DNA from: Candidatus Omnitrophota bacterium
GTDB taxonomy: Bacteria > Omnitrophota > Gorgyraeia > 2-01-FULL-45-10
Assembly (NCBI GenBank): GCA_003142795.1
Contig: PLNN01000017.1
Span: forward strand, 512-64,511
Reading direction: 5' to 3'
Length of the DNA: 64,000 nucleotides
Part shown: positions 1 to 64,000 of the stretch, piece after piece
Numbering within the stretch: position 1 is the stretch's first letter
Layout of the letters: each line of letters starts with the position of its first letter
The notes under the pieces: model-generated
Database searches by the model: none
What the model was told of the DNA's origin: nothing
The model's input: only the letters and a program-made list of their open reading frames with translations
Program-made: the position numbers and the translations under genes

Positions 1-22
1 ATATTGATAGTTCCATATGCCT

Positions 23-1057
23 TCAGCGTATCTTATTAAGTTTCTCCAGTTCCATGATCCTATAAGAGCATTTCGTGCACGCGTCTACCTCGTGAGACCG
101 CCCGGCCTTGTGGATGTCCCTATAGTTATCGAAAGCCTTGCTGTGCCACATTTCATATAATGAAACATCCTTAGCGTTGCCCAACGTCATCGCCTGAGCG
201 TCTTTGACGCCATGGATGAGGCACGGAAAGACTGTACCGTCCCACAGTATCATCATCCTTTGCCACAGAAACGGGCATGCCCAATCGCCTTTTAAGTCCA
301 TGCTCGATCCGTCATGCGCGCAATGATAATCCTTTTTAGACTCATCTCTTGCGTCCAGATAAGAGACTTCATCCACTACCGGCTGCCAGAACTTTACATA
401 GTCGCCGAAGGACTCTTTCAGCTCCGGCAGGAGAACTGTCTGTATGCGGATCGCGGGAATAAGGCTCTTTTGTTTGTCGCGCAATTTACGCAGCATCTTT
501 ATCTTCTTCACGACATCTTCATACCGCGCCCCTACCCGGTACCGTTCATATACATCTTTTTTGGTTCCTTCAAACGATATGGAAATACGGTCAAGTTTTG
601 ATGCAATCAGCCTGTTAACTATATCTTCATTTAGAAGAGTGGCATTCGTATTAAAATAGACGTCGACGATCCCGGCCTTTTTTGCATAATCGACCATTTC
701 TACAAGCTGTTTGTGTAATAGAGGCTCTCCCCTGAGGCTAAGTTTTATAGAGAACAAATTACGGGAAACTCCTTCATTAATAATTTTTTTAAACAGCCCG
801 AAGTCCATGAACCCCTTCTCCTCTGGACCCCACTCGTTGAATGTGGAAGCACAAAAAGGACAACGTAAATTGCATAATGAGGTAGCCTCGATATCGAGGT
901 GGATTGGGAATTCTCCGACTGTAAAATTGGCCGGATAGTCATGCCATCTCTTCCTGTATTCTTCAAATCGTTCGTTCCCCGACTTCACATCGAATACCGA
1001 TGTCCGGGTAGCAGTATGAAAATTCGAATTTGCCTGGATATTGATCTTTTTATTCAT
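23..1057 (-). CDS. radical SAM enzyme with C-terminal SPASM/twitch-type cysteine cluster
   Basis: 344-aa ORF. CNLRCPFC (CxxxCxxC) radical SAM motif near the N-terminus. Cys-rich C-terminal region (CPF..CLIHG..CTKCS). Confidence 0.65.
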   Translation of the reverse strand: MNKKINIQANSNFHTATRTSVFDVKSGNERFEEYRKRWHDYPANFTVGEFPIHLDIEATSLCNLRCPFCASTFNEWGPEEKGFMDFGLFKKIINEGVSRNLFSIKLSLRGEPLLHKQLVEMVDYAKKAGIVDVYFNTNATLLNEDIVNRLIASKLDRISISFEGTKKDVYERYRVGARYEDVVKKIKMLRKLRDKQKSLIPAIRIQTVLLPELKESFGDYVKFWQPVVDEVSYLDARDESKKDYHCAHDGSSMDLKGDWACPFLWQRMMILWDGTVFPCLIHGVKDAQAMTLGNAKDVSLYEMWHSKAFDNYRDIHKAGRSHEVDACTKCSYRIMELEKLNKIR

Positions 1058-1066
1058 ATGCGAATA

Positions 1067-1819
1067 TCACTTATCATGCGACGTAGTTGCTTCGTTAAAA
1101 CCGTACCTTTTCAACCAGTACTCCACCATCGGGACCTGCCACTCGTAATCAACATCACAGCCGCCCTCCTGCTTTAGCGGCAGTATTTTCTTTCCCATCC
1201 ACCTTTGCGGCAATAAGCCGTCTTTCAGAGCTTCAAGACATTTGGGCCTTACTATAGAGACGCTTGTGTCAAAGAACCATACGTCACCCTGAGAATCCCT
1301 GTCGCAATTCAATGTCTTCGGGTTTCCGAATGTTTCAAAAGGGACGAATGGATGCAGCAGCCCGTCAGCCCCTACCTTTCTTGCTCTCAGCGGGCTCCAC
1401 ATGTTATAACGCGAAACCGAGATCGCCGAGTCGGCTTCGGGATGCGCCCTTAGCAAAGTTATACCGCGATCGATCAGATCGGAGGTAACTGTCGGGGCGT
1501 TACAAAATAGGAGCACCAGAAATTCGATATCTTTCTTCAGCTCATCTTTTATATATTGATATCCGTGGACATATGCATCTTCGCCAAGCGCCTCTTTTGT
1601 GCATAAATAAGCCGGCCTTTTTATGATTTCGACTCCGCGGGAGCGTGCCAGTTTCATAAGTTCTTCATCATCCGTCGAGAGATATGACCTATCAACTTCG
1701 GCACAGCCAATTGCCGCTTCCATAGGATATGATGCCATCGGTTTACCCAAAACTTTGAATAGATTTTTGCCGGGGAACCCCTCGCTCCCCTTTCTTCCTA
1801 TCAATACCGCAATTACCAT
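1067..1819 (-). CDS. acylneuraminate cytidylyltransferase-family CMP-sugar synthetase (copy 1 of 3)
   Basis: 250 aa. N-terminal GRKGSEGFPGKN resembles the NeuA/PseF/KdsB nucleotidyltransferase P-loop-like motif. Size is typical of CMP-NulO synthetases. Confidence 0.6.
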   Translation of the reverse strand: MVIAVLIGRKGSEGFPGKNLFKVLGKPMASYPMEAAIGCAEVDRSYLSTDDEELMKLARSRGVEIIKRPAYLCTKEALGEDAYVHGYQYIKDELKKDIEFLVLLFCNAPTVTSDLIDRGITLLRAHPEADSAISVSRYNMWSPLRARKVGADGLLHPFVPFETFGNPKTLNCDRDSQGDVWFFDTSVSIVRPKCLEALKDGLLPQRWMGKKILPLKQEGGCDVDYEWQVPMVEYWLKRYGFNEATTSHDK

Positions 1820-1820
1820 T

Positions 1821-2987
1821 TCACGATCCCTTTCTATAATTTTGAAACATCGTCTTATTTTTGCTAATCATCTTTTTCAGAATATTTTTAATGCCGGGAA
1901 ATTTTTCTGCCAAAACTGACCTCGCTCTTTTCATGATCGACATACGATCGTTTGTATAGGCCAATAAATGATCTATGTTCTCGCAGGTCAAAGGCGAATC
2001 GCCTGGTCGCAGAGAAGCCTTTGCTCTAAGCAAACAGTCTCTGGCCTCCTTACATTCCCTGACAGAGAATATCTCATAATTCTTCCTGAAAGATGCGTCC
2101 TTAGCTAGATTATGAGCGAATTGAAAAAACGGTATAGCGTTCAATTCTCTAGCGAATTTTATAAAGTCTGCCAATTCATTCTCATTTTTTTTGTTGATTG
2201 TAAGCGATATGGATAAATTGCTGCCTTTCTTTTTCATAAGTTCCGAAAAGAACCGGATATGTTCCAGCGTTTCCGGCCATCGTGCGGGATATCTCAGTTC
2301 TTCATACAGATCCCTATTGGTCGAGTCTACAGAGATATCTATCAGCCCTAAATTCAATTTTTCAAGAATCGATTTAATGCTATCGCTTAGTATCGTGCCA
2401 TTAGAAATAAGGAACACTTTTATATATGATTTATTCTGACTCAGGTATTCCATAAGCTTAAGATTCGATATTTCGATAAGCGGTTCGCCGCCGTAAAAAA
2501 ATATTATCTGCGCGCGATGCAAAAGCCTCTTTATGTCTTCAAAAAATTTATCAGGGAGCCTAAGCATCGCTTCCCTGTCGCCTCGCTGAAAACAATGATA
2601 ACATTTTAAGTTGCAAGCATAGCTGGTTGAAAAACGCAGCCATCTTGGTCTCGACGCCAGTTCAGCCCTCCCATCCGCGATCTCTTCTTCGTTCTGAACG
2701 GCGTTTTTATAGATTTCGCTGTCTTTAGGTAACTCTTTATACCAGTCGAGTTTCTCGTAATCTTTCCAACCGTGTAGAACAGGACAGCTTTTATGGCATA
2801 TTTCGAATATCCTGCCTTCCAGAAACTTTCGGCGGATGTCTTTATATGCTGCTCCGTTCCATATCTCTTCGATGTTATTCTTGTTTACATTGCCAAGCAC
2901 CATATTATGATTGCAGCAGAATGTAACATCGCCATTCGGGTTATTGACTTCGAAATGAGTAAATGGATAATCACATAAGATCTTCAT
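1821..2987 (-). CDS. radical SAM/SPASM-domain enzyme
   Basis: 388 aa. CNLKCYHC radical SAM motif. Cys-rich auxiliary-cluster region; tightly packed against the neighbouring cytidylyltransferase. Confidence 0.65.
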   Translation of the reverse strand: MKILCDYPFTHFEVNNPNGDVTFCCNHNMVLGNVNKNNIEEIWNGAAYKDIRRKFLEGRIFEICHKSCPVLHGWKDYEKLDWYKELPKDSEIYKNAVQNEEEIADGRAELASRPRWLRFSTSYACNLKCYHCFQRGDREAMLRLPDKFFEDIKRLLHRAQIIFFYGGEPLIEISNLKLMEYLSQNKSYIKVFLISNGTILSDSIKSILEKLNLGLIDISVDSTNRDLYEELRYPARWPETLEHIRFFSELMKKKGSNLSISLTINKKNENELADFIKFARELNAIPFFQFAHNLAKDASFRKNYEIFSVRECKEARDCLLRAKASLRPGDSPLTCENIDHLLAYTNDRMSIMKRARSVLAEKFPGIKNILKKMISKNKTMFQNYRKGS

Positions 2988-3033
2988 AATTATTTTAAAT
3001 TCCTCACCAGCCTATTTTATTCAGGTTCCAGGG

Positions 3034-3747
3034 CTATCTCTTTATTATATTATCAACGTCTTTGATCCTCTGATATACTTTAAGCACATCCTGCTCGTCT
3101 TTTCTGTTTACCACTAACGGCTTTCCATTTGCAGGTCTTAATAATTTGACAAGCATAAAACCATTCCTGCCAAATTCATATTCCCATAACCGCGGATAGA
3201 GGACCCCAACGCCGTCATCGCCCACCATTATCACGTATTTACGCGACACTGCGCACATGTGTTTTATCACATCAAATGAGGGATGCACGAGAGATATGGT
3301 ACTCCCGCCCGAATAGACAAGATCGAACTGCCGGTTATCGGAAACAAGTTTCGGCAGCACCTCCTCGTAACTACCCGCGATCAACTCAACGTTCGAAAGA
3401 TCGAATTTCTTCTTACCATGCTCTATTGCATTCTTGCAGATATCCACCCCGATCAACTTGCTATACCCCAGTTTCTTCATAGCGCTTAGCATAAAGCCGC
3501 AATTGCATCCCAGATCGAGTATCGAATCGCTCTTAGCGATCCTGGCCTCTATCTCGCCGAACAATGTTGGGGTGTGCTTATTGGTGTCGGCTTCATACTT
3601 ATCGTATCCGTGGGGATCTCTGTTTTTCTGATGTTTCCAATAGTTTTTTTGTAAATTTCTTGAAGGATCCAATTTAAAAACAAATCTAGGACAGAAAGTA
3701 AAAAATGGACTCTGTTTATAACTTTTTTCCCTGAATAATCCGAACAC
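3034..3747 (-). CDS. class I SAM-dependent methyltransferase
   Basis: 237 aa. ILDLGCNCGF glycine-rich SAM-binding motif I. Confidence 0.65.
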   Translation of the reverse strand: MFGLFREKSYKQSPFFTFCPRFVFKLDPSRNLQKNYWKHQKNRDPHGYDKYEADTNKHTPTLFGEIEARIAKSDSILDLGCNCGFMLSAMKKLGYSKLIGVDICKNAIEHGKKKFDLSNVELIAGSYEEVLPKLVSDNRQFDLVYSGGSTISLVHPSFDVIKHMCAVSRKYVIMVGDDGVGVLYPRLWEYEFGRNGFMLVKLLRPANGKPLVVNRKDEQDVLKVYQRIKDVDNIIKR

Positions 3748-3767
3748 TTCGGCACCTCACCTTTTAG

Positions 3768-5585
3768 CTAGATCATGATTTTGTTAGTATTATACATCTC
3801 ATGGTATAACCCTTTTATATCCATCAGCGCCTGATGGCTGCCTTCTTCCAAAATCTTCCCGTCTTTAATCACCAGGATCTTGTCGGCATGCATAATAGTG
3901 GAGATCTTATGCGCGATTATAATAACGGTTCTGCCTCTTGCTGAATTATCTATGGCCCTCTGGACGGCTATCTCGGATATGTTGTCCAGGGAATTTGTGG
4001 CTTCATCTAATATCAATATTTCCGGCTTCCTGAAGATGGCCCGCGCTATGGCTATCCGCTGCCTTTGCCCGCCCGATATCTTAATCCCTCTATCGCCGAT
4101 CACTGTATCATATCCCTGCGGAAATTGACTTATAAAATCGTGAGCATTGGCCTCTGTTGCAGCGCTGATCACTTCTTCCATATCAGCATCTTTGGTGCCG
4201 AGCGCAATATTATCCTTGATCGTTCCATGAAAAACAAAACTATCCTGCGTAACTAAGCCTATCTTGCCGAGCCAAGAAGATATGCGAACATTGTTCAGGT
4301 CTATATCATCTATGAATATGCTTCCTTTTGAGGCAGTTAATAGTCGCAGTATAAGATCTACTATGGTGGACTTACCGGATCCGGAGAACCCTACAATAGC
4401 CACGCTGGTACCTTTCTTTATATCAAAGCTAAGATCATTAAACAACGGATCGCGCCCCGGATACGAGAAAGATACGCTTTTAAATGAGATCTTGTCGCTG
4501 AATTTTTTTATCTCTACCATGCCGTCATGCGGCTTCGGGAAATCGGCCATAATACCATACGCTATCTCCACAACAGGAAGAAGCCCGAAAAAAGAGACCA
4601 CCTGGACGCCGAGAAGATTAAAGCATGGGATGATCCTCTGGATAGCGTACCCGACTATGGCGATAATTGGCAAGCTGCTGATAAAACTATTGGCGTAATA
4701 ATACTTCGATACCATCAGAAGGGCAATGAGTGATGACATCACCAAAAATTCGATTATAGCCGGCGGCAATAATAACCATACCGCTTCTTTAATAGTAATG
4801 CGTGAATATCTAACGACCGACGCCCTGAATCTTTCTACCCAAGCGCCGATCGACATAAATACTTTTATCTGCTTAATACCGGTAAATGCTTCGGCGGCAA
4901 TCTCATTTTGCTGTTCAAGCTCAAGGACCTTCTCCGCGCCTAAGCTATATGATACCTTTTTGCCTATAGCCCTTGTTACAAAATAATAAAAAGCAGTCAA
5001 TACGATAATAAATACCGTAACTTTAGGCGATATGAAAAAAAGCATCGCGATTATGACCAGTATCCTTAAAGCATTTACGGCAATTCGCGGTATATAATCA
5101 AAAAAAGTTGATGCTTCCAGAGGAACAGTTATGGTTCGGTGAATAAGCCAACCGTGTTTATGATTAAAGAAAAAGGTATACTCTGAATTTAAAAATCTAT
5201 TGAAAATAGCGTTATGAAAATCTCTCTTAATTTTATATGAAAAGTAACACCCAAGGAACTGACTAAGAAAAGAGAATAAAGCTTTTACTAAAAAACTTAT
5301 TATTAGCAATACGCAGCTCAGGACAAATATATTTTTTATAGCTACGTGATCCGAAATAAACGATATGATCAATGGAATTTTTGAAGGCGATTGAATCGAG
5401 ACCATTCGTTCCAGGGTCTGATTTAAAACTGTGTAAATCAATGCTATGTTGATGCCTTCCATCACCGCGAATACGACAAGTGAAAAGAATACCATCAAAA
5501 CAAGAAACCTGTATGGCCTCAGTAGAAATAGGATCATTTTATAAGTCTGATTTTTCGTAAAATTAAATTTTGCCGCACTACTCAT
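3768..5585 (-). CDS. ABC exporter, fused permease and ATPase half-transporter (MsbA/lipid-A-flippase-like)
   Basis: 605 aa. Six-TM N-terminal half; Walker A GFSGSGKST; ABC signature LSGGQRQR; Walker B ILILDEATNSLD. The true start may be the internal Met at MILFLL. Confidence 0.8.
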   Translation of the reverse strand: MSSAAKFNFTKNQTYKMILFLLRPYRFLVLMVFFSLVVFAVMEGINIALIYTVLNQTLERMVSIQSPSKIPLIISFISDHVAIKNIFVLSCVLLIISFLVKALFSFLSQFLGCYFSYKIKRDFHNAIFNRFLNSEYTFFFNHKHGWLIHRTITVPLEASTFFDYIPRIAVNALRILVIIAMLFFISPKVTVFIIVLTAFYYFVTRAIGKKVSYSLGAEKVLELEQQNEIAAEAFTGIKQIKVFMSIGAWVERFRASVVRYSRITIKEAVWLLLPPAIIEFLVMSSLIALLMVSKYYYANSFISSLPIIAIVGYAIQRIIPCFNLLGVQVVSFFGLLPVVEIAYGIMADFPKPHDGMVEIKKFSDKISFKSVSFSYPGRDPLFNDLSFDIKKGTSVAIVGFSGSGKSTIVDLILRLLTASKGSIFIDDIDLNNVRISSWLGKIGLVTQDSFVFHGTIKDNIALGTKDADMEEVISAATEANAHDFISQFPQGYDTVIGDRGIKISGGQRQRIAIARAIFRKPEILILDEATNSLDNISEIAVQRAIDNSARGRTVIIIAHKISTIMHADKILVIKDGKILEEGSHQALMDIKGLYHEMYNTNKIMI

Positions 5586-5616
5586 GATGCACTTGTATCC
5601 TTTCTATCATTACCCC

Positions 5617-7029
5617 TTATATCGACCCTTCACTATCTTGCATATTTTTCGGCGAACGGTAGTACTGTGTCTTAACTAGATTTTCTTGCTTAATGCCCAT
5701 ATCCAATATCTCATTGCATCGCTTAAGGCCCTCCAAAACGTTGAATTCGAATTCTTTATCGCTCATCTTTGTCATATTCAAGCGCAAATCCTGACGATCG
5801 CCTAACTGCATCAGGTATTCTTCTTCATCTTTAATAAAACCATGTTGGATAGCGTAAGCATACATCGGCGAACCAGGCTGAGGGAGCAGATACCCTGCGG
5901 AAGGATAAATTCTATTTTTGATACAGCAGTCAAAAGTTTCTTTAATCGTCAGAGGAGTCTCTTCCGGATATCCGAATACCAGGCTTGTCCATACTGGCAA
6001 TCCCGCCTTGTGAAATAAAGACGTTTGTCTTGAAAACTGCTCAGGTGTAATGTATTTACACATTGCCTTAAGGATCTCCCGATCGGCTGACTCCAAGGAA
6101 TATGACATACCTAAACATCCAGCTTCTTTCATCTTGTATATAATTTTCATATCTTCATCGCTGGTAAACAAATTTGCACGACAATTAGCCGTCCAGTAAA
6201 AATGTAAATTTTTATCTACTATTTCCTGCGCCATCTCCAAAGCATGCTCCTTAGAATAAAACGTAAGCTCATCCCAGAAGAAAATATAATTCACTCTGTA
6301 TTTTTCGATGGAATGTTTTATTTCATCTACAATGGATTTTGGGGTACGGGGCCGGTATGGGCTCCCGTAAAAATTATGATAGCAGAAGGTGCACTTTGAA
6401 ATGCAGCCCCGTGCCGTATTAACCGGAAGCGCTCGAATTTCTTCTCTGGCTATCGGCAAAGGATCTTTTACTGAAGTTTTAGAATTCTCAATGTATAGCC
6501 CAACATCAAAGATAGAAAAATCTAATAAAGGCATATCTGATATATTTTTAATATTAGGCCGGGCAGGAGTCCTGACAATCGTGCCATTTTTTGGAAAACA
6601 AATGCCTTGTACTGTTTCAAGCGCCCTGCCTTCGTCAATGGCGCGCAGTAAATCCACGATGGTTTCATCACCTTCTCCCATTACTGCGATATTAACCATC
6701 GTACGCGTTAAAAGAGTGTCCACAATCGAAGTTGCTACGGAATTGCCAACAATAATTTTCGCATGGGGTTGATGTTTCTCAATCAATGCCGCTAATGCTT
6801 TAATAATCTTATAGCCTGTGACAATGCAACCCATGCATACAACGTCATATTTTTTCTTTTTGATACTATTCTCCACGTCGCGCTCTGATAAGCGATGCCC
6901 GTCGATATCTAGAAGATCAAAACTGAATCCGGCGTTCTTTATAGCTGTAGCGATATACCCAAGGCCTACGGGAAATAGCTTAACGGGTGACACGGGCCTT
7001 AAGGAAACATTGATGATCAATATGTTCAT
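5617..7029 (-). CDS. B12-binding-domain radical SAM enzyme (class B radical SAM, candidate C-methyltransferase)
   Basis: 470 aa. N-terminal Rossmann-like cobalamin-binding region followed by a CxxxCxxC-type motif (CISKCTFCYH). Confidence 0.65.
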   Translation of the reverse strand: MNILIINVSLRPVSPVKLFPVGLGYIATAIKNAGFSFDLLDIDGHRLSERDVENSIKKKKYDVVCMGCIVTGYKIIKALAALIEKHQPHAKIIVGNSVATSIVDTLLTRTMVNIAVMGEGDETIVDLLRAIDEGRALETVQGICFPKNGTIVRTPARPNIKNISDMPLLDFSIFDVGLYIENSKTSVKDPLPIAREEIRALPVNTARGCISKCTFCYHNFYGSPYRPRTPKSIVDEIKHSIEKYRVNYIFFWDELTFYSKEHALEMAQEIVDKNLHFYWTANCRANLFTSDEDMKIIYKMKEAGCLGMSYSLESADREILKAMCKYITPEQFSRQTSLFHKAGLPVWTSLVFGYPEETPLTIKETFDCCIKNRIYPSAGYLLPQPGSPMYAYAIQHGFIKDEEEYLMQLGDRQDLRLNMTKMSDKEFEFNVLEGLKRCNEILDMGIKQENLVKTQYYRSPKNMQDSEGSI

Positions 7030-7748
7030 GCTGCTCCTCTTAAAATCTTATACTTCAGTTGCGCCATTTTCCAATCTTCCTCGTTATCCAGATCCTGTGC
7101 TTCGGATTCCGTTATCTCAATAGGAACCGTATTGTCCGTGAATATCTTTCTCGTCTTTAAGAAAGCTGTGGAATCTAGCCAATAAAACTGTCCTGCATCA
7201 TGATAGGCGGGCATCAGGTTTTGGGACCTGGAATCAATGTTTTCGGGCCGTATCATCGACAAACGGCCGCCCTCTATCTTCAGCGCCCTCTGGATAGGGT
7301 AACCGAAACGCACAACGGGGATAACAGAGTCAGCATTTCTTTCCTTGAGCAGATCAAAAGCTTCTTTTAGCCTCCGGGACGTTAAAAAAGGCGCCGTAGG
7401 ATATATGCAGCAGCAATATTCAAAATTATCGCCTCTTTTTTTATATTCTAAAAGCACCTCTTCTATCACATCTGCCGTGGTCGCAAAATCGTCTGAGGTA
7501 TGCTTCGATCTCAAAAAAGGGACTTTTGCGCCAAATGAAATGGAAATATCGCGGATCTCTCTATCATCTGTAGAAACCACGACTTCATCAAAACAATGTG
7601 ATGTCAGCGCGGCATCTATTGAATATTTTAATATGGGCTGCCCCATAAAATCTCTGATATTTTTTCGCGGTATTCGTTTGCTTCCGCCGCGAGCGGTAAT
7701 AATAGCTACGCACTTATCCATTTTCTGCCTCCACGCCGATCTCGTCAT
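7026..7748 (-). CDS. pseF: pseudaminic acid cytidylyltransferase-like (CMP-NulO synthetase, copy 2)
   Basis: 240 aa. VAIITARGGSKRIPRKN motif typical of PseF/NeuA. Sits within the pseB-C-G-I neighbourhood. Confidence 0.65.
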   Translation of the reverse strand: MTRSAWRQKMDKCVAIITARGGSKRIPRKNIRDFMGQPILKYSIDAALTSHCFDEVVVSTDDREIRDISISFGAKVPFLRSKHTSDDFATTADVIEEVLLEYKKRGDNFEYCCCIYPTAPFLTSRRLKEAFDLLKERNADSVIPVVRFGYPIQRALKIEGGRLSMIRPENIDSRSQNLMPAYHDAGQFYWLDSTAFLKTRKIFTDNTVPIEITESEAQDLDNEEDWKMAQLKYKILRGAA

Positions 7749-7790
7749 CGAATGCGATGCATATGTATCGAAAATTTATCATTTTATAAA

Positions 7791-8744
7791 TTAAACAGTT
7801 TCAAGATCGAAGAATGTCTCCCCAATGGTTCTAACCGCGACACCGCTTGTGCATGTTGGTACATATTCAATAACCCGCCCCTCCTTCAAATCTATCCACC
7901 ATTTCACATCTTTAAACCCAAAACAATGACGTACATACACGGTGCTTGAAAATCTTGGATTGATCTCAAACGGCACATAGCCATTCTTGCCTTTTCTCAA
8001 CTGAACATTGATTGATCCTTCAAGCGATGATGCCTTAGCAATTTTTTGCGCAAGCGCTGTAAGTTCTCCATCCTGAACAAGCTGGGCATATTTGGTAAGG
8101 CTCCCATATCCCAAATACCTTTTAAAACCAATGGAATAAGTCTCGCGCCCCGTGGAGAATACTCCCATAGTATATTCCTCATCAGGCCCACCTACAATCT
8201 CCTGGACAAAGGCATCTTTCATTCTTTTTTTATAAAAAGAAAGTTCTTCATTATTTTCTATGCGCAGGACACCTTTTGCGCCCCATCCTCTTCTCTGTTT
8301 TAATAGCACGGGAAATGGCATTTCACTCTGAAACTGATCAATAAGAAAAGTTTTAGGGTGTGGGAGATCATTGTTTTTCAGAAAAAGAAAGGTCTCATAT
8401 TTGTCAAAAAACATTTTGATAAGGGCAGACTTGTTAATAAGAACTGTGGTTTTTTTGCCGAAAAATTCTCTGCGTTCATTATAAAATTCAATTTCGATCT
8501 CCGTAGTAGGAATAATACAGGAAATCGATTCCTTCTCCATTATATTTTTAACAAACTCAAAATAATTTTTGCTATCACTCGCATGCGGGGCTTGGAAAAA
8601 TAAATCAACCGCGTTCCTGCCGGCCGCAAAATTATCTACATCACAGCCGAAAAGCGTGACCTCGCATTCTATTCCTTTCAGGCATTTAAGTATGCTTTGT
8701 CCTATATCTCCGCCGACACCAGTTATTAAAATAGATTTCCGCAC
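7791..8744 (-). CDS. ATP-grasp domain protein (carboxylate-amine ligase)
   Basis: 317 aa. Short-form carbamoyl-phosphate-synthase-like ATP-grasp architecture. Located between PseF-like and the phosphoesterase. Confidence 0.55.
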   Translation of the reverse strand: MRKSILITGVGGDIGQSILKCLKGIECEVTLFGCDVDNFAAGRNAVDLFFQAPHASDSKNYFEFVKNIMEKESISCIIPTTEIEIEFYNERREFFGKKTTVLINKSALIKMFFDKYETFLFLKNNDLPHPKTFLIDQFQSEMPFPVLLKQRRGWGAKGVLRIENNEELSFYKKRMKDAFVQEIVGGPDEEYTMGVFSTGRETYSIGFKRYLGYGSLTKYAQLVQDGELTALAQKIAKASSLEGSINVQLRKGKNGYVPFEINPRFSSTVYVRHCFGFKDVKWWIDLKEGRVIEYVPTCTSGVAVRTIGETFFDLETV

Positions 8745-8746
8745 AA

Positions 8747-9439
8747 CTATCGCTCTTTTCTCTGTAAGATCTTGTAAAGATATGAATTTTTTTCTCTGCG
8801 CTTCATCACATCTCGCACCATCAGCATATTGTCATACTGAACTCTTTTGAACTCTACAAGATCCGAATCAATATCAATTATCGCATACGACGCACTATTA
8901 TAGTCCCGCGGCTGGCCGATCGATCCGGGGTTTATAATTCTTAATCTGCCTATCTTCCTGTCCATTGGATAATGAGTATGCCCCAATATCACAAACCGAT
9001 ATGGCAATCGGCTGAACCTATCAAGGCAGTCTTGAGGATATACGTATTCCTCTAAATAGTTCCAGGGACTCCCATGAAACATCCCTATGTTAAAATCGTC
9101 TAAAACATTCACTTTAGGCAACGCCCTTAAAAAGGATATGTTTTCTTCAGTTATATATTTCTTCAAAAGGCGCGAAGAATTTCCATAAGCTTCACTATAT
9201 TCCTTTTCTAATTTTGGATCATCGAGCATTTTGAGAAATATATCATCATGATTACCCGCTACACAATAAAGATTCTTCTCGTTTTTGAGAATATCGATGA
9301 TCTCATTCTGATAATAATAATATCCGCAAATATCGCCGACAAAACAATACAGATCACACGTTTCGGCGATTAGAGATCTCCACGCTTTCTCGAAAGCGTA
9401 AATATTCCCATGTACATCCCCGAATATACCTATTTTCAT
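8747..9439 (-). CDS. calcineurin-like metallophosphoesterase
   Basis: 230 aa. GDVHGN, GDxxD and GNHD metal-binding motifs. Confidence 0.7.
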   Translation of the reverse strand: MKIGIFGDVHGNIYAFEKAWRSLIAETCDLYCFVGDICGYYYYQNEIIDILKNEKNLYCVAGNHDDIFLKMLDDPKLEKEYSEAYGNSSRLLKKYITEENISFLRALPKVNVLDDFNIGMFHGSPWNYLEEYVYPQDCLDRFSRLPYRFVILGHTHYPMDRKIGRLRIINPGSIGQPRDYNSASYAIIDIDSDLVEFKRVQYDNMLMVRDVMKRREKNSYLYKILQRKER

Positions 9440-9445
9440 ATCTAT

Positions 9446-10300
9446 TCACCGTGGCTGTAGATACAGAACGGTACTCCTGCCTATGCCGCATTGATACAAA
9501 ATAGAATAAAATTTTGAAAGCAAATCCGGTTCATAGCAACGCAGAATGCGCTCCATATTAACAACCTTCTTAAAACTCGCCCTCCCCAGAGACTTGCGTT
9601 TGAGATAATCATCGCCCATCAGAAGAAACATTTCCATAGGAAAAGAACTTTCGCCGCGCAAGATGGTATATCCCGCCTTTTTTACCAAATTGCGGATTCC
9701 TTCTTTATCGAAATAATTAACGTGGTCGGGTAGCGCGATCCAATATGGCGTTAAATTATGTTCCTTTATATAGGCTAATTGGAATGGGTTGAATTCATTC
9801 GGCACCTCAACCATAACTATTCCGTTCTTTGCAATATTACTTTTCAAGCGTTGTAAAAATCCAAGTGCATCCGGAATGTGCTCTAAGATATAGGCGACAT
9901 TTACGACATCCCATCTCTTTTTAGAAAACTTTTGAAAAAATTCTTTTATAGAGATTTGATAGATTGAGATGCCCTTGGACGTCGCGATAGCAGCGGCTTT
10001 TTTGTTTAACTCGGTTCCCGTGCATTTCCACCCTTCTTTCTTGAAGTATTCAAGCTGCGCACCTTCCCAACACCCTATATCGAGTATGCTCCCACACGAT
10101 TTCCATTTTTTTATGCTTCTGACTTTTTCTCTCCATAGGTTGCTCGGCGTGCTTCTTCGATAAACATATTCATAAAATTTTTCCAATTCCTCCTCGCTAT
10201 ACATAGGAGATATGTGAGCATACCCGCATTTCTTACAAAAAATAACTTTACGATCTCTCTTCGTCAGAAGGAGCTCTCCCCGGCATTCTCCTTTCATCAT
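9446..10300 (-). CDS. class I SAM methyltransferase with N-terminal zinc ribbon
   Basis: 284 aa. CKKCGYAH Cys pair at the N-terminus; LDIGCWEG SAM motif. Confidence 0.6.
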   Translation of the reverse strand: MMKGECRGELLLTKRDRKVIFCKKCGYAHISPMYSEEELEKFYEYVYRRSTPSNLWREKVRSIKKWKSCGSILDIGCWEGAQLEYFKKEGWKCTGTELNKKAAAIATSKGISIYQISIKEFFQKFSKKRWDVVNVAYILEHIPDALGFLQRLKSNIAKNGIVMVEVPNEFNPFQLAYIKEHNLTPYWIALPDHVNYFDKEGIRNLVKKAGYTILRGESSFPMEMFLLMGDDYLKRKSLGRASFKKVVNMERILRCYEPDLLSKFYSILYQCGIGRSTVLYLQPR

Positions 10301-11352
10301 ATGTCACCTCGGGTTATTATAGCGCCATTTCTTCTATTTCTTTTCAGCGTTTTACCAATGACGCTATCAATCTCGACCGGATGTATGAAATCACAATGAA
10401 TCCCGATATTGCGCAAGGCTATCAGATCATCGGCATTTACAATCTGCCCCTTAGAAAGATCTTTCTTCGCGTAGAGACAGCGCTTATAAAAATAGAGCTC
10501 TTTTTCACAATCAAAAATCCTTCTCTTGCGAAATATATGTAATGCGCTTTCTGCCTGACGTATGGCCGTCACCATGCAACGAAACTCATCCGGCTCGAGG
10601 GCATAGATATGATCCGGCCCCGGAAGTTTTTTGCTTAATGTGATATGTTTTTCGATGACTCTTGCGCCTAGCGCCACTGATACTGTAGGGGCGATGATCG
10701 GATCAGCGGTATGGTCGGAATATCCAACGTTTATATTATACCGTGCACGAAAATATGGTATAACGCTCAGAAACGTTTCTTTGATCGGCGCAGGATATTT
10801 TGCGATACAATGCATAAGAACCGTTTTTTCTTCATAACCAAGGAGTATCTTGGTTATCATCATATCAATTTCTTCTTCAGTGCTTCCGCCTGTCGAAATA
10901 AAGAGTGGTTTTCCTGTTTTTTTCACTTCTTCTATAAGCTCCGAAAACATAGACTCGTAAGAAGCTATCTTAAACACATTGACATAAGGATTAATTACCT
11001 TTACGGCCTTCACGTCAAAAGGGGTTGCCATAAATTCTATGCCGCTTTTTTTCGCATATCTATAAAGTTCATCGATCCATTCGTAAGGAACCTCGTTTCT
11101 CTCGATTATGCTATAGAGACTATCGTTGATTCCCATATTTTTTAAATATCGTACCTTTATATGCTTATCCGGATACATAGTCTTCGCGCGGAATATCTGG
11201 AATTTTACCGCATCCGCCCCGGCATCGCGGGCAATGTCAATTAATTGCTTCGCCTGTCGCAAGGAGCCGTTATGATTTGAGCCCACCTCGGCTATTATAA
11301 AACACGGGGACTCATCACTTATTATCTTCCTACCAACGCGTATCTTATGCAT
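10297..11352 (-). CDS. pseI: NeuB-family nonulosonic acid synthase (pseudaminic acid synthase-like) with C-terminal SAF domain
   Basis: 351 aa. N-terminal FIIAEVGSNHNGSL..AKQLIDIA..GADAVKFQ is the NeuB/PseI/LegI hallmark. Context with pseB, pseC and pseG supports the call. Confidence 0.75.
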   Translation of the reverse strand: MHKIRVGRKIISDESPCFIIAEVGSNHNGSLRQAKQLIDIARDAGADAVKFQIFRAKTMYPDKHIKVRYLKNMGINDSLYSIIERNEVPYEWIDELYRYAKKSGIEFMATPFDVKAVKVINPYVNVFKIASYESMFSELIEEVKKTGKPLFISTGGSTEEEIDMMITKILLGYEEKTVLMHCIAKYPAPIKETFLSVIPYFRARYNINVGYSDHTADPIIAPTVSVALGARVIEKHITLSKKLPGPDHIYALEPDEFRCMVTAIRQAESALHIFRKRRIFDCEKELYFYKRCLYAKKDLSKGQIVNADDLIALRNIGIHCDFIHPVEIDSVIGKTLKRNRRNGAIITRGDI

Positions 11353-11384
11353 ACCGCATGGTCCTATGCTCGTTTATTCTCATT

Positions 11385-12461
11385 TTAAAATCTCCTTCTA
11401 TATATATATGCTAATATTTTTTTTACAGCCCTATGAACGCCGCGGCCATCGACTATTTTTTTTCCTCTCCGGCACCTCTCCGATCGCAGCTTCTTATCAA
11501 AGATGACAAGATCTAATTTCGCCTTCAACTTTTTCATGATTTTGTCGTTACTGCCTCTATCGCCTTTATAGCACCCCACATGCTCGATAACGCCGGCGCG
11601 CGAGAGAGCCCTGGAATGCCGCATTTGATTCTCTGCAACGGTTATGACTATAGAAGGAACTCCCATTCTGGCAAGCTCGTACAATGTCTGGCCACCTGCC
11701 GAGATCGTAATATCGGACTTGATCATTAGTTCTTTCATGGTATCGGCGTTCGGATCATAGATAAACCTTGTATTCTCGTCTCCACAGTTTTTTAATTTAT
11801 TTGCGTACTTAAAACCCCTGCTTATAACGACATCTTTGTTCAGGCCGGGATACTTATGAGCAAGTAATTTCAAAACTTTCGGCGTCACATTCATTGGATC
11901 GCAACCACCAAAAGTCACAAGCACGGTCTTGACATGTTTACGTATACGCTTCCGGGGAGCATCTAAAAACTCTTTTCTTAAGGGCGCATATCTGCTGCCA
12001 AGCAAATAAAAAACTCCATCTCTTTCTGGATACTCAATCTTTTCTGCGTAAGCAGCGCTATTTATCACGACGCCGGGAGGGTAATTTATACGCATATTAT
12101 CATCTATATAGACCGGCAGCTTCGCTATAATAGATATTTTCTTATAAAAATTAAGGTCAGCGAGATAAGAATCCACAAGGATAATGTCCATTTCTCGCGC
12201 GGTTTTCAATACTTCCGTCCTTGCCTTTAACCAGTTCAGTATCTTATACCGCTTTGATCTTAACATTCCTTTTACGCTGTCATCACCGCACACAATGATA
12301 TCTGGCTTTATACCCTTTTCTTCAAAGGCATGATAAAAAGCAAGGCATCTGGTGATATGCCCATATCCAATACTTTTCCCGCCTTCTGTTAATATCAATG
12401 CTTTCATTTTATCTCTTATTTTTATCGATCTACACAATGTCGGAAGAACCGGCTTCACCAT
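11385..12461 (-). CDS. pseG: PseG-like UDP-sugar hydrolase (GT-B fold, UDP-2,4-diacetamido-trideoxy-altropyranose hydrolase family)
   Basis: The ORF as tracked runs to 12578 and overlaps pseC by 124 nt. Internal Met candidates (MVKPV or MKALILTEGG) give a non-overlapping start. The KALILTEGGKSIGYGHITRCL N-terminus is PseG-like. Confidence 0.5.
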   Translation of the reverse strand: MVKPVLPTLCRSIKIRDKMKALILTEGGKSIGYGHITRCLAFYHAFEEKGIKPDIIVCGDDSVKGMLRSKRYKILNWLKARTEVLKTAREMDIILVDSYLADLNFYKKISIIAKLPVYIDDNMRINYPPGVVINSAAYAEKIEYPERDGVFYLLGSRYAPLRKEFLDAPRKRIRKHVKTVLVTFGGCDPMNVTPKVLKLLAHKYPGLNKDVVISRGFKYANKLKNCGDENTRFIYDPNADTMKELMIKSDITISAGGQTLYELARMGVPSIVITVAENQMRHSRALSRAGVIEHVGCYKGDRGSNDKIMKKLKAKLDLVIFDKKLRSERCRRGKKIVDGRGVHRAVKKILAYIYRRRF

Positions 12462-13615
12462 CCGGCCCCGAAGAAACCGGCTATTTTTTTCACAACATAA
12501 TCTATTTCCCTCTCTCGTATCGCGGGATACATAGGAATGCTGATCTCGCCTCCATAAAATTCTTCCGCTTTCCGGCAAAGCCCTTTAGCATATCCGAGCT
12601 GTTTATAGTATGGCTGGAGATAGACCGGGATGTAATGCACTTGAGCGCCTATACCAGAAGCCCGCAAAATATTAAAAAGAGGGGTCCTGTCCTTCGGATC
12701 CCTCGTTCTTATGCAATAAATATGATATGATGAACTAACATACGACCGCTCGACGGGCAATAGTATATCTTCGATGCCGCATAATTTTTTATTATACGTC
12801 TCGGCGATCTGGCGTCTTCTTATAACAAAAGTATTTAACTTTTTCAGCTGACTTAAGCCCAGCGCGCTCTGGATATCTGTTATACGATAATTAAAGCCTA
12901 AGCACTGCATTTCGTAGTACCAAGAGCCGGTTAAGCGCTGATCCTGGCACACGAAACGCAATCTATCCCTGCTTATCCCGTGGCTCCGCAGCATTAAAAG
13001 CTTTTCGTAAAGATCTTTTTTGTTCGTCAACACAGCCCCGCCCTCGCCCGTAGTGATACTTTTAACGGGATGAAAACTGAATATCGTCATATCGGAATAT
13101 TTGCAGGCGCCTATCTTTGAACCCTTATATTCTGCGCCCACGGCATGTGCGGCATCTTCAATAACGACAAGACCGTTTCGATCAGCTATGGCGCTTATCT
13201 CTTCCATATCGCACGGATGACCGGCAAAATGGACCGGAATGAGCGCTTTTGTCTTCTTGTGTATCTTGGTTTTTATCTCTTTAGGGTCTATGTTGATCGT
13301 GTCATGCTGCACATCGGCAAAAACCGGCCTTCCGCCGCAATATAAAACGCTATTTGCCGAAGCAAGAAACGTTATCGGAGAAGTGATAACTTCATCGCGC
13401 GCTTTTATACCGGCAGCCAAACATGCAATATGCAAAGCGGCCGTTCCGCTCGATACGGCCACGGCATATTTCGCGCCGGTATACCTGCAAAGGGCGTTTT
13501 CGAATACGTCCACATTCGGCCCCTGCGTGATATAATCCGATCTTAAAACTCTGACAACAGCATCAATGTCGTCTTGATCGATATATTGATGGCTATACGG
13601 GATAAATCTATTCAA
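12455..13615 (-). CDS. pseC: UDP-4-keto-6-deoxy-AltNAc aminotransferase (DegT/DnrJ/EryC1 family)
   Basis: 386 aa. FSFHPVKSITTGEGG PLP-lysine motif. QYIDQDDIDAVVRVLRSDYITQG N-terminus is typical of PseC. Confidence 0.8.
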   Translation of the reverse strand: MNRFIPYSHQYIDQDDIDAVVRVLRSDYITQGPNVDVFENALCRYTGAKYAVAVSSGTAALHIACLAAGIKARDEVITSPITFLASANSVLYCGGRPVFADVQHDTINIDPKEIKTKIHKKTKALIPVHFAGHPCDMEEISAIADRNGLVVIEDAAHAVGAEYKGSKIGACKYSDMTIFSFHPVKSITTGEGGAVLTNKKDLYEKLLMLRSHGISRDRLRFVCQDQRLTGSWYYEMQCLGFNYRITDIQSALGLSQLKKLNTFVIRRRQIAETYNKKLCGIEDILLPVERSYVSSSYHIYCIRTRDPKDRTPLFNILRASGIGAQVHYIPVYLQPYYKQLGYAKGLCRKAEEFYGGEISIPMYPAIREREIDYVVKKIAGFFGAGW

Positions 13616-14606
13616 TTCTTGTCCTTTCTATCATCCTTTTAATCTCAGGAACGCTCAACCATTGCTCATTCTTATCGCTACTGTATACGAATCCCTCGGG
13701 CGGGATCTTATATTTGTAATATTTACCATGGACATGCTTGCCCTCAAAGAATTCCGCAAGAATAACATACGCGCCTTTGAACATTCTTGTTTTGCGCGCC
13801 TCATCCTCCGATATTAGGGTTTCGTGCATCTTCTCTCCGGGGCGTATCCCTATTATTTTGAATCTGCACCGCGGCTCAATCGCCCTGGCCAGATCCGTTA
13901 TTTTCATCGACGGTATCTTCGGGATAAAGACCTCTCCGCCCACGGATTCCTTCAGGGCCTTCATGACTAAATTCACCCCCTGCTCCAGAGTTATCCAGAA
14001 ACGCGTCATGCGTTCATCGGTTATAGAAAACTCCAGATTCTTCTGCCTTTTACATTCGAGGAATAGGGGTATGACGCTTCCTCTTGAGCCGACAACGTTC
14101 CCGTATCTTACAGCTGAAAATTTGACACGACCGCCCGCATAAGCGTTTGCGGCTATGAATATCTTTTCGGCAGCTAATTTTGTGGCACCATACAGGTTGA
14201 TGGGACTGACGGCTTTATCGCTCGATAACGCAACTACTTTCTTAACGCCTCTATCTATGGCGGCATCTACTATATTATCCGCTCCAAGGATATTGGTTTT
14301 CACAGCTTCAACTGGATTATATTCGAGGGCTGGTACCTGTTTCAATGCCGCCGCATGGACCACATAATCTACGCTTTCAAATGCCCTGTAGAGACGACTC
14401 TTATCCCGTATGTCTCCCAGGAAATATCGTATCGGATATTTAGATACCGGGAATATCTTCGCCATCTCGTGTTGCTTGAACTCATCGCGGCTTAATATGA
14501 TAACCTTTTTGGGGTGACATCTTTTGAAAACCATCTCTGTAAATTTTTTCCCGAATGAACCCGTTCCGCCAGTTATAAGAATTACTTTATTATTAAGCAT
14601 ATCCAC
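13608..14606 (-). CDS. pseB: UDP-GlcNAc 4,6-dehydratase/5-epimerase (inverting)
   Basis: 332 aa. VILITGGTGSFGKKF Rossmann motif. PseB/FlaA1-like throughout. Confidence 0.8.
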   Translation of the reverse strand: MDMLNNKVILITGGTGSFGKKFTEMVFKRCHPKKVIILSRDEFKQHEMAKIFPVSKYPIRYFLGDIRDKSRLYRAFESVDYVVHAAALKQVPALEYNPVEAVKTNILGADNIVDAAIDRGVKKVVALSSDKAVSPINLYGATKLAAEKIFIAANAYAGGRVKFSAVRYGNVVGSRGSVIPLFLECKRQKNLEFSITDERMTRFWITLEQGVNLVMKALKESVGGEVFIPKIPSMKITDLARAIEPRCRFKIIGIRPGEKMHETLISEDEARKTRMFKGAYVILAEFFEGKHVHGKYYKYKIPPEGFVYSSDKNEQWLSVPEIKRMIERTRIE

Positions 14607-14619
14607 ACGTACCTCCCTT

Positions 14620-16410
14620 TTAATTATGCGGTGCCCCTGATCCGCTTCCTGTCAATACAGCTCGGAGCACGTCAATACCCCGATCGTCCGGATACTCATC
14701 AATCCTTCTTATAAGATCCTTCGGTATTTCACTCAGGACAGACATTTCGCCGTTCGATATGTCCCGTATCATCTTCAGCAGCTTATCACTCTCTTTAAAT
14801 ACCGCCTTATCTTTAAGTATCCTTGAAAAAGGATGATCAAGTTCGGCTTCATCCAGATAAAGCCCCTCGATTCCGCATATAATAGCTATAGTGGCCGAAC
14901 TGGTCATAGACTCTGTAACGACTATATCCGAAACGCCAATACATTCGATAAATGACCACTTTTTTTCGTCAATTATATGAGCGTTGCCTAGTTCTTCTAT
15001 ACGCTTTTTTATCTCAAGGAATCTATCCCTCAACTCGCGCGGAAGCTCGTGATATCGAGAAAGCTCTTTGGACTTCATGATCACGGTCAGCTTCGGCTCT
15101 TTCACAGCAAGCTCAAGCGCAGTTTTCCAAAAATTAACATAATGCTCCGCCTTAAGAACGCTTCCTCCGCCAAAACTTTCGTCAAAAAAAGTTACAACTT
15201 TTCCCACAGAATGTATCCCCATTTCCGAAAGTATATAGCTTCGCCTGAATTTGACGTTATTGATGAAGCGCTTAAAAATATAACCACTATGAATAAAAAT
15301 ATCCGACGCCTCTCTGCCGGTGAGTGCGTTGGCCGCGCCCCATGCAAAATATTTATCACAACCCAAGAAAGAAATACTATACTTTATAGAATCCGAAGAC
15401 ATATCAGACCCGTATGCCAGGTAGTATCTGGTTTTCATGTTTTGACAAACTATAGCTTCCGGAATGTGACGAGAGGAATAAAAACTATATCCTAACTCAG
15501 CCCCTATTTCGTAATTGGAAAATATCTTTTCGTATGGCAATGCATAAGAGATAAAATATCTTGAGATCCTTGAAAATAGGGAGAAGTTGGCAGAGCTTAT
15601 CTCGGCCGATAACGAACCCATCCCGCCCACCAGATAAAGAGGGATCACCCTGAAAAAGAAAGTGGCGAAACTTATTTTTAGAGATGGCAGGTAAAAAGTG
15701 TTAAACCGCAACATTTTTGCTTGCTGGTATGCCTTGTTCCGTTGTTCACATTGTTTAATATCTTTCCGCGAAAATAATAATAGGTCGTCTTTCTTTATGC
15801 TCTTTTCATCAACTAAAAAATCATCATGGAAATAATATCCTCCCGTAGGATAAAAGCCCCAGACCAATTCGCGCATAACCTTATATTTTTTCTTTGCCCT
15901 AAAAATAGCAATACCGCTATTCAGGCTAAAATACAGAACAAACAGGGCTTGAAAGAAAATCACAAAAATACATGATATCGTGTTCCTTCGCCTGACCCAT
16001 TTAATTTTCGGGATAATCTTGAATCTTGAAGAGAATTTTTCGAAAGCATATCTATTGATAGGATTATCATCCAGAACAAGCCGCCCGCTCTTAATTAAGT
16101 CATCTCTCGAAAAGCTATCCATGGCATTCAATAGGTCTATCATGTATTCGCAGATCCATTTTTTTAATAGACTATCAAATCGTTTCGTTTTAAAAACGGA
16201 ATTCATGCCTTTAATAAAAGCGGAGTCGCACAGTCTATTTTCTTGAACGAACGCTTCCACTAGACCTACTATATCAGAGCGGATCCAGTCGAAATGTTCG
16301 CGCCCATTTTGCAAGGGAATATCGATATCTTTCTCGCAATGGAATGTGCGATCGCCTAATAATGCCTGACTTATATAATTTTTTATTAACTTTTTAATTG
16401 ACGTTTTCAT
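14620..16410 (-). CDS. uncharacterised large protein, candidate GT-B-type glycosyl/phosphoglycosyl transferase (capsule-synthesis/TagF-like C-terminal region)
   Basis: 596 aa. Central hydrophobic segment. C-terminal VVTESMTSSATIAIICGIEGLYL resembles the nucleotide-binding SS motif region of TagF/KpsS-type enzymes. Confidence 0.3.
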   Translation of the reverse strand: MKTSIKKLIKNYISQALLGDRTFHCEKDIDIPLQNGREHFDWIRSDIVGLVEAFVQENRLCDSAFIKGMNSVFKTKRFDSLLKKWICEYMIDLLNAMDSFSRDDLIKSGRLVLDDNPINRYAFEKFSSRFKIIPKIKWVRRRNTISCIFVIFFQALFVLYFSLNSGIAIFRAKKKYKVMRELVWGFYPTGGYYFHDDFLVDEKSIKKDDLLLFSRKDIKQCEQRNKAYQQAKMLRFNTFYLPSLKISFATFFFRVIPLYLVGGMGSLSAEISSANFSLFSRISRYFISYALPYEKIFSNYEIGAELGYSFYSSRHIPEAIVCQNMKTRYYLAYGSDMSSDSIKYSISFLGCDKYFAWGAANALTGREASDIFIHSGYIFKRFINNVKFRRSYILSEMGIHSVGKVVTFFDESFGGGSVLKAEHYVNFWKTALELAVKEPKLTVIMKSKELSRYHELPRELRDRFLEIKKRIEELGNAHIIDEKKWSFIECIGVSDIVVTESMTSSATIAIICGIEGLYLDEAELDHPFSRILKDKAVFKESDKLLKMIRDISNGEMSVLSEIPKDLIRRIDEYPDDRGIDVLRAVLTGSGSGAPHN

Positions 16411-17608
16411 ATTGCCTTTTAGTAAGCGCTAAATTCTTGATACGATTTGAAAATATTTGCCAAAAAGGTAATTCTTCCGTATTGTCTTTTTTTATAAAAG
16501 CATTTTTATATGCTCTGTACGCCTTTTCATCTATCGTCATTTCTTTTTTAAAGTCTATTTCGAGCATTTCGTCGACATTTATTACGCCCTTCCCCAGGAA
16601 AGATGCCATTTGCCGTATCCACTCCCCCTGGAGGCTCCTTTGCAAGCTGTCCGTTGTAATGAATATCACCGGTTTTTTCTCTAATACCGCGTAATTGATA
16701 GACGTACTGCAATGGCCTATCACAAAAGACGCCCTTCTGATCAGCTCCATGGTCTTACCTTTAACGACGTGTCTTCCGCCAAAATAATCCGGATGATCTT
16801 CATATCGAGATCGCGGATAAGCAGCTATGGTTATATTCGTTCTATTCGCATCTTCCAAATGATCGAAAAACCTCCTTATAGGCGGATAATATTCCTCCGG
16901 CGTTGAAAACGGCGGCACTTTCATCATTGGATAGTGCGGATGAAAAGGAACATATTCATCTATGAAAACGCCCATCTTATTATCGATTTCTACGGTGTTT
17001 TTTATTTCCTCAAGATAAATGTCATAGTCTAGTGCGTGTATAAACAGCAATTCTGTCTGAGAACCAACCATATCTCTACGATCATTCGCGCGATATGCTC
17101 CTCCAATCAATACGAAACTTGCGGGATTTATGCCTAATATTTTATGGGGCACGCGGCAAAATAACGATTGTTTCAATGCTTCTATATCGCGCGTCTTTCT
17201 TAATATATTCAAAATGGCTTCCATAATAGAACCATTTTTCTTTATACTGAATGGTAACACGCTAGAGATGACACAATACATGATCTGCTTTTTGGAAATT
17301 GCCCGGAATAAAGAATATGAATTCACTCTATACTGTATGAGACATACCACCAGAACATCTTGTGTCAATTTGTAAATTTTTTCAAGCGCATCTTGCATTT
17401 TTTGAAATTCAAAATAGTGCTCATAGTAAACTATGTCGGCACCCTTCACATCCTCCACCACGCCTGGATACAAAAAAGGAGTGCAGTTCCACACCTCAAC
17501 CTCAAACCCGTTACTTCTTAAAACATCGATGCCAAACCTTTTATAATCCCGTTCATAAAATGACGTTTCAGTAATAAAAACTATTTTTTTGATTATACAT
17601 TTGTCCAT
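16394..17608 (-). CDS. uncharacterised protein with HP motif and TagF/sialyltransferase-like C-terminal region (candidate nonulosonic-acid transferase)
   Basis: 404 aa. VPFHPHYP and VIGHCSTSINYAVLEKKPVIF resemble the HP and S-S motifs of CMP-sugar-dependent GT-B transferases. Confidence 0.3.
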   Translation of the reverse strand: MDKCIIKKIVFITETSFYERDYKRFGIDVLRSNGFEVEVWNCTPFLYPGVVEDVKGADIVYYEHYFEFQKMQDALEKIYKLTQDVLVVCLIQYRVNSYSLFRAISKKQIMYCVISSVLPFSIKKNGSIMEAILNILRKTRDIEALKQSLFCRVPHKILGINPASFVLIGGAYRANDRRDMVGSQTELLFIHALDYDIYLEEIKNTVEIDNKMGVFIDEYVPFHPHYPMMKVPPFSTPEEYYPPIRRFFDHLEDANRTNITIAAYPRSRYEDHPDYFGGRHVVKGKTMELIRRASFVIGHCSTSINYAVLEKKPVIFITTDSLQRSLQGEWIRQMASFLGKGVINVDEMLEIDFKKEMTIDEKAYRAYKNAFIKKDNTEELPFWQIFSNRIKNLALTKRQYENVN

Positions 17609-17620
17609 TTTAGAGAGGAC

Positions 17621-18616
17621 CTATCTTTTATACAAACCCAGATATGATAGAATTATCTTTGTCATGCACTTAAGTTTTTCTATTTTAAAACGATTGATCA
17701 TCGTACCATAGTGGCCATCGATCCGGGGGCATGACGATACATCAGAATGTGTAAAAGTTCCGAACATATGGACCTCTTGAGCTGCTCCGATCTTAATAGA
17801 CTTCAATCCAGCCTTTGCACAATAATATTCAAATGTTAACGGGGTAAAATAATAGACATGTGCATTTTGCAATTGACCTATGCCGAAGTTCATGATGTTC
17901 GGGACCCCTATATATAAAAGGCCTGATTTATCCAGGTGGCGGATGATTTTCTTTAATGATTCCACCGGATCGGGGAAATGCTCCAGCGCGTGATTAATGA
18001 TTATAATGTCATACAACCCTTTGATATCGTCGATACTGCCCTGCTTCATATTTAAGCCGTGTCGATTACCCATATTGACAAGGCTTTCGCTGTAATCTAT
18101 CCCGACAACGGCCGCGCCTGCGTTGGCGAATAACACAAGGTTCCACCCTCCGCCGGCGCCTACCTCCAGCACAGACACGGTAGGATCTACGGTCCTGATA
18201 CCGGAGATCTCGTCAAATATATGCCGGCTATGCCGTGGCTCATATCTATCTTCATAGGTTATCAGGTAGTCCTCGCCTTCATAACAGAGTCTGTACATAT
18301 CCGAAGAATAGAACTTAGCATACTCCTTATCAGTCATCCTGGGGTTAGACTGGATAAGTCCGCACCGGACGCACATAATGGTCTTCTGCCGCATTGAATG
18401 CCTGTCTACGCTTGCTATCAGATCGAACTCTAAAGAACCGCATAGACAATTGACCGATTCAAACTCTATAAGGCCCTGCTCGGCCTTACGGTTAAACTCA
18501 ACTACAAGCTCCGACTGTCTCGGTGAAAGTCTCATAAATGAGCTTTCGGGGTTATGAAAATACTTGAAAGGCAGCAAGGTTCGCCGTATCTTTATATTGT
18601 TTTTGCTATTTTTCAT
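17621..18616 (-). CDS. class I SAM methyltransferase with N-terminal Cys4 zinc ribbon
   Basis: 331 aa. CLCGS..CVRCG; VLEVGAGGGWN motif I. Confidence 0.6.
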   Translation of the reverse strand: MKNSKNNIKIRRTLLPFKYFHNPESSFMRLSPRQSELVVEFNRKAEQGLIEFESVNCLCGSLEFDLIASVDRHSMRQKTIMCVRCGLIQSNPRMTDKEYAKFYSSDMYRLCYEGEDYLITYEDRYEPRHSRHIFDEISGIRTVDPTVSVLEVGAGGGWNLVLFANAGAAVVGIDYSESLVNMGNRHGLNMKQGSIDDIKGLYDIIIINHALEHFPDPVESLKKIIRHLDKSGLLYIGVPNIMNFGIGQLQNAHVYYFTPLTFEYYCAKAGLKSIKIGAAQEVHMFGTFTHSDVSSCPRIDGHYGTMINRFKIEKLKCMTKIILSYLGLYKR

Positions 18617-19298
18617 TAATCCCAGTCCCGAGAACCATCAATTCAACAGACCATCTGAAGAATTTGACTTTTGTCATATTGGTAAGCCTCCGCGCATTAG
18701 GCACGGATAACACCATTTGAAGAAAATTTGAGAACATCTTCAAAGACGGATAATGCCATAAAATCGGCATCTGATAAAAAAACTCTGTCTTCACCTCAGA
18801 AAATCCATATATAGTCAATAAATCCGAAAGGGCCCTTATATTATACGGCCTGGAATGCGTAAAATCTTCGTAAAAGACCTTCATCTGACTGACCCAATCC
18901 GGAGTCAGAATAATAACTCTGCCTCCCGGCTTCAAAACTCTGCAGGTTTCTTTCATTAAATGATCCGGGTTGCTAAAATGCTCGAGTACGGATTTGTGGT
19001 AGACTACGTCAAAAGCACTATCATCATACGGAAGCTTATCTTCTGAGATATCCAGGCATACAACATTAAGATGAGGCATATTCTTGGTACAATGGTCACT
19101 CGCATCTACCCCGTAACAGCTAAGGCCCAAGTCATGAAATGCCTCTAGAAAATCTCCTCGCCCGCATCCGATTTCCAGCAGTTTTGAACTCCTGCTCATG
19201 TTAAATCGACTTACCAGGTATGAGGCCAATTTAAAAGGATAGTTGCTTTTTGGCGCTCTATTTCGGTCATATACAACGGATACGTAATCTTTTTTCAT
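18606..19298 (-). CDS. class I SAM methyltransferase
   Basis: 230 aa. LLEIGCGRGDF motif I. Confidence 0.6.
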   Translation of the reverse strand: MKKDYVSVVYDRNRAPKSNYPFKLASYLVSRFNMSRSSKLLEIGCGRGDFLEAFHDLGLSCYGVDASDHCTKNMPHLNVVCLDISEDKLPYDDSAFDVVYHKSVLEHFSNPDHLMKETCRVLKPGGRVIILTPDWVSQMKVFYEDFTHSRPYNIRALSDLLTIYGFSEVKTEFFYQMPILWHYPSLKMFSNFLQMVLSVPNARRLTNMTKVKFFRWSVELMVLGTGINEK

Positions 19299-19729
19299 CT
19301 TCCCTCAGTCACTTCAACGAGTTCTATAAAAACTCCGTCCGGGTCCATGCAAAACGCTATCTTAGCGTATCCATCCGGAGATAACTTCGGCGATGAAACG
19401 AAATCAACGCCTTCCCCCAGAAGCCTCTTATACTCTTTCTCTATATCATCCACGGTAAAAGCTATGTGCGATAGCCCAATGTCATGCAGCTTTTTTTCGA
19501 CTCCCCGATTGGGATGAGAATGAAAATATAAAAGCTCAATAAGATTACCGTTATCCGTGGCCATCTTTACCGTTGTAAGCCTGGAATCCCGTAGACCACA
19601 CACCTTGTCGATATAGCCACTCGATTCGTCTGAACGCTTGGCTATCTTTAAGCCGAGAAGTTCTCCGTAAAAATATACAGCTTTTTCCAGATCCGATACC
19701 ACTATCCCGGCGTGACGCATGGCTTTCAT
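19295..19729 (-). CDS. VOC-family (glyoxalase/bleomycin-resistance/epimerase-like) protein
   Basis: 144 aa. MRHAGIVVSDLEKAVYFY..LGL N-terminus is typical of a VOC beta-alpha-beta-beta-beta module. Confidence 0.6.
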   Translation of the reverse strand: MKAMRHAGIVVSDLEKAVYFYGELLGLKIAKRSDESSGYIDKVCGLRDSRLTTVKMATDNGNLIELLYFHSHPNRGVEKKLHDIGLSHIAFTVDDIEKEYKRLLGEGVDFVSSPKLSPDGYAKIAFCMDPDGVFIELVEVTEGR

Positions 19730-21135
19730 TGGATGGACTCCCTTTCGATCTCAGCGACAGACTCCTCGAGCGCCGTTATGCCGTCGAAGAGCGCAGCGTC
19801 CGGAATGGTTAGGGGGGGGCCGATCTTTATGGATTCTCTGCCCGTATGCACTAACAACAAGCCCTTCTGCATAGCCCTTTCGCATACCATACTTGGAAAG
19901 ATGCAGTCCGGAGATCCGGTTTTCGGATCTTTAAACAACATGGCCGCCAGGAGTCCCTTCCCAAAAACATATGACACTCTATGCGGATATTTTTCTTTTA
20001 TCCTGTTCAGCTCTCTATGCAATATAATCCCTTTTCGCGCGGATTCTTTTACAAGATCCTTCGATTCGATAACCTGCAGGTTTGCAAACGCGGCAGCACA
20101 GCAAAGGGGATTCGCAGAATGAGTACTGCTCATAGAACCCATATCCGGCAGATCCATTATATTCCTGCGCCCTATTATAGCGGACAGCGGTAGCGAACCG
20201 CTTATGCCCTTACCAAGGCATACGAGATCGGGCTCCACCCCGTAATGCTGATACGCGAATAATTTACCGGTCCTGCCAAATCCGCCCTGAATATCATCGA
20301 ACGTAATGAGACAATCGTGCTCTTTCGCGAATACCGCGAGCATTTTTACGTAAGGTACCGGAAAGAATAATGCTCCCCAGCCCATATAAGATTCCAAAAT
20401 AAAACCGGCTATTTTCCTGAAATCGAGGCCCTTTTTCTTTAATGACACCATGTCATCGGCAAAGCGCTTTTCCCATACACCTCTACTTATTCTGCCATTG
20501 GAGCCTGATCCGATAAGCCAGGGATAAGGGAATGGCATATTGAAAATATTCGGGTCTCTATAGCCGATCCACGCGGAAGAATCGGTATCACCTTTAAGCA
20601 TTTCGGCGGCCATGGTTCGGCCATGCATGGACCCTTTGAAAGATATAACCGCGACTTTCGATTTATTGATAGTTTGACCGCGCATTCTCATGAGCTTGAC
20701 GGCACATTCCGTAGCCTCTGTCCCTGCAGACAATAGGAATGCTTTATTAAGATGCTTTGGTGCGATCTCTACCAATTTTTGCAGGAACCTTGCGCGAGGC
20801 TTATTGGCAAATGTGTAAGTATGGAGCAATTCTTTATCCAGCTGCTTACGAAGCGCGGATATGATATCCTCGTTTGCGTGGCCTGTATTGGTAACAAATA
20901 TCGTTGATGTAAAATCTATCCAGCAATTCCCATAAGGATCATAGACTTGAAAATCCTTTGCCCTGTCCCAGACCACGGGCAATTGGCCATGCATCGATCT
21001 TGACTCGTATTTTCCAAGTTTGTCGAATATCCTGGAAGACCCCGGAGGAGGGATCCTTGTCCTTATTTTTCTATATTTGGAATCGATCAACGGGACTCTT
21101 TTCGGTTCCTGACAAAATTTGAATCCTGACATCAC
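19726..21135 (-). CDS. class III (GSA-aminomutase-like) PLP-dependent aminotransferase
   Basis: 469 aa. Fold-type I class III signature regions (VTNTGHANEDI, LSAGTEATECAVKL, DDIQGGFGRTG). Confidence 0.7.
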   Translation of the reverse strand: MMSGFKFCQEPKRVPLIDSKYRKIRTRIPPPGSSRIFDKLGKYESRSMHGQLPVVWDRAKDFQVYDPYGNCWIDFTSTIFVTNTGHANEDIISALRKQLDKELLHTYTFANKPRARFLQKLVEIAPKHLNKAFLLSAGTEATECAVKLMRMRGQTINKSKVAVISFKGSMHGRTMAAEMLKGDTDSSAWIGYRDPNIFNMPFPYPWLIGSGSNGRISRGVWEKRFADDMVSLKKKGLDFRKIAGFILESYMGWGALFFPVPYVKMLAVFAKEHDCLITFDDIQGGFGRTGKLFAYQHYGVEPDLVCLGKGISGSLPLSAIIGRRNIMDLPDMGSMSSTHSANPLCCAAAFANLQVIESKDLVKESARKGIILHRELNRIKEKYPHRVSYVFGKGLLAAMLFKDPKTGSPDCIFPSMVCERAMQKGLLLVHTGRESIKIGPPLTIPDAALFDGITALEESVAEIERESIQ

Positions 21136-21890
21136 TATCTCCCTTTTACTGAACCGGCCATTAGTTCTTTGTAAAGACTGCCGGGCGACCTGCCTATCTG
21201 ATACTCCAGATAGTTAAAATCTTCAATCGTATCCACTTCGGCCACTCTTGGCGTAACAAATCCGAGTATACGCGGGCCATGAAGTCTATTATTTTTTTTC
21301 ACATAATCCGTTCTTATTATATCCACATAACCGTTCGGATGATAGGCTGTGGCAAAAGCCTGCCTCGGAAGGTTATAATATTCAGGGCGTGGGTCATCAG
21401 GAAAGATCCCGGTCAGGTACCCCTGGCTATTTATCCGGAACATCTTTTCCGGAGCTTCAGGCAATTCATGGACCGATCTCAGCGATGTTGCCTCGCCTGA
21501 ATTAAGAATAGCGCTTATGGCATTTTCCATGACCGTGGACTCGCGAAGAGGCGTCGTGGGCCTGATATGTACCAGTAATTCCGGAGAACGCCCTTCGTGC
21601 TCGACAAACCAATTGATCGCATGCAATACAAACTCTATATCCCCCGACAAGTCCCCTGCGAGTTCTTTCGGCCGCATGAAAGGTACCTCGGCGCCGTAAG
21701 TCTTGGAGATCTGCGCTATCTCTTCGGAATCCGTAGATACTACCGTCCTATCTATCTTGCCGCAGATACGGCATGCAATTATTGAATATGCGATGAGCGG
21801 ATGCCCGCCAAGAGTTTTTATATTCTTTCCCAGAACACCTTTTGAGCCGCCTCGCGCCGGTATTATAGCCACGATATTTTGCTTAGACAC
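21135..21890 (-). CDS. NeuA-like acylneuraminate cytidylyltransferase (CMP-sugar synthetase, copy 3)
   Basis: 251 aa. VAIIPARGGSKGVLGKNIK motif. Confidence 0.7.
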   Translation of the reverse strand: MSKQNIVAIIPARGGSKGVLGKNIKTLGGHPLIAYSIIACRICGKIDRTVVSTDSEEIAQISKTYGAEVPFMRPKELAGDLSGDIEFVLHAINWFVEHEGRSPELLVHIRPTTPLRESTVMENAISAILNSGEATSLRSVHELPEAPEKMFRINSQGYLTGIFPDDPRPEYYNLPRQAFATAYHPNGYVDIIRTDYVKKNNRLHGPRILGFVTPRVAEVDTIEDFNYLEYQIGRSPGSLYKELMAGSVKGR

Positions 21891-21905
21891 GTCTTCTCCT
21901 TATTA

Positions 21906-22703
21906 TCAGGGTGAGGTCGGCACTCCCCAGAAATGGCAGTATGAACAGAGAGGGACCATATCCCTTTTACCCTGCTTGTGGTATTCAAGCCACTCCAGGC
22001 GCTTATCGCCGTTCCATATGTCCTCTAGAGACTGCTCATGCAGGTTCCCGATGACGCCCAGCTTCTTCGGGTCAAAACGCACGCATATGGACACATTGCC
22101 TTCCCGGCTTATACACAAATGCCCCAGGAGATCCCAGCATATCCCAACCTCCGGTATAGTAGGGCTTCTCTTGCTATAAGCGAAACTGCCCATCTTGGCA
22201 TGGAGCACGCGCTTTATTATCAGGGCTCCGAGTTTTTCATACTTAGATGGATCCACATCTCCTATTAATCGCAGGCTTGTAAAAGGCTTTTTGTCACCCT
22301 TGATACTTAAAAATTCTTTTATGACCTCAAACTGCTCGGGAGCTTCTTCATCATTTTCAAACACAGAGATTGATATCGTATCAAGGTTGTCAATGATCTC
22401 ATCCGCTTTTTCCACTATTAATTTACCGTTCGTGACGATATTCTTTATCTGATCTTTAAACAAGCTTACGGCTTCACCAAAACGCGGATATAACAAAGCC
22501 TCGCCGTCCTTGTGAAACTGCACGATTATGTTGGGAGGTAATTGACCTGATATCTTGCGAACAAGCTCAAAATCCATATCGCCATAATCCATGGCGAGCT
22601 CGGGATAATCCTTATCCACCTTGCGCCGGCCGCACATCCAGCATTTCTTGTTGCACCTGGAGGTCAGTTCTACATTAACGCACCCCAACCCGTAAAGTTT
22701 CAT
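21906..22703 (-). CDS. radical SAM/SPASM-type enzyme
   Basis: 265 aa. CNKKCWMCGRR radical SAM motif. C-terminal Cys cluster (CVRFD..CSYCHFWG). Confidence 0.6.
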   Translation of the reverse strand: MKLYGLGCVNVELTSRCNKKCWMCGRRKVDKDYPELAMDYGDMDFELVRKISGQLPPNIIVQFHKDGEALLYPRFGEAVSLFKDQIKNIVTNGKLIVEKADEIIDNLDTISISVFENDEEAPEQFEVIKEFLSIKGDKKPFTSLRLIGDVDPSKYEKLGALIIKRVLHAKMGSFAYSKRSPTIPEVGICWDLLGHLCISREGNVSICVRFDPKKLGVIGNLHEQSLEDIWNGDKRLEWLEYHKQGKRDMVPLCSYCHFWGVPTSP

Positions 22704-23584
22704 GCGACTTTAGCTCCTACCCTTCTAAGCTTCTTCATGATAGGGATCTCGCTATCGTATATCTTGATCTGCCCATCACCCTTAGCGGCTTCCCAATTCC
22801 TTATGTCAGCAACTAATCTGTTCAAGCCTTGTGGTTCAACTGACGCAGCCTGATCGCTGCCCCACATGGATCTGTCCAACGTTATATGGCGTTCCACAAT
22901 GCAAGCGCCCAGAACAACAGCCGCATATGTAGTATAAAGACCTACTTCATGACCGGAATACCCTATAGGAATGTCGTACCTCTCCATGAGCGTCTCTATA
23001 CCCTTCAGATTAAGCTCTTCGGTCTTAGATGGGTATGTGCTCGTGCAATGCATGATGATAAGGTTGTCAATCCCTACAACCCCCACTGCGTGATCGATTA
23101 TATTCATATCACTCATGCCGGTAGAAATGATAATAGGCTTCTTCTGCTTTCTGCAATATCTCAACAGGTTATCGTCCGTGATAGACGGTGAGGCGATCTT
23201 ATAGCACGGTGGGTCAAATTGCTTGATAAAATCCAGCGACTTTTCGTCCCAACATGACACAAACCAGGTAATTCCTTTTGATTTACAATAAGCGTCAATC
23301 TCTTTATATTCTTTTAATCCGAATTCCAATCCACGCTTCAAGTCACCATTCGTTGGTCCGAAAGGGTTTTCCCGCGGCTTTGCAAGCTCTTCAGCCGTAT
23401 AGACTACATCGACCGTCCGCTTCTGGAACTTAACGGCATCGCACCCGAATTTTACGGCAACATCGATCAGCTGCTTAGCCATGTCCAATGACCCATTATG
23501 ATTTATCCCTATCTCCGCTACAATATAACAAGGAAAATCATTACCTATTACGCTATTCCCGATCTTTACCGTCTTCCTGGACAT
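22700..23584 (-). CDS. NeuB-like sugar-PEP condensing synthase, short form apparently lacking the SAF domain
   Basis: 294 aa. FPCYIVAEIGINHNGSLDMAKQLIDVAVKFGCDAVKFQ NeuB hallmark. About 55 aa shorter than the pseI-like copy. Confidence 0.65.
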   Translation of the reverse strand: MSRKTVKIGNSVIGNDFPCYIVAEIGINHNGSLDMAKQLIDVAVKFGCDAVKFQKRTVDVVYTAEELAKPRENPFGPTNGDLKRGLEFGLKEYKEIDAYCKSKGITWFVSCWDEKSLDFIKQFDPPCYKIASPSITDDNLLRYCRKQKKPIIISTGMSDMNIIDHAVGVVGIDNLIIMHCTSTYPSKTEELNLKGIETLMERYDIPIGYSGHEVGLYTTYAAVVLGACIVERHITLDRSMWGSDQAASVEPQGLNRLVADIRNWEAAKGDGQIKIYDSEIPIMKKLRRVGAKVA

Positions 23585-23630
23585 GAGATCCTCCCATTTT
23601 TAACTTCTCAATTTCGACCAAAATATAACA

Positions 23631-24125
23631 TTAAAATAATTTCTCCGCCAGGCTCAACGCCTTCGATGCCAGGCTATTCATGTCTTCTATCTTTTTCAAT
23701 TTTTCATGATACGCTTTTACTATCTTTTTATCTTCCTCCGTCATATCGCCTTCTGACGAATGGATCAACTCTTTAAACTCTTCTATCATATCCGATACCT
23801 GCCCGATCCTTTTATGGATCCCGGCCTTAAGCTTATTCGCAGCTACTTTCCTGATGTCCGGATCAGCTTCATAATAATCTTTTCGGGAACCCTTTACCCA
23901 TACATTCTTGACGGCTCCCCATTTCTCTAATTCACGTATATTAAGGCTTATATTGCCTTTACTTGCACGAAGACGCTCTACAAGTTCATCCAGCGATAAT
24001 GGCTTATCACTCAGATAGAGCACAGCATATAACTGAGCTATAAATTGATTGAGGCCAAAGCTTCCAGCTAATTCACCGATACTCGCTATGAACTTATCCT
24101 GAGCCATCTCCAGCTTGTTATGCAT
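23631..24125 (-). CDS. GbsR/MarR-type winged-helix transcriptional regulator
   Basis: 164 aa. N-terminal wHTH followed by a coiled-coil tail; resembles GbsR-family repressors. Confidence 0.5.
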   Translation of the reverse strand: MHNKLEMAQDKFIASIGELAGSFGLNQFIAQLYAVLYLSDKPLSLDELVERLRASKGNISLNIRELEKWGAVKNVWVKGSRKDYYEADPDIRKVAANKLKAGIHKRIGQVSDMIEEFKELIHSSEGDMTEEDKKIVKAYHEKLKKIEDMNSLASKALSLAEKLF

Positions 24126-24222
24126 AAATAATCCTTTTCTATCGTTTAAAACGTTCTAAACGATAATACTCCTCATTAATTAAACTGTCAATCAAAAAAT
24201 GCTCATAAATTATCCGAACTTT

Positions 24223-24987
24223 CTATAAAGAACTGCCATCATCTTTTTCCAATTTGAACGCCCGTTTCGTCTCATAGACAATACGGTGTAGCGGCATCTG
24301 TTTTTCGGCCCGCAAAGTCTGCGGCCGGGAGACCGGTCCCATATTATTAAAAAATTCTTTATACGGCACTCCGTCTATATATATATGATCGATGTCATCT
24401 CCTTTGACTAAAGATGGTTTTTTTAATATATCCTCTACGCTTGCTATCTCGCCATTGTCGGCTATGAAATACCTGGCCCGGTAGGCATCAAAGACACGCC
24501 ACTTACCATTAAGCAACACAAACGATATGGGATAAGTAGTTTTATGTTCCCTATCCCTGATTTTTCTCCAAAAGGCCGGTATCCCGGCATAAGTACAAAG
24601 CGTTGTAAAAACATCTTGAAACTGTTCGGGTACTCCATAACCCCTGACAATGATATAAAGAATATGGTCGTCCATTACAGGCATACCAGGAGGAACATCT
24701 TTTATATTCTGGTGAGTCCATCTCAATAGCGCTAATACTTCCTTCCCGTTATCGTCGTATCCGGCCGTGATCTCTTTTGCCATTCTGCCATATTCATAGT
24801 GTCGCGCTAAAAACTCGGTCCATTTGATATAAAGCGGCATTTTGATCTGCCGGCATTGCCAATCCTTCCCTACCGTTATAGATGTATTTAAATTTAGCAC
24901 TGCTCCAATTATCGTAATGGACAATAAAGATATAAAAATGAACTTAAGTTTCTTTATCTTCACAATGTTTTCTTTCGTTTTTATCAT
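24223..24987 (-). CDS. membrane-anchored transglutaminase-like (Cys-His-Asp) protein
   Basis: 254 aa. N-terminal TM helix. LCTYAGIP then HKTTYPISFVLLNGKWRVFDA matches the transglutaminase-like C..H..W..D spacing. Confidence 0.4.
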   Translation of the reverse strand: MIKTKENIVKIKKLKFIFISLLSITIIGAVLNLNTSITVGKDWQCRQIKMPLYIKWTEFLARHYEYGRMAKEITAGYDDNGKEVLALLRWTHQNIKDVPPGMPVMDDHILYIIVRGYGVPEQFQDVFTTLCTYAGIPAFWRKIRDREHKTTYPISFVLLNGKWRVFDAYRARYFIADNGEIASVEDILKKPSLVKGDDIDHIYIDGVPYKEFFNNMGPVSRPQTLRAEKQMPLHRIVYETKRAFKLEKDDGSSL

Positions 24988-26117
24988 TGTTCATTACGGA
25001 TCTGCCGGAGTATCTCCAAATACTTTGGTGCATTCACCTTAACTGAATAATTTTCCTCAACCGTCTTTCTGGCCGCCAGCCCTATCTTCGCCCTGAGATC
25101 CCGGTTATTGATCAGTAACGATAATTTCTCGATCCACTCTTCATCGGTTCTGGCAAGATAACCATTAATGCCTTCCTTCACTATTTCTTTATTCGTGCCA
25201 AGGCTTGAAACAACACATGGTATTCCTACGCTCATATATTGAATGGTCTTAAAACCCGTTTTACCTAATATCCATTCGTTGTCAGGCAAAGGATAAACGC
25301 CTATATCAAGCGATTGAAACTCGCCTATCTCGTCTTCCAGACGCCAATCTTTATATATGACATTAATGCCGGTTATATCTATGACCTTTGTCGAAGCGCC
25401 GATGATCTTCAGCTCAAATTTATGCTCTAAACTAAGACGATTGAACACGTCTTTTAATTGAGCAAGATATGGCGTAGTGCTGTGGCTGCCTATCCAGCCG
25501 ATAGTTACATTTTTCTTCACGTCACCATCGGTGTGTTTAGGGAAAAACCTCTCTGTGTCTACGGATGTGTGTATCGGGGTAACATTCGCGTTAAACCGTC
25601 TTGCATAATCAGCCAGGTATTTGTTACAAGTTATTATATGATCACTCATTTTTATTATCTTTTCGATCTTGGATGGCATTTTCAGGAATTTTATGAATTG
25701 ATTGGCCGAACTGGTCTTCCCCAGATAGATCGCGTCATCCAGGTCATATATGATCTTTTTCCCCAACCTCTTAAATATCCATTCAAAAACCGCCGGGCCG
25801 AAAGGATATGTTTCCAGATGAATAAAAATTATATCGCACCTTAGCGCGGTGAATATATCAAAGAGTCTCTTAATGCTGCTATTGAGAAAAAATATTGCCT
25901 TCTTAAGATAGAGCCCTTTCTTGTAGATTATTTTATAAAATCCTGAGGAGATAAAAGGCCTCACTATGCATTCCACTCCGCTCCTCTCTAAATAAGGTAT
26001 ATATTGCTCGATCCTATAGCGGCTGCTCGGGCCTTCTGTCGGATATGGTTCGATGAATAACACTCTCATGGTTACTCCAGGATCTTTCCAACGTATTTTT
26101 TCAACGAATCCTCCCAC
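24984..26117 (-). CDS. GT4-family (GT-B) glycosyltransferase
   Basis: 377 aa. C-terminal EGINGYL..E-x7-E-like motif of GT4 retaining transferases. Confidence 0.65.
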   Translation of the reverse strand: MGGFVEKIRWKDPGVTMRVLFIEPYPTEGPSSRYRIEQYIPYLERSGVECIVRPFISSGFYKIIYKKGLYLKKAIFFLNSSIKRLFDIFTALRCDIIFIHLETYPFGPAVFEWIFKRLGKKIIYDLDDAIYLGKTSSANQFIKFLKMPSKIEKIIKMSDHIITCNKYLADYARRFNANVTPIHTSVDTERFFPKHTDGDVKKNVTIGWIGSHSTTPYLAQLKDVFNRLSLEHKFELKIIGASTKVIDITGINVIYKDWRLEDEIGEFQSLDIGVYPLPDNEWILGKTGFKTIQYMSVGIPCVVSSLGTNKEIVKEGINGYLARTDEEWIEKLSLLINNRDLRAKIGLAARKTVEENYSVKVNAPKYLEILRQIRNEQ

Positions 26118-27031
26118 CGGGGCATATGATCCAACCCCAGAAGCTTCAGCTTATAATTCTCCAGGGCTTCCGAATCACCGCGCGGGGCCGGCAATGGGAA
26201 AGCATCTGAAGTAACGGGCTTGACCGTCACTCCTTTTTTCCCGATATATTCCACTATCTTCAACGCAATATCGAATCTAGTGCATACTCCCTGGTTTGCC
26301 ATATGGAATGTCCCATAATGGCCTGTCTTGATCACCCGCAACAAATTTGCAGAGAAATCTTCCGTAAAGGTCGGCGTTCCTTTCTTATCTATAACAGCGG
26401 ATATATCGTTCTTATCTTTCAGGATATTCACTATTTTGCCCACGAATTTTTTGTCCTTCTTGCCTCCGCCTATCATCCATCCCGCCCTGAAGATGAAATA
26501 GTTTGTAAGTGCTTTTTCTATCATCTGTTCCGCTTCTACTTTAGTTTTTCCGTAAAAATTTACCGGGTTAGGCTTATCGGTTTCTCTGAAAATATCTTTG
26601 CTCTTCCCGTCAAATACAGCGCCCGTACTTATAAATACAAGCGGTATGCCCAAGGCCTTGCAGGCTATGGCTATATTCGCCGTGGCTTCGGTATTGGTCA
26701 GAGACGCGTGCTTCCGGTCTATTTCGCATTTATCTACATCGGTTTCGGCAGCCAGATGTATTATTAACGATGGATTTACCTTCTTGATATAATCATTCAC
26801 CTTCTCTTTTTCACGCACATCTAAAGCATCTATTGACTTGCTATCGGGCGCCAAGTCAGTTGGATAGACCTGAAATCCGCCTTTTAATAAGGCCGGGCAC
26901 AGGTCGTTGCCAAGCATTCCGGATGCACCGGTAACCAATGTTCTCGTCATTTTATTAATCCTCGATATATTTTGTAATATTTTTCTACCCCTTTTTCTAC
27001 GGAGAGATATCTCTCCGCCACATCCCTGCAC
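26072..27031 (-). CDS. NAD(P)-dependent sugar epimerase/reductase (RmlD/SDR-like)
   Basis: LVTGASGMLG Rossmann motif. The real start is probably the internal Met (MTRTLVTG) near 26949, overlapping the upstream GT4 stop. Confidence 0.6.
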   Translation of the reverse strand: MQGCGGEISLRRKRGRKILQNISRINKMTRTLVTGASGMLGNDLCPALLKGGFQVYPTDLAPDSKSIDALDVREKEKVNDYIKKVNPSLIIHLAAETDVDKCEIDRKHASLTNTEATANIAIACKALGIPLVFISTGAVFDGKSKDIFRETDKPNPVNFYGKTKVEAEQMIEKALTNYFIFRAGWMIGGGKKDKKFVGKIVNILKDKNDISAVIDKKGTPTFTEDFSANLLRVIKTGHYGTFHMANQGVCTRFDIALKIVEYIGKKGVTVKPVTSDAFPLPAPRGDSEALENYKLKLLGLDHMPRWEDSLKKYVGKILE

Positions 27032-28188
27032 CGCTTCCGCAAGACCTCGCCTTCCTGCTTTAGCGACAATAATCGACGCGCGGCTTCCTCGTAACTGGGA
27101 ACGGTAAAATCCTTGATCACGACGCCGACGTTATTATCCGTCACGATCTCAGCCGTATCCCCGATCCCGGCATTTATTACTACGGGAACTCCCGAAGCAA
27201 GGAATTCTCCCATTTTGATAGGAGATGATCCTATTTTTTCATGCGAATTTATAAAAAATATTCCCGAATCGGCAATCCTATAATATTTTGGCATTTCCTC
27301 AAAGCACGACCCCTCCAACACGCGTATGGCATCACCTGCTATCCCATGCTCACTGGCCTTCTTTAGCACAGATCCTGCGTTTTCAGGGGTCAATATGAAA
27401 AATATGGCATTGCTCATTTCGGAATAAACGGCCTCGAAGAAGTCGAGCATCTGATCCATAAGATAGAACGACCCTATCTTCCCGGGATACATAAATACGA
27501 ATTTACCCGCGAGCCCGAGACTCTTTTTAAAGCCGTCCTCATCTTTCGCGGCATAATTGAACTTTTCCAGATCGACGCAGCAAGGGATAGCTTCCATCGG
27601 GATATTCCTGCATGACAGAAATGGGATCTTTTTGTTATACTCAAGATGCTTGTTGGTAAGGACGGTTACGGCATCCGCTATCTTTAGAAGACTGTCCTCG
27701 GAATTTTTAGCCAGCCTGAAAGGTATGCTATTATAAGTCCATAGCCCGCCGCCTACATACTCCTCGGCCAGACGTCCCCTCATGTCAAATATCAACTTCA
27801 CCCTGAACATCTTGGATAGGAATATCATTATAGAGCCGGGCGTAACGCCTCTCACGTGGACCATCTTTACATTTCTGGTTATTATAAGATAAGAAGAATA
27901 AATCGCCCCCGCAAAGAGATCGAAAAGGGTCGACAGTATTTTCGGATTCTTATGATACCGCATATATTTCCACTCGATGCCCTTAGAAAAAAGATCGGAT
28001 CTCGTCTTAAGGATCTTAGCCTTACCGCTCTTGGCAAGATCGTTCTTTTTTTCGTACGTAAGCAGGACGAATTCAAATCCTCTTCCGTTTAGCCTCTCAA
28101 GATATGGTATGACCTGCGACCCCACGAGCGGCTCGAGAAGACCATTGTAAGACAAAAATAGCACTTTTACCTTATCTGCCTTTTCCAT
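26947..28188 (-). CDS. GT4-family glycosyltransferase
   Basis: 413 aa. GT-B two-domain layout; GT4-like C-terminal motifs. Confidence 0.6.
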   Translation of the reverse strand: MEKADKVKVLFLSYNGLLEPLVGSQVIPYLERLNGRGFEFVLLTYEKKNDLAKSGKAKILKTRSDLFSKGIEWKYMRYHKNPKILSTLFDLFAGAIYSSYLIITRNVKMVHVRGVTPGSIMIFLSKMFRVKLIFDMRGRLAEEYVGGGLWTYNSIPFRLAKNSEDSLLKIADAVTVLTNKHLEYNKKIPFLSCRNIPMEAIPCCVDLEKFNYAAKDEDGFKKSLGLAGKFVFMYPGKIGSFYLMDQMLDFFEAVYSEMSNAIFFILTPENAGSVLKKASEHGIAGDAIRVLEGSCFEEMPKYYRIADSGIFFINSHEKIGSSPIKMGEFLASGVPVVINAGIGDTAEIVTDNNVGVVIKDFTVPSYEEAARRLLSLKQEGEVLRKRCRDVAERYLSVEKGVEKYYKIYRGLIK

Positions 28189-29533
28189 GGGCGGAAATTT
28201 CCTTTTTTAAAAACATATGGTTTAGTCCGGCCATAGCGTATATAAATATGATGAAAGAGAAAATATCTCTATGCCTGAATGCTGATCCCATATTGCTCTC
28301 TACCATGGCGAATATCGAGATGCCTATTAAAAAGAACATAATTATAAAAAAGTTATTTTCTTTCGAAATTTTTAATGCTTTCGTAAATCCAACAACAGAA
28401 AGAAATAGCAAAAGATACCAAAGCACTATCTGCGGATACGCCAATATTTGATTAAGGCTGGATAGTCTCCATGGAAATGGCACCAAAATAAAATAGCCTA
28501 TCGCTTTAAAATAAAATATGACCAAGGAACCTAGATCCAGGATACCGGATCTTAATTGAGCAATCGTATGGGAATCGTATGCGAGATACCCGGCGTTGTC
28601 CACTATATACAAACTAATGCTTCTATCAAGCGTAGACTGGAGAAACTTCACTATGGATCCTTTAATATTGTCATGTTCGCACGCCATAAATAGGATTGAT
28701 AAAATAATGACTGCGATCAAAACGACAAGGAACACCGGCTTGTTCTTCGACCTTAGTATCTTAAAAAAATTATATACCGCGAATAACGCTATTATTAGCA
28801 AAAATGCCGCGAACGCGACTATTTGCAGTTTTTTTAAGAGAACCAGTATAAATAATACTGCGATACTTTTCATGATCCGATACCTGTTTTTCCTAAGCGC
28901 CAATAAAAGATAGAATGTCATAACTGTTAAAAAAATTATTATCGGATCCCTGAGATTCCCGATAGACCACCTTACCATCGATGGATAGAAGCTTGCCAAA
29001 GCAAATGACAGCTTAGCCACTTTTGCGGAAAACATATCCTTTGCTATAAGATAAATCACTAATGGCGCCATGCTTCCTATAAGACAATTTATAAGCTTTG
29101 AGCTGAGATAGTTTGGTTCGAATAAGCGAAAGAAGAGCGCCAATATGTATGTAAATGGATTTAACCCATATCCCGGACTATGGGTGTCACAATTCATATT
29201 ATAGGGCAGATGCTGCCATGATAATGCGATCTTGATGGCCTTGAGCGTATAGAGCCTGTCGTCTCCTGAAATGAAACCTTCAAAACCGGCTTTATAAGAT
29301 TGCCAATGCAGTAAATACATAAGCACGATACGCACAAAAAACGAAATGATAAAAACAATTGCTAAAAATTTTGCGTCTTCTTTGCCAAGCATAAAAATCA
29401 CGGATAAAATAATTAAAAATAATGACAATATGAAACTTGTTCCATCTTTAAAGATCAGGCTTGATGCCAGAAAAACGGATATTAGAAAAAATAATATATT
29501 TTTTTCTTTAGCTTCAGGTATCGGTCTTTTCAT
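28172..29533 (-). CDS. polytopic membrane protein, GT-C-like or O-antigen-polymerase-like (Wzy candidate)
   Basis: 453 aa. More than 10 predicted TM helices. FISGDDRLY acidic motif in the first loop. Adjacent to the flippase. Confidence 0.4.
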   Translation of the reverse strand: MKRPIPEAKEKNILFFLISVFLASSLIFKDGTSFILSLFLIILSVIFMLGKEDAKFLAIVFIISFFVRIVLMYLLHWQSYKAGFEGFISGDDRLYTLKAIKIALSWQHLPYNMNCDTHSPGYGLNPFTYILALFFRLFEPNYLSSKLINCLIGSMAPLVIYLIAKDMFSAKVAKLSFALASFYPSMVRWSIGNLRDPIIIFLTVMTFYLLLALRKNRYRIMKSIAVLFILVLLKKLQIVAFAAFLLIIALFAVYNFFKILRSKNKPVFLVVLIAVIILSILFMACEHDNIKGSIVKFLQSTLDRSISLYIVDNAGYLAYDSHTIAQLRSGILDLGSLVIFYFKAIGYFILVPFPWRLSSLNQILAYPQIVLWYLLLFLSVVGFTKALKISKENNFFIIMFFLIGISIFAMVESNMGSAFRHRDIFSFIIFIYAMAGLNHMFLKKEISAHGKGR

Positions 29534-29539
29534 ATTGGG

Positions 29540-31030
29540 CTACCTTGTGTTACCGCCAAACCGGAATTTCTTCAAAATGATATCAAAAAGCCGGGACTTC
29601 TCCGCGCTCGTTGATAAAAAATAGAGCCACGCCGCTAATAACGCTGTCTTTAGACCGACCATAAAAAAGCCGTCTTTACCAAAAAACAGGATAATTACGC
29701 AAAGGCCTGCCGCAGAGACCAATAATTTTACGTTCTGCATAGTGATCTTCAACCCCATCCATCTTATATGATAATAGACCACTGCTGAAAATGACAACAG
29801 ATTAGCGATAAAGTATGCCGTGGTTACGGCCTTAAGGCCTAATATATTGTGAAGAGACAGGAATAATGCGATAAAGCTTATCGAGGAGAATATCCCGAGG
29901 CCCAGATAGGCTCTCAACCTCGCGCTCGCCAGGAGCGACACGCCCATGACATAAAAAAGCAGGAAGAAGACGTCTCCGAACAATTGGGTCGAGAACAGTT
30001 CCCGGGAATATATGAACTTCCCGGAAAATACAAGTTTTATGATCATATCCTTTGCGAAAAATATCACGGCTATCATAGGCACTACTCCGAAAGTGCAAAA
30101 CCGCAGGGTGCTATTAACCTCGAATGAATAATCATTTCTGTCCTGGATAATGCTCAGCTTGGCGTATGAATAAGACCAGAGGCCGTTGGTAAAAAAAGCT
30201 ATATGGTACGCGGACAAAGAAAAAACTACCTGATAGTAACCGCTCGCGTCGGCGCCGTAATATTTTATAAGGAGGGACCTCAGAAGCACGATGCTGCCCA
30301 TGCTTAACACTCCCGTAACGAACATTACGCCGCCATAGGATAAAAGGCCTCTGCCGGACTGCACCAAGTTCTCTTTGCTGAGAGCGGATTTATCCATGAC
30401 AAATACGGAATTAAAAATATCTTTCGGCACATTTTTATAAAATAGATAATAGTATACGAGAAAAGTTATCACCCCGTTCAGCGCAAGATATATGAAGCCG
30501 CCTTTGACGCCCATCGCGGCAATGAAAATAAAAAGCGGTATGAGCGACAAAATGCTCGAAAGGCTGCGGCCTTTCGCGAATGCTTTGTAATTTCCAAAAC
30601 CCAGCAGGGCCGCTTCGATCGCGCCCCCCAGCACAAAGAATAGGACCCCGAACGATAAAATAATAAGCAAATTTTTATATTCACTGCTCGAGAAAAGGAA
30701 TTTGGATAATCTCCCGGCAAAAATAAAAGTTAATATAATAAACGCGACCGAGGCGATGATCTGCATGATGGAAGCGCTCGATATTACACCTTTTATCTTC
30801 AGCTGGTCATTTTGCGCGTTGTGCTGAGCAACATGTTTCGCTATCCCCAGCCCGATATTCAAAGATGCTATGTTAATGGCAAGCTGCTGAAAATTAAAAG
30901 CCTGAGAAAAGATACCCACACCGGCAGGCCCCAACGTTACGGCGGTGAACTTAGCCCTTATCAAGCCCGTGATTATGGTAGCTATCGTCGCTATTGAGAC
31001 TATTGCCGTTGCTTTTAATAATTTAAGCAT
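29540..31030 (-). CDS. wzx: Wzx-type polysaccharide flippase (MOP superfamily)
   Basis: 496 aa. About 12-14 TM helices. The N-terminus is typical of the polysaccharide biosynthesis protein family. Confidence 0.7.
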   Translation of the reverse strand: MLKLLKATAIVSIATIATIITGLIRAKFTAVTLGPAGVGIFSQAFNFQQLAINIASLNIGLGIAKHVAQHNAQNDQLKIKGVISSASIMQIIASVAFIILTFIFAGRLSKFLFSSSEYKNLLIILSFGVLFFVLGGAIEAALLGFGNYKAFAKGRSLSSILSLIPLFIFIAAMGVKGGFIYLALNGVITFLVYYYLFYKNVPKDIFNSVFVMDKSALSKENLVQSGRGLLSYGGVMFVTGVLSMGSIVLLRSLLIKYYGADASGYYQVVFSLSAYHIAFFTNGLWSYSYAKLSIIQDRNDYSFEVNSTLRFCTFGVVPMIAVIFFAKDMIIKLVFSGKFIYSRELFSTQLFGDVFFLLFYVMGVSLLASARLRAYLGLGIFSSISFIALFLSLHNILGLKAVTTAYFIANLLSFSAVVYYHIRWMGLKITMQNVKLLVSAAGLCVIILFFGKDGFFMVGLKTALLAAWLYFLSTSAEKSRLFDIILKKFRFGGNTR

Positions 31031-31034
31031 GGGT

Positions 31035-31460
31035 TTATTTTTTCTTATTTACACGATCGATAAAATCCCGATAATTTCTTATATAGTCGAACTCTTTATA
31101 AAAATCGGACGCTAAAACGAGTATGACGCAATCCGGAGAAAAATTATGCATCGTATGCCAGACATTGCTGCCCATATACACGCCCATGTGGGGCTTTGCC
31201 AGCAGCACCCTTTCCCTTCTAACCCCGTCGTCCAGCTGAAGCTCGAACGAACCGTTAATACAGAACAAGACCTGCTTCAGTCTCTTATGCGCGTGCTTTC
31301 CTCTCACGGCCTTCCTGGACTTCAGATTATTTATGAAATAAACTCTTTTGATCTGGAACGGCACCTGTTTCGCGCTCTCGGCTATCACCAGGTTCCCATC
31401 TATCCCGTCATCAAAGAATTTCAATTTGATGATCCTGCAGTTCCTGACTTTCATATCCAT
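31035..31460 (-). CDS. fdtA: WxcM/FdtA-like cupin, dTDP-4-keto-6-deoxyglucose 3,4-ketoisomerase
   Basis: 141 aa cupin with a HAHK..Q motif; typical size for FdtA. Confidence 0.6.
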   Translation of the reverse strand: MDMKVRNCRIIKLKFFDDGIDGNLVIAESAKQVPFQIKRVYFINNLKSRKAVRGKHAHKRLKQVLFCINGSFELQLDDGVRRERVLLAKPHMGVYMGSNVWHTMHNFSPDCVILVLASDFYKEFDYIRNYRDFIDRVNKKK

Positions 31461-32626
31461 TATCCTTTTAATAGTTCAGCGTATATAGACTCGATCTTTT
31501 CGACTTGCGCGCCGACATCGAACTCTTTTTTGACATATGCGCTTGCGCGGGAGCCGATCTCATCCCAAAGCGCAGGCCTCTCATAAAGATACAGCATCTT
31601 TTCGTATACTGACGAAGGATCCGGATCACAATATACGCCGGTTTTGCCGTCGATTATAGAGCGCTCTGCCCCGGGGAATCGCGTAGCGATAACCGGCAAT
31701 CCTGCAGCCTGAGCCGCTATCAGCGTCAGGGCGGGCCCGCCTTCATCGTCCCCGTTCTTTGCCGCGATGGAAGGCAGCACGAATATATGGCTTTTCGTGA
31801 GATGGTCCTTATAAATAGCAGAAAAGTCCGGAGCTGTATCGGTCGGAACAATGATTACCTTATCCATCAGTCCAAGGTTCTGGCATAATTTTATAACTTC
31901 ATTCCTGCCGTTGCCATACCCTATTATCGTCAACCTGATATCGCCATGTTCTTTTGCCAATCTCGCGAAGGCATTCAATAATAACGGATATCCTTTCTTT
32001 TCCACAAAGCGCGCTGCTATTATAAAGTTAACCGGGCCCGCCGCGGGCCTTTTAGAATAGGTGTAAAATCCCACATCTTCGAGACAATTCCAGATACGCA
32101 CCTTATCCTCTTTGCAGCCGAGCGAGACGAGCCTGTTCTTCACTTCGTCGCAAAGCACTATCATCCTATCGGCAATATCGAACAATTTTTTAAATCGCGG
32201 GATCCATTGATTGCTCTTTAAGCAAAAGCTGCCGTCAACGCCGTATAGAGTAACGACAAGCGGAAGCTTTAATTGTCTTGCCAAATCCATCACACTGCAG
32301 CCTGCCATGCCGAAGTGGGCATGGATAAGGGACGAGCCTTCCTCTCTCAACATTTTTTTGTAAAATGACTCTATCAATTTCCGGTAAATGGGAGTTTCGG
32401 AAATGACGTTATCCAGCTTATGGAATATGTCGCCCTTAGGTACTTTGTAAAAATAACGGGTCCGCGGAAAAAGCTCCCTGGAGTTCGGGACATAACGTTC
32501 CGCCAGAAGGACGGAACCATACCGGCCCTTTTTCAGCAATTCGTTATGAAGGTCTAACAGCACTCCGGGCGAATATCTGCAATAAGTATGGGCTATCGTC
32601 TTCATATTTTTTGAACGATCATGCAT
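31460..32626 (-). CDS. GT4-family glycosyltransferase
   Basis: 388 aa. GT-B fold; conserved EGGPALTLIAAQAAGLPVIAT region. Confidence 0.65.
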   Translation of the reverse strand: MHDRSKNMKTIAHTYCRYSPGVLLDLHNELLKKGRYGSVLLAERYVPNSRELFPRTRYFYKVPKGDIFHKLDNVISETPIYRKLIESFYKKMLREEGSSLIHAHFGMAGCSVMDLARQLKLPLVVTLYGVDGSFCLKSNQWIPRFKKLFDIADRMIVLCDEVKNRLVSLGCKEDKVRIWNCLEDVGFYTYSKRPAAGPVNFIIAARFVEKKGYPLLLNAFARLAKEHGDIRLTIIGYGNGRNEVIKLCQNLGLMDKVIIVPTDTAPDFSAIYKDHLTKSHIFVLPSIAAKNGDDEGGPALTLIAAQAAGLPVIATRFPGAERSIIDGKTGVYCDPDPSSVYEKMLYLYERPALWDEIGSRASAYVKKEFDVGAQVEKIESIYAELLKG

Positions 32627-33540
32627 AGATTGCTGCCAAGATATTTAAAAGGGTACTTCGCGCCTACCCGGCTATTCCAGGCAACGGTCTTTTCATATAC
32701 CTTAAACGGTAATGCCGGGTTGATCAGGCTAAGCAATTGCCAGGGAATGACTATGGTGCTGAATACCTTCTTTATCCTGAAACCGCTGCCGGTGAAGAGC
32801 CCCAGCCATTTCCCGGGCAGATAGCCCGCAAATTCATGCCCTAAAGTCTTATACGCGCCGTGCGGTTCCGGGAACGGAAAGTTCGGATGCAACGTAAGGA
32901 ATTCTTTTACTGACGAGCTGCCTGCCTTGGACGATGCGCCTCCGTCCCGGGCAGCCGGCGCATCAGGCTTCCTGAAAGGCGCTATTAAGAACCGGCCTAT
33001 CGCCCTCGCCAGCATGTCGCGATAATACACCAACGGATAAAATATCCTGTCTAAAAAACTGGGCACGACTATTATGGCCAGGCCTCCTTTTTTCAGGACC
33101 CTGTTCATTTCCTGAGCCGTCTTCTTCCTGTCCGGTATGTGCTCCAGCGTATTCAGCGAAAAGACGACATCAAAGGTGCCATCCTTAAAAGGAAGTTCTT
33201 CTCCCGAGCAGGATAATATGGAACAATTCGTTATATCCAGAGATTCTAGGAGCTTCTTCGAGTCGAGAAGCGCCTGGGTATGAGTCTTAAAATCTTGTTT
33301 AAAAAGGTCTGTTGCGATGATACGTCTGAATTTATATGATAAAAGGCATGAATTAAAACCGTTGCTGCATCCTATTTCAAGCGCCAGGCCCTGACGCGGT
33401 ATATCAAAAACGGAGAGGATCGCCTCCGCCTCCTTCGCGCGTAAACTGAAATAATTCTCCCATGGTTGAAGATCGGACGCTAAGGAAATGGCTTTTTTTC
33501 TTATATCTTCTATCGGTAAATAAGCGTCTTTTTGCGTCAT
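32602..33540 (-). CDS. class I SAM methyltransferase
   Basis: 312 aa. LEIGCSNGFN motif I. Confidence 0.6.
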   Translation of the reverse strand: MTQKDAYLPIEDIRKKAISLASDLQPWENYFSLRAKEAEAILSVFDIPRQGLALEIGCSNGFNSCLLSYKFRRIIATDLFKQDFKTHTQALLDSKKLLESLDITNCSILSCSGEELPFKDGTFDVVFSLNTLEHIPDRKKTAQEMNRVLKKGGLAIIVVPSFLDRIFYPLVYYRDMLARAIGRFLIAPFRKPDAPAARDGGASSKAGSSSVKEFLTLHPNFPFPEPHGAYKTLGHEFAGYLPGKWLGLFTGSGFRIKKVFSTIVIPWQLLSLINPALPFKVYEKTVAWNSRVGAKYPFKYLGSNLCMIVQKI

Positions 33541-33547
33541 AGGGAAT

Positions 33548-34654
33548 TTACTTCCCGTAAAACTCTCTGATCTTTTCTACTATATAGTTCATCTCTTTTT
33601 TATTAAGCTCCGGATATACCGGAATGGCGCATGTTTCAAGAGAGGCCTTTTCGGATTCTGAGAGATCGCCTTTTTTATACTTCAGCGATCTATAACATTC
33701 CTGGAGATGTAATGGAACAGGGTAATACGTTCTTGTCTCGATCCCGCTCTTGATCAAAAAGCTCATAAATGCCTCCAGGTTAGCATTAGGCCTTATGACG
33801 TACTGATGGTAAGTGTGAACATTATAGGACGGGACGTACGGCACGGTTATCGGCAAACCTTTCAGGTGGTCATTGTAAAACCTGGCCTTCTCTCTTCTTG
33901 CTTCAAGCCAGGAATCGATATGTTTGAGCTTGACCCTCAGCACCGCAGCCTGGATATTATCGAGCCTGGAATTTATCCCGATCATTAAGTGCAGATAGCC
34001 TCCCCGGCTTCCGTGAACACGGAGGATCTTCAGTGTTTCGAATAACTGCTTATCGTTTGTAACGACCATGCCGGCATCGCCGTAAGCGCCTAAATTCTTG
34101 CTTGGATAGAAACTTAAGCCACCCAGATCTCCCATCGATCCGGATTTTTTTCCTTTGTAAGCAGCGCCGATCGATTGAGCGCAATCTTCAACTATCTTAA
34201 GGTTGTGCTTCTTGGCAATAGCGATGATCGGGTCCATATCACAGCACTGTCCATAAAGGTGGACAGGTATGATCGCCTTTGTCCGCTTTGTTATCTTGGA
34301 GGCTATGAGCGCCGGGTCTATAGTATAGGTTTTGGGATCTATATCTACAAAAACAGGCGTTGCTCCTACTAAAGAGACGGCCTCCGCGCTTGCAAAAAAA
34401 GTGAACGGCGTGGTGATAACCTCATCTCCGGGCTTTATGCCCAGGGCCATCAATGATACTACTAACGCATCAGTGCCGGAAGCTACGCCGACCGCGTATT
34501 TAGTATTGCAATATTGAGCTATCTCTTCTTCCAATAGCTGCAGTTCTTTGCCAAGAACGAATTCCTGGCTGTCGATTATCTTCTTTATCGCCTTATTAAC
34601 ATCGGACCTGATTACCTTATATTGCCCTTTTAGATCTAAAATATTTACTTTCAT
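33548..34654 (-). CDS. DegT/DnrJ/EryC1 sugar aminotransferase (FdtB-like dTDP-3-keto-6-deoxyhexose transaminase by context)
   Basis: 368 aa. PLP-dependent fold-type I. A lysine is present in the [15 protein letters not shown] region. Lies next to the FdtA-like gene. Confidence 0.65.
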
Positions 34655-34738
34655 TTATCTCCTTTCTGAGAAATCCACATCATAGTCACAAAAGAATTAT
34701 ATGCTGACGGCTAAATTCTAAAACCCTGCATATTCGAC

Positions 34739-35011
34739 CTACCAATGATACCCGCAAGTGCCCTTCACTCCGATCCTCACCAGATCAAATTCGTCTCTGG
34801 GAAAATCGAAACAGCATAAATAATTCCCCTTTTCATCTTTTTTTCTATAAATATCGCATCCATTTTTTGTTAAATGCTTACAGTCCCCGCAGCATATGCA
34901 GCATTTTTTGCACATCCCTTTTCTAAGGGAGATCGCCTTCTCGTAGTGTTTCGGATTTATTATTAATAAGGTTTTAGCTCTTACCTTTGCTATAAAGCGC
35001 GGAATCTTCAT
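34739..35011 (-). CDS. small cysteine-rich protein (YkgJ-like CxxCCxCCxxC metal-binding motif)
   Basis: CKKCCICCGDCKHL cluster. AGGGGA RBS before the internal MKIP start. First gene after the divergent promoter region. Confidence 0.35.
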   Translation of the reverse strand: MKIPRFIAKVRAKTLLIINPKHYEKAISLRKGMCKKCCICCGDCKHLTKNGCDIYRKKDEKGNYLCCFDFPRDEFDLVRIGVKGTCGYHW

Positions 35012-35284
35012 CTTTCCCCTCATTGCCAGGTATTTAAATTTGAAGACAAATTAGAGATCCTTAAGCTTGTAATATTAACATAACTAAATTCATGCGTCAA
35101 TTAAAAAAATATGTCATTTTTTTATTATTCCTAAGTATTTATAAATAATATACTTACGTAATAATACTAAGCTAAGGCTATAGCGTTTACTTTATTTTAA
35201 ACGATTAAAACACGCCAATCCCTATTTTCCAAAAAATCCATTAAACACCGCCGAAACACCACCGACCGATGCAAAAAACTTTTG

Positions 35285-35314
35285 TTGACGGCTTACAACA
35301 AGAAGTTGTATAAT
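35285..35314 (+). promoter_or_regulatory. sigma70-like promoter for the plus-strand CDP-sugar operon
   Basis: -35 TTGACG (35285-35290), 18-nt spacer, -10 TATAAT (35309-35314). GGAGG RBS at 35335-35339, ATG at 35343. Confidence 0.55.
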
Positions 35315-35342
35315 TTAAAGCATTATTAAACCCGGAGGTTCT

Positions 35343-36125
35343 ATGAAAGTAGTGATCCTGTGCGGAGGTTTGGGAACAAGATTGCGCGAGGAAACAGAAT
35401 TCATCCCGAAGCCTATGATGGAGATAGGCGGCAAGCCGATACTCTGGCATATAATGAAGATTTATGCTCATTACGGATACAAAGAATTCATACTGTGCCT
35501 CGGCTATAAAGGTGAGATGATAAAAGATTATTTCTTGAATTACGAGGCCATGAATAACGATTTTACTATCCGGTTGGGGAGCCCCAGTAAAATAAATTTC
35601 AACAGCAACCACGCCGAAGACGGCTGGAAAGTAACGTTGGCGAATACCGGCGAGAAGGCCATGACGGGCTCAAGGATAAAGCAGGTAGAAAAATATATTA
35701 CCGAAGACGAATTTATGGTAACCTACGGTGACGGCCTTGCCGATATCGACCTGACCCGGCTTTTAAAACTTCATCGAAAACAAAAAAAGATCGGCACTCT
35801 CACCGGGGTACGGCCTCTTTCCCGTTTTGGAGAGGTGATCGAGGATCGCGGGATCGTAAAAGATTTTATCGAGAAACCCCAGGCATCTGAGGGTTATATC
35901 AATGGCGGTTTTTTTGTCTTTAACAGAAAATTTTTCGATTATCTGTCAAAAGAACATGATTGCGTATTGGAAAGGCAGCCCCTGGAGCAATTAACCGGAG
36001 AGAGGCAGCTATCCATATATCCCCACAAAGATTTTTGGCAGTGCATGGATACCTACCGCGATTACAGATATCTAAAAGATATGTGGGAAGCCGGCAACGC
36101 CCCTTGGAAAATTTGGAAAAGATAA
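35343..36125 (+). CDS. rfbF: glucose-1-phosphate cytidylyltransferase
   Basis: 260 aa. MKVVILCGGLGTRLREETEFIPKPM matches RfbF/DdhA very closely. Confidence 0.85.
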   Translation: MKVVILCGGLGTRLREETEFIPKPMMEIGGKPILWHIMKIYAHYGYKEFILCLGYKGEMIKDYFLNYEAMNNDFTIRLGSPSKINFNSNHAEDGWKVTLANTGEKAMTGSRIKQVEKYITEDEFMVTYGDGLADIDLTRLLKLHRKQKKIGTLTGVRPLSRFGEVIEDRGIVKDFIEKPQASEGYINGGFFVFNRKFFDYLSKEHDCVLERQPLEQLTGERQLSIYPHKDFWQCMDTYRDYRYLKDMWEAGNAPWKIWKR

Positions 36126-37105
36126 ATTATAAAAAATTCTGGGCAAATAAAACAGTCCTGGTAACCGGCCACGAAGGTTTCCTTGGCTCCTGCTTGTCAA
36201 AAACCCTCATAGATAGCGGTGCCAGGGTAATAGGCCTGGACAAGGTAAATAACAGGCCCGGCTCCATATTGAACAAAGACCTTAGAAAAAATATCGTGTG
36301 CATCCGCGGAAACGTCGCCAACCTTAAACTGATCAAAAAGCTATTCGATAAATACACGCCCGATATCGTCTTTCATCTGGCAGCCGAAGCCATAGTCAGC
36401 CGCGCGAATAATAAGCCCATCAGGACTTTTAAATCGAATATACAGGGCACGTGGAATATCCTGGAGGGCGCCAGAAATAAGAAATTTATCGGGGCTATTA
36501 TAGTGGCGTCGAGCGATAAAGCTTACGGCTCCCATGACGATCTTCCCTACCGCGAAGATTCCACCCCTCTCAAAGGGAGCCACCCTTATGACGTTTCTAA
36601 AAGTTGCGCGGATCTGATATGCCACACGTATCATAACACTTTTAATGTCCCGGTATGCGTTACCCGTTGCGGGAATATATACGGGCCGGGCGATCATAAT
36701 TTTTCAAGGCTGGTCCCCGACGCAATAAGGTCTGCTCTAAAAAATAGATCTCTCTCCATCCGAAGCGACGGTAAATTCACGCGGGATTACATATATGTAG
36801 GGGATGTCGTATCCGGATACCTGGCGTTAGCGGCAAAGATGAATAATAAGAAGGTGCACGGCGAGGCTTTTAATTTCAGCAACGAAAAGCCCGTTTCAGT
36901 GCTGGAAATAGTAAAACTGATATATAAGCTGTCCGGGAAACAGCCAAACTATAAGATATTAAACCTGGCAAAGCATGAAATAAAAGACCAATATCTTTCG
37001 GCAAAAAAAGCCAGGCGCTCTCTAGGATGGAAGCCTCTCTACGCGCTTGAAGAAGGATTGAAAGAAACGATCGATTATTATAAAAAGCGCTTTTTAAATA
37101 AATGA
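36113..37105 (+). CDS. rfbG: CDP-glucose 4,6-dehydratase
   Basis: (L)EKINYKKFWANKTVLVTGHEGFLGS matches the RfbG/DdhB N-terminus. Probable TTG start overlapping the rfbF stop; the tracked ORF's long N-terminal extension is probably not translated. Confidence 0.75.
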   Translation: MEKINYKKFWANKTVLVTGHEGFLGSCLSKTLIDSGARVIGLDKVNNRPGSILNKDLRKNIVCIRGNVANLKLIKKLFDKYTPDIVFHLAAEAIVSRANNKPIRTFKSNIQGTWNILEGARNKKFIGAIIVASSDKAYGSHDDLPYREDSTPLKGSHPYDVSKSCADLICHTYHNTFNVPVCVTRCGNIYGPGDHNFSRLVPDAIRSALKNRSLSIRSDGKFTRDYIYVGDVVSGYLALAAKMNNKKVHGEAFNFSNEKPVSVLEIVKLIYKLSGKQPNYKILNLAKHEIKDQYLSAKKARRSLGWKPLYALEEGLKETIDYYKKRFLNK

Positions 37106-38076
37106 AATCCTCTAATAAAAAGATCCTGGTCACCGGAGCAACGGGATTTGTAGGGGCGAATATCGCGCGGCATTTCGTCTCGCGCGGAGCCGACGTCGCC
37201 ATTTTTACAAGACATGGCTCCGATAAATGGCGAATAAACGATATTTTAAAGAAGATATCGGATTATCCTGTGGACTTGCTGGATGAGCGCTCGGTGCAAA
37301 AAACTGTGGCGCATATCAAGCCGGCAATAATATTGCATGCCGCCACTTACGGCGGTTATCAGCACCAGAAAGATACGAGAAAAATATTCGATGTAAATTT
37401 CACGGGGACCGTTAACCTGCTTAAGGCCTGCAAAGAAACCGGGTTCGAACTTTTTGTTCACACCGGATCTTCTTCCGAATACGGATTAAAGACAAAACCC
37501 ATTAAAGAGGATAGCTCACTCAAACCCGTTACCGATTACGGCGTCTCCAAGGCCGCCGCAAGTCTATATTGCCAGTCGTGCGCCTTAAGGGATCGCCTGC
37601 CGATCGCAATTCTAAGGTTGTTCTCGCCATACGGGTATTTTGACGATGCATCCCGTCTCATCCCGTATCTGATCGGGGAATGCCTGGCCGACAGAGGCCC
37701 CCGGCTTTCATCTCCTTTCGCGGTGAGAGATTTTATTTTTATAGATGACGTGCTGAATGCATATGTCAAGGTGATCGAGAATAAAAATATTTCCGCCGGC
37801 CATATATTCAACATAGGGTACGGCAAACAAAATCCGGTCGGATACGTGGCCGGGGAAGTGGCGCGGCTGACAGGAAGTCCGGAGGCATCCGTCCGCGCCG
37901 GTAAAATAAATCCAAGGCTGGAACCGGCAATGTGGCAGGCGGATATAGACAAAGCGCGAAAAATGCTCGGCTGGAGGCCGAAAACCGGCATTTCGAAAGG
38001 CTTGCAGAAAACTATCGAATGGTTCAAAACAAACAAAAAACTGTATAAAAACAGGATGACGCAAGATGTCTGTTAA
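37102..38076 (+). CDS. NAD(P)-dependent SDR reductase/epimerase (YerF- or CDP-paratose-synthase-like)
   Basis: 324 aa. ILVTGATGFVGANI Rossmann motif. Catalytic YxxxK in SSSEYG..YGVSK. Confidence 0.6.
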   Translation: MKSSNKKILVTGATGFVGANIARHFVSRGADVAIFTRHGSDKWRINDILKKISDYPVDLLDERSVQKTVAHIKPAIILHAATYGGYQHQKDTRKIFDVNFTGTVNLLKACKETGFELFVHTGSSSEYGLKTKPIKEDSSLKPVTDYGVSKAAASLYCQSCALRDRLPIAILRLFSPYGYFDDASRLIPYLIGECLADRGPRLSSPFAVRDFIFIDDVLNAYVKVIENKNISAGHIFNIGYGKQNPVGYVAGEVARLTGSPEASVRAGKINPRLEPAMWQADIDKARKMLGWRPKTGISKGLQKTIEWFKTNKKLYKNRMTQDVC

Positions 38077-39847
38077 ACTTTCGGACTATGTAATAGATTT
38101 TCTACGGAAAGAAGGGATCGGCTGCGTTTTCGAGGTTTGCGGCGGTTCGATAACCCATCTCCTGGATTCTCTATACGGCAGAAAAGATATACGCGCGATC
38201 TCGATGCATCATGAGCAGGCAGCTGCGTTCGCGGCTGAAGGATATGCCAGGGCAGGCGAAAACTTCGGAGTAGCGATGGCGACGAGCGGGCCCGGAGCGA
38301 CTAATCTCATAACCGGCATAGGAAGCGCATTTTTTGATTCTATCCCCTGCCTATTCCTGACGGGCCAGGTAAATACTTATGAGTTTAAATTTGACCGGCC
38401 GGTAAGACAGGTTGGCTTCCAGGAAACAGATATAGTAAATATCGTAAAACCGATCGTCAAGGAAGCGCATCTCGTGACAGAACCCGACAAGATACGCTAC
38501 TTTTTAGAAAGATCCGTGCATGTTGCAAGATCGGGGCGTCCCGGCCCTGTCCTCCTGGATATACCGATGAATATACAGCGGGCCATGATCAACCCAAAGA
38601 AATTAAAACCGTTCAGTCCGAAACCCGGCCCTGTCCTTTCTTTAGATAAAACGTCTATCCAAAAAATAGTGAAAGCCGTATCTTCTTCTGAGCGCCCGGT
38701 AATACTCGTTGGCGGAGGCATTCGCCTGGCAAAGGCCGAAGGAGAGCTGTTAAAATTCCTGGAACAGACCGGGATGCCTGTCGTATGTTCTCTGATGGGG
38801 CTTGACGCATGCCCGCATGAGCATCCTTCTTTTGTCGGAATGATAGGCACCTATGGTAACCGCTACGCAAATCTGACGGTTGCCAACGCCGATATGATAC
38901 TGGCTTTAGGCACGCGGTTCGATACCAGACAAACCGGGACCAGGCCATACACTTTCGCAAGAGGGGCCAGGATCATTCATGTTGACATAGACCCCCACGA
39001 GATCGGGAACAAAGTAAAGCCTTACGCGTCGGTCTGCGCCGATATAAAAAGTTTCCTGGATATTTTGAATAAAGATATCAAGCACTATGATAGATCCGGA
39101 ATATCGGATTGGAAAAAAACAATACGGCTGTATAAAACAAAATATCCGATGCCTGTAAGATCTTCCAAAAAACATATCGATCCTAACGTGCTGCTGAGCC
39201 GTCTCTCCGATCTTTTACCCGAAGATGCGATCATATGCGTCGACGTCGGACAGCATCAGATGTGGTCGGGCCAATCGTTAAAGATCAAAAGGCATCAACG
39301 CTTTATAACCGAGGGCGGAATGGCTTCGATGGGTTCGTCCCTCTCCATGGCCATAGGCGCGTCGTTCGCAAAACCGGAAAAAGACGTCATAGTCATAAGC
39401 GGGGACGGCGGATTCCAGGTCAACATACAGGAGCTCCAGACGATACGCCATCATAACCTGCCCATAAAAATAGTATTGTTAAATAATAACGGTTATGGCA
39501 TGATAAGGCAATTCCAAAAACAATATTTTGGCGGGCGTTTTCAGTCAACGGTTATCGGTTATAGTCAGCCAAACTTCGGGTCCGTTGTCGCATCGTATAA
39601 ATTGCCTGTCATAAAAGTATCGCGATATAACGAACTGGATAAGGCATTTAAGCGGTTTCTAAGAGAGCGCGGACCTATCTTTTTAGAGATAAAGATCGGA
39701 GAAGACGGTCTCGTTCTTCCGAAACTTTCCGTAAATCGCCCCGTAGAGGATCAGGACCCTCTCCTGCCTCTGGATGAGCTGAAGTCGAACATGCTTGTAG
39801 ATCTATTACCGGAAACGATCGATGACAAAATCAGAAAAAAAACTTAG
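38066..39847 (+). CDS. thiamine-diphosphate-dependent acetolactate-synthase-like enzyme (YerE-like two-carbon branch-forming enzyme)
   Basis: 593 aa. Three-domain ALS-like layout. GDGGF plus NNNGYGMI ThDP-binding motif. Confidence 0.65.
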   Translation: MSVKLSDYVIDFLRKEGIGCVFEVCGGSITHLLDSLYGRKDIRAISMHHEQAAAFAAEGYARAGENFGVAMATSGPGATNLITGIGSAFFDSIPCLFLTGQVNTYEFKFDRPVRQVGFQETDIVNIVKPIVKEAHLVTEPDKIRYFLERSVHVARSGRPGPVLLDIPMNIQRAMINPKKLKPFSPKPGPVLSLDKTSIQKIVKAVSSSERPVILVGGGIRLAKAEGELLKFLEQTGMPVVCSLMGLDACPHEHPSFVGMIGTYGNRYANLTVANADMILALGTRFDTRQTGTRPYTFARGARIIHVDIDPHEIGNKVKPYASVCADIKSFLDILNKDIKHYDRSGISDWKKTIRLYKTKYPMPVRSSKKHIDPNVLLSRLSDLLPEDAIICVDVGQHQMWSGQSLKIKRHQRFITEGGMASMGSSLSMAIGASFAKPEKDVIVISGDGGFQVNIQELQTIRHHNLPIKIVLLNNNGYGMIRQFQKQYFGGRFQSTVIGYSQPNFGSVVASYKLPVIKVSRYNELDKAFKRFLRERGPIFLEIKIGEDGLVLPKLSVNRPVEDQDPLLPLDELKSNMLVDLLPETIDDKIRKKT

Positions 39848-41150
39848 AGAAGAGATATTTAAAAAAATAGTCCGGTTTTACAAAGCCTGTCATGCGCCGA
39901 AAGAATTCATCCCCGGCACGACACCGGTAAAGTACGGAGGAAGGGTCTTTGACGAAAAAGAGCTCGTCAACTTGATCGACGCATCTCTCGATTTCTGGCT
40001 GACATCCGGCCGTTATGCCGCTTCTTTCGAGAAAAAACTGGCCGAATATTTATCTATAAAATATTGCATGCTTACGAATTCCGGCTCCTCCGCAAATCTT
40101 CTCGCCGTTACAGCCCTCACCTCTCCGCAGCTGGGCAAGAGGCGCTTAAAAGCCGGCGATGAGGTCATCACTACTGCCTGCGGCTTCCCGACCACGCTAA
40201 ACCCGATAATACAGAACAACCTTACACCCGTTTTTGTCGATGTTGAATTGGGCACCTATAATATCCGGGCGGATATTATAGAAAAAGCGGTCTCCAAAAA
40301 AACCAAAGCTATTTTTATACCGCATACTCTCGGCAACCCTGCCGCTATCGATCCCATTATAAAGATCGCCAGGAAATATAACTTATGGTTCGTAGAGGAC
40401 AATTGCGATTCGCTTGGATCCGTCTACAGGAATGCCTATACCGGCACCTTCGGAGACATCGCTACATGCAGCTTTTATCCTCCCCATCATATTACGATGG
40501 GCGAAGGCGGCGCGGTATTGACCGATTCTCCCCTGCTAAAAAAGATAATCCTTTCTTTGCGCGACTGGGGCAGGGATTGCTGGTGCGAATCCGGCCACGA
40601 TGATACCTGTCACAAAAGGTTTTCATGGAAATCAGGAAAGCTGCCGAGGGGATACGACCATAAGTATATATATTCCCACGTAGGATATAACCTGAGAGTG
40701 ACGGACATGCAGGCGGCAATAGGGCTTGCGCAATTGGACAAATTAGCGGCATTCACAACTGCGCGGAAGAAAAATTTTCAATACTTATACGATATATTCA
40801 AAAAATACGAGCGGTATATAGTCCTCCCCCGGCATGAAGCGCATGCCGAGCCAAGCTGGTTCGGCTTTCCTATTTTCGTAAAAAATTCCGCCCAGTTCAC
40901 GAGGGACGATATGGTCCGCTATCTCGAGTCTAAACGTATTACGACGAGAATGCTTTTCGGCGGCAATCTGACAAAACAGCCTGCTTATATGGACGCGCGA
41001 TACCGGATAGCGGGAGCGTTAACAAATACGGACGAAGTTATGAACAGGCTGTTCTGGATCGGCGTTTATCCCGGCCTTACCCCGCACATGTTACATTATG
41101 TCGAAGATACTATAAATAATTTTTTTAAGCACGCAATGCGTGCAAGGTGA
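39822..41150 (+). CDS. ddhC: CDP-6-deoxy-D-xylo-4-hexulose 3-dehydrase (E1/DdhC-like, PMP- and Fe-S-dependent)
   Basis: 442 aa DegT-like. SFYPPHHITMGEGG has His at the conserved PLP-lysine position. EDNC-X57-CWC-X7-C cysteine spacing. Confidence 0.7.
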   Translation: MTKSEKKLREEIFKKIVRFYKACHAPKEFIPGTTPVKYGGRVFDEKELVNLIDASLDFWLTSGRYAASFEKKLAEYLSIKYCMLTNSGSSANLLAVTALTSPQLGKRRLKAGDEVITTACGFPTTLNPIIQNNLTPVFVDVELGTYNIRADIIEKAVSKKTKAIFIPHTLGNPAAIDPIIKIARKYNLWFVEDNCDSLGSVYRNAYTGTFGDIATCSFYPPHHITMGEGGAVLTDSPLLKKIILSLRDWGRDCWCESGHDDTCHKRFSWKSGKLPRGYDHKYIYSHVGYNLRVTDMQAAIGLAQLDKLAAFTTARKKNFQYLYDIFKKYERYIVLPRHEAHAEPSWFGFPIFVKNSAQFTRDDMVRYLESKRITTRMLFGGNLTKQPAYMDARYRIAGALTNTDEVMNRLFWIGVYPGLTPHMLHYVEDTINNFFKHAMRAR

Positions 41151-41847
41151 CATCTTGAAACTGAGCATTATAATCACTTGCTTCAATGAAAAAAACACTA
41201 TATTAAAATCTATCGATGAGGCAAAAAAAGTATCGGTCGAAAAAGAGATAATAGTGATCGATAACGCTTCGACGGACGGGTCCCGGGAGCTCTTAAGCGA
41301 TCTGAAAGACAGCGGCATCAAAATAGTCTTCCAACCCAAAAACTTCGGATACGGTCAATCGGTTAAAACGGGAGCGGAGCTGTCGCGGGGAGATTTCATC
41401 TACGTTCATTATTCGGATCTTGAATATGACATAGAATGTGTTTACAGGATGCTGGCGATCGCGGAAAAAGACTCTCTCGATGTTGTATTCGGCTCGCGCC
41501 TTTATGAAAACAAAAAGAGCCCTATCGCGCTGATCAAAGAGAGGCCTTACTATGCGGGGACCATAGCTACAACCTTCATGATAAATCTGTTCTACGGAAA
41601 GCATTTTACGGATATCATAGGGACCCGCCTATACAAGGCGTCAAGTTTTAAAAAACTGGATATCGAATCAACGGGAATGAGCTTTGATTTTGAAGTAGTA
41701 AGCCTGGTATGCAAGAAGGGACTTAAAATGTGCGAAGTCCCTGTCAAGTATAAGCCAAGGTCCACGAGAGAAGGCAAAAAGATCAAGGCCATGGACATCA
41801 TACCGGCGATCCTTACCATATTAAAGTTAAAATTTTTACCTAAATAA
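41140..41847 (+). CDS. GT2-family polyprenyl-phosphate glycosyltransferase (ArnC/GtrB/DPM1-like)
   Basis: 235 aa. LSIIITCFNEK..IVIDNASTDGS. DxD-containing GT-A fold. Confidence 0.65.
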   Translation: MQGDILKLSIIITCFNEKNTILKSIDEAKKVSVEKEIIVIDNASTDGSRELLSDLKDSGIKIVFQPKNFGYGQSVKTGAELSRGDFIYVHYSDLEYDIECVYRMLAIAEKDSLDVVFGSRLYENKKSPIALIKERPYYAGTIATTFMINLFYGKHFTDIIGTRLYKASSFKKLDIESTGMSFDFEVVSLVCKKGLKMCEVPVKYKPRSTREGKKIKAMDIIPAILTILKLKFLPK

Positions 41848-41853
41848 TACGAA

Positions 41854-43179
41854 ATGATCAAAAATCCAAGACGAGTACTGCTTATTATCTTCATTATCTC
41901 GATAGCGCTGGCTTCCTTTTTTGCTGCGTTCTCCCGCCCCGTTGTTCAGGATGATGACCCCGGCCAATACGACACGATCGGATGGAATATAGCTCAAGGT
42001 AATGGCTTTTCTCTCGCACGCTCCGGACCTTTTACGCCGACCATGCTGCGCGAACCTCTATATCCATATTTTCTTGGGGTAATATACAAAATATTCGGGC
42101 ACGATTATCGCATTGCAATAGCGTTCCAGATCGTTCTATTCGCCCTTACATGCCTGCTCGTTTACATGATATCGAAAGAAATATTCGGTGATAAAATAGC
42201 GGCGTATTCCGCGCTCCTGACCGCCCTCTGTCCTACTTTGGCGAATTATACAAGTTACATATTGACGGAAACGACCTTCACCTTTCTTCTGTGCCTATTC
42301 ATCTTCGTCCTGATAAAAGCAATGAGATCGGGAAAGATGGCTTTATTCATAGCATCCGGAGCGATGCTGGGGTTTTGCGCCTTATGCAAAGCCGTAATGC
42401 TGCCGTTCTTTGCCGTTGCCGCCGTGACAATTCTTTTAAAACGCAAGGCGGCGCATGCGAGCTTATTCGTCCTGACATTTTTGCTGATAGTCTCGCCTTG
42501 GCCTTACCGGAATTACACCCTATTCAAGACCTGCCAGATGAGCCTGCGCGGCGGCGCAGTCCTGTGGGAGCGCGCGCAAAAGTCGGATGACACCATAGAG
42601 GATATGAAGCATGCTATTGCATTTAATTTTTCGGAATATCTGGGCAACAAGATGTTCCCGGGGCTTGTCGAAAATCCGAGAGATTTCATACTACAGGGTT
42701 CAAAAAAATCTCACGAAAAAGAGTATGAGTTGTCCGCGCGCGGCCTGACGCCGGTTAAGATCGATAAATTAATGGCAGCAGAGGCAAAAGAAAAAATAAT
42801 GGGCCATCCGATGAAATTCCTGTTTTACATACCGATAGAATTTATAAAAATGACATCCTTTATTTATGTGCCGGTACTGAATGAACCGGATGTGATAAAT
42901 AAATTTTATGGCCTAAAAAATGGGAAGGCGATGCTTTCTTTCCTGAGAAGCGTCTTTCGCCTAAGCGCTTATCCCATCCTTATACTGGCTTTTATGGGGA
43001 TTTTATTTGCAAGGCGGTCGTGGAAGGATTGGATATTAATGGCGGCTATTATGATCTATATAAATCTTATTTACAGCATGTTATTTGCCATGGGGAGATA
43101 CGCGGTTCCGTTAATACCTTTTTATTTAATTTTTGCCACAGTAGGATTCTTTGGATTATTTACGAGACACTCGGCATGA
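41854..43179 (+). CDS. GT-C membrane glycosyltransferase (ArnT/PMT-like, GT83/GT39 family)
   Basis: 441 aa polytopic. VVQDDDPGQYD acidic loop motif after TM1 is typical of ArnT/PMT. Confidence 0.6.
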   Translation: MIKNPRRVLLIIFIISIALASFFAAFSRPVVQDDDPGQYDTIGWNIAQGNGFSLARSGPFTPTMLREPLYPYFLGVIYKIFGHDYRIAIAFQIVLFALTCLLVYMISKEIFGDKIAAYSALLTALCPTLANYTSYILTETTFTFLLCLFIFVLIKAMRSGKMALFIASGAMLGFCALCKAVMLPFFAVAAVTILLKRKAAHASLFVLTFLLIVSPWPYRNYTLFKTCQMSLRGGAVLWERAQKSDDTIEDMKHAIAFNFSEYLGNKMFPGLVENPRDFILQGSKKSHEKEYELSARGLTPVKIDKLMAAEAKEKIMGHPMKFLFYIPIEFIKMTSFIYVPVLNEPDVINKFYGLKNGKAMLSFLRSVFRLSAYPILILAFMGILFARRSWKDWILMAAIMIYINLIYSMLFAMGRYAVPLIPFYLIFATVGFFGLFTRHSA

Positions 43180-43180
43180 A

Positions 43181-44338
43181 TTAAGGCAGTTGTTTCTTGC
43201 GAGGGTTCCACTTTTTGATAGTATTTGTAACATAACTCTGCTCGGGCTCAGATAGGCCGTTAAAAAAAGGAAGCCGGACAAGCCTGCTGCTGATATCCTC
43301 CGTAACCGGGCAATAGCTTATCTTAGAACCCATCCTAAGACCCATCGAAGAAAGGTGAAGGGGCACATAATGGAACGCGCTGGAAATCCCCTTATCCTTA
43401 AGATGCGCTATGAAAGAGTCCCGGGCCTTCAGGGAAGGTAAGATCAAATAAAACATGTGGTATGGTTGATCGCAGTGCGCAGGTATGAACGGAAGGCGCA
43501 CATCGTGCGCTTTAGCCCATTTTCCTAAATTTTCGTAATAACGAGCCCATATCAGGCGGCGCCTTTCCAGTATTTTCTTACTGCTCTCTAATTGCGCATA
43601 TAAAAATGCCGCGAGTATATCGGACGGCAAATAGCTTGACCCGATATCAACCCATGTATACTTATCCACCTCTCCCCGGCAAAAACTGGCGCGGTTGGTG
43701 CCTTTCTCCCGTATTATTTCGGCGCGTTTTATATATTTGGGGCCGTTCACTATGAGCGCCCCTCCCTCTCCGCATGTAAAGTTTTTTGTTTCATGAAAAC
43801 TCAGGGCTGACAGGCATCCGAAACTGCCCAGATCCCGGCCCTTATACTTACCAAAAAGGCCGTGCGCGTTATCTTCCACAACGGCAATATTTTTGCTGTT
43901 GGCTATACGCATGATCTCGTCCATTTCGCATCCTATCCCGCCATAATGCACCGGAACGACTGCCTTTGTTCTATGCGTGATCAAAGATCTTAACCGTCTC
44001 TCGTCCATATTAAGAGTGTCATCGCGAATGTCGATAAAAACAGGTTTTGCGCCGCGTAATACAAACGAATTCACAGTAGAAACAAATGAAAACGAAGGAA
44101 CTATTATTTCGTCCCCCTGCCGCACATCCAATAAAATAGCCGCCATCTCCAGGGCATGCGTACATGAAGTAGTCAGTAAAGCTTTTTTTACGCCCAGCTT
44201 CCGTTCAAGAACTTCCTGGCATTTACCGGTGAAAAAACCATCTCCGGAAATATGACCTTTTTCTATAGCCTTTTTAATGTAAAAAAGCTCATTCCCCGTA
44301 AGATAGGCCTTATTGAAAGGTATGCGATATTTTTTCAT
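43181..44338 (-). CDS. wecE: dTDP-4-keto-6-deoxy-D-glucose 4-aminotransferase
   Basis: 385 aa. [30 protein letters not shown] and IIREKGTNR are all WecE-like. Confidence 0.7.
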
Positions 44339-45267
44339 ATAGATTTAAAATAATCTATCGTTCGCGACAGCCCTTCTTCCAGGCCGACCTTAGGCTGCCA
44401 CTTAAGCATCTTTTTGGCTTTCGCGATATTGGGACGCCTGACTTTTGGATCGTCGACGGGAAGCGCCTTATAGACAATCTTGCTTTTTGAATTTGTGAGC
44501 ATGATTATTGTCCGGGCGAGTTTCAAAAGGGTCATTTCATTTGGATTCCCGATATTTACCGGATCATTTTCTTTAGACATCAAAAGTTTGTATATTCCAT
44601 TTACAAGGTCAGATACGTAACAAAAACTCCTCGTCTGCGAACCGTTGCCATAGACCGTGATCGGTTTATTATCCAGCGCCTGGTTGATGAAATTAGGTAT
44701 TGCCCTGCCGTCATTCTCGCGCATTCTCTCTCCGTAAGTATTGAATATGCGAACGATCTTTGTATTGATCCCATGATAACGATGATAGGCCATCGTGATC
44801 GCTTCGGCAAAACGTTTTGCTTCATCATAAACGCCGCGCGGGCCGATCGGGTTGACGTTCCCCCAGTAACTTTCCGGCTGAGGATTGACCAGCGGGTCAC
44901 CGTATACTTCGCTGGTAGACGCGAGAAAAAATACGCATCTTTTAGCCTTGGCCACTCCTAAGGCATTATGTGTGCCCAGAGCCCCGACTTTTAGCGTCGG
45001 GATAGGATATTTAAGATAATCTATCGGGCTTGCAGGAGAGGCGAAATGCAGAATATAGTCGATCCTGCCTTTTATGTTTATCTTTTCGGAAACATTATGT
45101 TTGACGAACTTGAAATTTTTTCCGGCGAAGAGATGTTCTATATTCTCGATCTTTCCTGTTATAAGATTATCCATGCATATTACATCATAACCTTTGCCCA
45201 GGAATAATTCGCAAAGATGCGAACCTATAAAACCCGCGCCGCCCGTTATTAATACTTTTTTTCTCAT
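44335..45267 (-). CDS. uxs: UDP-glucuronate decarboxylase (UDP-xylose synthase)
   Basis: 310 aa. [14 protein letters not shown]; [10 protein letters not shown]; YDEAKR catalytic motif. Confidence 0.75.
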
Positions 45268-46196
45268 TTATTTTTGAACCATTCTACGGTACGTTTTAGC
45301 CCTTCCGTGAAATGGACTATCTTCTTTATCTTCAAAAGCCGCTTCATCTTGCTTATATCGGCGTAACTTTTCCGCACGTCTCCCGGCCTTTTTGGGCCAT
45401 GCTCCGGCTTGATATCCGTCTTCAGCATCTTATTAAGCGTATTGACTATATCGATAACCGATGTTGTAGTCCCGCAGGCTATGTTAAAAACCTCGCCTGA
45501 TATTCCGGGCGTGAGGGCGGCCTTTAAATTCGCTTCGACGACGTTCGCCACGTATGTAAAATCCCTGGATTGTTTACCGTCCCATTCGACTACCGGCATC
45601 TCTCCCTTCATCAGATTAAAAATGAACATCGGTATGACCGCAGAATATTTTGATTCCGGGTTCTGGCGCGGCCCGAAGACATTAAAATATCTTAAAGATA
45701 CCGTCTCCAGCCCGAACGTTTTCGCGAATGTAACACAGTAATTCTCCGCCGCGAGTTTCGATACGCCGTAAGGCGATATGGGCGAGGCGTGATCCGTCTC
45801 TTTTTGCGGGAATTTTTTTACATCCCCGTACGCGGAACTTGATGACGCGTAAACTACCCTTTTGACCTTATTGTCCCTTGCCGCTACCAGGAGATTCAGC
45901 GTTCCGAAAACATTCACCTCGTTGGACATAAAAGGATCTTCGACCGACTTGGCTACAGAGCGCAGCGCTGCCTGGTGTATCACGAAATCAACGCCCCTCA
46001 TGCTCGAGTCCAGCGCTTTCCTGTCCCTTATATCGCCCTCTATAAGCTCTATCCTGTTCAAAAAAGGCTCTATGTTCTCTTTTTTGCCGGTTATGAAATT
46101 ATCGAGGACACGCACTTTTTCGCCGCGCCGCACCAGCTCCTCGACTATATTCGAGCCTATGAACCCCGCCCCGCCCGTAACAAGATAATTTGCCAT
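45264..46196 (-). CDS. NAD-dependent UDP-sugar 4-epimerase (WbpP/TviC-like)
   Basis: 310 aa. [13 protein letters not shown]; SSSSAYG; YGVSK. Confidence 0.65.
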
Positions 46197-47521
46197 TACA
46201 GCCTCACTATGTTCGATCTTTTGGTTATGCCTTTCAGCACGTTCCTGGTGTCAACCACCAGGTCGGAATTATCCGCGATAAATTTATAATCTACGTTGGT
46301 ATGGTCGGTGACGATCACTACGCAGTCGGAATCTTTAAACGAATCTTTATTGAACGGAACGCCTTTCAGATTTATATCGTGTATCTTTAGATACGGCAGG
46401 TATGGGTCGTAATAAGAAACGATCGCGCCTTTTTCCATCAGGAGATCTATTACCTCCAATGACGGGGATTCGCGCAGATCCTTTACGTCTTTTTTGTACG
46501 CAACTCCGACCACCAGCACCTTCGAACATCTTAGCGGCTTGCGCTGATCGTTCAGCCCCTCGATAACTTTATCAACGACGTAATGCGGCATCTCTGAATT
46601 GACCTGCGACGCAAGATCTATGAACCGTGCCTCAAAACCGTGCATGCGCGCCTTCCATGAAAGGTATATGGGATCCACGGGAATGCAATGGCCGCCGACG
46701 CCCGGGCCCGGATAGAACGGCATGAACCCATACGGCTTGGTCTTGGCCGCGTCTATCACTTCCCAGACGTCTATGCCGAGCCTGTCGCACATGAGCATCA
46801 GCTCGTTGACCATGGCTATATTGACTATGCGGAACGTGTTCTCCAGGAGCTTTACCATCTCTGCAACCTTGCTCGATGAGACGGGGATAACCGTATCGAT
46901 GGCCTGCTCGTATAACGTTTTAGCGATATCCGTGGAATTCCGGGAAATGCCGCCGATGATCTTAGGGGTATTTTTAGTAGCATACTTCTCGTTGCCCGGG
47001 TCTATTCTTTCGGGGGAGAAGGCGAGATAAAAATCCTTCCCTTCTTTCAAGCCGTCCGATTCAAGTATAGGCAGCATCACTTCTTCGGTCGTGCCGGGAT
47101 AGGTAGTCGACTCAAGAACTATTATCTGGCCCCGCTTCATGTATTTCTTTATGTTATTCACGGCCGAGACTATGTATGAGACATCCGGTTCTTTTGTCTT
47201 ATATAACGGCGTCGGCACGCAGATGATAACGGCGTCACATTCTTTTATACGCCCGAAGTCGGCGGTAACGGCAAATCTTTTTTTAGCCATCGCATCTTTT
47301 ATATCCGCGGACGATACATCCAGGATATAAGATTTATGGCTATTGAGCCTCTTTATCCTGTCTTTGTCAATGTCGATGCCGTAAACCCTGAATCCCTTTT
47401 TCGCAAAACTAAGCGCCAGCGGCAAGCCGACATAGCCCAGCCCTATTATCCCTATCCGCGCTTTTATGTTCAATATCTTCTCTTTCAATAATTTCAACAT
47501 GTTCCTCTCCTTATTGATCAC
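46196..47521 (-). CDS. UDP-N-acetylhexosamine 6-dehydrogenase (WbpA/TviB-like nucleotide-sugar dehydrogenase)
   Basis: 441 aa. IGIIGLGYVGLPLA Rossmann motif. Catalytic Cys region GPGVGGHCIPVDP. Confidence 0.7.
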   Translation of the reverse strand: MINKERNMLKLLKEKILNIKARIGIIGLGYVGLPLALSFAKKGFRVYGIDIDKDRIKRLNSHKSYILDVSSADIKDAMAKKRFAVTADFGRIKECDAVIICVPTPLYKTKEPDVSYIVSAVNNIKKYMKRGQIIVLESTTYPGTTEEVMLPILESDGLKEGKDFYLAFSPERIDPGNEKYATKNTPKIIGGISRNSTDIAKTLYEQAIDTVIPVSSSKVAEMVKLLENTFRIVNIAMVNELMLMCDRLGIDVWEVIDAAKTKPYGFMPFYPGPGVGGHCIPVDPIYLSWKARMHGFEARFIDLASQVNSEMPHYVVDKVIEGLNDQRKPLRCSKVLVVGVAYKKDVKDLRESPSLEVIDLLMEKGAIVSYYDPYLPYLKIHDINLKGVPFNKDSFKDSDCVVIVTDHTNVDYKFIADNSDLVVDTRNVLKGITKRSNIVRL

Positions 47522-48416
47522 CTGGTAGATACTCTTTTAATGCGTCTTTCCAATCACGCAATTTATAGCCGGTAAATCCTGCAAATTTTGAATTATCTAA
47601 TATCGACATCGCCGGCCGTTCTGCAGGCCTGTCCAGCTCCTTCGACGAAATAGCGATAACTTCCGTTTTAGAGCCGCTCAATCTTAATATCTCTTTCGCG
47701 TATCCATACCACGATACGCTTCCCGAATTCGACACATGGTACGTTCCGTAACCCGTAACTTTATCTAACAATGTATGTATCGCTTTCGCCAAGTCAACCG
47801 TATACGTCGGCGAACCGACCTGACCATCAACGACTTTTAATACTTTTTCGGTTTTTGCTTTAGCGATTATCGTATCGACAAAATTTTTGCCGTGTTTTCC
47901 ATATAGCCAGCTCGTGCGAAGTATGAAATATTCTTCTGCCTCTTTTTTTATCGCTTCTTCGCCTTTTAATTTTGAATCGCCGTATACGCTCAAGGGGCTG
48001 GGCTTATCTTCTTCCGTATAAGGAGCTCTCTTTTTTCCATCAAAGATAAAATCCGTGCTGATATGTATCAATACCGCGCCGGCGCTCCTGCATGCCCCAG
48101 CCACGTTCCCCGCGCCTTCGGCATTTATTTTATATGCTTTTTCACCGGCCGACTCGCATCCGTCGACATCCGTCATCGCCGCAGTGTGTATGACAACATC
48201 GGGCTTTACCAGTGCTATTATTTTTGCGATCGCTTCTCTGTTGGTTATGTCACTCTTGAAGAAACTCGTGACTCGTGACGTGTGACTTGTAAGCAAATCG
48301 GTTCCGATTATCTCACAGTCTTCCGCCAGCTCCTGACAAAGATCGATCCCAAGCATGCCGCTTGAGCCCGTTATTAGTATTTTATTTCTTTCCGGCATTT
48401 GATCAGTTTCTTCCAC
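47511..48416 (-). CDS. rmlD: dTDP-4-dehydrorhamnose reductase
   Basis: 301 aa. ILITGSSGMLG; YGDSK. Position follows rmlB. Confidence 0.75.
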   Translation of the reverse strand: MEETDQMPERNKILITGSSGMLGIDLCQELAEDCEIIGTDLLTSHTSRVTSFFKSDITNREAIAKIIALVKPDVVIHTAAMTDVDGCESAGEKAYKINAEGAGNVAGACRSAGAVLIHISTDFIFDGKKRAPYTEEDKPSPLSVYGDSKLKGEEAIKKEAEEYFILRTSWLYGKHGKNFVDTIIAKAKTEKVLKVVDGQVGSPTYTVDLAKAIHTLLDKVTGYGTYHVSNSGSVSWYGYAKEILRLSGSKTEVIAISSKELDRPAERPAMSILDNSKFAGFTGYKLRDWKDALKEYLPGDQ

Positions 48417-49354
48417 CAGGGCTCGTTTCGTTCATACCATTCTACGGTCAGCTCTAACGCCGACCTGAAATCATGCCTTGGTTGCCATCCGAGTTTTTTC
48501 AGCTTTGCTATGTCAAGAGAGTATCTCTTGTCATGCCCGGGCCTGTCTTTAACAAATTCTATGAGAGAGCGCGACTTACCGAGAATACCCAATACTGTAT
48601 GCGTCAGTTCAAGATTCGTTATTTCGCTGCCCGCGCCTATATTATAGACCTCTCCCGGCGTTCCTTTCCGGATAACGGCATCGATGGCTTCGCAATTATC
48701 TTCGACGAACAGCCAATCCCGGACATTCATCCCGTCCGCGTAGAGAGGTAACTTTTTATTCCGGAGGGCATTCGTTATAAAGAACGGTATCACTTTTTCC
48801 GGATATTGGTAAGGCCCGAAATTGTTCGAGCTTCTCGTTATTATGACGGGCAATTTATATGTTATGTAATAGGACCTGGCCAAGAGATCCGCGCCGGCCT
48901 TTGTCGCTGAATACGGGCTGTTCGGCTTAAGAGGATCGCCTTCCTTGAACGAACCCTCGATTATACTCCCGTAGACCTCATCGGTAGATATCTGGATGAA
49001 TAATCCGGTACCGTGCTTTTTAGCCGCTTCAAGCAGGGTATGGGTGCCGAAGACATTCGTCCTGACAAAAGAAGCGGGATCGCTTATCGACCGGTCGACA
49101 TGCGTCTCTGCGGCGAAATTTACTACGATATCGCTCTTTGCGACAAGGCTATTGACCACTTTTGAGTCTGTAATGTCGCCCTTTACGAATTTATATCTTT
49201 TATTCCCGGCGCAATCTTTCAGGTTATCGAGATTGCCGCAGTAAGTGAGTTTATCGAGATTGGTAACGAAATAATCATCATGCTTACCAAGGACCTGCCG
49301 AATAAAATTGGAGCCTATGAAACCGGCTCCGCCCGTGACAAGTAGCTTTTTCAT
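48374..49354 (-). CDS. rmlB: dTDP-glucose 4,6-dehydratase
   Basis: [17 protein letters not shown]. The start was chosen at the internal Met that forms an ATGA overlap with the rmlA stop. The tracked ORF extends to 49438. Confidence 0.8.
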   Translation of the reverse strand: MKKLLVTGGAGFIGSNFIRQVLGKHDDYFVTNLDKLTYCGNLDNLKDCAGNKRYKFVKGDITDSKVVNSLVAKSDIVVNFAAETHVDRSISDPASFVRTNVFGTHTLLEAAKKHGTGLFIQISTDEVYGSIIEGSFKEGDPLKPNSPYSATKAGADLLARSYYITYKLPVIITRSSNNFGPYQYPEKVIPFFITNALRNKKLPLYADGMNVRDWLFVEDNCEAIDAVIRKGTPGEVYNIGAGSEITNLELTHTVLGILGKSRSLIEFVKDRPGHDKRYSLDIAKLKKLGWQPRHDFRSALELTVEWYERNEPWWKKLIKCRKEIKY

Positions 49355-50091
49355 TTGCATCCTGACCTTTGTTCCATTTTTGCTACAAGATTGTTCGCCC
49401 GCAATAACGAATCGAACGTCCCCGAATCGGTCCACCATCCGTTGAGTATGCTGTATGTAAGCTCGCCCCTTTTAAGATACGCATTATTTACATCCGTTAT
49501 CTCGAGCTCGCCCCTTCCGGACGGCCTCAATGTCTTTATTATATCGAATACCTGGTTGTCATACATATATATGCCGGTCACGGCATAATTGGATCTCGGC
49601 TTTCTTGGTTTTTCCACGATCGATATGATCTTTTTATCTTTCAATTCCGCGACGCCGAACCTCTCCGGATCTTCCACTTCTTTCAATAGTATCCGCGCGC
49701 CTCTCGGCTGGTCCCTGAATTCATCCACGGATTTTTTTATGCTCTTTTCGATTATATTGTCGCCGAGGATAACAACGATCTTATCCTTATCGACAAAATG
49801 CCTGGCAAGCTTCAACGCATCCGCTATGCCGCCCTCGCCTTCCTGATACGTATAATTTATGTGTTTGAGCCCGAACTGCGCGCCGTTACCGAGAAGCCTT
49901 AAGAATTCTCCGGCATGCATACCGCCCGTTACGATAAGTATGTCCTGTATGCCTGCGTCCACCAGTGTCTGTATGGGATAATAGATCATCGGCTTGCAAT
50001 AGATCGGCAATAAGTGCTTGTTCGTTATTTTAGTCAACGGATAAAGCCTTTTGCCCAAGCCGCCCGCCAGTATAACGCCCTTCAGTCCCAT
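49351..50091 (-). CDS. rmlA: glucose-1-phosphate thymidylyltransferase (short form)
   Basis: 246 aa. GVILAGGLGKRLYPLT nucleotidyltransferase motif. Confidence 0.7.
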   Translation of the reverse strand: MGLKGVILAGGLGKRLYPLTKITNKHLLPIYCKPMIYYPIQTLVDAGIQDILIVTGGMHAGEFLRLLGNGAQFGLKHINYTYQEGEGGIADALKLARHFVDKDKIVVILGDNIIEKSIKKSVDEFRDQPRGARILLKEVEDPERFGVAELKDKKIISIVEKPRKPRSNYAVTGIYMYDNQVFDIIKTLRPSGRGELEITDVNNAYLKRGELTYSILNGWWTDSGTFDSLLRANNLVAKMEQRSGCK

Positions 50092-50094
50092 ATT

Positions 50095-50541
50095 TTATTT
50101 TCTCCAATCGTATGGTATGTCATTATCATATTCATCAAGCCTGAACTCGTCGGGCTCTTTGTAATTATACGGTAAGGTCACCGTATTTATAACGACCGCT
50201 TCGCAGTCGCTGATACATTTGAAACCGTGATAAACCAGTTTCGGTATGGTGACCACCATGGGGTCTTCGAGGCTTATAATAAAATCATTCACCTCTTTGT
50301 ATGTGGGAGACTTCGGCCGCGCGTCATAAAGGGCAAGCCTCATCTTCCCGCTGATGCATGTAAAATTGTCGTCCTGTTTTTTATGATAGTGCCAGGCTTT
50401 TACCACCCCGGGATAAGCGGTGGTCATGTAGACCTGGCCGAATTTTTTGAAAGCCTCATCGTCAGACCTCAATATCTCCATGAGCCTGCCGCGCTCATCG
50501 GGGATGATCTTTAGTTTTTTGACTTTCACGCCCTCTATCAT
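50095..50541 (-). CDS. rmlC: dTDP-4-dehydrorhamnose 3,5-epimerase (short cupin form)
   Basis: 148 aa cupin with ERGRLME and HYHKKQ motifs. Sits in the rml operon. Confidence 0.7.
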   Translation of the reverse strand: MIEGVKVKKLKIIPDERGRLMEILRSDDEAFKKFGQVYMTTAYPGVVKAWHYHKKQDDNFTCISGKMRLALYDARPKSPTYKEVNDFIISLEDPMVVTIPKLVYHGFKCISDCEAVVINTVTLPYNYKEPDEFRLDEYDNDIPYDWRK

Positions 50542-50543
50542 CT

Positions 50544-51848
50544 TTACCGCCTTCCCATCCCGGCATACCTGAAACCCAGCTTCTTCATCTCCGCGGGATC
50601 ATAGATATTCCGGCCGTCGACTATGACCGGCTGCTTCATGAGTTTCTTTATCTTTTTGAAATCCAGCTCCTTGAACTCGTTCCATTCGGTAACTGCTACC
50701 AGGCAGTCGCTGTGCCTGGCTACGCTATATGCATCTTTACAAAATTCTATATCCTTGCCGAGCGCGGACAACGCGGCCTTTGCCTTATCCATGGCAGCCG
50801 GATCATAAACTTTTATCCTGGCGCCCTCCCTGTGCAGCATCTCGATTATGCCAAGCGCCGGCGCCTCTCTTATATCGTCCGTATCGGGCTTGAAGGCCAG
50901 CCCCAGGATGCCGATCGTCTTATTCGGAAGGTTCCAGAGAAGCTCCTCTATTTTCTTTACCAGGATCTTTTTCTGATGATCATTTATCTTCTGGACCTCT
51001 TTCAATAAACCAAAATCATACCCTATCTTATCCGCTATCCTCACGAATGCCGACAGGTCTTTCGGAAAGCACGACCCGCCGAATCCGATGCCGGCGTTGA
51101 GGAACTCTTTCCCTATCCTTCTATCAAGGCCTATGCCCCTGGAAACCTCGGTGATGTCGGCGCCTACCTTATCGCAAATATCTGACACCGCATTTATGAA
51201 AGATATTTTAGTGGCGAGGAACGAATTTGAAGCATGTTTTATTATCTCGGCCGATTTTATATCCGTAACCACTATCGGCGCGTTAAGCGGCTTGTAAAGT
51301 TCTTTTAATATGTCAGCGGCCTTTTTCGATTTGACGCCCACGACTATCCTGTCCGGGTTCATAAAATCTTTTATGGCTGACCCTTCCCGCAGGAATTCCG
51401 GATTGGACGCGACATCGAACTTTATATTGCGTTTATTGAAAACTTTTATGGTGTGCTCCACCCATTCGCCGGTGTTAACGGGGACGGTGGATTTTTCAAC
51501 GATAAGGCGGTATGACGACATAGAAAGCGCTATTTCGCGCGAAACATGCTCGACGAAGGTGAGGTCTGCTTCTCCATTATCCCGGGAGGGTGTCCCGACA
51601 GCAATGAATATAACCTCGCACTTTCGGATCGCGCTTCCTATCTTCGTATCGAAAGAGAGCCGCTTCTCTTTCATATTTCGCCTGACAAGCTCTTCCAGAC
51701 CGGGTTCGTATATAGGTATCACCCCGGATTTAAGCTTCTTGATCTTGGCGGCGTCTTTATCGACACATATGACATTATTCCCAAGGCTGGCAAAGCAAGC
51801 GCCGCTTACCAGGCCTACATATCCGGAACCTATTATGCATATATTCAT
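50544..51848 (-). CDS. ugd: UDP-glucose 6-dehydrogenase
   Basis: 434 aa. ICIIGSGYVGLVSG; GFGGSCFPKD catalytic Cys. Confidence 0.8.
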   Translation of the reverse strand: MNICIIGSGYVGLVSGACFASLGNNVICVDKDAAKIKKLKSGVIPIYEPGLEELVRRNMKEKRLSFDTKIGSAIRKCEVIFIAVGTPSRDNGEADLTFVEHVSREIALSMSSYRLIVEKSTVPVNTGEWVEHTIKVFNKRNIKFDVASNPEFLREGSAIKDFMNPDRIVVGVKSKKAADILKELYKPLNAPIVVTDIKSAEIIKHASNSFLATKISFINAVSDICDKVGADITEVSRGIGLDRRIGKEFLNAGIGFGGSCFPKDLSAFVRIADKIGYDFGLLKEVQKINDHQKKILVKKIEELLWNLPNKTIGILGLAFKPDTDDIREAPALGIIEMLHREGARIKVYDPAAMDKAKAALSALGKDIEFCKDAYSVARHSDCLVAVTEWNEFKELDFKKIKKLMKQPVIVDGRNIYDPAEMKKLGFRYAGMGRR

Positions 51849-51872
51849 CCGTAACCCCTTCTAATTCATAAA

Positions 51873-51902
51873 ATTATATCATAATATTACTATTAAGGAC
51901 AA
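51873..51902 (-). promoter_or_regulatory. sigma70-like promoter for the ugd-rml-UDP-sugar operon
   Basis: Minus strand: -35 TTGTCC (51897-51902), 18-nt spacer, -10 TATAAT (51873-51878). GAAGGGG RBS, then ATG at 51848. Confidence 0.4.
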
Positions 51903-51923
51903 GAGAAAAAAGGAGCTTAAAAA

Positions 51924-51980
51924 TAGGGACACATCCCATTTTTTCTAAATCTCTCTGGTAAAAAATGGGATGTGTCCCTA
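51924..51980. terminator. bidirectional rho-independent terminator (perfect 20-bp inverted repeat)
   Basis: TAGGGACACATCCCATTTTT (51924-51943) and its exact reverse complement (51961-51980), with a 17-nt loop. T-runs follow the stem on both strands. Lies 10 nt after the lptD stop. Confidence 0.6.
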
Positions 51981-51990
51981 TTTTCATGGT

Positions 51991-54186
51991 TTAATAGGCC
52001 TGGCGATCGCTCGTTGAGCCGAAACGCGGCCGTGAATATGTCTGTTTCAAGCCTATAGGATACTCCGGGAAGGCTTTTAACCGCAGCATGAACCATACGG
52101 ACTGGTTCAAGGACTGCTCCCCTGCAGTATCTTTTATATTATAAGTGAATTCGGCGATCCAGCAGTGAAGATCCCTATAGATCGTATATTCCTGTTCTTC
52201 GACGATCTTTGTTTCCGCATTCAATCTTTCATAAGCGCGTATCCGCCACTTATTATTTATCTTATACATGCCGTCCAGCGTAAAAAGCTTCGTGCTGCCG
52301 GTAGTAGTGTTCTCATACCTCTGGCCGATAGCTACCTGCCATTTATCGCCTCCGTTCGCCACCAGGTCCGTCCCGAGGCTCGCCATCGTGTTTTTCTGGG
52401 TATTGACTGTCATATTAGAAAGAAGATACATCCAGGGATATGGGATCAGCTCCAATTGGACCAGTATATCGTCCAGGTGGTTAGTTCTCGTATCCAAGTT
52501 ATCTCTATTAAGCTTGAAAAGATAATCTGTGCTTATAAGCAAAGTGGCCAGGTCTACGGACTGTTCCTGATTGCCTGTCTTGCGCTTGGTCTGCAGCCTG
52601 TTCTCCAGCGAAATGTTCACGCCGTCCCTGGAATTAACTGCGTCTATCGTGTCGAATTGCATCAGACGGTCTGGCGAGATCGACGGCCGGTATGTATAAA
52701 AATAACCTACCGTCGGAGTGATTATATGCCTCAGCTTATTTATATCAAGTCCGAGAAAATTTGTTTGGACATCATATACGCGGTAAAACTTTATAGAATT
52801 ATCGACGCCGGCATTAAAGACCGTTCTTACGAAGTTGGTGTCGCCGTCTTTGGACCTGGAATAGTATGTATCCTCCGTGCCGACGAACGGCGTAACGTTC
52901 AAGGCGCGAAAGAATCTCATGGCGTAAGAAAGCTGGTTATAAACGTCAACCCTGGCAACGGACAAGTCTTTTTGGAATTGAGTGGTATTGTCAAAAGTCT
53001 CGTTCAGATAGACGGCGCTGGCGTTGGCTTTATAATAAAGGGGCACCTTTTCAAAAAACCGGTAATTGGGAATATCTATACTGTATTCGGGCAGGCGCTC
53101 TACTACGGTCAGAAAAGGATTGGGATTTGCCCTGATGAGGAGCTCGGTAGTATAATCTCTTTTTTGTGTCAGAAAAGATACATAAGTATCGGGGTTGGCG
53201 CCGATCTCTTCGTATTCATTGTAGAAATAATCTTTTATGACATCCCTATCCTTGAGTTTATTAAATTCCGCTATCGCAAGCGTATCCTCATCCACCTGCC
53301 ATTTGTGCCGCCATTGATAGCGATATCTTGTCTGCTCCGTGCCGGTCTTTTCGTATGCCAGCTCATTATTCTCTCTCGTATAGTATACTTTAAAAGCGCC
53401 CTCACCCAGCTCCGGTATTTTATAATAATGGTTTACCCCCGCTGCCAGGCCTTTCTTCGACCTGTAATCCAAAAGTACATCGCCGCGGTTATTATCATCA
53501 ATATTATATCTGTAAGACATTAACGAATAGTACCCCCAATCCGAGCTGTGCCCGGGCATGATGGTTATGTGCGCTTTTTGGTCTTTAAGAGGTTGGATAT
53601 AATAGGGCCAGTAAAATACCGGGGTATTGCCAATGAAAAGCACCATATGTTTAGCCACCACTTTGTCGCCCAGATAGATGCGCACCTCACGCGCCTGTAA
53701 ACGATAGTGCGGCTTATCGAGATCACATGTCGTGATATAGCCTTTTTCGAGATTGAACTGTTCCTTAGTCGCGATCTTGTCGACCTCTTCGGCCTTTCCG
53801 TAGAACGGCTTCGCATTAATATACCCTTGCAGGACAGTCCCTTTTTTCGTGTCAAAATTATAATTTATCCGCTCTCCCGTGAAATACGCGCCCTTCTGGG
53901 TGACCTTTACATTTCCTTCGGCGATCGCCTCGCGCGTATCCAGGTAGACCTTTATCCTGTCGCATGTCAGTACTACGTCTTTATATATAATAGAGATATT
54001 CCCGGTGCCGATAACCTGTCTTTGTTCATGGAAATATTCGACTTTATCCCCGTTGACAACGATCGGTTCTTTAGAAGGAAGCTCGGTAGGTAGCTGCTCC
54101 TGGGCGCAGGAAAACTGGGAAAACAATATCATCAAGCTGAAGGCTGAAAGCTGAAGACTGAAAGCTATTTTACTTTTTAGGGACAT
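51991..54186 (-). CDS. lptD: LPS-assembly outer-membrane protein LptD
   Basis: 731 aa. Signal peptide; N-terminal OstA/LptA-like beta-jellyroll (GDKVEY..GNVKVTQ); large C-terminal beta-barrel. Confidence 0.7.
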   Translation of the reverse strand: MSLKSKIAFSLQLSAFSLMILFSQFSCAQEQLPTELPSKEPIVVNGDKVEYFHEQRQVIGTGNISIIYKDVVLTCDRIKVYLDTREAIAEGNVKVTQKGAYFTGERINYNFDTKKGTVLQGYINAKPFYGKAEEVDKIATKEQFNLEKGYITTCDLDKPHYRLQAREVRIYLGDKVVAKHMVLFIGNTPVFYWPYYIQPLKDQKAHITIMPGHSSDWGYYSLMSYRYNIDDNNRGDVLLDYRSKKGLAAGVNHYYKIPELGEGAFKVYYTRENNELAYEKTGTEQTRYRYQWRHKWQVDEDTLAIAEFNKLKDRDVIKDYFYNEYEEIGANPDTYVSFLTQKRDYTTELLIRANPNPFLTVVERLPEYSIDIPNYRFFEKVPLYYKANASAVYLNETFDNTTQFQKDLSVARVDVYNQLSYAMRFFRALNVTPFVGTEDTYYSRSKDGDTNFVRTVFNAGVDNSIKFYRVYDVQTNFLGLDINKLRHIITPTVGYFYTYRPSISPDRLMQFDTIDAVNSRDGVNISLENRLQTKRKTGNQEQSVDLATLLISTDYLFKLNRDNLDTRTNHLDDILVQLELIPYPWMYLLSNMTVNTQKNTMASLGTDLVANGGDKWQVAIGQRYENTTTGSTKLFTLDGMYKINNKWRIRAYERLNAETKIVEEQEYTIYRDLHCWIAEFTYNIKDTAGEQSLNQSVWFMLRLKAFPEYPIGLKQTYSRPRFGSTSDRQAY

Positions 54187-54231
54187 TCTGCCGATCTTTC
54201 TCTATGAATAATTTCATTAGGCGATATTATA

Positions 54232-55620
54232 CTACTTCTCGTATTCACATACAACATTTTTACCCGATTTTTTCGCCATATATAGCGCCCTGTCCGCCTT
54301 CTCCACCAGGTCTTTCATCTTATCCCCGTCTCCGGGATATACCGAGATGCCGATACTTATAGTGATCCGCACCTTCTCGTCGTACGCCCTGAAGACATTA
54401 TCTTCTATTCTCTTCCTTATTCTTTCCGCAACAAGATTCGCGCCGTCAATGCCCGTCTCAGGCAGCATCAGCGCGAACTCTTCGCCCCCGTATCTTGACA
54501 CCAGGTCTATCTCACGGACGCTCTCTTTCATCATCCGGCCGATATCACGCAGGATCACGTCGCCTACGAGGTGGCCGTAAGTATCATTGCATTGTTTGAA
54601 ATTGTCTATATCGGCCATCAGGAAGGCGAATTTGAATTTATACCTTTTCGACCTCTGCGCTTCTTCATTCAGCCTTTCGAAAAAGTAGCGGCGCGCGTAA
54701 AGCCCGGTGAGAGAATCGGTTATTGCCAGTTTTTCCACCGTTTCATACAAGAATATCTTTTTTGTCTCAAGAGCGAATTGCATCGCCAGTATCCTGAATT
54801 TTTCGATGTCCGCGTCGGGCAGATTTTCGATAACCAGGACAGCCACAAGTTTTTTTTCATTCAAAAGCGGTATCGCTATAAGCGATACGATGTCGGGGTC
54901 TTTAATGCCGAACCCCTCAAAGCCGCCCCCTGCCGTATCTCGCGAAATATACAACTCCCCGGGGTCGTTCAGTAAGCGCCGGACAAGATTATCATAACTA
55001 TAGCTGACTGCGGATTCTTCTATTATGCCTTCCTGCAGCACGCTGTAGACGCTGGCTATCTTCTGTTCCTCTTCTTCCCGGTTCAATATTACGAAATCGC
55101 ATCTCTTAAATATAAAATTCTCTTTCAGGAAGGAGCTGAAGACCTTAAAGATATCGCTGAACGTAAGGCTGACCGACATCTTTTTGGTAATAAGATAAAG
55201 ATTGACTGTGGCGAGCTCTCTGTCTCTTGTATCAGTTTCGATCTTTCTCAAATTCTCCGATTCGGCCAGGAGGCTTCTTGCCTTCTCTTCCTCTTTTCTT
55301 ACATCCAGGGCGCGGACGCCCATTTCTTTATCTATTATTTTCTTATAAGCAAAAAAACCGAATAAGAGACAGTTAAAAATAAATACCGGAAGGAATGAAT
55401 TCAGCATGCCGATCTTGTACGTGAATATACCGAGCGGGAATATAACAACCCATGAGAACATGGCCATCAGATACACGGGGCGTCCGGGGTAAATATAACC
55501 GAGCGGCGAGATGAGAAGCAAAAAGACGTTTATGTACCCGTAAAAAAAATGATACCGGAGACAAAGAAGGTTGAACAGGAAAAAAGCCGCCACGCTCAAG
55601 GTAGCATATAGTCTTTTCAT
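54232..55620 (-). CDS. membrane-anchored GGDEF diguanylate cyclase (GGEEF active site)
   Basis: 462 aa. 4-5 N-terminal TM helices; GAF-like linker; RYGGEEF. RxxD I-site not checked. Confidence 0.7.
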   Translation of the reverse strand: MKRLYATLSVAAFFLFNLLCLRYHFFYGYINVFLLLISPLGYIYPGRPVYLMAMFSWVVIFPLGIFTYKIGMLNSFLPVFIFNCLLFGFFAYKKIIDKEMGVRALDVRKEEEKARSLLAESENLRKIETDTRDRELATVNLYLITKKMSVSLTFSDIFKVFSSFLKENFIFKRCDFVILNREEEEQKIASVYSVLQEGIIEESAVSYSYDNLVRRLLNDPGELYISRDTAGGGFEGFGIKDPDIVSLIAIPLLNEKKLVAVLVIENLPDADIEKFRILAMQFALETKKIFLYETVEKLAITDSLTGLYARRYFFERLNEEAQRSKRYKFKFAFLMADIDNFKQCNDTYGHLVGDVILRDIGRMMKESVREIDLVSRYGGEEFALMLPETGIDGANLVAERIRKRIEDNVFRAYDEKVRITISIGISVYPGDGDKMKDLVEKADRALYMAKKSGKNVVCEYEK

Positions 55621-57044
55621 GACGAACAGACCCTGTCCCTTCCGCCCTTTTTAGCCTTGTAGAGCCTCTTATCCGCCAGCTTCATCAATTCTTCCTCGAG
55701 AACGCCGTCCTCGGGATAACCGGCAAGGCCTATCGATATCGTAATATTCGCGACGTGCCTTCTGAAGCTGAGAGGCTTCTCTTTTATCGTCTTCCTGAAT
55801 TCTTCGGCCTCGCTCGCGGCATCTTTTTTATTCCGGCCGACGAGCAGGATTATCAGCTCCTCGCCGCCGTATCGCGCCACCATATCGCCTCCGCGCACCA
55901 GGCCGTTCAAGGTTCTTGACAGATACCTGAGGACCAGGTCCCCGGCCGCATGGCCGTATTCATCATTATAATTTTTAAAGTTATCGATATCCAGTATGAG
56001 AAGGGCCAGCTCCCCTTTCTTCATGGCCGCCCTCTGCACTTCTTCGTGAAAGCGCTCGGAAAAATATCTGCGGACAAAAAGGCCCGTAAGGGAATCTTTT
56101 ATCGCGAGCTCCTGTGTCTTCGAATAAAGGATGGCATTCTCTACAGCCGCGGCGCCAAGATCGGCTAATATATCGAGAAGCCTCAGGTCGTCCTGGCTGT
56201 AAGCGTCTTCCCGGAGAGAGTCCATCCTGAGTATGCCGATAACCTTGTTTTCGGAAAGAAGCGGCGCCGCTATCAAAGTCCTGAAGGCCTTTTCCGCCTT
56301 TTTCAAACCGCCGGTAGGAAATCTGAAATCTTTCGCGATGTCCTCCACCATTAACGATTGGCGGTGCCTCAATATCCAGTGGTCGAATATGTCACCCGTC
56401 TTCGTCATGACCTTCAGGTCGCCGTAAGAGGCGGAAAGTTTCAGCTCCTGTCTTTCGGTATCGACCAAAAATAGCATGACCCTGCCCGGCCTGCCGAGGA
56501 TCTTCGATGTTTCCTCTATCATAAGCCTGTTTATCTCGTCCAGAGAAAGGTGCGTGCTCACAAGCCCGACAACCTCTTTCAGGGTCGAATATCGTTTCAG
56601 CTTTTCTTCAAGGGAATCGATCCCCGCCTTCCTGGATTTTATATCATTGGACAGGATGTTCACCTTCTCGTTCAGTTTTTCCGATCTGAGATTATACCAA
56701 TATTCGACGCGGTTCCCGGCCTTGCGGGACCAGAATCCCATAAAAATTGTCATGAAAAAAGGCAGGATGAATAAGGAATATCCGTGAGCGCCCGATCTGA
56801 GATCGAGCCATAGAACTATGAGGATGCAGGCGATACTTATCGGGATGCTCCATAAGATATCGAACGCCATCCAGGCGAAAAGTATGGCTATGTTAAAACC
56901 GGATACTATTGCGGGTATTATGGTCAGGTAAAACTGGGGGTTTGATTCTATGCGAAACGAGAACTTCGCTAAAAAATACGATGAGACCGCTAAGGTTAAT
57001 ACAGAAGCGGCGCCTAGAACAGATCTGTTAGGAGGAGATCTCAT
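55617..57044 (-). CDS. membrane-anchored GAF-GGDEF protein with variant GGEEL motif
   Basis: 475 aa. 5 TM helices; RYGGEELIILL in place of the canonical GG(D/E)EF. 4-nt overlap with the downstream DGC. Confidence 0.65.
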   Translation of the reverse strand: MRSPPNRSVLGAASVLTLAVSSYFLAKFSFRIESNPQFYLTIIPAIVSGFNIAILFAWMAFDILWSIPISIACILIVLWLDLRSGAHGYSLFILPFFMTIFMGFWSRKAGNRVEYWYNLRSEKLNEKVNILSNDIKSRKAGIDSLEEKLKRYSTLKEVVGLVSTHLSLDEINRLMIEETSKILGRPGRVMLFLVDTERQELKLSASYGDLKVMTKTGDIFDHWILRHRQSLMVEDIAKDFRFPTGGLKKAEKAFRTLIAAPLLSENKVIGILRMDSLREDAYSQDDLRLLDILADLGAAAVENAILYSKTQELAIKDSLTGLFVRRYFSERFHEEVQRAAMKKGELALLILDIDNFKNYNDEYGHAAGDLVLRYLSRTLNGLVRGGDMVARYGGEELIILLVGRNKKDAASEAEEFRKTIKEKPLSFRRHVANITISIGLAGYPEDGVLEEELMKLADKRLYKAKKGGRDRVCSS

Positions 57045-57050
57045 TCACAA

Positions 57051-58154
57051 TTAAATTATTGTGTTGTCTGTCTCTTTGTCAAAAAAATGGATCTTCGACA
57101 TATCGAAGACCAGGTCCATATCCTGATTGATCGTCGGCTTGTTGTGGCCGCCGACTTTAGCGACTAACGGGTTCTTGCCGGTATTGAGATACAGGAACGC
57201 CTCGGAGCCCATCGGCTCTATTACCTCACAGGTCGCCTTTATCGTATTCTCGGGCGGGGCATCGGACACAAAAAGCTTATCGTACATATCTTCCGGCCTT
57301 ATCCCGAATATGACCTCTTTATCGACGTACGGCAGCATGGGCTTCACCATAGCATCGATGAGTTTGACCTGGAATTTTCCTTCGTTAAAATACATCTTCC
57401 CATTCTTCTTTACGACCGTGCCATTCACGAAATTCATCGGGGGTGAGCCTATGAAGCCGGCCACGAATTTGTTGACGGGTTTGTCATAAAGCGTGATGGG
57501 GTCCGCTATCTGGTGGATGTGCCCGTCTTTCATGACTACGATCCTGTCGCCCATAGTCATGGCCTCTGTCTGGTCGTGCGTAACGTATATCATCGTCGTC
57601 TGGAGCCTTATGTGCAGCTTCTTTATCTCTGTCCTCATCTGCACTCTCATCTTGGCGTCCAGGTTCGACAACGGCTCGTCGAATAGAAAGACGAGCGGTT
57701 TTCTCACGATCGCCCTTCCTACGGCGACGCGCTGCCTCTGGCCGCCTGAAAGTTCCCTGGGCTTGCGATGCAGAAGCTTCTCTATCCCGAGGATGGTGGC
57801 CGCGTCTTTGACGCGCGTATCTATCTCTTGCTTGGGATATTTCCTTAAACGAAGGCCGAATGCCATATTGTCATAAACGGTCATGTGAGGATAGAGGGCG
57901 TAATTCTGGAATACCATGGCGATATTCCTGTCCTTTGGAGGGACGTCATTGACCATCTGGTCGCCTATATAGACATCGCCCGAAGTGGCCTCTTCGAGGC
58001 CGGCGATTATGCGCAGTGTAGTGGATTTGCCGCAGCCGGACGGCCCGACAAATACGATGAACTCTTTATTCTCGATCCCCAGGGTTATGTCGCGTATTGC
58101 CCAGACATTGCCTGGGAAGGCCTTTGATACATTCTTTAGACTTACTTGTGCCAT
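57051..58154 (-). CDS. ABC transporter ATP-binding protein, MalK/UgpC/MsmK-type sugar importer ATPase
   Basis: 367 aa. GPSGCGKST; LSGGQRQR; C-terminal TOBE/MalK regulatory domain. Confidence 0.8.
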   Translation of the reverse strand: MAQVSLKNVSKAFPGNVWAIRDITLGIENKEFIVFVGPSGCGKSTTLRIIAGLEEATSGDVYIGDQMVNDVPPKDRNIAMVFQNYALYPHMTVYDNMAFGLRLRKYPKQEIDTRVKDAATILGIEKLLHRKPRELSGGQRQRVAVGRAIVRKPLVFLFDEPLSNLDAKMRVQMRTEIKKLHIRLQTTMIYVTHDQTEAMTMGDRIVVMKDGHIHQIADPITLYDKPVNKFVAGFIGSPPMNFVNGTVVKKNGKMYFNEGKFQVKLIDAMVKPMLPYVDKEVIFGIRPEDMYDKLFVSDAPPENTIKATCEVIEPMGSEAFLYLNTGKNPLVAKVGGHNKPTINQDMDLVFDMSKIHFFDKETDNTII

Positions 58155-58192
58155 TAAGGTGGGATTATATCATATTGTTATAGTAGATGCAA

Positions 58193-59035
58193 TTAGAAAT
58201 AAGCTATAAGCTTGGAAAGTGTCTCTTTCATGTTCTTGCGGTGCACTATCATATCTATAAGGCCGTGGTTCAGCAGGAATTCGGCCCTCTGGAAACCGTG
58301 GGGAAGCTTCTGCCTTATTGTCTGCTCTATTACGCGCGGGCCGGTAAATCCGATCAGCGCCTTCGGTTCTGCTATTATAAGGTCTCCCAGCGAAGCGAAA
58401 CTCGCCATGATCCCGGCCATTGTCGGGTTCGTCAGTACCGATATGAACAGGCCGCCGGCCCTGTTATGCCTGCTCAGAGCCGCCGATGTCTTGGCCATCT
58501 GCATGAGCGAATACATTCCCTCGTACATCCTCGCGCCGCCGCCTGAACCTGACACTATTATTAGAGGCAATTTCTCTTTGGTGGAGCGCTCGATGGCCCT
58601 CGTCAATCTCTCTCCCACCACCGAGCCCATGGAGCCCATTATGAACCTGGCGTCCGTAACGCCTAATATGACGGGGCTGGAATTTAAAACGCCTTTGCCC
58701 GTTATGACCGCGTCTTTAAGCTTTGTGAGCTCCTGGTCTTTCTTCAGCTTCTCTTTATATGTCTTTGGCCCTTCAAAGTTAAGCGGATCGAGCGATTCCA
58801 TCCCCGCGTCCATCTCTTCGAAAGTGCCTTCGTCTATCAGGAGCTTCACGCGCTCATGCGCGCCGATATTGAAATGATAATTGCATTTATGGCATACGCG
58901 CATGTTCTCGTCGAGCTTTTTGTTATATATGAGCTCGTTACAATCTTCGCACCTCGTCCAGAGGTCCTCAGGGATGTCCCTTTTCTTGGCGACCTTGACT
59001 ATCGTGTATTTCGGTTTTCTCGGGAAAAGCGGCAT
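58193..59035 (-). CDS. accD: acetyl-CoA carboxylase carboxyltransferase beta subunit
   Basis: 280 aa. N-terminal CxxC..CxxC zinc finger (CEDC..CHKC); carboxyltransferase domain. Confidence 0.85.
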   Translation of the reverse strand: MPLFPRKPKYTIVKVAKKRDIPEDLWTRCEDCNELIYNKKLDENMRVCHKCNYHFNIGAHERVKLLIDEGTFEEMDAGMESLDPLNFEGPKTYKEKLKKDQELTKLKDAVITGKGVLNSSPVILGVTDARFIMGSMGSVVGERLTRAIERSTKEKLPLIIVSGSGGGARMYEGMYSLMQMAKTSAALSRHNRAGGLFISVLTNPTMAGIMASFASLGDLIIAEPKALIGFTGPRVIEQTIRQKLPHGFQRAEFLLNHGLIDMIVHRKNMKETLSKLIAYF

Positions 59036-59036
59036 G

Positions 59037-59678
59037 TTACCTCTTCAGCATTTCCTTCGCCTTGTCGACTGCGGTAGCGGCGTCTTTGGCATAAGCGTCC
59101 GCGCCGATCGAATTTGCAAAATCCTGGGTCACGGGAGCGCCGCCGACCATTATCTTCACTTTATCGCGGATGCCGGACCTCTCCAGCGCCTTTATCGTCT
59201 CTTTCATGGAGTTCATCGATGTTGTAAGGAGGGATGACATGGCAATAACGTCGATGCCGCCTTTTTTGGCGGCGTCCACGAATTTCTCGACAGGCACGTC
59301 TATCCCGAGGTCCGCGACTTCAAAGCACGCGCCTTTGAACATCATGCTCACTATATTCTTGCCTATATCGTGGAGATCGCCTTTTACCGTCCCTATAACG
59401 ACTTTCCCGGCCGGTTTTATCCCGCAGCTGATGAATTGGGGCTCTAAGATCGCCATGCCCGCGTGCATTGCCTTGGCAGATATCAGGACTTCCGGGATGA
59501 ATATCTCGTTACACTTGAATTTATTGCCTATTATCTCCATGCCGGCGATGAGGCCTTTATCGAGGATATCTTTTACCGCCATCCCCTGTTCAAGCGCGCA
59601 TTTGGTAAATGCCACGACGCCCGCCCTGTCGCCCTTCATCAGGGCATCTTTAATGTCTTTCAGTACAGTCTCACCCAT
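59037..59678 (-). CDS. corrinoid (cobalamin)-binding protein, methyltransferase-cognate type (MtbC/MtaC-like)
   Basis: B12-binding_2 helical cap plus Rossmann B12 domain with GDLHDIGK (DxHxxG). Start set at MGETVLKD, which has an AAGAGG RBS. The tracked ORF has an unlikely 42-aa N-terminal extension. Confidence 0.65.
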   Translation of the reverse strand: MGETVLKDIKDALMKGDRAGVVAFTKCALEQGMAVKDILDKGLIAGMEIIGNKFKCNEIFIPEVLISAKAMHAGMAILEPQFISCGIKPAGKVVIGTVKGDLHDIGKNIVSMMFKGACFEVADLGIDVPVEKFVDAAKKGGIDVIAMSSLLTTSMNSMKETIKALERSGIRDKVKIMVGGAPVTQDFANSIGADAYAKDAATAVDKAKEMLKR

Positions 59679-59717
59679 CTTTAGCCTCTTTCCGTAAAAT
59701 TTTTCATTACTCGCATG

Positions 59718-59857
59718 TTGGCAGATACCGGCAGGGTGCCCTTGAGGCGTTAAATTTTGTGAGCGAGCGTCGCAATTGAATGATACAAATCTTGTACATA
59801 CCAATTGCAGCGAGCCACAAAATTAGCCGAAAGGGCCCCTGCCGGTCAATCTGCCCT
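59718..59857. repeat. about 140-bp imperfect palindrome (long hairpin-forming inverted repeat)
   Basis: GGCAGATACCGGCAGGGTGCCC (59718-) pairs with GGGCCCCTGCCGGTCAATCTGCC (-59857). Inner arms (GTGAGCGAGCGTCGCAATTG vs CAATTGCAGCGAGCCACAA) are also complementary. Centre is near 59790. Confidence 0.5.
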
Positions 59858-59874
59858 ATCGGGTTAGGAAAATC

Positions 59875-61761
59875 TTACATCCACTTATCATACCACATCT
59901 CAAACATGAATAGCGACCAGATTTCTTTCCGGGTATCGTTCTCATTCGCCGCGAATTCGTCTTTCAGCTTATTTACATAATTATAATCGAATATGCCTTC
60001 TCTTTCAATCTTCTTCCTGTCAAAAGCCTCATCCAGCATGGGCCTCAGGTCCTCTTTGAGCCATTTCGCTACCGGGACTGCAAAGCCCTTTTTCGACTTT
60101 TTGAGCGTCTCTTCGGGAAGCTTGCCTTTCAGGGCGTCTTTCAGTATCCATTTTGTGTTAAAATTTTTGAGCTTCTGGGAAACCGGTATGGAACACGCGA
60201 ACCGGGCAAAGTCAGCGTCCAGGAACGGCGCCCTCACCTCGAGAGAATTCGCCATGCTCGCCCGGTCGACCTTGGTTAGAATATCATCGGTCATGTAGGT
60301 CTTCACGTAAATATATATGGCTTTGTCGAGAGGCGCAAGTTTAGCTGTATTATCGAAAGCTCTTTTCGTCGGCGCGTATATCTTGGACTGGCCGAGATCG
60401 AGTCCTAAACCCGGCAAAAACAGATTTTTTTGTTCCCGGGGCGTAAACGAACCTATCCACGCCTGGTGGCGGACATCCCCGGAAAAGTCCAGGCCCCTTA
60501 AAAATCTCTTTGCCTTGAAATTGGCGCTCATGTAATCGGTCGACGCCGCTGTGATCCTTGCCAGGACCTGTAACGGTATCTTTTTAAGCGCGCCGGGTAT
60601 CATAGACAGGTATTCATCGATCTTATGCGCGAGGAATGAAGGGTATCCCAGAAAGAGCTCGTCGCCCCCGTCGCCGCCTAACGCCACAGTTACGTGCTGT
60701 CTGGTAAATTTCGAGACCAGATACGTCGGGATTATAGAAGAGTCGGCGAACGGTTCGTCCAATAGATCTAATATTTTCGGGAAGATGCCGAGCATGGCGC
60801 CCGGGTCCAAGATCTCCTCGCGATGGTCCGTGCCGAAATATTCTGCTACGCGCCTTGCATCGCTCGATTCATCGAATGACTTTTCCTTGAATCCTATGGA
60901 GAATGTCTTTATCGACTTCGGGTCCATCAATTCGGCCATCATGGCAACAACGGCCGACGAATCGATCCCGCCGGATAAAAATACGCCGAGAGGCACATCG
61001 CTTATGAGGCGTTTCCTGACGGACTCTTTCAATAGCTCGAGGAGCCGCTTTTCAGCCTCTTTTAGATCGAATTTAGCGCCTCGCTCAAATTCCAGGTCCC
61101 AATACTCTTTTATCTCCGTCTTGCCGTTCTTAAGGACGAGATATGAGGCCGGCTCGAGTTTATATATATTTTTGAATATCGAATATGGCGTCGGCACGTA
61201 TTCATAGGCCAGGTATTTGGAAACGGCATCGGTATTGATCTCTTTTCTTGCGGACGGGTGTTTCAGGAGGGCTTTTAATTCCGAGCCAAATATGAACTGG
61301 TTGTCGAATGTGCCGTAATAGAGCGGTTTCTTGCCGAACCTATCGCGCGCAACGAAAAGAAGGTCTTTGCGGGAGTCCCATATGGCGAACGCGAACATCC
61401 CGTTAAAAAGTTTGAGGCAATCGACGCCGTACTCTTCATACGCCTGGATCACCACTTCCGTATCGGAATGCGTTTTAAAACTGCGGCCTTTCTTTATCAG
61501 CTCGTCCTTGATCTCCGGGAAATTATAGACCTCGCCGTTATATACGATGGCGATAGAGCCGTCAACGTTCGTCATCGGCTGATGGCCGGAGGCAAGGTCT
61601 ATGATCGAGAGCCTTCTGTGGCCAAGGGCAACATTATTTTTCAGGAAGACGCCGGCATCGTCCGGCCCTCTCAGCTTAAGCGTATCCATCATCGACTTCA
61701 GGATAGCTTCGGACGGGCGTTTGGACTTATCCAGATGTATGTAGCCGCAGATCCCGCACAT
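59875..61761 (-). CDS. asnB: asparagine synthase (glutamine-hydrolysing)
   Basis: 628 aa. MCGICG Ntn-amidotransferase start; SGGIDSS PP-loop. Confidence 0.85.
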   Translation of the reverse strand: MCGICGYIHLDKSKRPSEAILKSMMDTLKLRGPDDAGVFLKNNVALGHRRLSIIDLASGHQPMTNVDGSIAIVYNGEVYNFPEIKDELIKKGRSFKTHSDTEVVIQAYEEYGVDCLKLFNGMFAFAIWDSRKDLLFVARDRFGKKPLYYGTFDNQFIFGSELKALLKHPSARKEINTDAVSKYLAYEYVPTPYSIFKNIYKLEPASYLVLKNGKTEIKEYWDLEFERGAKFDLKEAEKRLLELLKESVRKRLISDVPLGVFLSGGIDSSAVVAMMAELMDPKSIKTFSIGFKEKSFDESSDARRVAEYFGTDHREEILDPGAMLGIFPKILDLLDEPFADSSIIPTYLVSKFTRQHVTVALGGDGGDELFLGYPSFLAHKIDEYLSMIPGALKKIPLQVLARITAASTDYMSANFKAKRFLRGLDFSGDVRHQAWIGSFTPREQKNLFLPGLGLDLGQSKIYAPTKRAFDNTAKLAPLDKAIYIYVKTYMTDDILTKVDRASMANSLEVRAPFLDADFARFACSIPVSQKLKNFNTKWILKDALKGKLPEETLKKSKKGFAVPVAKWLKEDLRPMLDEAFDRKKIEREGIFDYNYVNKLKDEFAANENDTRKEIWSLFMFEMWYDKWM

Positions 61762-61778
61762 AAGTCAGTCTAACCCTC

Positions 61779-63056
61779 CTAAAGCTTATTGATCACCAGC
61801 CCTGACAATGGTTTCGGATAGAAATAAGTGGCTTTTCGCGGCATCCTCTCGCCGAGCGACGCTATTCTTTTCACGTCGCCGGGCTTGGTGGGGTTCAGGA
61901 AGAACGCCGCGCCGTATTTGCCTTCTTTCATCAATTTAACAACATCTTTCGGGTCTTTGACGAATTCTATGTTGTCGTCGCCATCGCAGATGCCCAATAT
62001 ATGCTGAAATATGAATAAGTGCAGTATTGAAACGTCCAGCCGCTTCCATGCTTTTGGTTTATCTTTTATGGCCTTGTCAGATATTGCGGGGTCTTTTAAT
62101 TTCAGAAGATAAAACTCTTTTTTGCCAAGATACATTCCGAAACAATGGAGTCCTCCTTTATCCAATTTCGACATAAGGGCTTTAAGGTTCGGCGCTTTTT
62201 TTATGCTGAAATATTTTTCGAGCCGTTTCTTTATGTCGCCGGGTTTGAGCTCTCCTAAGTCCCTGACAAGCCTGTGCGCGGGCAGAACGGAGAGCATCTT
62301 TTCGTCGGATTCCACGAAATATACCATTAAATATTTTGAGCTTTCTTTGAGATGCTGAGGGACGTCCTTATTCTCTATCTCCGTGGCGTACATGCGCGCC
62401 ACCTCATACCGGTGATGGCCGTCTGCAATGAAGATGTTCTTATCGGCCATGAATTTTTCTATTTCCTCGATCAACGCTTCATCATCGAGCTTCCATATCC
62501 TGTTCCTTACGTTCTGGAACATGACATCGGAGGCAGGAGCGACCTTCGAACAGAACTTCTTCATCATGCTGACGATCTTATGATCCCTGTCGTCATAGAG
62601 AACGAATATCGGACTAAGATTAGCCCGGACCTCGCGCATGAGGTTAAGCCTGTCGGTCTTAGGCGCGGCCAGCGTATTTTCATGGGGCAATACTTTATTG
62701 CCGGCCATATCGATCTCCATAAGGCCTACAAAGCCCATCTGCTCTTTCGACTTACCATTATATGTGTAGATCTGGGAATAAACGTAAAAAGACTTGCCGT
62801 TGTCCTGGACGAGGATGTTATCTTTAAGCCAGCTATCAAAAAACTCTCCTGCGCGCGTGTAACGATTATACTTGGCAGTATCCACATCTTCGATCTTATT
62901 CAGTATCAGGCGCACAATATTATTGGGATGCGTCCTGTAAAGCTCATCCTGTAGGCTGTCGGATATTATATCGTAAGGAGGCGCTACAACAGCCCTCAGG
63001 TCATCCACGACTGCGGCATTATATCTCAAGCCTTTAAACGGAATTATCTTAGGCAT
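61779..63056 (-). CDS. DUF1015-family conserved protein
   Basis: 425 aa. Layout resembles the widespread DUF1015 proteins. No catalytic motif recognised. Confidence 0.45.
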   Translation of the reverse strand: MPKIIPFKGLRYNAAVVDDLRAVVAPPYDIISDSLQDELYRTHPNNIVRLILNKIEDVDTAKYNRYTRAGEFFDSWLKDNILVQDNGKSFYVYSQIYTYNGKSKEQMGFVGLMEIDMAGNKVLPHENTLAAPKTDRLNLMREVRANLSPIFVLYDDRDHKIVSMMKKFCSKVAPASDVMFQNVRNRIWKLDDEALIEEIEKFMADKNIFIADGHHRYEVARMYATEIENKDVPQHLKESSKYLMVYFVESDEKMLSVLPAHRLVRDLGELKPGDIKKRLEKYFSIKKAPNLKALMSKLDKGGLHCFGMYLGKKEFYLLKLKDPAISDKAIKDKPKAWKRLDVSILHLFIFQHILGICDGDDNIEFVKDPKDVVKLMKEGKYGAAFFLNPTKPGDVKRIASLGERMPRKATYFYPKPLSGLVINKL

Positions 63057-63058
63057 CT

Positions 63059-63328
63059 TTAATCTTTACCTTTATTCATGGAGCAGCCTTTGCAGCCGTC
63101 CGATTTCCCGCCCGAGCAGCCCTTGTCGCTATCGCTCTTCGATCCTCTTTTTTTCTTATAATCGTTCTCGTAGAATCCGCTTCCTTTGAATATTATTCCG
63201 CCGCCTGATCCTATCAGGCGATGGATTTTTCCGCCGCATTTGGGACATTTCTTTATAGGCTCATCGCTCATCTTCTGGAACTTCTCAAAAGTCCCGCATT
63301 TAGCGCATTCGTAATCGTAAGTCGGCAT
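63059..63328 (-). CDS. FmdB-family zinc-ribbon protein
   Basis: MPTYDYECAKCG..CPKCGG. Gly-rich tail ending in additional Cys residues. Confidence 0.65.
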   Translation of the reverse strand: MPTYDYECAKCGTFEKFQKMSDEPIKKCPKCGGKIHRLIGSGGGIIFKGSGFYENDYKKKRGSKSDSDKGCSGGKSDGCKGCSMNKGKD

Positions 63329-63342
63329 TTTCTCTCCCTTTA

Positions 63343-64000
63343 TTACCTGAATATTCTCCGCATCTTTTCTAAGAACGACCTGGCCAATGGCCCGCCGCCC
63401 TCTCCTGACACTCTCGCAAGTTCTTTGAGCGCCTTTTTCTGGTCTTGCGTCACTTCAGTCGGCACGTCGATCAGGACCTTGACGAGCTGGTCGCCTCTTC
63501 CGCGGTCGTGAAGATGGGCAACGCCCCTTCCTCTCAACCTGAATACCCTGTCGCCCTGTGTCCCGGGCGGTATCTTCATCATTATCTTGCCTTCGATCGT
63601 CGGCACTTCGACTTCCCCGCCGAGAACGGCTGTAACATAGCTTATCGGTACCTCGCATACTATATCGGAATCGTGCCGCTCGAACATCTCATGCTGCCGG
63701 ACATATATAAGAAGATAAAGGTCGCCGCGAGGCCCGCCTTTTTCTCCGGCCTCGCCTTCCCCGTGCATTCTAAGGCGCGAACCCGAATCTACGCCGGCCG
63801 GTATCTTGACCTTTATATTTCTCTGGGCTTTGATCCTTCCCGCTCCGCCGCATTCAGGGCATGGCGTCTTTATTATAGAACCCGTTCCACCGCACCTGGG
63901 ACAGGTCCTGACAATATTAAAAAATCCGCCCGATGAACTTACCCGCCCCTGTCCGCCGCAATCCGGACAGGTCTGAGGTTTCGTTCCGGGCTTTGCGCCG
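63343..64000 (-). CDS. dnaJ: molecular chaperone DnaJ, C-terminal part (gene 5'-truncated by window edge)
   Basis: Manual translation upstream of the tracked Met shows three CxxCxGxG zinc-finger repeats (CPDCGGQG, CPRCGGTG, CPECGGAG) with no stop to position 64000, followed by the DnaJ C-terminal domains. Confidence 0.8.
   Translation of the reverse strand, partial: GAKPGTKPQTCPDCGGQGRVSSSGGFFNIVRTCPRCGGTGSIIKTPCPECGGAGRIKAQRNIKVKIPAGVDSGSRLRMHGEGEAGEKGGPRGDLYLLIYVRQHEMFERHDSDIVCEVPISYVTAVLGGEVEVPTIEGKIMMKIPPGTQGDRVFRLRGRGVAHLHDRGRGDQLVKVLIDVPTEVTQDQKKALKELARVSGEGGGPLARSFLEKMRRIFR

Follow-up and report, generated by a model that had tools for sequence, protein, structure and literature searches.

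A set of six co-directional genes that adjoins the pseudaminic acid (Pse) operon belongs to a widespread, unstudied gene module, for which the function that we favor, with about even confidence, is anaerobic radical SAM (rSAM) oxidation, amination and methylation of a CMP-activated ulosonic acid that is then incorporated into an exported surface glycan. Most simply, the acid in this genome would be Pse supplied by the adjacent pse genes. The literature searched yielded no paper joining rSAM enzymes with nonulosonic acids, in agreement with the first-pass annotation of this DNA, according to which such chemistry is absent from the described nonulosonic acid pathways.

The gene module and its genomic context

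The relevant genes of the window (the whole stretch of 64,000 nucleotides that was analyzed) are as follows:

1-16, minus strand: next gene, AP_endonuc_2 TIM barrel, first 16 nt only (seen on the source scaffold, L001)
23-1057, minus strand: twitch-type rSAM enzyme, 344 aa (Pfam Radical_SAM, 69.9 bits, and SPASM, 53.2 bits)
1067-1819, minus strand: cytidylyltransferase (CT), CTP_transf_3 subfamily, 250 aa (PF02348, 46 bits, cutoff 22.6)
1821-2987, minus strand: rSAM enzyme with N-terminal (permuted) twitch, 388 aa (SPASM, residues 5-69; Radical_SAM, residues 121-279)
3034-3747, minus strand: class I SAM-dependent methyltransferase, 237 aa (matches to Methyltransf_25/31/11)
3768-5585, minus strand: fused ABC half-transporter of the type I exporter kind, 605 aa (ABC_membrane and ABC_tran)
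5617-7029, minus strand: rSAM enzyme with a B12-binding domain (B12-rSAM), 470 aa (B12-binding, 55 bits; Radical_SAM, 67.5 bits)
7026-7748, minus strand: PseF, bona fide CMP-pseudaminic acid synthetase (TIGR03584, 303.7 bits, cutoff 205.7)
7791-10300, minus strand: ATP-grasp ligase, metallophosphoesterase and methyltransferase, between pseI and pseF
10297-14606, minus strand: PseI/NeuB-type synthase, PseG, PseC and PseB (nonulosonic acid supply)
19726-21135, minus strand: second cassette, class III aminotransferase
21135-21890, minus strand: second cassette, cytidylyltransferase
21906-22703, minus strand: second cassette, small twitch rSAM
22700-23584, minus strand: second cassette, NeuB-family synthase

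The six ORFs between 23 and 7029 are separated by 9, 1, 46, 20 and 31 nt, and the last of them overlaps pseF by 4 nt, in full agreement with the tight, co-directional arrangement next to the pse operon described in the first-pass annotation. HMM searches recover the anticipated Radical_SAM domain in three of the proteins and the B12-binding domain in the product of 5617-7029, and the CX3CX2C motif is present in all three rSAM proteins. The boundaries originally assigned, 23-7029, enclose real genes but only about half of the module, and the cassette at 19726-23584 was missed. On the source scaffold, the module extends by 10 kb or more beyond the left edge of the window and includes genes for a HisC-like aminotransferase, a methyltransferase, a second B12-rSAM enzyme, a TIGR04326/KpsC-like protein, another methyltransferase, a 2-hydroxyacid dehydrogenase, a short-chain dehydrogenase (SDR), a cyclase and a HAD protein; the six genes make up its upstream half, and the module as a whole spans about 17 kb or more. 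Among the partner genes, those for the 2-hydroxyacid dehydrogenase, the HAD protein and the cyclase are some of the best conserved, yet they fall outside the steps proposed below.

In the pse operon, PseC (508 bits) and PseB (474 bits) score above the cutoffs, PseG is just under (150 vs 153.6 bits), and the PseI/NeuB-type synthase (262-280 bits) is just below the equivalog cutoffs. The genes between pseI and pseF are likely to be responsible for Pse substituent chemistry. The second cassette, in which stop and start codons overlap, is conserved in another locus (L008) with 47-56% identity. Its small rSAM protein shows the same cysteine pattern (C189, C207, C253, C256) as the 344-aa rSAM family and is homologous to it (241 columns, hhalign E-value 5.7e-13). 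This cassette is an in-window parallel, with a more direct linkage of NeuB, rSAM, cytidylyltransferase and aminotransferase than that in 23-7029. Altogether, the window encodes three cytidylyltransferases and two NeuB-type synthases, the third cytidylyltransferase being paired with the second NeuB.

The cytidylyltransferase subfamily and its neighbors

The best PDB match of CT (1067-1819) is 6IFD (PseF), and the catalytic residues of NeuA and PseF are kept, the conserved positions being R9, G11, S12, K18, N19, STD and D222-x-D224. Its score against the PseF model is 62.5 bits, far below the cutoff of 205.7 and, judged by sequence, it is a member of a distinct, very conserved subfamily, not PseF. 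CT is not a component of the pse pathway, the proper PseF being the product of 7026-7748. The subfamily has thousands of members, one archaeal protein among them; the best 120 of the 5422 homologues are 63-75% identical to CT.

CT and twitch rSAM genes are directly adjacent in 28 of the 77 CT-bearing loci and, on an unrelated metagenome contig (L003/L080), the genes for the N-terminal-twitch rSAM, CT and twitch rSAM occur in the same order, with 80, 74 and 41% identity, respectively. Given the retained order and the frequent adjacency, the arrangement is not due to chance; the contig provides one case of the recurrence of the triad that the first-pass annotation suggested looking for in metagenome bins. 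Within 3 kb of CT, a twitch rSAM alone is encoded in 12 loci, a Gfo/Idh/MocA dehydrogenase alone in 9, both in 1 and neither in 3, that is, the two are nearly mutually exclusive (Fisher p = 0.001 for 25 loci that are counted as independent, many of them being related and many short). Of the 23 loci in which CT is flanked by 5 kb or more on each side, 20 have exactly one oxidant, and 19 of these 20 also encode either a HisC-like aminotransferase or an adh_short SDR but in no case the two together; the sole locus with both oxidants also has both partners.

A NeuB-type synthase is encoded within 9 kb of CT in 2 of the 17 well-flanked loci; together with the presence of three cytidylyltransferases and two synthases in the window, this implies that the substrate of CT need not be Pse or a nonulosonic acid at all. 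The proposed linkage to nonulosonic acid genes is seen here and in the loci L099 and L084 but is only occasional among the related loci. A possible, albeit rather unlikely, alternative is that CT activates another 2-ulosonic acid (octulosonic, hexulosonic, Kdn-type, or the product of a NeuB-independent route that might use the 2-hydroxyacid dehydrogenase, HAD phosphatase and TIM barrel), with Pse being a separate sugar of the polysaccharide. Apart from the NeuB count, this possibility is compatible with the window's own PseF and separately paired third cytidylyltransferase, with the high identity of the best CT homologues across phyla, which suggests one fixed substrate, with the variation of nonulosonic acid types around CT, and with Rhodospirillales clusters that combine CT, two Gfo genes, HAD, 2-hydroxyacid dehydrogenase and TIM barrel without NeuB. 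However, no alternative synthase of the KdsA, HpcH or NanA type reaches 3 of the 140 remaining neighbor families, and the 10-kb flanks cover little of loci that exceed 60 kb. Furthermore, Pse/NeuB genes are directly upstream of ABC, CT and rSAM in L084 and in L099, the locus with the closest architecture (PseG, PseI, one ORF, ABC, CT, twitch rSAM, aminotransferase), and a plasmid of a cultured Azospirillum carries CT, rSAM, methyltransferase, SDR and TIM barrel beside NeuB, LegB and LegC.

The conserved large protein of about 600 aa (unk656, f12_613 and F1_542, which are mutually homologous) yields a profile that matches KpsC only, with a marginal E-value of 3.5e-4 over 78 profile positions. 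The motifs 'KvHP' and 'S..G.EAL.aG.P' align with 'VKVHP' and 'GFEALLAGKPV' of KpsC, and the predicted CMP-binding HP motif points to a CMP-ulosonate donor. Radical tailoring of a CMP-ulosonic acid, as originally suggested, is backed by the catalytic residues of CT, this HP motif and the ElaABC precedent (see below), whereas the occasional NeuB linkage speaks in part against it, absence of such linkage being what the first-pass annotation named as refuting.

The radical SAM enzymes and the predicted pathway

The 344-aa rSAM protein contains the cluster cysteines C62/C66/C69 and only four auxiliary cysteines that are invariant in 28 homologues (C261, C279, C327, C330); in the N-terminal-twitch rSAM, C5, C24, C64 and C68 are invariant, along with C125/C129/C132. 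Because four auxiliary cysteines, not seven, are conserved in each of the auxiliary domains, these are BtrN-like twitch rather than SPASM domains, so that the description of two rSAM/SPASM enzymes around CT is correct only with respect to the rSAM pair. BtrN is the top PDB match of the 344-aa protein both by sequence (2.6e-9) and by fold (2.5e-10), followed among the fold matches by the sugar- or nucleotide-acting DesII, BlsE and viperin; the similarity to BtrN is distant (about 20% identity, TM 0.5-0.67), and nearly the same scores are reached by other twitch/SPASM enzymes, some of which modify peptides. We propose that this protein is a dehydrogenase that oxidizes a hydroxyl of the CMP-ulosonic acid independently of O2. 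Ketone formation fits best given the near exclusivity with Gfo/Idh/MocA, the obligatory aminotransferase or SDR partner, and the top match to BtrN. The same three observations make it improbable that the 344-aa enzyme is a radical epimerase, dehydratase/deoxygenase or C-C bond former similar to DesII, AprD4, viperin or BlsE, a reading of the twitch rSAMs that the fold matches to DesII, BlsE and viperin would favor, as would the coexistence of the N-terminal-twitch rSAM with two Gfo/Idh/MocA genes in Rhodospirillales.

From this coexistence, it follows that the N-terminal-twitch rSAM is not a replacement for the Gfo/Idh/MocA dehydrogenases. It scores 123.6 bits against NF033640, under the cutoff of 170; a sequence search detects no PDB match, and the fold matches span generic rSAM cores only. 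A second radical oxidation, epimerization or deoxygenation might each be its role.

Maturation of a ribosomal peptide (RiPP) exported by the ABC transporter is hardly credible as a function of the rSAM proteins, despite the Pfam SPASM matches, low-scoring NCBIfam matches to many RiPP maturases, and the presence of CteB, SuiB and SkfB among the fold matches. The genes are only 1-46 nt apart, too close for a precursor gene to fit between them; no Pfam domain is found upstream of the rSAM core, where residues 13-43 of the AlphaFold2 model form one short strand and two helices, with no RRE-like domain evident; there are only four auxiliary cysteines; all RiPP equivalog scores are far under the cutoffs; Pfam detects no C39 peptidase domain in the ABC protein; and the neighbors conserved in about 90 loci are sugar enzymes. 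Anaerobic sulfatase-maturating enzymes (anSME), which also appear among the fold matches, deserve next to no credence: the model match reaches 38 bits, where 349 are required, and the window ORFs of 150 aa or longer, the Pfam list for L001 (10 kb beyond the window) and the recurrent neighbor families of the related loci include no sulfatase. Both identities were rejected on account of the low scores, the lack of precursor space and the lack of a sulfatase, as the first-pass annotation had expected.

The B12-rSAM protein (CX3CX2C at residue 209) has orthologs in L094 (56% identity) and L063 (41%), and its best PDB matches are AprD4 (1.9e-11) and CysS (8.8e-11). We propose, from sequence, that it is a C-methylase, although the nearest structural relative, AprD4, catalyzes dehydration, not methylation, and deoxygenation is possible as well. 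Very improbably, CMP could tag a small molecule other than a sugar (phosphonate-like or a hydroxy acid) that is methylated by the B12-rSAM enzyme, as by Fom1/Fom3, and then attached to a polysaccharide. Such a scheme would account for the adjacency of cytidylyltransferase and B12-rSAM genes (pseF and 5617-7029; also in Azospirillum), the weak NCBIfam matches to P-methyltransferases (PhpK-type, 109 bits; Sden_1168-type, 104 bits) and the HisC-like aminotransferase, 2-hydroxyacid dehydrogenase and HAD, which are enzymes of small phospho-acids. However, neither PEP mutase nor phosphonopyruvate decarboxylase is found in the window or in L001, CT is of the NeuA/KdsB (PF02348) rather than the LicC/MobA type, and the KpsC-like protein points to CMP-ulosonate.

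The best NCBIfam match of the methyltransferase (3034-3747) is the pseudaminic acid biosynthesis-associated methylase (42 bits, under the cutoff of 112), and for the ABC protein (3768-5585), HepA (378 bits) scores highest, followed by MsbA (370 bits), neither reaching its cutoff. Homologs of the ABC protein are encoded directly upstream of CT in L099, L084, L073 and L141; homologs are also present in 17 Rhodospirillales loci with the N-terminal-twitch rSAM. It is a proposed glycan exporter or flippase, the cargo being most likely a lipid-linked glycan or polymer. The notion of a dedicated exporter agrees with the position of the ABC gene next to CT in several unrelated loci; the CMP-sugar itself is an unlikely cargo.

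The favored tailoring pathway would start with synthesis of the CMP-sugar by CT. The 344-aa twitch rSAM would then abstract a hydrogen atom and turn one hydroxyl into a ketone, requiring neither NAD nor O2 and filling the slot of the Gfo/Idh/MocA dehydrogenase ElaA. In the third step, the ketone would be transaminated by the off-window HisC-like aminotransferase or, in sister loci, re-reduced by the SDR; the TIM barrel with the AP-endonuclease fold may epimerize beside the keto group. N- or O-methylation would be carried out by the class I methyltransferases, and C-methylation by the B12-rSAM enzymes. Finally, the TIGR04326/KpsC-like protein would move the finished sugar from CMP onto the glycan, and the MsbA/PglK-like ABC protein would export or flip the lipid-linked product. 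The first and fifth steps are predicted from conserved motifs, whereas for the second to fourth steps and the identity of the sugar, we rely on inference.

Comparison with known systems

The module resembles group 2 capsule loci (KpsC/KpsS, KpsU, KpsMT) in combining a CMP-ulosonate synthetase, an HP-motif transferase and an ABC exporter in one locus; however, the KpsC match is at the motif level only, a fused half-transporter of the MsbA/PglK type takes the place of KpsM/KpsT, and no KpsS, KpsD or KpsE homologs are seen. KdnA and KdnB form Kdo8N in Shewanella, where a hydroxyl of the ulosonic acid is oxidized and then transaminated, the order of reactions proposed here, but KdnB is a metal-dependent alcohol oxidoreductase that acts before CMP activation, and no rSAM enzyme is involved.

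The substrate of Fom3 is cytidylylated. Fom3 is a B12-rSAM methyltransferase of fosfomycin biosynthesis (PMC8158854). The B12-rSAM gene beside a cytidylyltransferase gene resembles the cytidylyltransferase domain of Fom1 with Fom3, as well as class B rSAM enzymes that methylate sugars, such as GenK, and suggests a methylated cytidylylated substrate; the differences are the fold family of the cytidylyltransferase, the lack of phosphonate genes here and the cobalamin use, which in the module is only predicted.

BtrN (PDB 4M7T), the rSAM 2-deoxy-scyllo-inosamine dehydrogenase of butirosin biosynthesis, is the closest protein to the 344-aa rSAM in sequence and fold. BtrN is an anaerobic alternative to an NAD-dependent dehydrogenase. 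The two share a single auxiliary cluster with the same C-x17/18-C...C-x2-C spacing and the pairing with an aminotransferase, for C-OH to C-NH2 conversion, but the 344-aa protein carries 50 additional, conserved residues at its N terminus, and the substrate of BtrN is an aminocyclitol, whereas a CMP-sugar is presumed here.

ElaABC is the CMP-Leg5,7Ac2 C8-epimerase module of Acinetobacter baumannii KL49 and Vibrio vulnificus, in which CMP-legionaminic acid is oxidized and then re-reduced; action of ElaB (cytidylyltransferase), ElaA (Gfo/Idh/MocA) and ElaC (SDR) on CMP-Leg5,7Ac2 was proposed from genetics, crystal structures and docking, with 3EZY and 6IFD as the molecular-replacement models for ElaA and ElaB, respectively (PMC13656337). 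The entry 3EZY is also the top PDB match of the neighboring Gfo family in the related loci. Common to both systems are a dedicated cytidylyltransferase, an oxidant giving a keto intermediate and a second enzyme that resolves the ketone, and sister loci of the module contain exactly CT, Gfo/Idh/MocA and SDR, with 6IFD and 3EZY as the nearest PDB entries. Here, in contrast, a twitch rSAM takes the place of Gfo/Idh/MocA and a HisC-like aminotransferase that of the SDR, CT belongs to a separate subfamily, and the module adds B12-rSAM enzymes, many methyltransferases, the KpsC-like protein and the ABC exporter.

Gene module and surrounding locus

The minus-strand genes that run from ~51.8 kb down to the left edge of the window belong to a single surface-polysaccharide locus that encompasses Wzx, glycosyltransferases, PMT_2 proteins, rml-like genes and UDP-glucose dehydrogenases. 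ORF calling identifies six tightly packed genes at the left edge, for which the domain assignments of the first-pass annotation hold in both Pfam and NCBIfam:

23-1057, minus strand: radical SAM and SPASM domains (344 aa)
1067-1819, minus strand: cytidylyltransferase (CTP_transf_3)
1821-2987, minus strand: SPASM domain followed by a radical SAM domain (388 aa)
3034-3747, minus strand: class I methyltransferase
3768-5585, minus strand: fused ABC protein (ABC_membrane and ABC_tran)
5617-7029, minus strand: B12-binding and radical SAM domains

The gaps between these ORFs are 9, 1, 46, 20 and 31 nt, and the ORF at 5617-7029 overlaps the next gene, pseF, by 4 nt. Upstream of the six genes are those for PseF, an ATP-grasp ligase, a metallophosphoesterase, a methyltransferase, a PseI/NeuB-type synthase, PseG, PseC and PseB. 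The ORF listed for PseG (11385-12578, TTG start) overlaps PseC (12455-13615) by 124 nt; given that the match to the PseG model starts only at residue 58, the true start is probably located farther downstream. A scan for promoters and terminators yielded signals no better than those in shuffled sequences, and the Rfam and tRNA scans were empty, with no cobalamin riboswitch.

The operon continues past the left edge of the window in the ENA assembly ERZ28656667 (WOOD18-1 scaffold_60, 148 kb). The nearest genes encode, in this order, an AP_endonuc_2 TIM barrel protein, a HisC-like aminotransferase, a methyltransferase, a second B12-domain radical SAM protein and a 656-aa protein of the TIGR04326 family; farther on, there are genes for a methyltransferase, a 2-hydroxyacid dehydrogenase, an extended SDR, a cyclase-family hydrolase and a HAD phosphatase.

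Several other features are found in the window:

14620-17608, minus strand: two ORFs (596 and 404 aa) without a Pfam match, directly upstream of pseB
23631-24987, minus strand: MarR-like 164-aa protein and a transglutaminase-core protein, between glycosyltransferases and a second NeuB cassette
35343-43179, plus strand: divergent sugar operon with an NTP_transferase, two SDR dehydratase/epimerases, a 593-aa three-domain TPP enzyme, a 442-aa DegT-family protein, GT2 and PMT_2
51991-54186, minus strand: 731-aa ORF without a Pfam match, bordering the polysaccharide locus on its upstream side
54232-57044: two GGDEF diguanylate cyclases
59037-59804, minus strand: corrinoid-binding protein (B12-binding and B12-binding_2 domains) adjoining accD

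The 596-aa protein shows only a weak match to a PFTS-motif polysaccharide protein, and a PDB search with it as a single sequence returned nothing useful; both this protein and the 404-aa protein may be nonulosonic acid (NulO) transferases. The divergent operon looks like a pathway for a branched-chain or 3,6-dideoxy sugar, in which the TPP enzyme is possibly YerE-like, and the corrinoid-binding protein is consistent with a cobalamin-using organism.

Predicted activities of the radical SAM proteins and the cytidylyltransferase

All three radical SAM proteins contain the CX3CX2C motif (CNLRCPFC at residue 62, CNLKCYHC at residue 125 and CISKCTFC at residue 209) and match PF04055 with 67-70 bits against a cutoff of 29.5, which places them in the radical SAM superfamily. 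The first-pass annotation described the 344-aa and 388-aa proteins as SPASM enzymes. The Pfam SPASM domain is indeed detected in both, but a full SPASM domain has the seven-cysteine motif CX9-15GX4C...CX2CX5CX3C...C and two auxiliary clusters, whereas only four auxiliary cysteines are invariant in each of these proteins, the pattern of the single-cluster twitch domain. In 28 homologs of the 344-aa protein, the only invariant cysteines besides those of the SAM cluster are C261, C279, C327 and C330, with the spacing C-x17-C-x47-C-x2-C that corresponds to the four-cysteine ligation of the BtrN type. In 30 homologs of the 388-aa protein, these are C5, C24, C64 and C68, ahead of the radical SAM core; as judged by this pattern, the auxiliary domain is a twitch domain permuted to the N-terminus.

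The best PDB match for the 344-aa protein, a member of a twitch family of about 900 proteins, is BtrN by sequence (2.6e-9, in the twitch domain) as well as by fold (E = 2.5e-10, TM 0.67 on the target, for an AlphaFold model with pLDDT 83). BtrN is a radical SAM alcohol dehydrogenase that works with a partner aminotransferase and stands in for the NAD-dependent dehydrogenases of related aminoglycoside pathways. A homolog of the 344-aa protein is encoded in the second NeuB cassette:

19726-23584, minus strand: NeuB-family synthase without a SAF domain, 265-aa twitch radical SAM protein, cytidylyltransferase and class III aminotransferase

The homology extends over the whole length of the proteins (hhalign E = 5.7e-13). 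At two of the cassette junctions, the stop codon of one gene overlaps the start codon of the next, and at the third the genes are 15 nt apart; the cassette is retained with 47-56% identity in another of the compared loci (L008). Here the link between a radical SAM enzyme and a NeuB-type synthase is more direct than in the six-gene module, and the cassette supports a model in which the 344-aa protein oxidizes a substrate that is subsequently aminated.

The N-terminal-twitch protein scores 123.6 bits against NF033640, under the cutoff of 170. A PDB sequence search with this protein found no solved relative, and a fold search returned generic radical SAM cores only.

In the third radical SAM protein (5617-7029), PF02310 matches residues 17-127 with 55 bits against a cutoff of 32.1, in line with the class B domain layout; every NCBIfam equivalog is far under cutoff. 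The closest PDB entries are AprD4, the best match, and CysS. AprD4 carries the same B12-binding domain, yet is a dehydratase. C-methylation is the default expectation, with radical deoxygenation as a possible alternative.

The top NCBIfam matches (hopanoid, BchE, ladderane-lipid and tungsten-cofactor maturase families) were rejected, all with scores far under cutoff and in a context of polysaccharide synthesis. Sulfatase maturation was likewise dismissed: TIGR03942 scores 38 bits against a cutoff of 349, and a search of all window ORFs of 150 aa or more, and of the scaffold that extends the window, gave no sulfatase. RiPP maturation was excluded as well: the intergenic gaps of 1-46 nt leave no room for a precursor peptide gene, a point already made in the first-pass annotation. 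Upstream of the radical SAM core there is no Pfam domain, the structural model shows one short strand and two helices, and an RRE-like domain is not evident. The four-cysteine auxiliary domains and the uniformly carbohydrate-related enzymes in the neighborhood further argue against either role. The case that the annotation had named as counting against its own reading, orthology to anSME-type or RiPP maturases, does not apply: model scores are far under cutoff, the ORFs scanned include no sulfatase, and a precursor gene would not fit between the genes.

The cytidylyltransferase matches PF02348 with 46 bits (cutoff 22.6) and retains the NeuA/PseF catalytic positions, namely R9, G11, S12, K18, N19, the STD motif and D222-x-D224. 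Hence the earlier assignment to the NeuA type stands with respect to the fold and the catalytic residues, but this is not the pse pathway enzyme, given the score of 62.5 bits against the PseF model TIGR03584 (cutoff 205.7). The true PseF, with 303.7 bits, is encoded at 7026-7748, and the window contains three cytidylyltransferases against two synthases. The best solved relative is CMP-pseudaminic acid synthetase from A. caviae (6IFD). At E <= 1e-5, there are 5422 relatives, the best 120 of which show 63-75% identity; their sources include Planctomycetota, Nitrospirota, Syntrophorhabdaceae, anammox bacteria and a Thorarchaeota contig. By sequence, the protein is in all likelihood a functional CMP-ulosonate synthetase whose substrate preference is fixed. 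A Fom1/Fom3-like reading, in which CMP would be a handle on a small phosphonate, is unlikely: the enzyme is of the NeuA/KdsB type, and no PEP mutase was found.

Conservation of gene neighborhoods

We compared 54 genome loci with homologs of the N-terminal-twitch protein, 80 metagenome loci with the cytidylyltransferase and several contigs retrieved by exact protein look-up; neighbors of the cytidylyltransferase were clustered into families and counted by loci.

Families encoded near the cytidylyltransferase (number of loci)
Extended SDRs: 46
2-hydroxyacid dehydrogenase: 39
B12-domain radical SAM protein: 37
330-aa twitch radical SAM protein: 37
HisC-like aminotransferase: 30
Methyltransferases: at least 29
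Gfo/Idh/MocA oxidoreductase: 22
HAD: 22
adh_short SDR: 20
Cyclase: 15
613-aa protein: 13
TIM barrel: 12
ABC exporter: 9
NeuB: 9

The exact triad of a cytidylyltransferase between two radical SAM genes, which the first-pass annotation put forward, is limited to close relatives (L003 and L080; 80/74/41% identity). In 28 of 77 loci, the cytidylyltransferase and twitch radical SAM genes are immediate neighbors. When genes within 3 kb of the cytidylyltransferase are counted, the twitch radical SAM gene occurs alone in 12 loci, the Gfo/Idh/MocA gene alone in 9, both in one and neither in 3 (Fisher p = 0.001, a value that is only indicative because the loci are not phylogenetically independent). The two genes take the same slot in otherwise collinear operons (for example, '2HADH Epi rSAM Epi CT' and '2HADH Epi MT Gfo Epi CT'). 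Of the 23 loci flanked by 5 kb or more on either side, 20 have a single oxidant, and 19 of these encode a HisC-like aminotransferase or an adh_short SDR but in no case the two together; the only locus with both oxidants has both partners too. This mutual exclusivity and the obligatory partner lend indirect support to the idea that the 344-aa protein converts a secondary alcohol into a ketone. Given that this protein takes the Gfo slot and is most similar to BtrN in both sequence and fold, we propose that it is a dehydrogenase of a CMP-ulosonic acid.

In the window, the pse operon adjoins the module, as the first-pass annotation noted, but a NeuB-type synthase is encoded within 9 kb of the cytidylyltransferase in just 2 of 17 well-flanked loci. 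No alternative ulosonate synthase recurs among 140 residual neighbor families, which are dominated by methyltransferases. These observations make the module look like a unit for tailoring, activation and transfer that receives its acid from elsewhere; in the window, the source is plausibly the pse operon, as in L099, a locus with the gene order PseG, PseI, one ORF, ABC, cytidylyltransferase, radical SAM, aminotransferase.

Class I methyltransferases are unusually numerous in the cytidylyltransferase-bearing loci L061-L145 (~20 of the 140 residual families and at least four recurrent families). A tblastn search of plasmids found no close orthologs of the cytidylyltransferase or the N-terminal-twitch protein, only distant relatives with at most 33% identity. 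A distant variant of the module is present in a cultured organism, on the Azospirillum thermophilum CFH 70021 plasmid NZ_CP029359.1 (109250-123939), with genes for a cytidylyltransferase, a radical SAM protein, a methyltransferase, an SDR, a TIM barrel protein and two more SDRs; a NeuB-family protein, LegB and LegC; and two phytanoyl-CoA dioxygenase family proteins, a TylF-type O-methyltransferase and a HAD protein. The radical steps may have their aerobic equivalents in the dioxygenases.

The N-terminal-twitch protein is found in a conserved cluster of ~17 genes in Rhodospirillales MAGs, Phaeospirillum tilakii (KCTC 15012) and Caenispirillum bisanense (L010-L045), several carriers belonging to magnetotactic lineages (Ca. 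Magnetominusculus, Magnetovibrionaceae). The cluster encodes a 570-aa protein, a B12-domain radical SAM protein, an ABC exporter, a TIM barrel protein, an SDR, a KpsC-like 542-aa protein, the N-terminal-twitch protein, two Gfo/Idh/MocA enzymes, CTP_transf_3, a GDSL/AlgX-like protein, MBOAT, HAD, 2-HADH and a heparinase II/III-like protein; the MBOAT/AlgX-type proteins constitute an O-acetylation pair. Co-occurrence with two Gfo enzymes, along with the cytidylyltransferase, TIM barrel, SDR, HAD and 2-HADH, argues that the N-terminal-twitch protein acts otherwise than by Gfo-type oxidation.

Possible transfer and export, and relation to known systems

The 656-aa protein encoded past the left edge scores 237 bits against TIGR04326, just under the cutoff of 250, and is homologous to the 613-aa protein of the cytidylyltransferase loci and to the 542-aa protein, whose gene directly precedes that of the N-terminal-twitch protein in 23 Rhodospirillales loci. 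A PDB search with the 656-aa protein as a single sequence found nothing useful. With an 18-member profile of the family, KpsC is the only PDB match, at a marginal E = 3.5e-4, and the rest of the protein is unmatched; the invariant motifs K/R-x-H-P (R-P-H-P in the 656-aa protein) and S..G.EAL.aG.P align with VKVHP and GFEALLAGKPV of KpsC. KpsC (GT107) is a CMP-Kdo-dependent beta-Kdo transferase. The match is marginal but involves the motifs themselves, and suggests that the module may include a CMP-ulosonate transferase of its own.

The fused ABC protein lacks a peptidase domain and falls short of the MsbA (370 bits, cutoff 602), HepA (378, cutoff 725) and PglK (240, cutoff 1000) equivalogs, so that only the generic fused exporter architecture can be assigned. 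Its homologs are encoded directly upstream of the cytidylyltransferase in four loci (L099, L084, L073 and L141) and also in 17 Rhodospirillales loci with the N-terminal-twitch protein. Its probable role, by comparison with capsules that depend on an ABC transporter, is to export or flip the lipid-linked product.

Capsules, O-antigens and flagella carry nonulosonic acids, which influence immune recognition. To our knowledge, their biosynthesis involves NAD-, PLP- and acetyl-CoA-dependent enzymes only. Searches of a paper library turned up nothing that connects radical SAM enzymes to pseudaminic, legionaminic, sialic or other nonulosonic acids, to flagellin glycosylation or to O-antigen, in agreement with the first-pass annotation, which held that such chemistry is absent from the described pathways. 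The components of the module are of known kinds (cytidylyltransferase, BtrN-like dehydrogenase, class B radical SAM enzyme, Ela-type logic, KpsC-like motif); their combination is uncharacterized and very widespread.

In the mechanism that we propose, and to which we assign even chances, the 344-aa protein would dehydrogenate a CMP-ulosonic acid independently of O2 and NAD; the HisC-like enzyme, whose gene lies just past the window, would aminate the resulting ketone, and methylation would follow. A broader reading, for now a long shot, is that anaerobes from numerous bacterial phyla, along with one or more archaeal lineages (the contig labeled Thorarchaeota), share an undescribed pathway. Equally speculative is the proposal that, in these organisms, a CMP-ulosonate synthetase, BtrN-like dehydrogenases and cobalamin-dependent radical SAM methylases might yield aminated, C-methylated ulosonic acids for KpsC-like transfer or polymerization and ABC export; and it is similarly doubtful that the products form a new class of ulosonic acids, possibly made without any NeuB-type synthase. 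If the mechanism that we propose is right, radical SAM chemistry would add new amino and C-methyl variants to the NulO family, three large orphan families (the cytidylyltransferase subfamily with >5000 members, the twitch family with ~900 and the N-terminal-twitch family NF033640) would gain a function, and the TIGR04326 'surface carbohydrate biosynthesis proteins' would acquire a testable role as CMP-sugar transferases.

A close parallel is ElaABC from the A. baumannii KL49 locus, where the cytidylyltransferase ElaB makes CMP-Leg5,7Ac2, the Gfo/Idh/MocA enzyme ElaA is the proposed oxidant of the C8-OH on the CMP-sugar, and the SDR ElaC is the proposed ketone reductase that yields the 8-epimer, as supported by genetics and structures, with docking models (PMC13656337). 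The search models used to solve ElaA and ElaB, 3EZY and 6IFD (PMC13656337), are the top PDB matches for the Gfo neighbor family and the cytidylyltransferase, respectively. If our proposal is correct, the 344-aa protein provides an oxygen-independent counterpart to the ElaA step. The dedicated cytidylyltransferase and the 'oxidize, then reduce or aminate' grammar are common to ElaABC and the cytidylyltransferase-bearing loci, whereas the Gfo/Idh/MocA enzyme and the classical SDR, present in sister loci, are absent from the window and its extended scaffold. In its proposed logic, the module in the window resembles ElaABC without belonging to the ElaABC type.

Follow-up and report, generated by a model that had tools for sequence, protein, structure and literature searches.

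A very large locus of conserved anchor and variable cassettes, probably for surface polysaccharide, in an uncultured Omnitrophota bacterium

The window analysed here, a 64,000-nucleotide stretch from an uncultured, diderm Candidatus Omnitrophota bacterium, appears to hold most of a chromosomal locus for cell-surface glycan that begins directly after an lptD-like gene. With a probability of about 0.8 we read it as a surface polysaccharide/LPS-type locus composed of a conserved anchor and variable cassettes, which is unusually large but of a kind already known.

Extent and organisation of the locus

In order to identify the genes, NCBIfam models with curated cut-offs, Pfam and PDB sequence matches were used; below, scores are in bits and "vs" introduces the cut-off. 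Between positions 23 and 51848, 50 genes were called, which by summed length fill 98% of the span; of the 49 junctions, 42 are overlaps or gaps of at most 20 bp. The genes diverge once, at the gap 34655-35342, and converge once, at the junction 43179/43181; g35 to g41 lie on the plus strand and the other genes from g01 to g51 on the minus strand. The island, gene-dense and starting beside the lptD-like gene, had been delimited in the first-pass annotation to 23-51848, which is too narrow: it reaches at least 19.7 kb to the left of position 1 and is therefore at least 71.5 kb long. This left extension carries sugar SDRs, glycosyltransferases, methyltransferases, a third PMT_2 protein and a TIGR04326 "surface carbohydrate biosynthesis" protein.

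The encoded pathways lead to about ten unusual activated sugars. All eight pathways that made up the claim of a dense rare-sugar island are backed at gene level, as are the five class-I methyltransferases, the Wzx and the GT2/PMT_2 pair, while some pathways are incomplete or atypical: neither PseH nor an E3 reductase is present, RmlA and RmlC have divergent forms, and equivalog cut-offs are not reached by either NeuB-like synthase. In total g11, g12, g21, g23, g36, g38, g48 and g49 fall below curated cut-offs, and the substrates of sub-threshold enzymes are putative, as are the roles of the radical-SAM enzymes. Passed over at first were four radical-SAM enzymes and a third CMP-type cytidylyltransferase, as well as an ABC exporter resembling MsbA, an ATP-grasp ligase and two proteins of GT-B fold without family assignment (g15, g16).

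A conserved anchor beside the lptD-like gene

In several other Omnitrophota genomes, the right-hand 8.7 kb, from ugd to uxs, is likewise found in unchanged order beside an lptD-like gene and housekeeping genes. The order, scored in related contigs of sufficient length, is DnaJ...AccD, ABC ATPase, two GGDEF genes, LptD-like, Ugd, RmlC-like, RmlA, RmlB, RmlD, dehydrogenase, epimerase and (UXS), with identities of about 50% to 90% in closer relatives. The LptD-like outer-membrane protein g51 (51991..54186; PDB 7omm, LptD, E 3.1e-9; weak LptD_N match) anchors the island on its flank and, used as a query, retrieved 15 MAG loci, of which 11 bear the title Candidatus Omnitrophota and 4 that of "uncultured Planctomycetia". 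Between lptD and ugd (51849..51990) lie a perfect 25-bp inverted repeat (I1, 51920-51984), a T run and a TGATATAAT-type -10 element, and the folding energy of the whole region is -52.6 kcal/mol. A (TG)NTATAAT-like element occupies the same place in this gap in seven of eight relatives, the eighth (L019) carrying ATGATAAAAT instead. Judged from these signals, the gap holds a predicted sigma-70-like promoter and a predicted terminator.

The anchor opens with the UDP-glucose 6-dehydrogenase Ugd (g50, 50544..51848; TIGR03026, 488 vs 189.8; TuaD model, 595 vs 700), which together with the UDP-glucuronate decarboxylase UXS at its left end (g43, 44335..45267; human UXS1 in PDB, 351 bits) accounts for the proposed UDP-Xyl pathway. 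In the related locus L018, g43 has 81% identity and an unchanged position. For dTDP-Rha, also as proposed, RmlB (g47, 48374..49354; TIGR01181, 461.7 vs 365.1) and RmlD (g46, 47511..48416; TIGR01214, 318.8 vs 224.05) exceed their cut-offs, as does a second RmlD outside the anchor. The RmlA-like thymidylyltransferase is a short form (g48, 49351..50091; TIGR01207, 267 vs 360.65) with 79-85% identity to its counterparts in relatives, and the RmlC-family cupin is a divergent protein of 148 aa (g49, 50095..50541; Pfam dTDP_sugar_isom, 61.7 vs 27; TIGR01221, only 40.3 bits; PDB 3ejk, 71.8 bits). The UDP-HexNAcA pathway is represented by a UDP-HexNAc 6-dehydrogenase (g45, 46196..47521; TIGR03026, 469.9 bits; PDB 4r16, 251, and Cap5O, 224) and a WbpP/WbgU-like UDP-HexNAc(A) 4-epimerase (g44, 45264..46196; PDB WbgU, 236.6, and WbpP, 234.2 bits) whose position is unchanged in L018 and L019. 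The anchor operon is vertically inherited and conserved. It would supply UDP-GlcA, UDP-Xyl, dTDP-L-Rha and UDP-HexNAcA as well as dTDP-4-keto-6-deoxyglucose, a shared intermediate; the exchangeable cassettes at lower coordinates would draw on these sugar pools.

The Wzx block and the plus-strand CDP-sugar cassette

Next to the anchor, the WecE-type dTDP-4-amino-4,6-dideoxyhexose transaminase g42 (43181..44338) matches NF008687 with 557.6 vs 375 and TIGR02379 with 508.4 vs 434.85, in agreement with the claimed dTDP-Fuc4N pathway, and would convert the dTDP-4-keto intermediate into a 4-amino sugar.

The plus-strand genes encode the RfbF glucose-1-phosphate cytidylyltransferase (g35, 35343..36125; TIGR02623, 332.7 vs 300.25), an RfbG-like CDP-glucose 4,6-dehydratase of the SDR type (g36, 36104..37105; TIGR02622, 226.5 vs 278.45), an SDR reductase/epimerase with generic SDR matches only (g37, 37102..38076), a ThDP-dependent carboligase of the acetolactate-synthase superfamily (g38, 38066..39847; TIGR00118, 514.6 vs 538.35; in PDB, acetolactate synthase II, 384 bits, and 8rph, 344 bits) and the RfbH/E1 CDP-6-deoxy-4-hexulose 3-dehydrase (g39, 39822..41150; NF011936, 709.8 vs 423). 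The CDP branched sugar that had been proposed thus has both RfbF and RfbH/E1 above cut-offs, the block being without an E3 reductase. A YerE-like branching role is suggested for g38, in line with described YerE chemistry (PMC12247030, PMC9306805), and a YerF-like role for g37 since it adjoins g38; the operon would lead to a yersiniose-type acyl-branched CDP-3,6-dideoxyhexose. It is followed by a GT2 polyprenyl-phosphate-sugar synthase-like protein (g40, 41140..41847; AglJ, 74.9, and PpgS, 62.2 bits, both sub-threshold) and a GT-C membrane transferase of the PMT_2/ArnT-like type (g41, 41854..43179; Pfam PMT_2, 59.2 vs 26.1), a pair that may carry out periplasmic transfer via a polyprenyl-phosphate sugar. 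Upstream, the divergent intergenic region (34655..35342) contains a plus-strand promoter-like site at 35285-35314 (TTGACG-18-TATAAT, 11 of 12 positions matching) and a minus-strand, Cys-rich 94-aa ORF at 34739-35023, which is among the genes called in Logan and gave no match in a Pfam search.

In the Wzx block, the expected dTDP-Fuc3N-like pathway is present as an FdtA-type dTDP-sugar 3,4-ketoisomerase (g31, 31035..31460; PDB 2pa7, 128 bits; Pfam FdtA) and a QdtB/FdtB-like sugar 3-aminotransferase (g34, 33548..34654; PDB 3frk, QdtB, 330.6 bits). Three GT4 glycosyltransferases had been announced and all are found by Pfam, namely g26 (24984..26069; Glycos_transf_1), g28 (26947..28188; Glycos_transf_1) and g32 (31460..32605; Glyco_transf_4 and Glycos_transf_1). 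The Wzx-type flippase is g30 (29540..31030; Pfam Polysacc_synt; WzxE model, 121.5 bits). The neighbouring g29 (28172..29533), described at first as "Wzy/GT-C-like", is a GT-C membrane glycosyltransferase and not a Wzy (Pfam PMT_2, 41.6 vs 26.1). The second RmlD-type reductase (g27, 26072..26950; TIGR01214, 234.5 vs 224.05) shares 33% identity with g46. The class-I methyltransferase g33 (32602..33540) matches Pfam without a specific family and its PDB search gave generic methyltransferases only, TylM1 and DesVI not being among the 15 matches listed. The 254-aa protein g25 (24223..24987) has a weak Pfam Transglut_core match (24.4 vs 23) and a hydrophobic N-terminal stretch as read from its translation. 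Together, the three GT4 proteins, the GT-C, FdtA with the 3-aminotransferase, the methyltransferase and the second RmlD would act as one Wzx cassette.

Ulosonate modules, ABC exporter and unclassified GT-B proteins

The pathway announced as CMP-Pse-like has PseB (g14, inverting 4,6-dehydratase, 13608..14606; TIGR03589, 473.8 vs 407.75), the aminotransferase PseC (g13, 12455..13615; TIGR03588, 508.5 vs 423.5) and the CMP-pseudaminic acid synthetase PseF (g07, 7026..7721; TIGR03584, 303.9 vs 205.7) above cut-offs, with the PseG-like UDP-sugar hydrolase g12 (11385..12461; TIGR03590, 150.8 vs 153.55) just under its own and the NeuB/PseI-like synthase g11 (10297..11352; Pfam NeuB and SAF; NeuB, 279.5, and PseI, 261.5 bits) below both. 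No PseH was found. The protein g12 is without a GNAT part, whereas in L028, another Omnitrophota MAG, the equivalent position is taken by a protein of 498 aa that has GNAT domains. Without PseH and the E3 reductase, the products of the Pse and CDP pathways may be different ones, or these pathways may depend on genes elsewhere. Tailoring in this module would involve the ATP-grasp ligase g08 (7791..8744; Pfam ATP-grasp_3; NF009402, 215 vs 218), the class-I methyltransferase g10 (9446..10300; Pfam Methyltransf_23/11), the metallophosphoesterase g09 (8747..9439; Pfam Metallophos; TIGR00040, 62 vs 56) and the B12-binding radical SAM enzyme g06 (5617..7029; Pfam B12-binding and Radical_SAM), a putative C- or P-methyltransferase (HpnJ, 149, BchE, 142, and PhpK, 109 bits, all below cut-off).

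The second CMP-ulosonate pathway, likewise anticipated, is carried by the NeuB-family synthase g23, which is without a SAF domain (22700..23584; Pfam NeuB, 258.5 bits; NCBIfam NeuB, 249.6, and PseI, 212, both below cut-offs), and the cytidylyltransferase g21 (21135..21890; Pfam CTP_transf_3, 78.9 bits; PseF model, 141.6 vs 205.7). At the head of the module stands the MarR/GbsR-type winged-helix regulator g24 (23631..24125; CudC model, 74 bits), conserved in L028 with 62% identity and an unchanged position. The module would further include the small BtrN-like radical SAM enzyme g22 (21906..22703; Pfam SPASM, or twitch, domain and Radical_SAM; best PDB sequence match BtrN, E 1.5e-10), a class-III (omega-type) aminotransferase (g20, 19726..21135; Pfam Aminotran_3, 279.7 bits), a VOC/glyoxalase-fold protein (g19, 19295..19729; Pfam Glyoxalase, 72 bits) and two class-I methyltransferases (g18, 18606..19298, and g17, 17621..18616; both Pfam Methyltransf_23/11). 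The module recurs: of the 38 metagenomic loci that carry a g22 homologue and measure at least 9 kb, 34 have a NeuB-like gene within 6 kb, 31 a cytidylyltransferase, 19 a B12 radical-SAM gene and 15 a class-III transaminase.

Between the two modules lie g15 (14620..16410; AF2 model, pLDDT 88.9) and g16 (16394..17608; pLDDT 90.2), both of GT-B fold and likely CMP-ulosonate transferases. No Pfam match was found for g15, which belongs to a small family of 141 clusters at 50% identity; about a third of its homologues among the matches listed bear a C-terminal cytidylyltransferase domain. For g16, neither Pfam nor NCBIfam gave a match; the motifs HxxDYD and AAHPRS vary little or not at all in its family, and its Methanococcoides burtonii homologue is flanked by Leg-type genes and Wzx.

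At the left-hand end, the third, divergent CMP-type cytidylyltransferase g02 (1067..1819; CTP_transf_3, PF02348, 46 bits; PseF model, 62.5 vs 205.7) has 24% identity to g07 and to g21. Its module includes the radical SAM/SPASM enzyme g01 (23..1057; Pfam Radical_SAM and SPASM; sub-threshold NCBIfam maturase matches only), and a pair resembling g01/g02 was found again in the metagenomic locus L069. A second radical SAM/SPASM enzyme of the twitch type (g03, 1821..2987; NF033640, 123.6 vs 170; Pfam Radical_SAM and SPASM) and a class-I methyltransferase (g04, 3034..3747; Pfam Methyltransf_31/25; weak match to a Pse-associated methylase model) follow. The fused permease-ATPase ABC exporter g05 (3768..5585), of MsbA/HepA/PglK type (HepA, 378, MsbA, 370, and PglK, 240 bits, below cut-offs), would belong with this radical-SAM and cytidylyltransferase set.

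Mosaic structure and integrity of the assembly

A chimeric assembly of several organisms had been named as the finding that would overturn the island. Neither composition nor synteny gives a sign of it. By tetranucleotide composition, each island block resembles the housekeeping flank as closely as the same-genome control does, or more closely; the right junction keeps its order in those related Omnitrophota contigs that are long enough to show it, and the 12.4-24.1 kb block (MarR to PseC) recurs in unchanged order in L028 at 50-86% identity; all contigs compared are metagenome assemblies. The synteny with L028 ends exactly at g12/g11, where GC3 falls too, and L018 has another gene after UXS. 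For GC3, the housekeeping genes range over 0.57-0.67, the anchor over 0.45-0.62 and the variable part over 0.37-0.59. The reading as one conserved anchor with variable cassettes is preferred: the non-anchor part is a lower-GC3 mosaic, with cassettes common to other Omnitrophota and partly to Methanococcoides burtonii.

Function and significance

Judged from gene content, a decorated cell-surface glycan would be the only reasonable overall function. The earlier proposal of a highly decorated surface glycan of unusual composition stands for the gene assignments and the surface-glycan function but not for a single glycan, which is unlikely because at least three export or transfer routes are present (Wzx, the MsbA-like ABC exporter, and GT2 with three PMT_2 GT-C proteins); the island probably serves more than one. 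The 84 kb examined contain no recognisable initiating phosphoglycosyltransferase, Wzy, Wzz, WaaL, flagellin or Maf, so that none of the forms proposed earlier (O-antigen, S-layer or flagellin glycan) is favoured; with the first four genes missing, a canonical Wzx/Wzy O-antigen pathway is not demonstrated. We suggest that the sugars would be assembled on a lipid carrier, that Wzx, the ABC transporter or both would export the product and that GT-C enzymes would decorate it further in the periplasm, the final acceptor being possibly LPS, capsule or protein.

Other systems also have very large rfb or glycosylation loci. The density, described at first as exceptional, is that of a very large locus but is exceptional in a relative sense, since population-variable polysaccharide cassettes were previously reported in Omnitrophota. 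The least ordinary parts are the radical-SAM content, the third cytidylyltransferase and the two unclassified GT-B proteins. The radical-SAM ulosonic-acid module is undescribed and, with the two unclassified glycosyltransferase-fold families, is the most interesting part of the locus; its recurrent association of a NeuB-like synthase, a BtrN-like radical-SAM enzyme and a CMP-transferase is the most novel lead.

Extent and gene content of the locus

The first-pass annotation had described an exceptionally dense glycan island at positions 23-51848. ORF listing and gene calls place 50 genes in this span, with a summed length equal to 98% of it, and 42 of the 49 junctions between them are overlaps or gaps of at most 20 bp. 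The genes run on the minus strand at 23-34654, on the plus strand at 35343-43179 and again on the minus strand at 43181-51848. The same sequence is present in ENA record ERZ28656667 as WOOD18-1_SAMN07125087_METAG-scaffold_60 (148,387 bp; one mismatch in 17 kb; window position = record position - 44,806), and the same proteins recur elsewhere in the collection on long contigs and, in the Logan assembly of run SRR7151659, on fragmented ones. The island does not start at position 23 as had been proposed: glycan genes on the same strand continue for 19.7 kb further left with no end reached, and the size of the locus, at least 71.5 kb, is a lower bound.

This left extension encodes a sugar-phosphate isomerase-fold protein, a HisC-like aminotransferase, methyltransferases, a second B12 radical-SAM enzyme, a 2-hydroxyacid dehydrogenase, SDRs, a cyclase-family protein and a HAD hydrolase. 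Its transferases are a GT2, a GT4-DUF218 fusion, another glycosyltransferase and a third PMT_2 protein. A 656-aa protein encoded there (left-extension locus L026, 5313-7283, which is window about -4370 to -6340) has no Pfam match and reaches 237 bits against a cut-off of 250 for TIGR04326, a model labelled O_ant_LIC13510, "surface carbohydrate biosynthesis protein", in NCBIfam.

By profile and PDB sequence matches, all eight activated-sugar pathways that had been announced are present at gene level, several of them incomplete or atypical, and family matches bear out the three GT4, the Wzx, the GT2 and PMT_2 pair and the five class-I methyltransferases. The protein that had been called "Wzy/GT-C-like" (g29) is a PMT_2 GT-C instead. 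Several genes had been overlooked: a third, divergent CTP_transf_3 cytidylyltransferase (g02), four radical-SAM enzymes (g01 and g03 of the SPASM/twitch type, B12-binding g06, and g22), an MsbA/HepA/PglK-like ABC exporter (g05), an ATP-grasp ligase (g08), a metallophosphoesterase (g09), a VOC protein (g19), a class-III aminotransferase (g20), a MarR-type regulator (g24) and two proteins, g15 and g16, without Pfam or NCBIfam family. Among the ~70 glycan genes (window 23-51848 and L026 1-20663) no GNAT or hexapeptide N-acyltransferase was detected. The window has four sugar aminotransferases and five class-I methyltransferases, to which the left extension adds one and about four respectively. 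The presence of aminotransferases without acyltransferases, together with methyltransferases and an ATP-grasp enzyme, suggests amino sugars whose amino groups are free, methylated or aminoacylated.

A Cys-rich ORF of 94 aa (CCICCGDC...CC...C; 34739-35023, minus strand) lies in the 688 bp that separate the two divergent operons; it is a Logan-called gene and has no Pfam match. An Rfam scan returned no RNA family.

A conserved anchor operon beside an lptD-like gene

The right 8.7 kb of the island, from the UXS gene g43 to the Ugd gene g50, adjoin g51 (51991-54186), which encodes a secreted 731-aa LptD-like protein (PDB 7omm, E 3.1e-9; weak LptD_N match). Its homologues were found at 15 MAG loci at up to 63% identity, 11 of them titled Candidatus Omnitrophota and four "uncultured Planctomycetia". 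The LptD-like protein and the retrieved Omnitrophota loci therefore identify the organism as an uncultured, diderm Omnitrophota bacterium.

Gene order was judged in those relatives' contigs that are long enough, at about 50-90% identity in the closer ones. The conserved order runs from DnaJ, DUF1015, AsnB, a corrinoid protein, AccD, an ABC ATPase, two GGDEF genes and the LptD-like gene to Ugd, an RmlC-like gene, RmlA, RmlB, RmlD, dehydrogenase, epimerase and UXS, the last in L018. It is kept up to the 4-epimerase in L019 and to the end of the contig or retrieved stretch in L009, L010 and L015, and it is partial in the more distant L021. Left of UXS the synteny stops, L018 going on with a different aminotransferase.

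The gap between the lptD-like gene and ugd holds a perfect 25-bp inverted repeat (51920-51984) with a 15-nt spacer, followed by a T run, which is probably a terminator. After the T run comes a TGATATAAT-type -10 element, found at the same place in most relatives. Given the terminator-like repeat and the recurrent -10 element, the anchor operon is taken to start in this gap. The gaps of relatives contain different GC-rich palindromes, that of L012 carrying a tandem triplicated element of ~70 bp, and small palindromic repeat elements may populate the gap.

Two further features of the flank were observed. At 54232-57044 (minus strand), between the ABC ATPase and the LptD-like gene, lie two tandem GGDEF diguanylate cyclases, one with GAF domains, and this position is kept in relatives, so that c-di-GMP signalling genes adjoin the envelope/glycan locus. 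The corrinoid protein g56 (59037-59804, minus strand; B12-binding and B12-binding_2), whose gene adjoins accD in related Omnitrophota, is of interest as the island has two B12-dependent radical-SAM enzymes, one of them in the left extension.

Mosaic composition of the variable part

The comparison of GC and codon usage with the housekeeping genes that the first-pass annotation had proposed was run, and the variable part shows lower GC3 and a larger codon-usage distance. GC3 declines from the housekeeping genes (0.57-0.67) through the anchor (0.45-0.62) to the variable part (0.37-0.59), with its minima in g06-g12, g15-g16, g24-g26 and g29. GCA_041661085.1 shares, with identities of 50-86%, a run consisting of MarR, NeuB-like synthase, radical-SAM enzyme, cytidylyltransferase, class-III transaminase, VOC protein, two methyltransferases, g16, g15, PseB and PseC. 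Beyond PseC, this genome has a PseG-GNAT fusion in place of g12 and a synthase only 32% identical to g11, and this synteny breakpoint at g12/g11 coincides with the drop in GC3.

Such heterogeneity could come from an assembler having joined the sugar operons of several organisms. GC differs between blocks (0.38-0.50; GC3 0.37-0.67), the Logan assembly of the same run is in pieces of 2-24 kb, and a 124-kb MEGAHIT contig (ERZ27254250, k141_376227) stops at about 59722, inside g56. This explanation is nonetheless largely refuted and we consider it scarcely credible. Every island block correlates at 0.79-0.91 in tetranucleotide usage with the housekeeping flank at 52-64 kb, compared with 0.77 for a region of the same organism beyond the window, 0.65 for a distant Omnitrophota locus and 0.45 for the archaeon Methanococcoides burtonii, and independent MAGs from other studies have the housekeeping-island junction in the same order. 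Furthermore, the gene order at 12.4-24.1 kb is matched in GCA_041661085.1, a single Logan contig covers 22.4 to about 46 kb and crosses three block boundaries, and g01, g06, g30 and g58 each occur on a contig of 50-200 kb in three blocks of the collection. The synteny of relatives spans 59722, and the end of the MEGAHIT contig is therefore an assembly break rather than a misjoin. Hence the chimera that the first-pass annotation had named as the finding to look for received no support from tetranucleotides or synteny. That the whole region might be a recently acquired mobile genomic island is also improbable, even though the lower GC3 and divergent codon usage of the variable part, as well as modules common to distant taxa including an archaeon, would agree with it. 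The right 8.7 kb are ancestral, their order being kept across Omnitrophota, and the paralogues inside the island are old (22-38% identity). In the examined stretch, which does not reach the left boundary, there are no tRNA genes, integrase or transposase family matches or flanking direct repeats, and a repeat search gave short imperfect repeats and none bounding the island.

The data fit cassette-wise recombination inside a fixed chromosomal locus rather than a single insertion. This agrees with the population-variable "polysaccharide cassette" hypervariable regions reported in complete genomes of Omnitrophota, surface-polysaccharide loci that vary in content among co-occurring strains, with an example of 25 kb (bioRxiv 10.64898/2026.06.07.730766). 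The present locus belongs to the same phylum and passes from a conserved anchor into content that is non-syntenic between relatives; it is ~3x larger than the 25-kb example.

dTDP-, UDP- and CDP-sugar pathways

In the dTDP branch, RmlB (461.7 bits against a cut-off of 365.1) and RmlD (318.8 against 224.05, with a second RmlD at 234.5) are clear. RmlA is a short form (267 bits against 360.65) and the RmlC-like protein a divergent cupin of 148 aa, which scores 40.3 against 155.75 for TIGR01221 and 61.7 against 27 for Pfam dTDP_sugar_isom; both are conserved in place in relatives. WecE, for dTDP-Fuc4N, is well above cut-off. FdtA matches PDB 2pa7 with 128 bits and the QdtB-like 3-aminotransferase matches 3frk with 330.6 bits, while no FdtC/QdtC N-acetyltransferase was found, the locus having no acyltransferase. 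As in the dTDP-Fuc3NAc/Qui3NAc pathway of S-layer glycans and O-antigens, FdtA-like and QdtB-like genes share the locus with RmlA and RmlB; unlike in that pathway, a generic class-I methyltransferase separates the FdtA-like and QdtB-like genes and FdtC/QdtC is lacking. A TylM1/DesVI-type N,N-dimethyltransferase, which would make a mycaminose-like sugar, was considered for g33, but the PDB search gave generic methyltransferases only.

For the UDP-sugars, Ugd (TIGR03026, 488 bits) and UXS (351 bits to human UXS1) account for UDP-Xyl, and PDB matches identify a UDP-HexNAc dehydrogenase and a WbpP/WbgU-like 4-epimerase for UDP-HexNAcA. The anchor operon would thereby supply UDP-GlcA, UDP-Xyl, dTDP-4-keto-6-deoxyglucose, dTDP-Rha and UDP-HexNAcA, the dTDP-4-keto-6-deoxyglucose being diverted in part to 4-amino sugars by WecE and to 3-amino sugars by FdtA and its transaminase.

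The CDP operon (g35-g39) encodes RfbF (TIGR02623, 332.7 bits against 300.25), RfbH/E1 (NF011936, 709.8 against 423), a dehydratase below threshold, and a ThDP enzyme and an SDR without specific assignment. The ThDP enzyme g38 matches acetolactate synthase II with 384 bits and 8rph with 344, and its sequence does not separate it from acetolactate synthase. No ferredoxin-NADP-reductase-type or 2Fe-2S reductase family that could stand for the E3 reductase (DdhD/AscD/RfbI) was detected in 84 kb. In the yersiniose A pathway, YerE and YerF lead to acyl-branched 3,6-dideoxyhexoses (PMC9306805, PMC12247030). The present operon resembles it in combining RfbF, a CDP-glucose 4,6-dehydratase-like protein, RfbH/E1, a ThDP enzyme of the acetolactate synthase superfamily and an SDR, and differs from it in that DdhD/AscD is absent from the locus. 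It would yield an acyl-branched 3,6-dideoxyhexose by YerE/YerF-type chemistry, with the E3 activity coming from elsewhere.

A pseudaminic acid pathway without PseH

PseB (TIGR03589, 473.8 bits against 407.75), PseC (TIGR03588, 508.5 against 423.5) and PseF (TIGR03584, 303.9 against 205.7) are above their cut-offs. The PseG-like g12 falls 3 bits short (150.8 against 153.55), and the condensing enzyme g11 is under the cut-offs of both PseI (261.5 against 340.25) and NeuB (279.5 against 399.65). As regards the N-acetyltransferase PseH, no GNAT or hexapeptide acyltransferase was found among the gene products of the window and the 19.7-kb left extension; at the position of g12, GCA_041661085.1 encodes a 498-aa protein with GNAT domains, the PseG-GNAT fusion. 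The module is like the PseB-C-H-G-I-F pathway and the Campylobacter and Helicobacter islands in that the Pse genes share one operon with methyltransferases and other tailoring genes. It differs from the pathway by the lack of PseH and by the presence of the ATP-grasp ligase, the phosphoesterase and a B12 radical-SAM enzyme, and from the flagellin islands by the lack of flagellin or Maf genes. The combination of Pse genes with an ATP-grasp ligase in the absence of PseH hints at a pseudaminic acid that is aminoacylated. The module would produce a pseudaminic-acid derivative in which the ATP-grasp ligase probably acylates the 4-amino group before methylation.

A recurrent radical-SAM ulosonate module

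The second ulosonate module (g17-g24) is built around g23, a NeuB-family protein by Pfam that lacks the SAF domain, the cytidylyltransferase g21, which is sub-threshold for the PseF model, and the radical-SAM protein g22. The latter has 265 aa, a CX3CX2C motif near its N-terminus (C17-X3-C21-X2-C24) and a C-terminal SPASM/twitch auxiliary-cluster domain (Pfam SPASM 46 bits, Radical_SAM 30 bits). Its best match among solved structures is BtrN, at E 1.5e-10 and 44 bits only. A metagenome scan gave 80 relatives of g22 at 47-86% identity. When genes within 6 kb of the g22 homologue were counted in the 38 loci that reach 9 kb or more, a g23-like NeuB was present in 34 and a g21-like cytidylyltransferase in 31, followed by a B12 radical-SAM enzyme (19/38), a class-III transaminase (15/38) and a VOC protein (15/38); a Wzx and a g16-like GT-B protein are often among the neighbours. 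Judged from these neighbourhoods, the NeuB-like synthase, BtrN-like radical-SAM enzyme and CMP-transferase form a recurrent, uncharacterised putative ulosonate module, and this core is widespread among anaerobic environmental bacteria. Literature searches, whose coverage is incomplete, found nothing linking radical SAM with nonulosonic acids, only unrelated papers for pseudaminic acid and radical SAM, and nothing on nonulosonic acids in Omnitrophota or on a "PFTS motif".

Like BtrN, g22 is of this size class and is paired with an aminotransferase. The partner, however, is a class-III transaminase where that of BtrN is a DegT-type enzyme, and g22 stands beside a NeuB-type synthase and a CMP-transferase, unlike in the aminocyclitol context of BtrN and NeoN. 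The module would give a second CMP-ulosonate tailored by g22, which would be a dehydrogenase if it acts with the transaminase and the methyltransferases. About half of the related loci have no transaminase, and an epimerase role is therefore equally possible.

Two orphan GT-B families and a module shared with archaea

The AlphaFold models of g15 (pLDDT 88.9) and g16 (pLDDT 90.2) are both GT-B folds, with UDP-GlcNAc 2-epimerases, TagF and GT1/GT20 enzymes as distant structural neighbours (9-14% identity). The g15 family is small, with 141 clusters among 1.84 billion representatives, and about a third of the homologues listed are fused at the C-terminus to a cytidylyltransferase. These fusions tie the g15 family functionally to CMP-activated sugars. 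The fused domain was also considered as a pointer to which cytidylyltransferase, g02, g07 or g21, serves g15, but it is only distantly KdsB-like and no closer to one of them than to the others. For g16, at least 161 family members were found, each with a hypothetical annotation, in which HxxDYD and AAHPRS are invariant or nearly so; the HP element presumably recalls the HP motif of bacterial sialyltransferases. BLASTP and profile comparison gave no significant homology among g15, g16 and the 656-aa protein of the left extension, which are treated as three separate families. Both g15 and g16 are candidate ulosonate transferases, from families without Pfam or CAZy-style assignment, and would transfer CMP-sugars.

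A homologue of g16 (41% identity) lies between legionaminic-acid-type genes and a Wzx in the cultured methanogen M. burtonii (CP000300.1, 1661631-1682809). The block that comes next in this genome encodes a cytidylyltransferase, an HpcH/HpaI aldolase, a 2-hydroxyacid dehydrogenase, an SDR, a cyclase, a HAD protein, a methyltransferase and a B12 radical-SAM enzyme, and its 2-hydroxyacid dehydrogenase-SDR-cyclase-HAD genes have the same order as in the Omnitrophota left extension, at 30-44% identity. On this gene-order evidence, the g16 family and the four-gene block appear to be a glycan module shared between domains, in common with Methanosarcinales. The M. burtonii block may use its aldolase to make a keto-deoxy acid that is then activated with CMP.

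We give a probability of about 0.35 to the reading that the locus makes previously undescribed, radical-SAM-tailored ulosonic acids which the new families g15 and g16 transfer. The SAF-less NeuB-family synthase would make the acid, the BtrN-like twitch radical-SAM enzyme would oxidise or epimerise it without oxygen, the class-III transaminase would aminate it, the methyltransferases would N-methylate it and the dedicated cytidylyltransferase would activate it with CMP for transfer by the g15 and g16 families.

Export, acceptor and kind of locus

The Wzx flippase g30 matches Pfam Polysacc_synt and Polysacc_synt_3. The first-pass annotation had called for a comparison with the flank for wzz, wzy, waaL or flagellin genes, and none were recognised in 84 kb of flank and island. 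Neither Wzy, Wzz and WaaL nor an initiating phosphoglycosyltransferase is recognised by Pfam or NCBIfam there, these families being divergent and possibly encoded outside, and the search of the same 84 kb revealed neither flagellin or pilin genes nor a Maf/DUF115-type transferase or an oligosaccharyltransferase (PglB, PglL, AglB). The GT4 and GT2 enzymes would build lipid-linked oligosaccharides, exported by Wzx and/or the ABC transporter, and GT2 and PMT_2 proteins would add further sugars in the periplasm, the acceptor being LPS core, capsule or protein.

Two other products have to be weighed. Aminoglycoside clusters resemble the 0-24 kb part in their BtrN-like enzyme, class-III aminotransferase, B12 radical-SAM methyltransferase-like enzymes, ATP-grasp, MarR and ABC exporter, and this part could accordingly be read as directing the synthesis of a glycosylated small molecule, aminoglycoside-like or other. 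We regard this as very improbable: scaffold genes such as that for 2-deoxy-scyllo-inosose synthase are absent, the company that g22-like genes keep in 31-34 of the 38 loci (a NeuB-family synthase and a CMP-sugar cytidylyltransferase) follows the logic of ulosonic acids activated for glycoconjugates, and module 2 is embedded on one strand between Pse genes and Wzx/GT4 genes. A mainly protein-directed glycosylation island of the Campylobacter kind (flagellin, pilin or S-layer), in place of a polysaccharide/LPS locus, is a less remote alternative but still unlikely. Many tailoring enzymes alongside Pse-type and other nonulosonic-acid pathways are a usual feature of flagellin glycosylation islands, the three PMT_2 GT-C proteins belong to the protein-O-mannosyltransferase/ArnT superfamily and g16 has homologues in S-layer-bearing methanogens. 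The lack of flagellin, pilin, Maf/DUF115 and PglB/PglL/AglB genes from the 84 kb argues against it, as do the position directly beside lptD and the Wzx, MsbA/PglK-like exporter and several GT4, which speak for lipid-linked oligosaccharide assembly. A lipid-linked glycan can end on protein, and the protein and polysaccharide readings are compatible.

Wzx-dependent O-antigen and capsule clusters are exemplified by enterobacterial rfb and by the Leptospira rfb locus of roughly 100 kb. The present locus is like them in that rml, ugd and amino-sugar transaminase genes are contiguous with GT4/GT2 and Wzx genes, in its fixed chromosomal site with GC below that of the core genome and content variable between relatives, and in the match of the 656-aa protein to TIGR04326. 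Unlike them it has three PMT_2 GT-C proteins, three CMP-type cytidylyltransferases and at least five radical-SAM enzymes over at least 71.5 kb. PseH, E3, FdtC, Wzy, Wzz, WaaL and flagellin/Maf are missing, and the locus is therefore assigned to the general class of surface-glycan loci and not to a named pathway set. It works like a Wzx-type O-antigen/capsule cluster merged with a nonulosonic-acid glycosylation island, and in size and diversity it stands at the upper end of the known range. The island is real and the first-pass annotation described it well; as a kind of system it is familiar, and what makes it interesting is the radical-SAM ulosonate module together with the two orphan GT-B families.

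Significance

The general picture of surface-glycan synthesis is unchanged by these results. The NeuB-like/BtrN-like radical-SAM/CMP-transferase module could stand for a new ulosonic acid with an oxygen-independent synthesis, and g15, as a Rosetta-stone fusion partner of cytidylyltransferases, provides with g16 a lead on ulosonate transferases. The Omnitrophota are an abundant group of uncultured bacteria, often of nano size and possibly dependent on hosts, and we know of no characterised glycan from them. The devotion of more than 70 kb to about ten rare sugars beside lptD suggests that the cell surface is a major, and probably variable, investment of these organisms, and a variable surface bears on their interactions with phages and hosts.

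Follow-up and report, generated by a model that had tools for sequence, protein, structure and literature searches.

The canonical pathway to CMP-pseudaminic acid (CMP-Pse), known from Campylobacter jejuni and Helicobacter pylori, employs PseB, PseC, PseH, PseG, PseI and PseF. In Shewanella oneidensis MR-1, which has PseB and PseC and no clear PseH, the sfmABCDE operon links a NeuB-like gene to genes for an SDR, a SAM methyltransferase and an ATP-grasp 'carboxylate-amine ligase', and is required for a Pse-like sugar that is mono-acetylated and bears a methylated 236-Da substituent (PMC3765264). Strains of Clostridium botulinum carry N-methyl-glutamyl legionaminic acid and nonulosonic acids of 417 and 431 Da (PMC2674064). 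In the type B flagellin locus of Clostridium difficile, known for peptidylamido-glycans, the ATP-grasp protein CDR20291_0245 adjoins a sugar aminotransferase and is predicted to form an amide on an amino sugar at the expense of ATP (PMC5207246).

Operon layout and pathway assignment

Eight genes, all on the minus strand and overlapping or closely packed, occupy positions 7026-14606 of the window (the whole 64-kb stretch of DNA analysed here), and this segment is one operon, whose product is a pseudaminic-acid-type nonulosonic acid activated with CMP. Three of its products are equivalents of the canonical enzymes and exceed the NCBIfam trusted cut-offs, i.e. they are equivalog-level matches: PseB, the inverting UDP-GlcNAc 4,6-dehydratase (13608..14606; TIGR03589, 473.8 bits, cut-off 407.75; Pfam PF02719), PseC, the UDP-4-amino-4,6-dideoxy-L-AltNAc aminotransferase (12455..13615; TIGR03588, 508.5 bits, cut-off 423.5), and PseF, the CMP-pseudaminic acid synthetase (7026..7748; TIGR03584, 303.7 bits, cut-off 205.7). 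The PseG-like UDP-sugar hydrolase (11385..12461; PF04101), 358 aa long as called on the source contig (L001), is borderline with 150.4 bits, just under the TIGR03590 cut-off of 153.55, and its C-terminal tail contains no GNAT domain. The NeuB-family nonulosonic acid synthase of the Pse/Leg type (10297..11352; PF03102, with a SAF domain, PF08666) remains under both NCBIfam cut-offs (NeuB 279.5 against 399.65 bits, PseI 261.5 against 340.25) and matches SpsE (196 bits), PseI (8h2c, 183 bits) and NeuB (124 bits) in the PDB. The co-linearity of these five genes, as given in a preliminary description of this DNA, is thereby confirmed, and the PseG-like and synthase genes share it with the canonical pathway. 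PseB and PseC would convert UDP-GlcNAc to UDP-4-amino-4,6-dideoxy-L-AltNAc, from which the PseG-like hydrolase would take off UDP; the synthase would then condense the sugar with PEP and PseF would add CMP.

A legionaminic acid (Leg) route was considered and rejected: the LegB model reaches 59 bits (cut-off 475), the LegC-family model, on the pseC product, 258 (cut-off 420), and no LegG-type epimerase is present. The Pse-type assignment thus stands against a reassignment to Leg.

The operon nevertheless departs from the canonical pathway: PseH is missing, the synthase lies under the PseI cut-off, pseF adjoins a gene for a B12 radical SAM enzyme, and three extra genes are found between the synthase gene and pseF, where coordinates and Pfam matches place them as previously described. 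These encode a SAM-dependent methyltransferase (9446..10300; PF13489, Methyltransf_23, E = 7.3e-21), whose gene overlaps that of the synthase by 4 bases, a YfcE/MJ0936-like metallophosphoesterase (MPE; 8747..9439; PF12850, E = 2.4e-24; TIGR00040, 62 bits, cut-off 56) and its partner, a PylC-like ATP-grasp ligase of 317 aa (7791..8744; PF15632, PF02655, PF21360; NF009402, 215.1, cut-off 218), all on the minus strand.

The additional proteins and their relatives

According to its AlphaFold2 model (pLDDT 92.4), the ATP-grasp protein has a PylC-like carboxylate-amine ligase fold. Its structural neighbours in Foldseek are PylC, PurK, biotin carboxylase and L-amino-acid ligases, PylC being the top characterised match (TM about 0.72-0.74), and the PylC-like N-terminal domain also gives a Pfam match. 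Its invariant features include an E-x-N-x-R motif and, near the N-terminus, a G-G-D-x-G loop. PylC, a 3-methylornithine-lysine ligase, and the L-amino-acid ligases have this fold in common with the window protein, but share only ~18% sequence identity with it and act on unrelated substrates; the likeness supports a mechanism class, not family membership. The MPE displays the catalytic motifs GDVHG, GD, GNHD and GHTH in its translation. The methyltransferase had been labelled a 'Zn-ribbon' protein; its N-terminal Cys3-His motif (C6, C22-x2-C25, H29) is kept in six methyltransferases of the window's subtype, which bears out the label in part, but a Pfam zinc-ribbon match is absent.

An MPE gene and, after it, an ATP-grasp gene form a translationally coupled module that is widespread in nonulosonic acid loci. 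The ATP-grasp family counts 1304 homologues at E <= 1e-10, with at least 433 matches in species genomes. An MPE homologue is located directly upstream of the ATP-grasp gene in 71 of 82 loci, at a median gap of -4 bases, and the two are fused in one locus (L077); NeuB occurs in 65 of the 82, in 31 of them directly downstream of ATP-grasp. Among 42 fully flanked loci, MPE is present in 41, NeuB in 38, and PseC and PseG in 29 each. Compact PseB-PseC-PseF-PseG-SDR-MPE-ATPgrasp-NeuB operons that do not contain a GNAT are found in Bacteroidota and Firmicutes. At about 9 of the 42 loci a sugar aminotransferase is missing within 10 kb, so that the neighbourhood of the cassette does not in every case reveal an amine acceptor. 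That the ligase has the MPE as its obligate partner, to which it is translationally coupled, had been overlooked in the preliminary description, and we found no paper describing the MPE-ATP-grasp module in the open-access literature.

The family is present in the flagellar glycosylation islands of C. botulinum: in these and in those of C. tetani the cassette adjoins flagellin and Maf genes, and the same MPE, ATP-grasp (48% identity) and Methyltransf_23 genes stand beside CTP_transf_3 and NeuB+SAF genes. The surroundings differ, since the window has genes of a polysaccharide or glycoconjugate setting (Wzx, PMT_2, GT4, ABC exporter) and no flagellin; moreover, a bona fide PseH (143 bits), missing from the window, is encoded in the C. 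botulinum locus. A connection between the clostridial cassette and the glutamyl group is putative. The Shewanella sfmABCDE operon, from a strain that resembles the window in having PseB and PseC and no clear PseH, may be taken by analogy as a genetic precedent for the cassette (PMC3765264). However, it includes a TPP enzyme and no metallophosphoesterase, and SfmE, an ATP-grasp_4 protein with a putative role, has 412 aa against the 317 aa of the window protein. The C. difficile type B sugar is not a nonulosonic acid, and its ATP-grasp, of predicted function, has no MPE partner (PMC5207246).

GNAT distribution and the proposed acylation

No main ORF of the 64-kb window has a Pfam match to a GNAT or hexapeptide (LbH) acyltransferase, and when the whole window was translated in six frames from stop to stop, an HMM trained on 28 GNATs that are linked to related clusters gave no match, even at E <= 10. 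The scaffold is likewise devoid of a GNAT for 10 kb past the window start. The reported absence of PseH from the window therefore holds; yet the sequence comes from a 148-kb metagenome scaffold, and pseH may consequently lie elsewhere in the genome.

The further claim that the cassette replaces PseH is not borne out by comparison with related loci. A GNAT lies beside the MPE-ATP-grasp cassette in 18 of 44 complete clusters (41%) and in four of five loci sharing the window's gene order, and in one locus ATP-grasp is fused to a GNAT. Because a linked GNAT is missing equally often from cassette-free Pse-type clusters (present in 14 of 28; Fisher p = 0.48 against cassette clusters), such a replacement is unsupported by the data. 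The GNATs adjoining ATP-grasp, on the other hand, reach 36-54 bits, far under the PseH cut-off of 93, and may for this reason not be PseH. The cassette is best regarded as an add-on for tailoring, which may stand in for PseH in this operon, and not as a general PseH replacement.

The reading that we tentatively favour is that of a Pse-type operon with an ATP-grasp/MPE/methyltransferase tailoring cassette that acylates an amino group, as an add-on which may take the place of PseH. Most likely, a non-acetyl and possibly phosphorylated acid is ligated to the sugar amino group as an ATP-dependent amide, dephosphorylated by the MPE, and then methylated. ATP-grasp would form an acyl phosphate from ATP and a carboxylic acid other than acetate (an amino acid, a hydroxy acid or a sugar acid, possibly phosphate-bearing) and join this acid to the amine. 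The acceptor here is probably the 4-amino group installed by PseC (the future N7), since the surrounding 74 kb or so offer no other enzyme that could acylate it. By analogy, the MPE may remove phosphate from the appended group, and the product would be methylated by the methyltransferase and probably also by the adjacent B12 radical SAM enzyme. Non-acetyl N-acylation by ATP-grasp had been proposed before; the ligase fold and the tight linkage of the family to NeuB genes agree with it, while the ligase chemistry, the part played by the MPE, N7 as the acceptor and the nature of the acid are what we infer. The ATP-grasp-GNAT fusion, together with the formyltransferase or methyltransferase genes that adjoin ATP-grasp in some related loci, would fit a capping of an appended amino acid. 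The Pse cluster carries a widespread pair, a phosphoesterase and a ligase that depends on ATP, by which an unusual side group is probably added.

Alternatively, though this appears rather unlikely, the pathway might be an ordinary one, in which a canonical pseH elsewhere allows Pse5Ac7Ac to be made first and the cassette acts on the CMP-sugar or modifies another position, be it a hydroxyl or a de-N-acetylated N5. A linked GNAT is missing from half of the Pse-type clusters that have no cassette, hence unlinked pseH is common, and the joint occurrence of cassette and GNAT in 41% of clusters points the same way. PIG-L de-N-acetylase and formyltransferase pairs come after ATP-grasp in several loci, so that N5 exchange exists among cassette loci; neither gene is found in the window, however. 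Against an ordinary pathway also stand the low scores of the GNATs next to ATP-grasp and the absence of any GNAT from about 74 kb of the glycan island, which is very large and has four DegT aminotransferases.

In the capsule of Campylobacter jejuni, the amidoligase Cj1438 and a phosphatase amidate a sugar carboxylate with a phosphorylated amine and then dephosphorylate it. The obligate pairing of ATP-grasp and phosphoesterase matches this logic, by which ATP-grasp would activate the sugar carboxylate, and in one subtype of loci (L030-L032, L035) the pair stands beside a dehydrogenase of the PdxA family and an enzyme of the inositol monophosphatase family, both with phosphorylated substrates. 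We nonetheless consider such a reversed ligation improbable, as neither pseudaminic nor legionaminic acids are known to us as C1 amides, and no PdxA or IMPase homologue occurs near the cassette in the window.

PurK and the biotin carboxylases among the closest structural neighbours, and the NCBIfam family name 'carbamoyl phosphate synthase-like', could suggest a carboxylase that N-carboxylates the 4-amino group via carboxyphosphate, the methyltransferase then yielding a methyl carbamate, or else a CoA-independent acetate-amine ligase leading to normal Pse5Ac7Ac. Both versions are very doubtful: they leave the MPE no role, the best characterised neighbour, PylC, is an amino acid-amine ligase, and to our knowledge no N-methoxycarbonyl nonulosonic acid exists. 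That the cassette serves to make some other metabolite and only happens to lie within the island is the least credible reading, for although the pair occurs with no NeuB within 10 kb in four loci (L028, L031, L055, L081), NeuB accompanies it in nearly all fully flanked loci, often directly downstream, and here its genes overlap or nearly abut their neighbours inside the operon.

Flanking genes

The B12-binding radical SAM enzyme, a probable methyltransferase (5617..7029, minus strand; PF02310, PF04055), overlaps pseF by 4 bases and has homologues near the cassette in 11 related loci. It is followed by an ABC exporter with transmembrane and ATPase domains (3768..5585, minus strand; PF00664, PF00005), homologues of which lie near the cassette in six related loci. 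Directly upstream of pseB, a 596-aa protein of an unnamed family (14620..16410, minus strand) gives no match in Pfam or the PDB; it is a possible sugar transferase, and its relatives of about 640 aa are found downstream of ATP-grasp or GNAT, beside Wzx, in seven other loci.

The pseudaminic acid genes and the search for PseH

The genes between positions 23 and 34654 of the window form a tightly packed series, all on the minus strand, and the pseudaminic acid (Pse) core among them is ordinary. As the preliminary description of this region had proposed, pseB (13608-14606), pseC (12455-13615) and pseF (7026-7748) are present, and all three exceed the trusted cut-offs of their NCBIfam models, with 473.8 bits against 407.75 (TIGR03589), 508.5 against 423.5 (TIGR03588) and 303.7 against 205.7 (TIGR03584), respectively. 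The genes that it named as PseG and PseI/NeuB synthase are likewise there, but their scores stay below the respective cut-offs: The GT28-like, PseG-like gene (11385-12461) reaches 150.4 bits against 153.55 (TIGR03590), and the synthase with NeuB and SAF domains (10297-11352) reaches 261.5 bits against 340.25 with the PseI model (TIGR03586) and fits the NeuB model a little better (279.5 against 399.65). Compared with PDB entries, the synthase is about as close to SpsE as to PseI, and more distant from NeuB. A reassignment of these enzymes to the GDP-linked legionaminic acid route can be ruled out, as the window yields 59 bits with the LegB model (TIGR04180, cut-off 475) and 258 bits with the LegC-family model (TIGR04181, cut-off 420), and Pfam recovers no LegG-type epimerase (Epimerase_2 type) among its ORFs.

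PseH, the GNAT N-acetyltransferase of the pathway, is indeed missing from the window. No main ORF has a Pfam match to a GNAT or hexapeptide (LbH) acyltransferase, and a custom GNAT HMM, built from 28 GNATs of related clusters, found no match at E <= 10 in the six-frame stop-to-stop translation. A hidden PseH was sought in the C-terminal tail of PseG, in small ORFs and among pseudogene fragments, and none was found. The whole window encodes four DegT aminotransferases, yet no N-acyltransferase of any Pfam family. The source scaffold, of metagenomic origin, is 148 kb long, and its 10 kb past the window start are also devoid of a GNAT. The glycan island goes on there, with genes for a sugar isomerase-like protein and an aminotransferase, for methyltransferases and a second B12 radical SAM enzyme, and for a 2-hydroxyacid dehydrogenase and a HAD hydrolase.

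The metallophosphoesterase and ATP-grasp cassette

Between the synthase and pseF, Pfam confirms the three additional genes of the preliminary description, which encode a Methyltransf_23 protein (9446-10300), a YfcE-type metallophosphoesterase (MPE, 8747-9439) and an ATP-grasp protein (7791-8744). The MPE (PF12850, E = 2.4e-24; TIGR00040, 62.1 bits against a cut-off of 56.25) retains a complete set of the catalytic and metal-binding motifs that characterise calcineurin-like enzymes of the YfcE/MJ0936 type (D-x-H, G-D, G-N-H-D/E, H, G-H-x-H), which its translation shows as GDVHG, VGDICG, GNHD, FHGSP and GHTHYP. The ATP-grasp protein (PF02655 and PF15632) gave an AlphaFold2 model with a pLDDT of 92.4, for which Foldseek returned E = 1e-17 to both 2pn1 and PylC. 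The residues E260, N262 and R264 of its Mg-ATP motif E-x-N-x-R are invariant in 25 homologues, and so is the N-terminal G-G-D-x-G loop. The modelled fold and the motif place the protein in the superfamily of ATP-grasp carboxylate-amine/thiol ligases, with a predicted ligase activity.

The ATP-grasp family is large, with 1304 homologues at E <= 1e-10 and at least 433 matches in contigs representing one genome per species, and it extends over Omnitrophota, Planctomycetota, Elusimicrobiota, Firmicutes, Bacteroidota, Desulfobacterota and archaea. In a sample of 82 related loci, whose ORFs were called and then classed by profiles, an MPE gene lies directly upstream of the ATP-grasp gene in 71, at a median gap of -4 bases, and the exceptions are mostly contig ends or artefacts of ORF starts. 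In the window the two genes are coupled, with two bases between the stop codon of the MPE and the start codon of the ATP-grasp gene, and in one locus (L077) both are fused into a single protein. Of the 82 loci, 65 contain a NeuB gene, which lies directly downstream of the ATP-grasp gene in 31, and in the window it sits two genes upstream of the pair. Where the sequence extends for at least 8 kb on either side (42 loci), MPE genes occur in 41, NeuB in 38, cytidylyltransferases in 34, SDRs in 31, PseG and PseC in 29 each, PseB in 23, methyltransferases in 22 and GNATs in 18. These counts, together with the adjacency of the MPE, describe a cassette whose core, MPE followed by ATP-grasp, is invariant and whose partner varies between a classical SDR, an RmlD-like SDR and a methyltransferase, or combines two of them. 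The cassette is a widespread and conserved module of which the window holds one member. The gene order of the window (PseG, NeuB, a 285-aa methyltransferase, MPE, ATP-grasp) is repeated in L010, L011, L016, L053 and L073. Clostridium botulinum and C. tetani carry the cassette in the flagellar glycosylation island, where it adjoins flagellin and Maf genes.

The MPE is not a substitute for PseG, because 38 of the 42 fully flanked loci possess either PseG or a 259-aa family without Pfam match (f13). PseG and f13 exclude each other (29 and 9 loci, no overlap), and f13 may represent an alternative NDP-sugar hydrolase. Several loci carry gene fusions: a cytidylyltransferase joined to a class-III aminotransferase in five (L010, L011, L027, L053, L060), NeuB to a cytidylyltransferase in three (L065, L069, L070) and PseG to an SDR in one (L070). 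Genes for a PIG-L de-N-acetylase and a formyltransferase occur together near the ATP-grasp gene in L011, L017, L024, L037, L059 and L068, which suggests either an exchange of the N5-acetyl for a formyl group or N-formylation of an appended amino acid.

A possible role in N-acylation

The window adds a case in which no candidate for N-acylation other than the MPE and ATP-grasp pair is visible. The ligase would attach an acid other than acetate to an amino group of the sugar, and the MPE would take off a phosphate carried by the ligated acid. The acceptor would probably be the 4-amino group installed by PseC, the future N7, because no other nearby gene can acylate that amine. The methyltransferase, and probably also a B12 radical SAM enzyme whose gene overlaps pseF (5617-7029), would then methylate the product. 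Tentatively, the pair may be read as a CoA-independent system for the N-acylation of nonulosonic acids, which ligates to the sugar amine either phosphorylated acids of central metabolism, for instance phosphoglycerate, phosphoserine or sugar acids of the KDPG type, or amino acids, and then removes the phosphate, and which in this bacterium might fully replace PseH.

As a general rule, the replacement of PseH by the cassette, which the preliminary description had put forward for this window, is not supported. Compact operons without a GNAT (PseB-PseC-PseF-PseG-SDR-MPE-ATPgrasp-NeuB) in Bacteroidota (L082-L084) and Firmicutes (L025) speak for it. Against it, 18 of the 44 complete clusters with the cassette encode a GNAT, as do four of the five loci that share the gene order of the window, and in L038 the ATP-grasp protein is fused to a GNAT. 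With 80 PseC-anchored metagenome loci as control, GNATs occur in 14 of 28 complete Pse-type clusters without the cassette, a frequency that does not differ significantly from that of the cassette-bearing clusters (Fisher p = 0.48). In a stricter set (PseB, PseC, PseG and NeuB all present) the counts are 12 of 21 without and 7 of 21 with the cassette (p = 0.21). Both comparisons use small numbers and an HMM that may overlook divergent acetyltransferases. A missing linked GNAT is therefore common among Pse clusters at large and not specific to the cassette. This similarity leaves room for a different explanation, namely that an unlinked pseH resides elsewhere in the genome and the cassette acts at another place on the sugar; we consider this a possibility of modest weight, to be set beside the lack of any other acylation candidate in the window. 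One observation weakens the case against replacement: GNATs that adjoin the ATP-grasp gene reach only 36-54 bits with the PseH model (cut-off 93), and the GNAT of C. botulinum (143 bits) is the only clear PseH. Formyltransferases fill the same slot in other loci, and both enzyme types could cap an amino acid added by the ligase, instead of acting as PseH.

Non-acetyl N-acylation, as proposed here for the pair, resembles the logic of ATP-grasp amidoligase and phosphatase known from the Campylobacter capsule, but the orientation is opposite. A reverse ligation, in which the carboxylate of the sugar is joined to a phospho-amine, would share the capsule orientation and is unlikely. The nearest characterised structural neighbour of the ATP-grasp protein in Foldseek is PylC, which joins an amino acid to an amine, and next in that ranking come PurK, biotin carboxylases and L-amino-acid ligases. 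A carboxylase or acetate-ligase activity of the protein appears improbable. Least credible is an unrelated metabolite as product of a cassette so regularly accompanied by NeuB genes. In the open-access literature we found no paper describing the cassette, and the matches for ATP-grasp or MPE together with nonulosonic acids included the sfm operon of Shewanella and a C. difficile locus that makes no nonulosonic acid.

Flagella, capsules, lipopolysaccharides and S-layers carry pseudaminic and legionaminic acids as decorations, and the N-acyl groups of these sugars shape immune recognition and probably phage recognition as well. For most non-acetyl N-acyl groups, we know of no genes that install them. 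That products of the proposed kind occur in nature is shown by several sugars, among them the N7-glyceroyl Pse of Tannerella forsythia, for which the responsible genes are explicitly stated to be unknown (PMC5378307, PMC6120980), the N-methyl-glutamyl legionaminic acid and the 417/431-Da nonulosonic acids of C. botulinum (PMC2674064), and a Pse with a 2-methoxy-4,5,6-trihydroxyhexanoyl group in Treponema denticola (PMC13439194). Shewanella oneidensis bears a Pse-like, mono-acetylated sugar with a methylated 236-Da substituent, which requires an operon with NeuB-like, TPP, SDR, methyltransferase and ATP-grasp genes, and the species has no clear PseH (PMC3765264). By described domain content only, its SfmE, SfmD and SfmA resemble the ATP-grasp, methyltransferase and NeuB-like proteins of the window (PMC3765264). 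Neither Tannerella nor Treponema is among the best 120 named homologues listed. The pair is kept in hundreds of species, C. botulinum and C. tetani included, and this conservation, the clear chemical logic and the lack of an assigned function make it a concrete and testable candidate for non-acetyl N-acylation. If the proposal is correct, it would supply the long-missing genetic basis of such groups, for example glyceroyl (Tannerella, Vibrio), N-methyl-glutamyl (C. botulinum) and 2-methoxy-trihydroxyhexanoyl (T. denticola).

Other genes of the glycan island

The island of this uncultured bacterium is unusually rich in methylation and radical SAM genes. It holds five radical SAM genes, three of SPASM type and two B12-binding (23-1057, 1821-2987, 5617-7029 and 21906-22703 of the window, and 13858-15417 of L085), and at least eight SAM methyltransferase genes, which suggests that the sugar is unusually heavily modified. 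A second nonulosonate-like module (19295-23584, minus strand) comprises a short NeuB homologue of 294 aa without SAF domain, of the same size and type as Shewanella SfmA, a third CTP_transf_3 cytidylyltransferase (141 bits with the PseF model, under the cut-off), a radical SAM/SPASM enzyme, a class-III aminotransferase and a VOC/glyoxalase-fold protein, and is followed by two methyltransferases (17621-19298). The product of this module may be a second ulosonic acid, or else the acyl donor that the ligase uses.

Directly upstream of pseB, two proteins of 596 and 404 aa (14620-17608, minus strand) have neither a Pfam nor a PDB sequence match. Relatives of the former, of about 640 aa, adjoin Wzx downstream of the cassette in seven other loci, and the 596-aa protein is a candidate nonulosonic acid transferase. 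An FdtA-like isomerase and a DegT aminotransferase of the 3-amino-3,6-dideoxyhexose route (31035-34654, minus strand) are not accompanied by the usual FdtC-type acetyltransferase. The divergent cluster on the plus strand (35343-43179), with a nucleotidyltransferase, a 4,6-dehydratase, an epimerase, a 593-aa TPP-dependent enzyme, DegT, GT2 and PMT_2, resembles pathways of branched-chain (yersiniose-type) sugars.

The glycan island (1-36000) has a GC content of 0.38-0.45, compared to 0.49-0.50 at the housekeeping end (56000-64000), which holds acetyl-CoA carboxylase and asparagine synthase genes; this contrast fits a horizontally exchanged surface-glycan locus. A 731-aa ORF without Pfam match (51991-54186, minus strand) is flanked by a UDP-glucose dehydrogenase gene on one side and two GGDEF diguanylate cyclase genes on the other.
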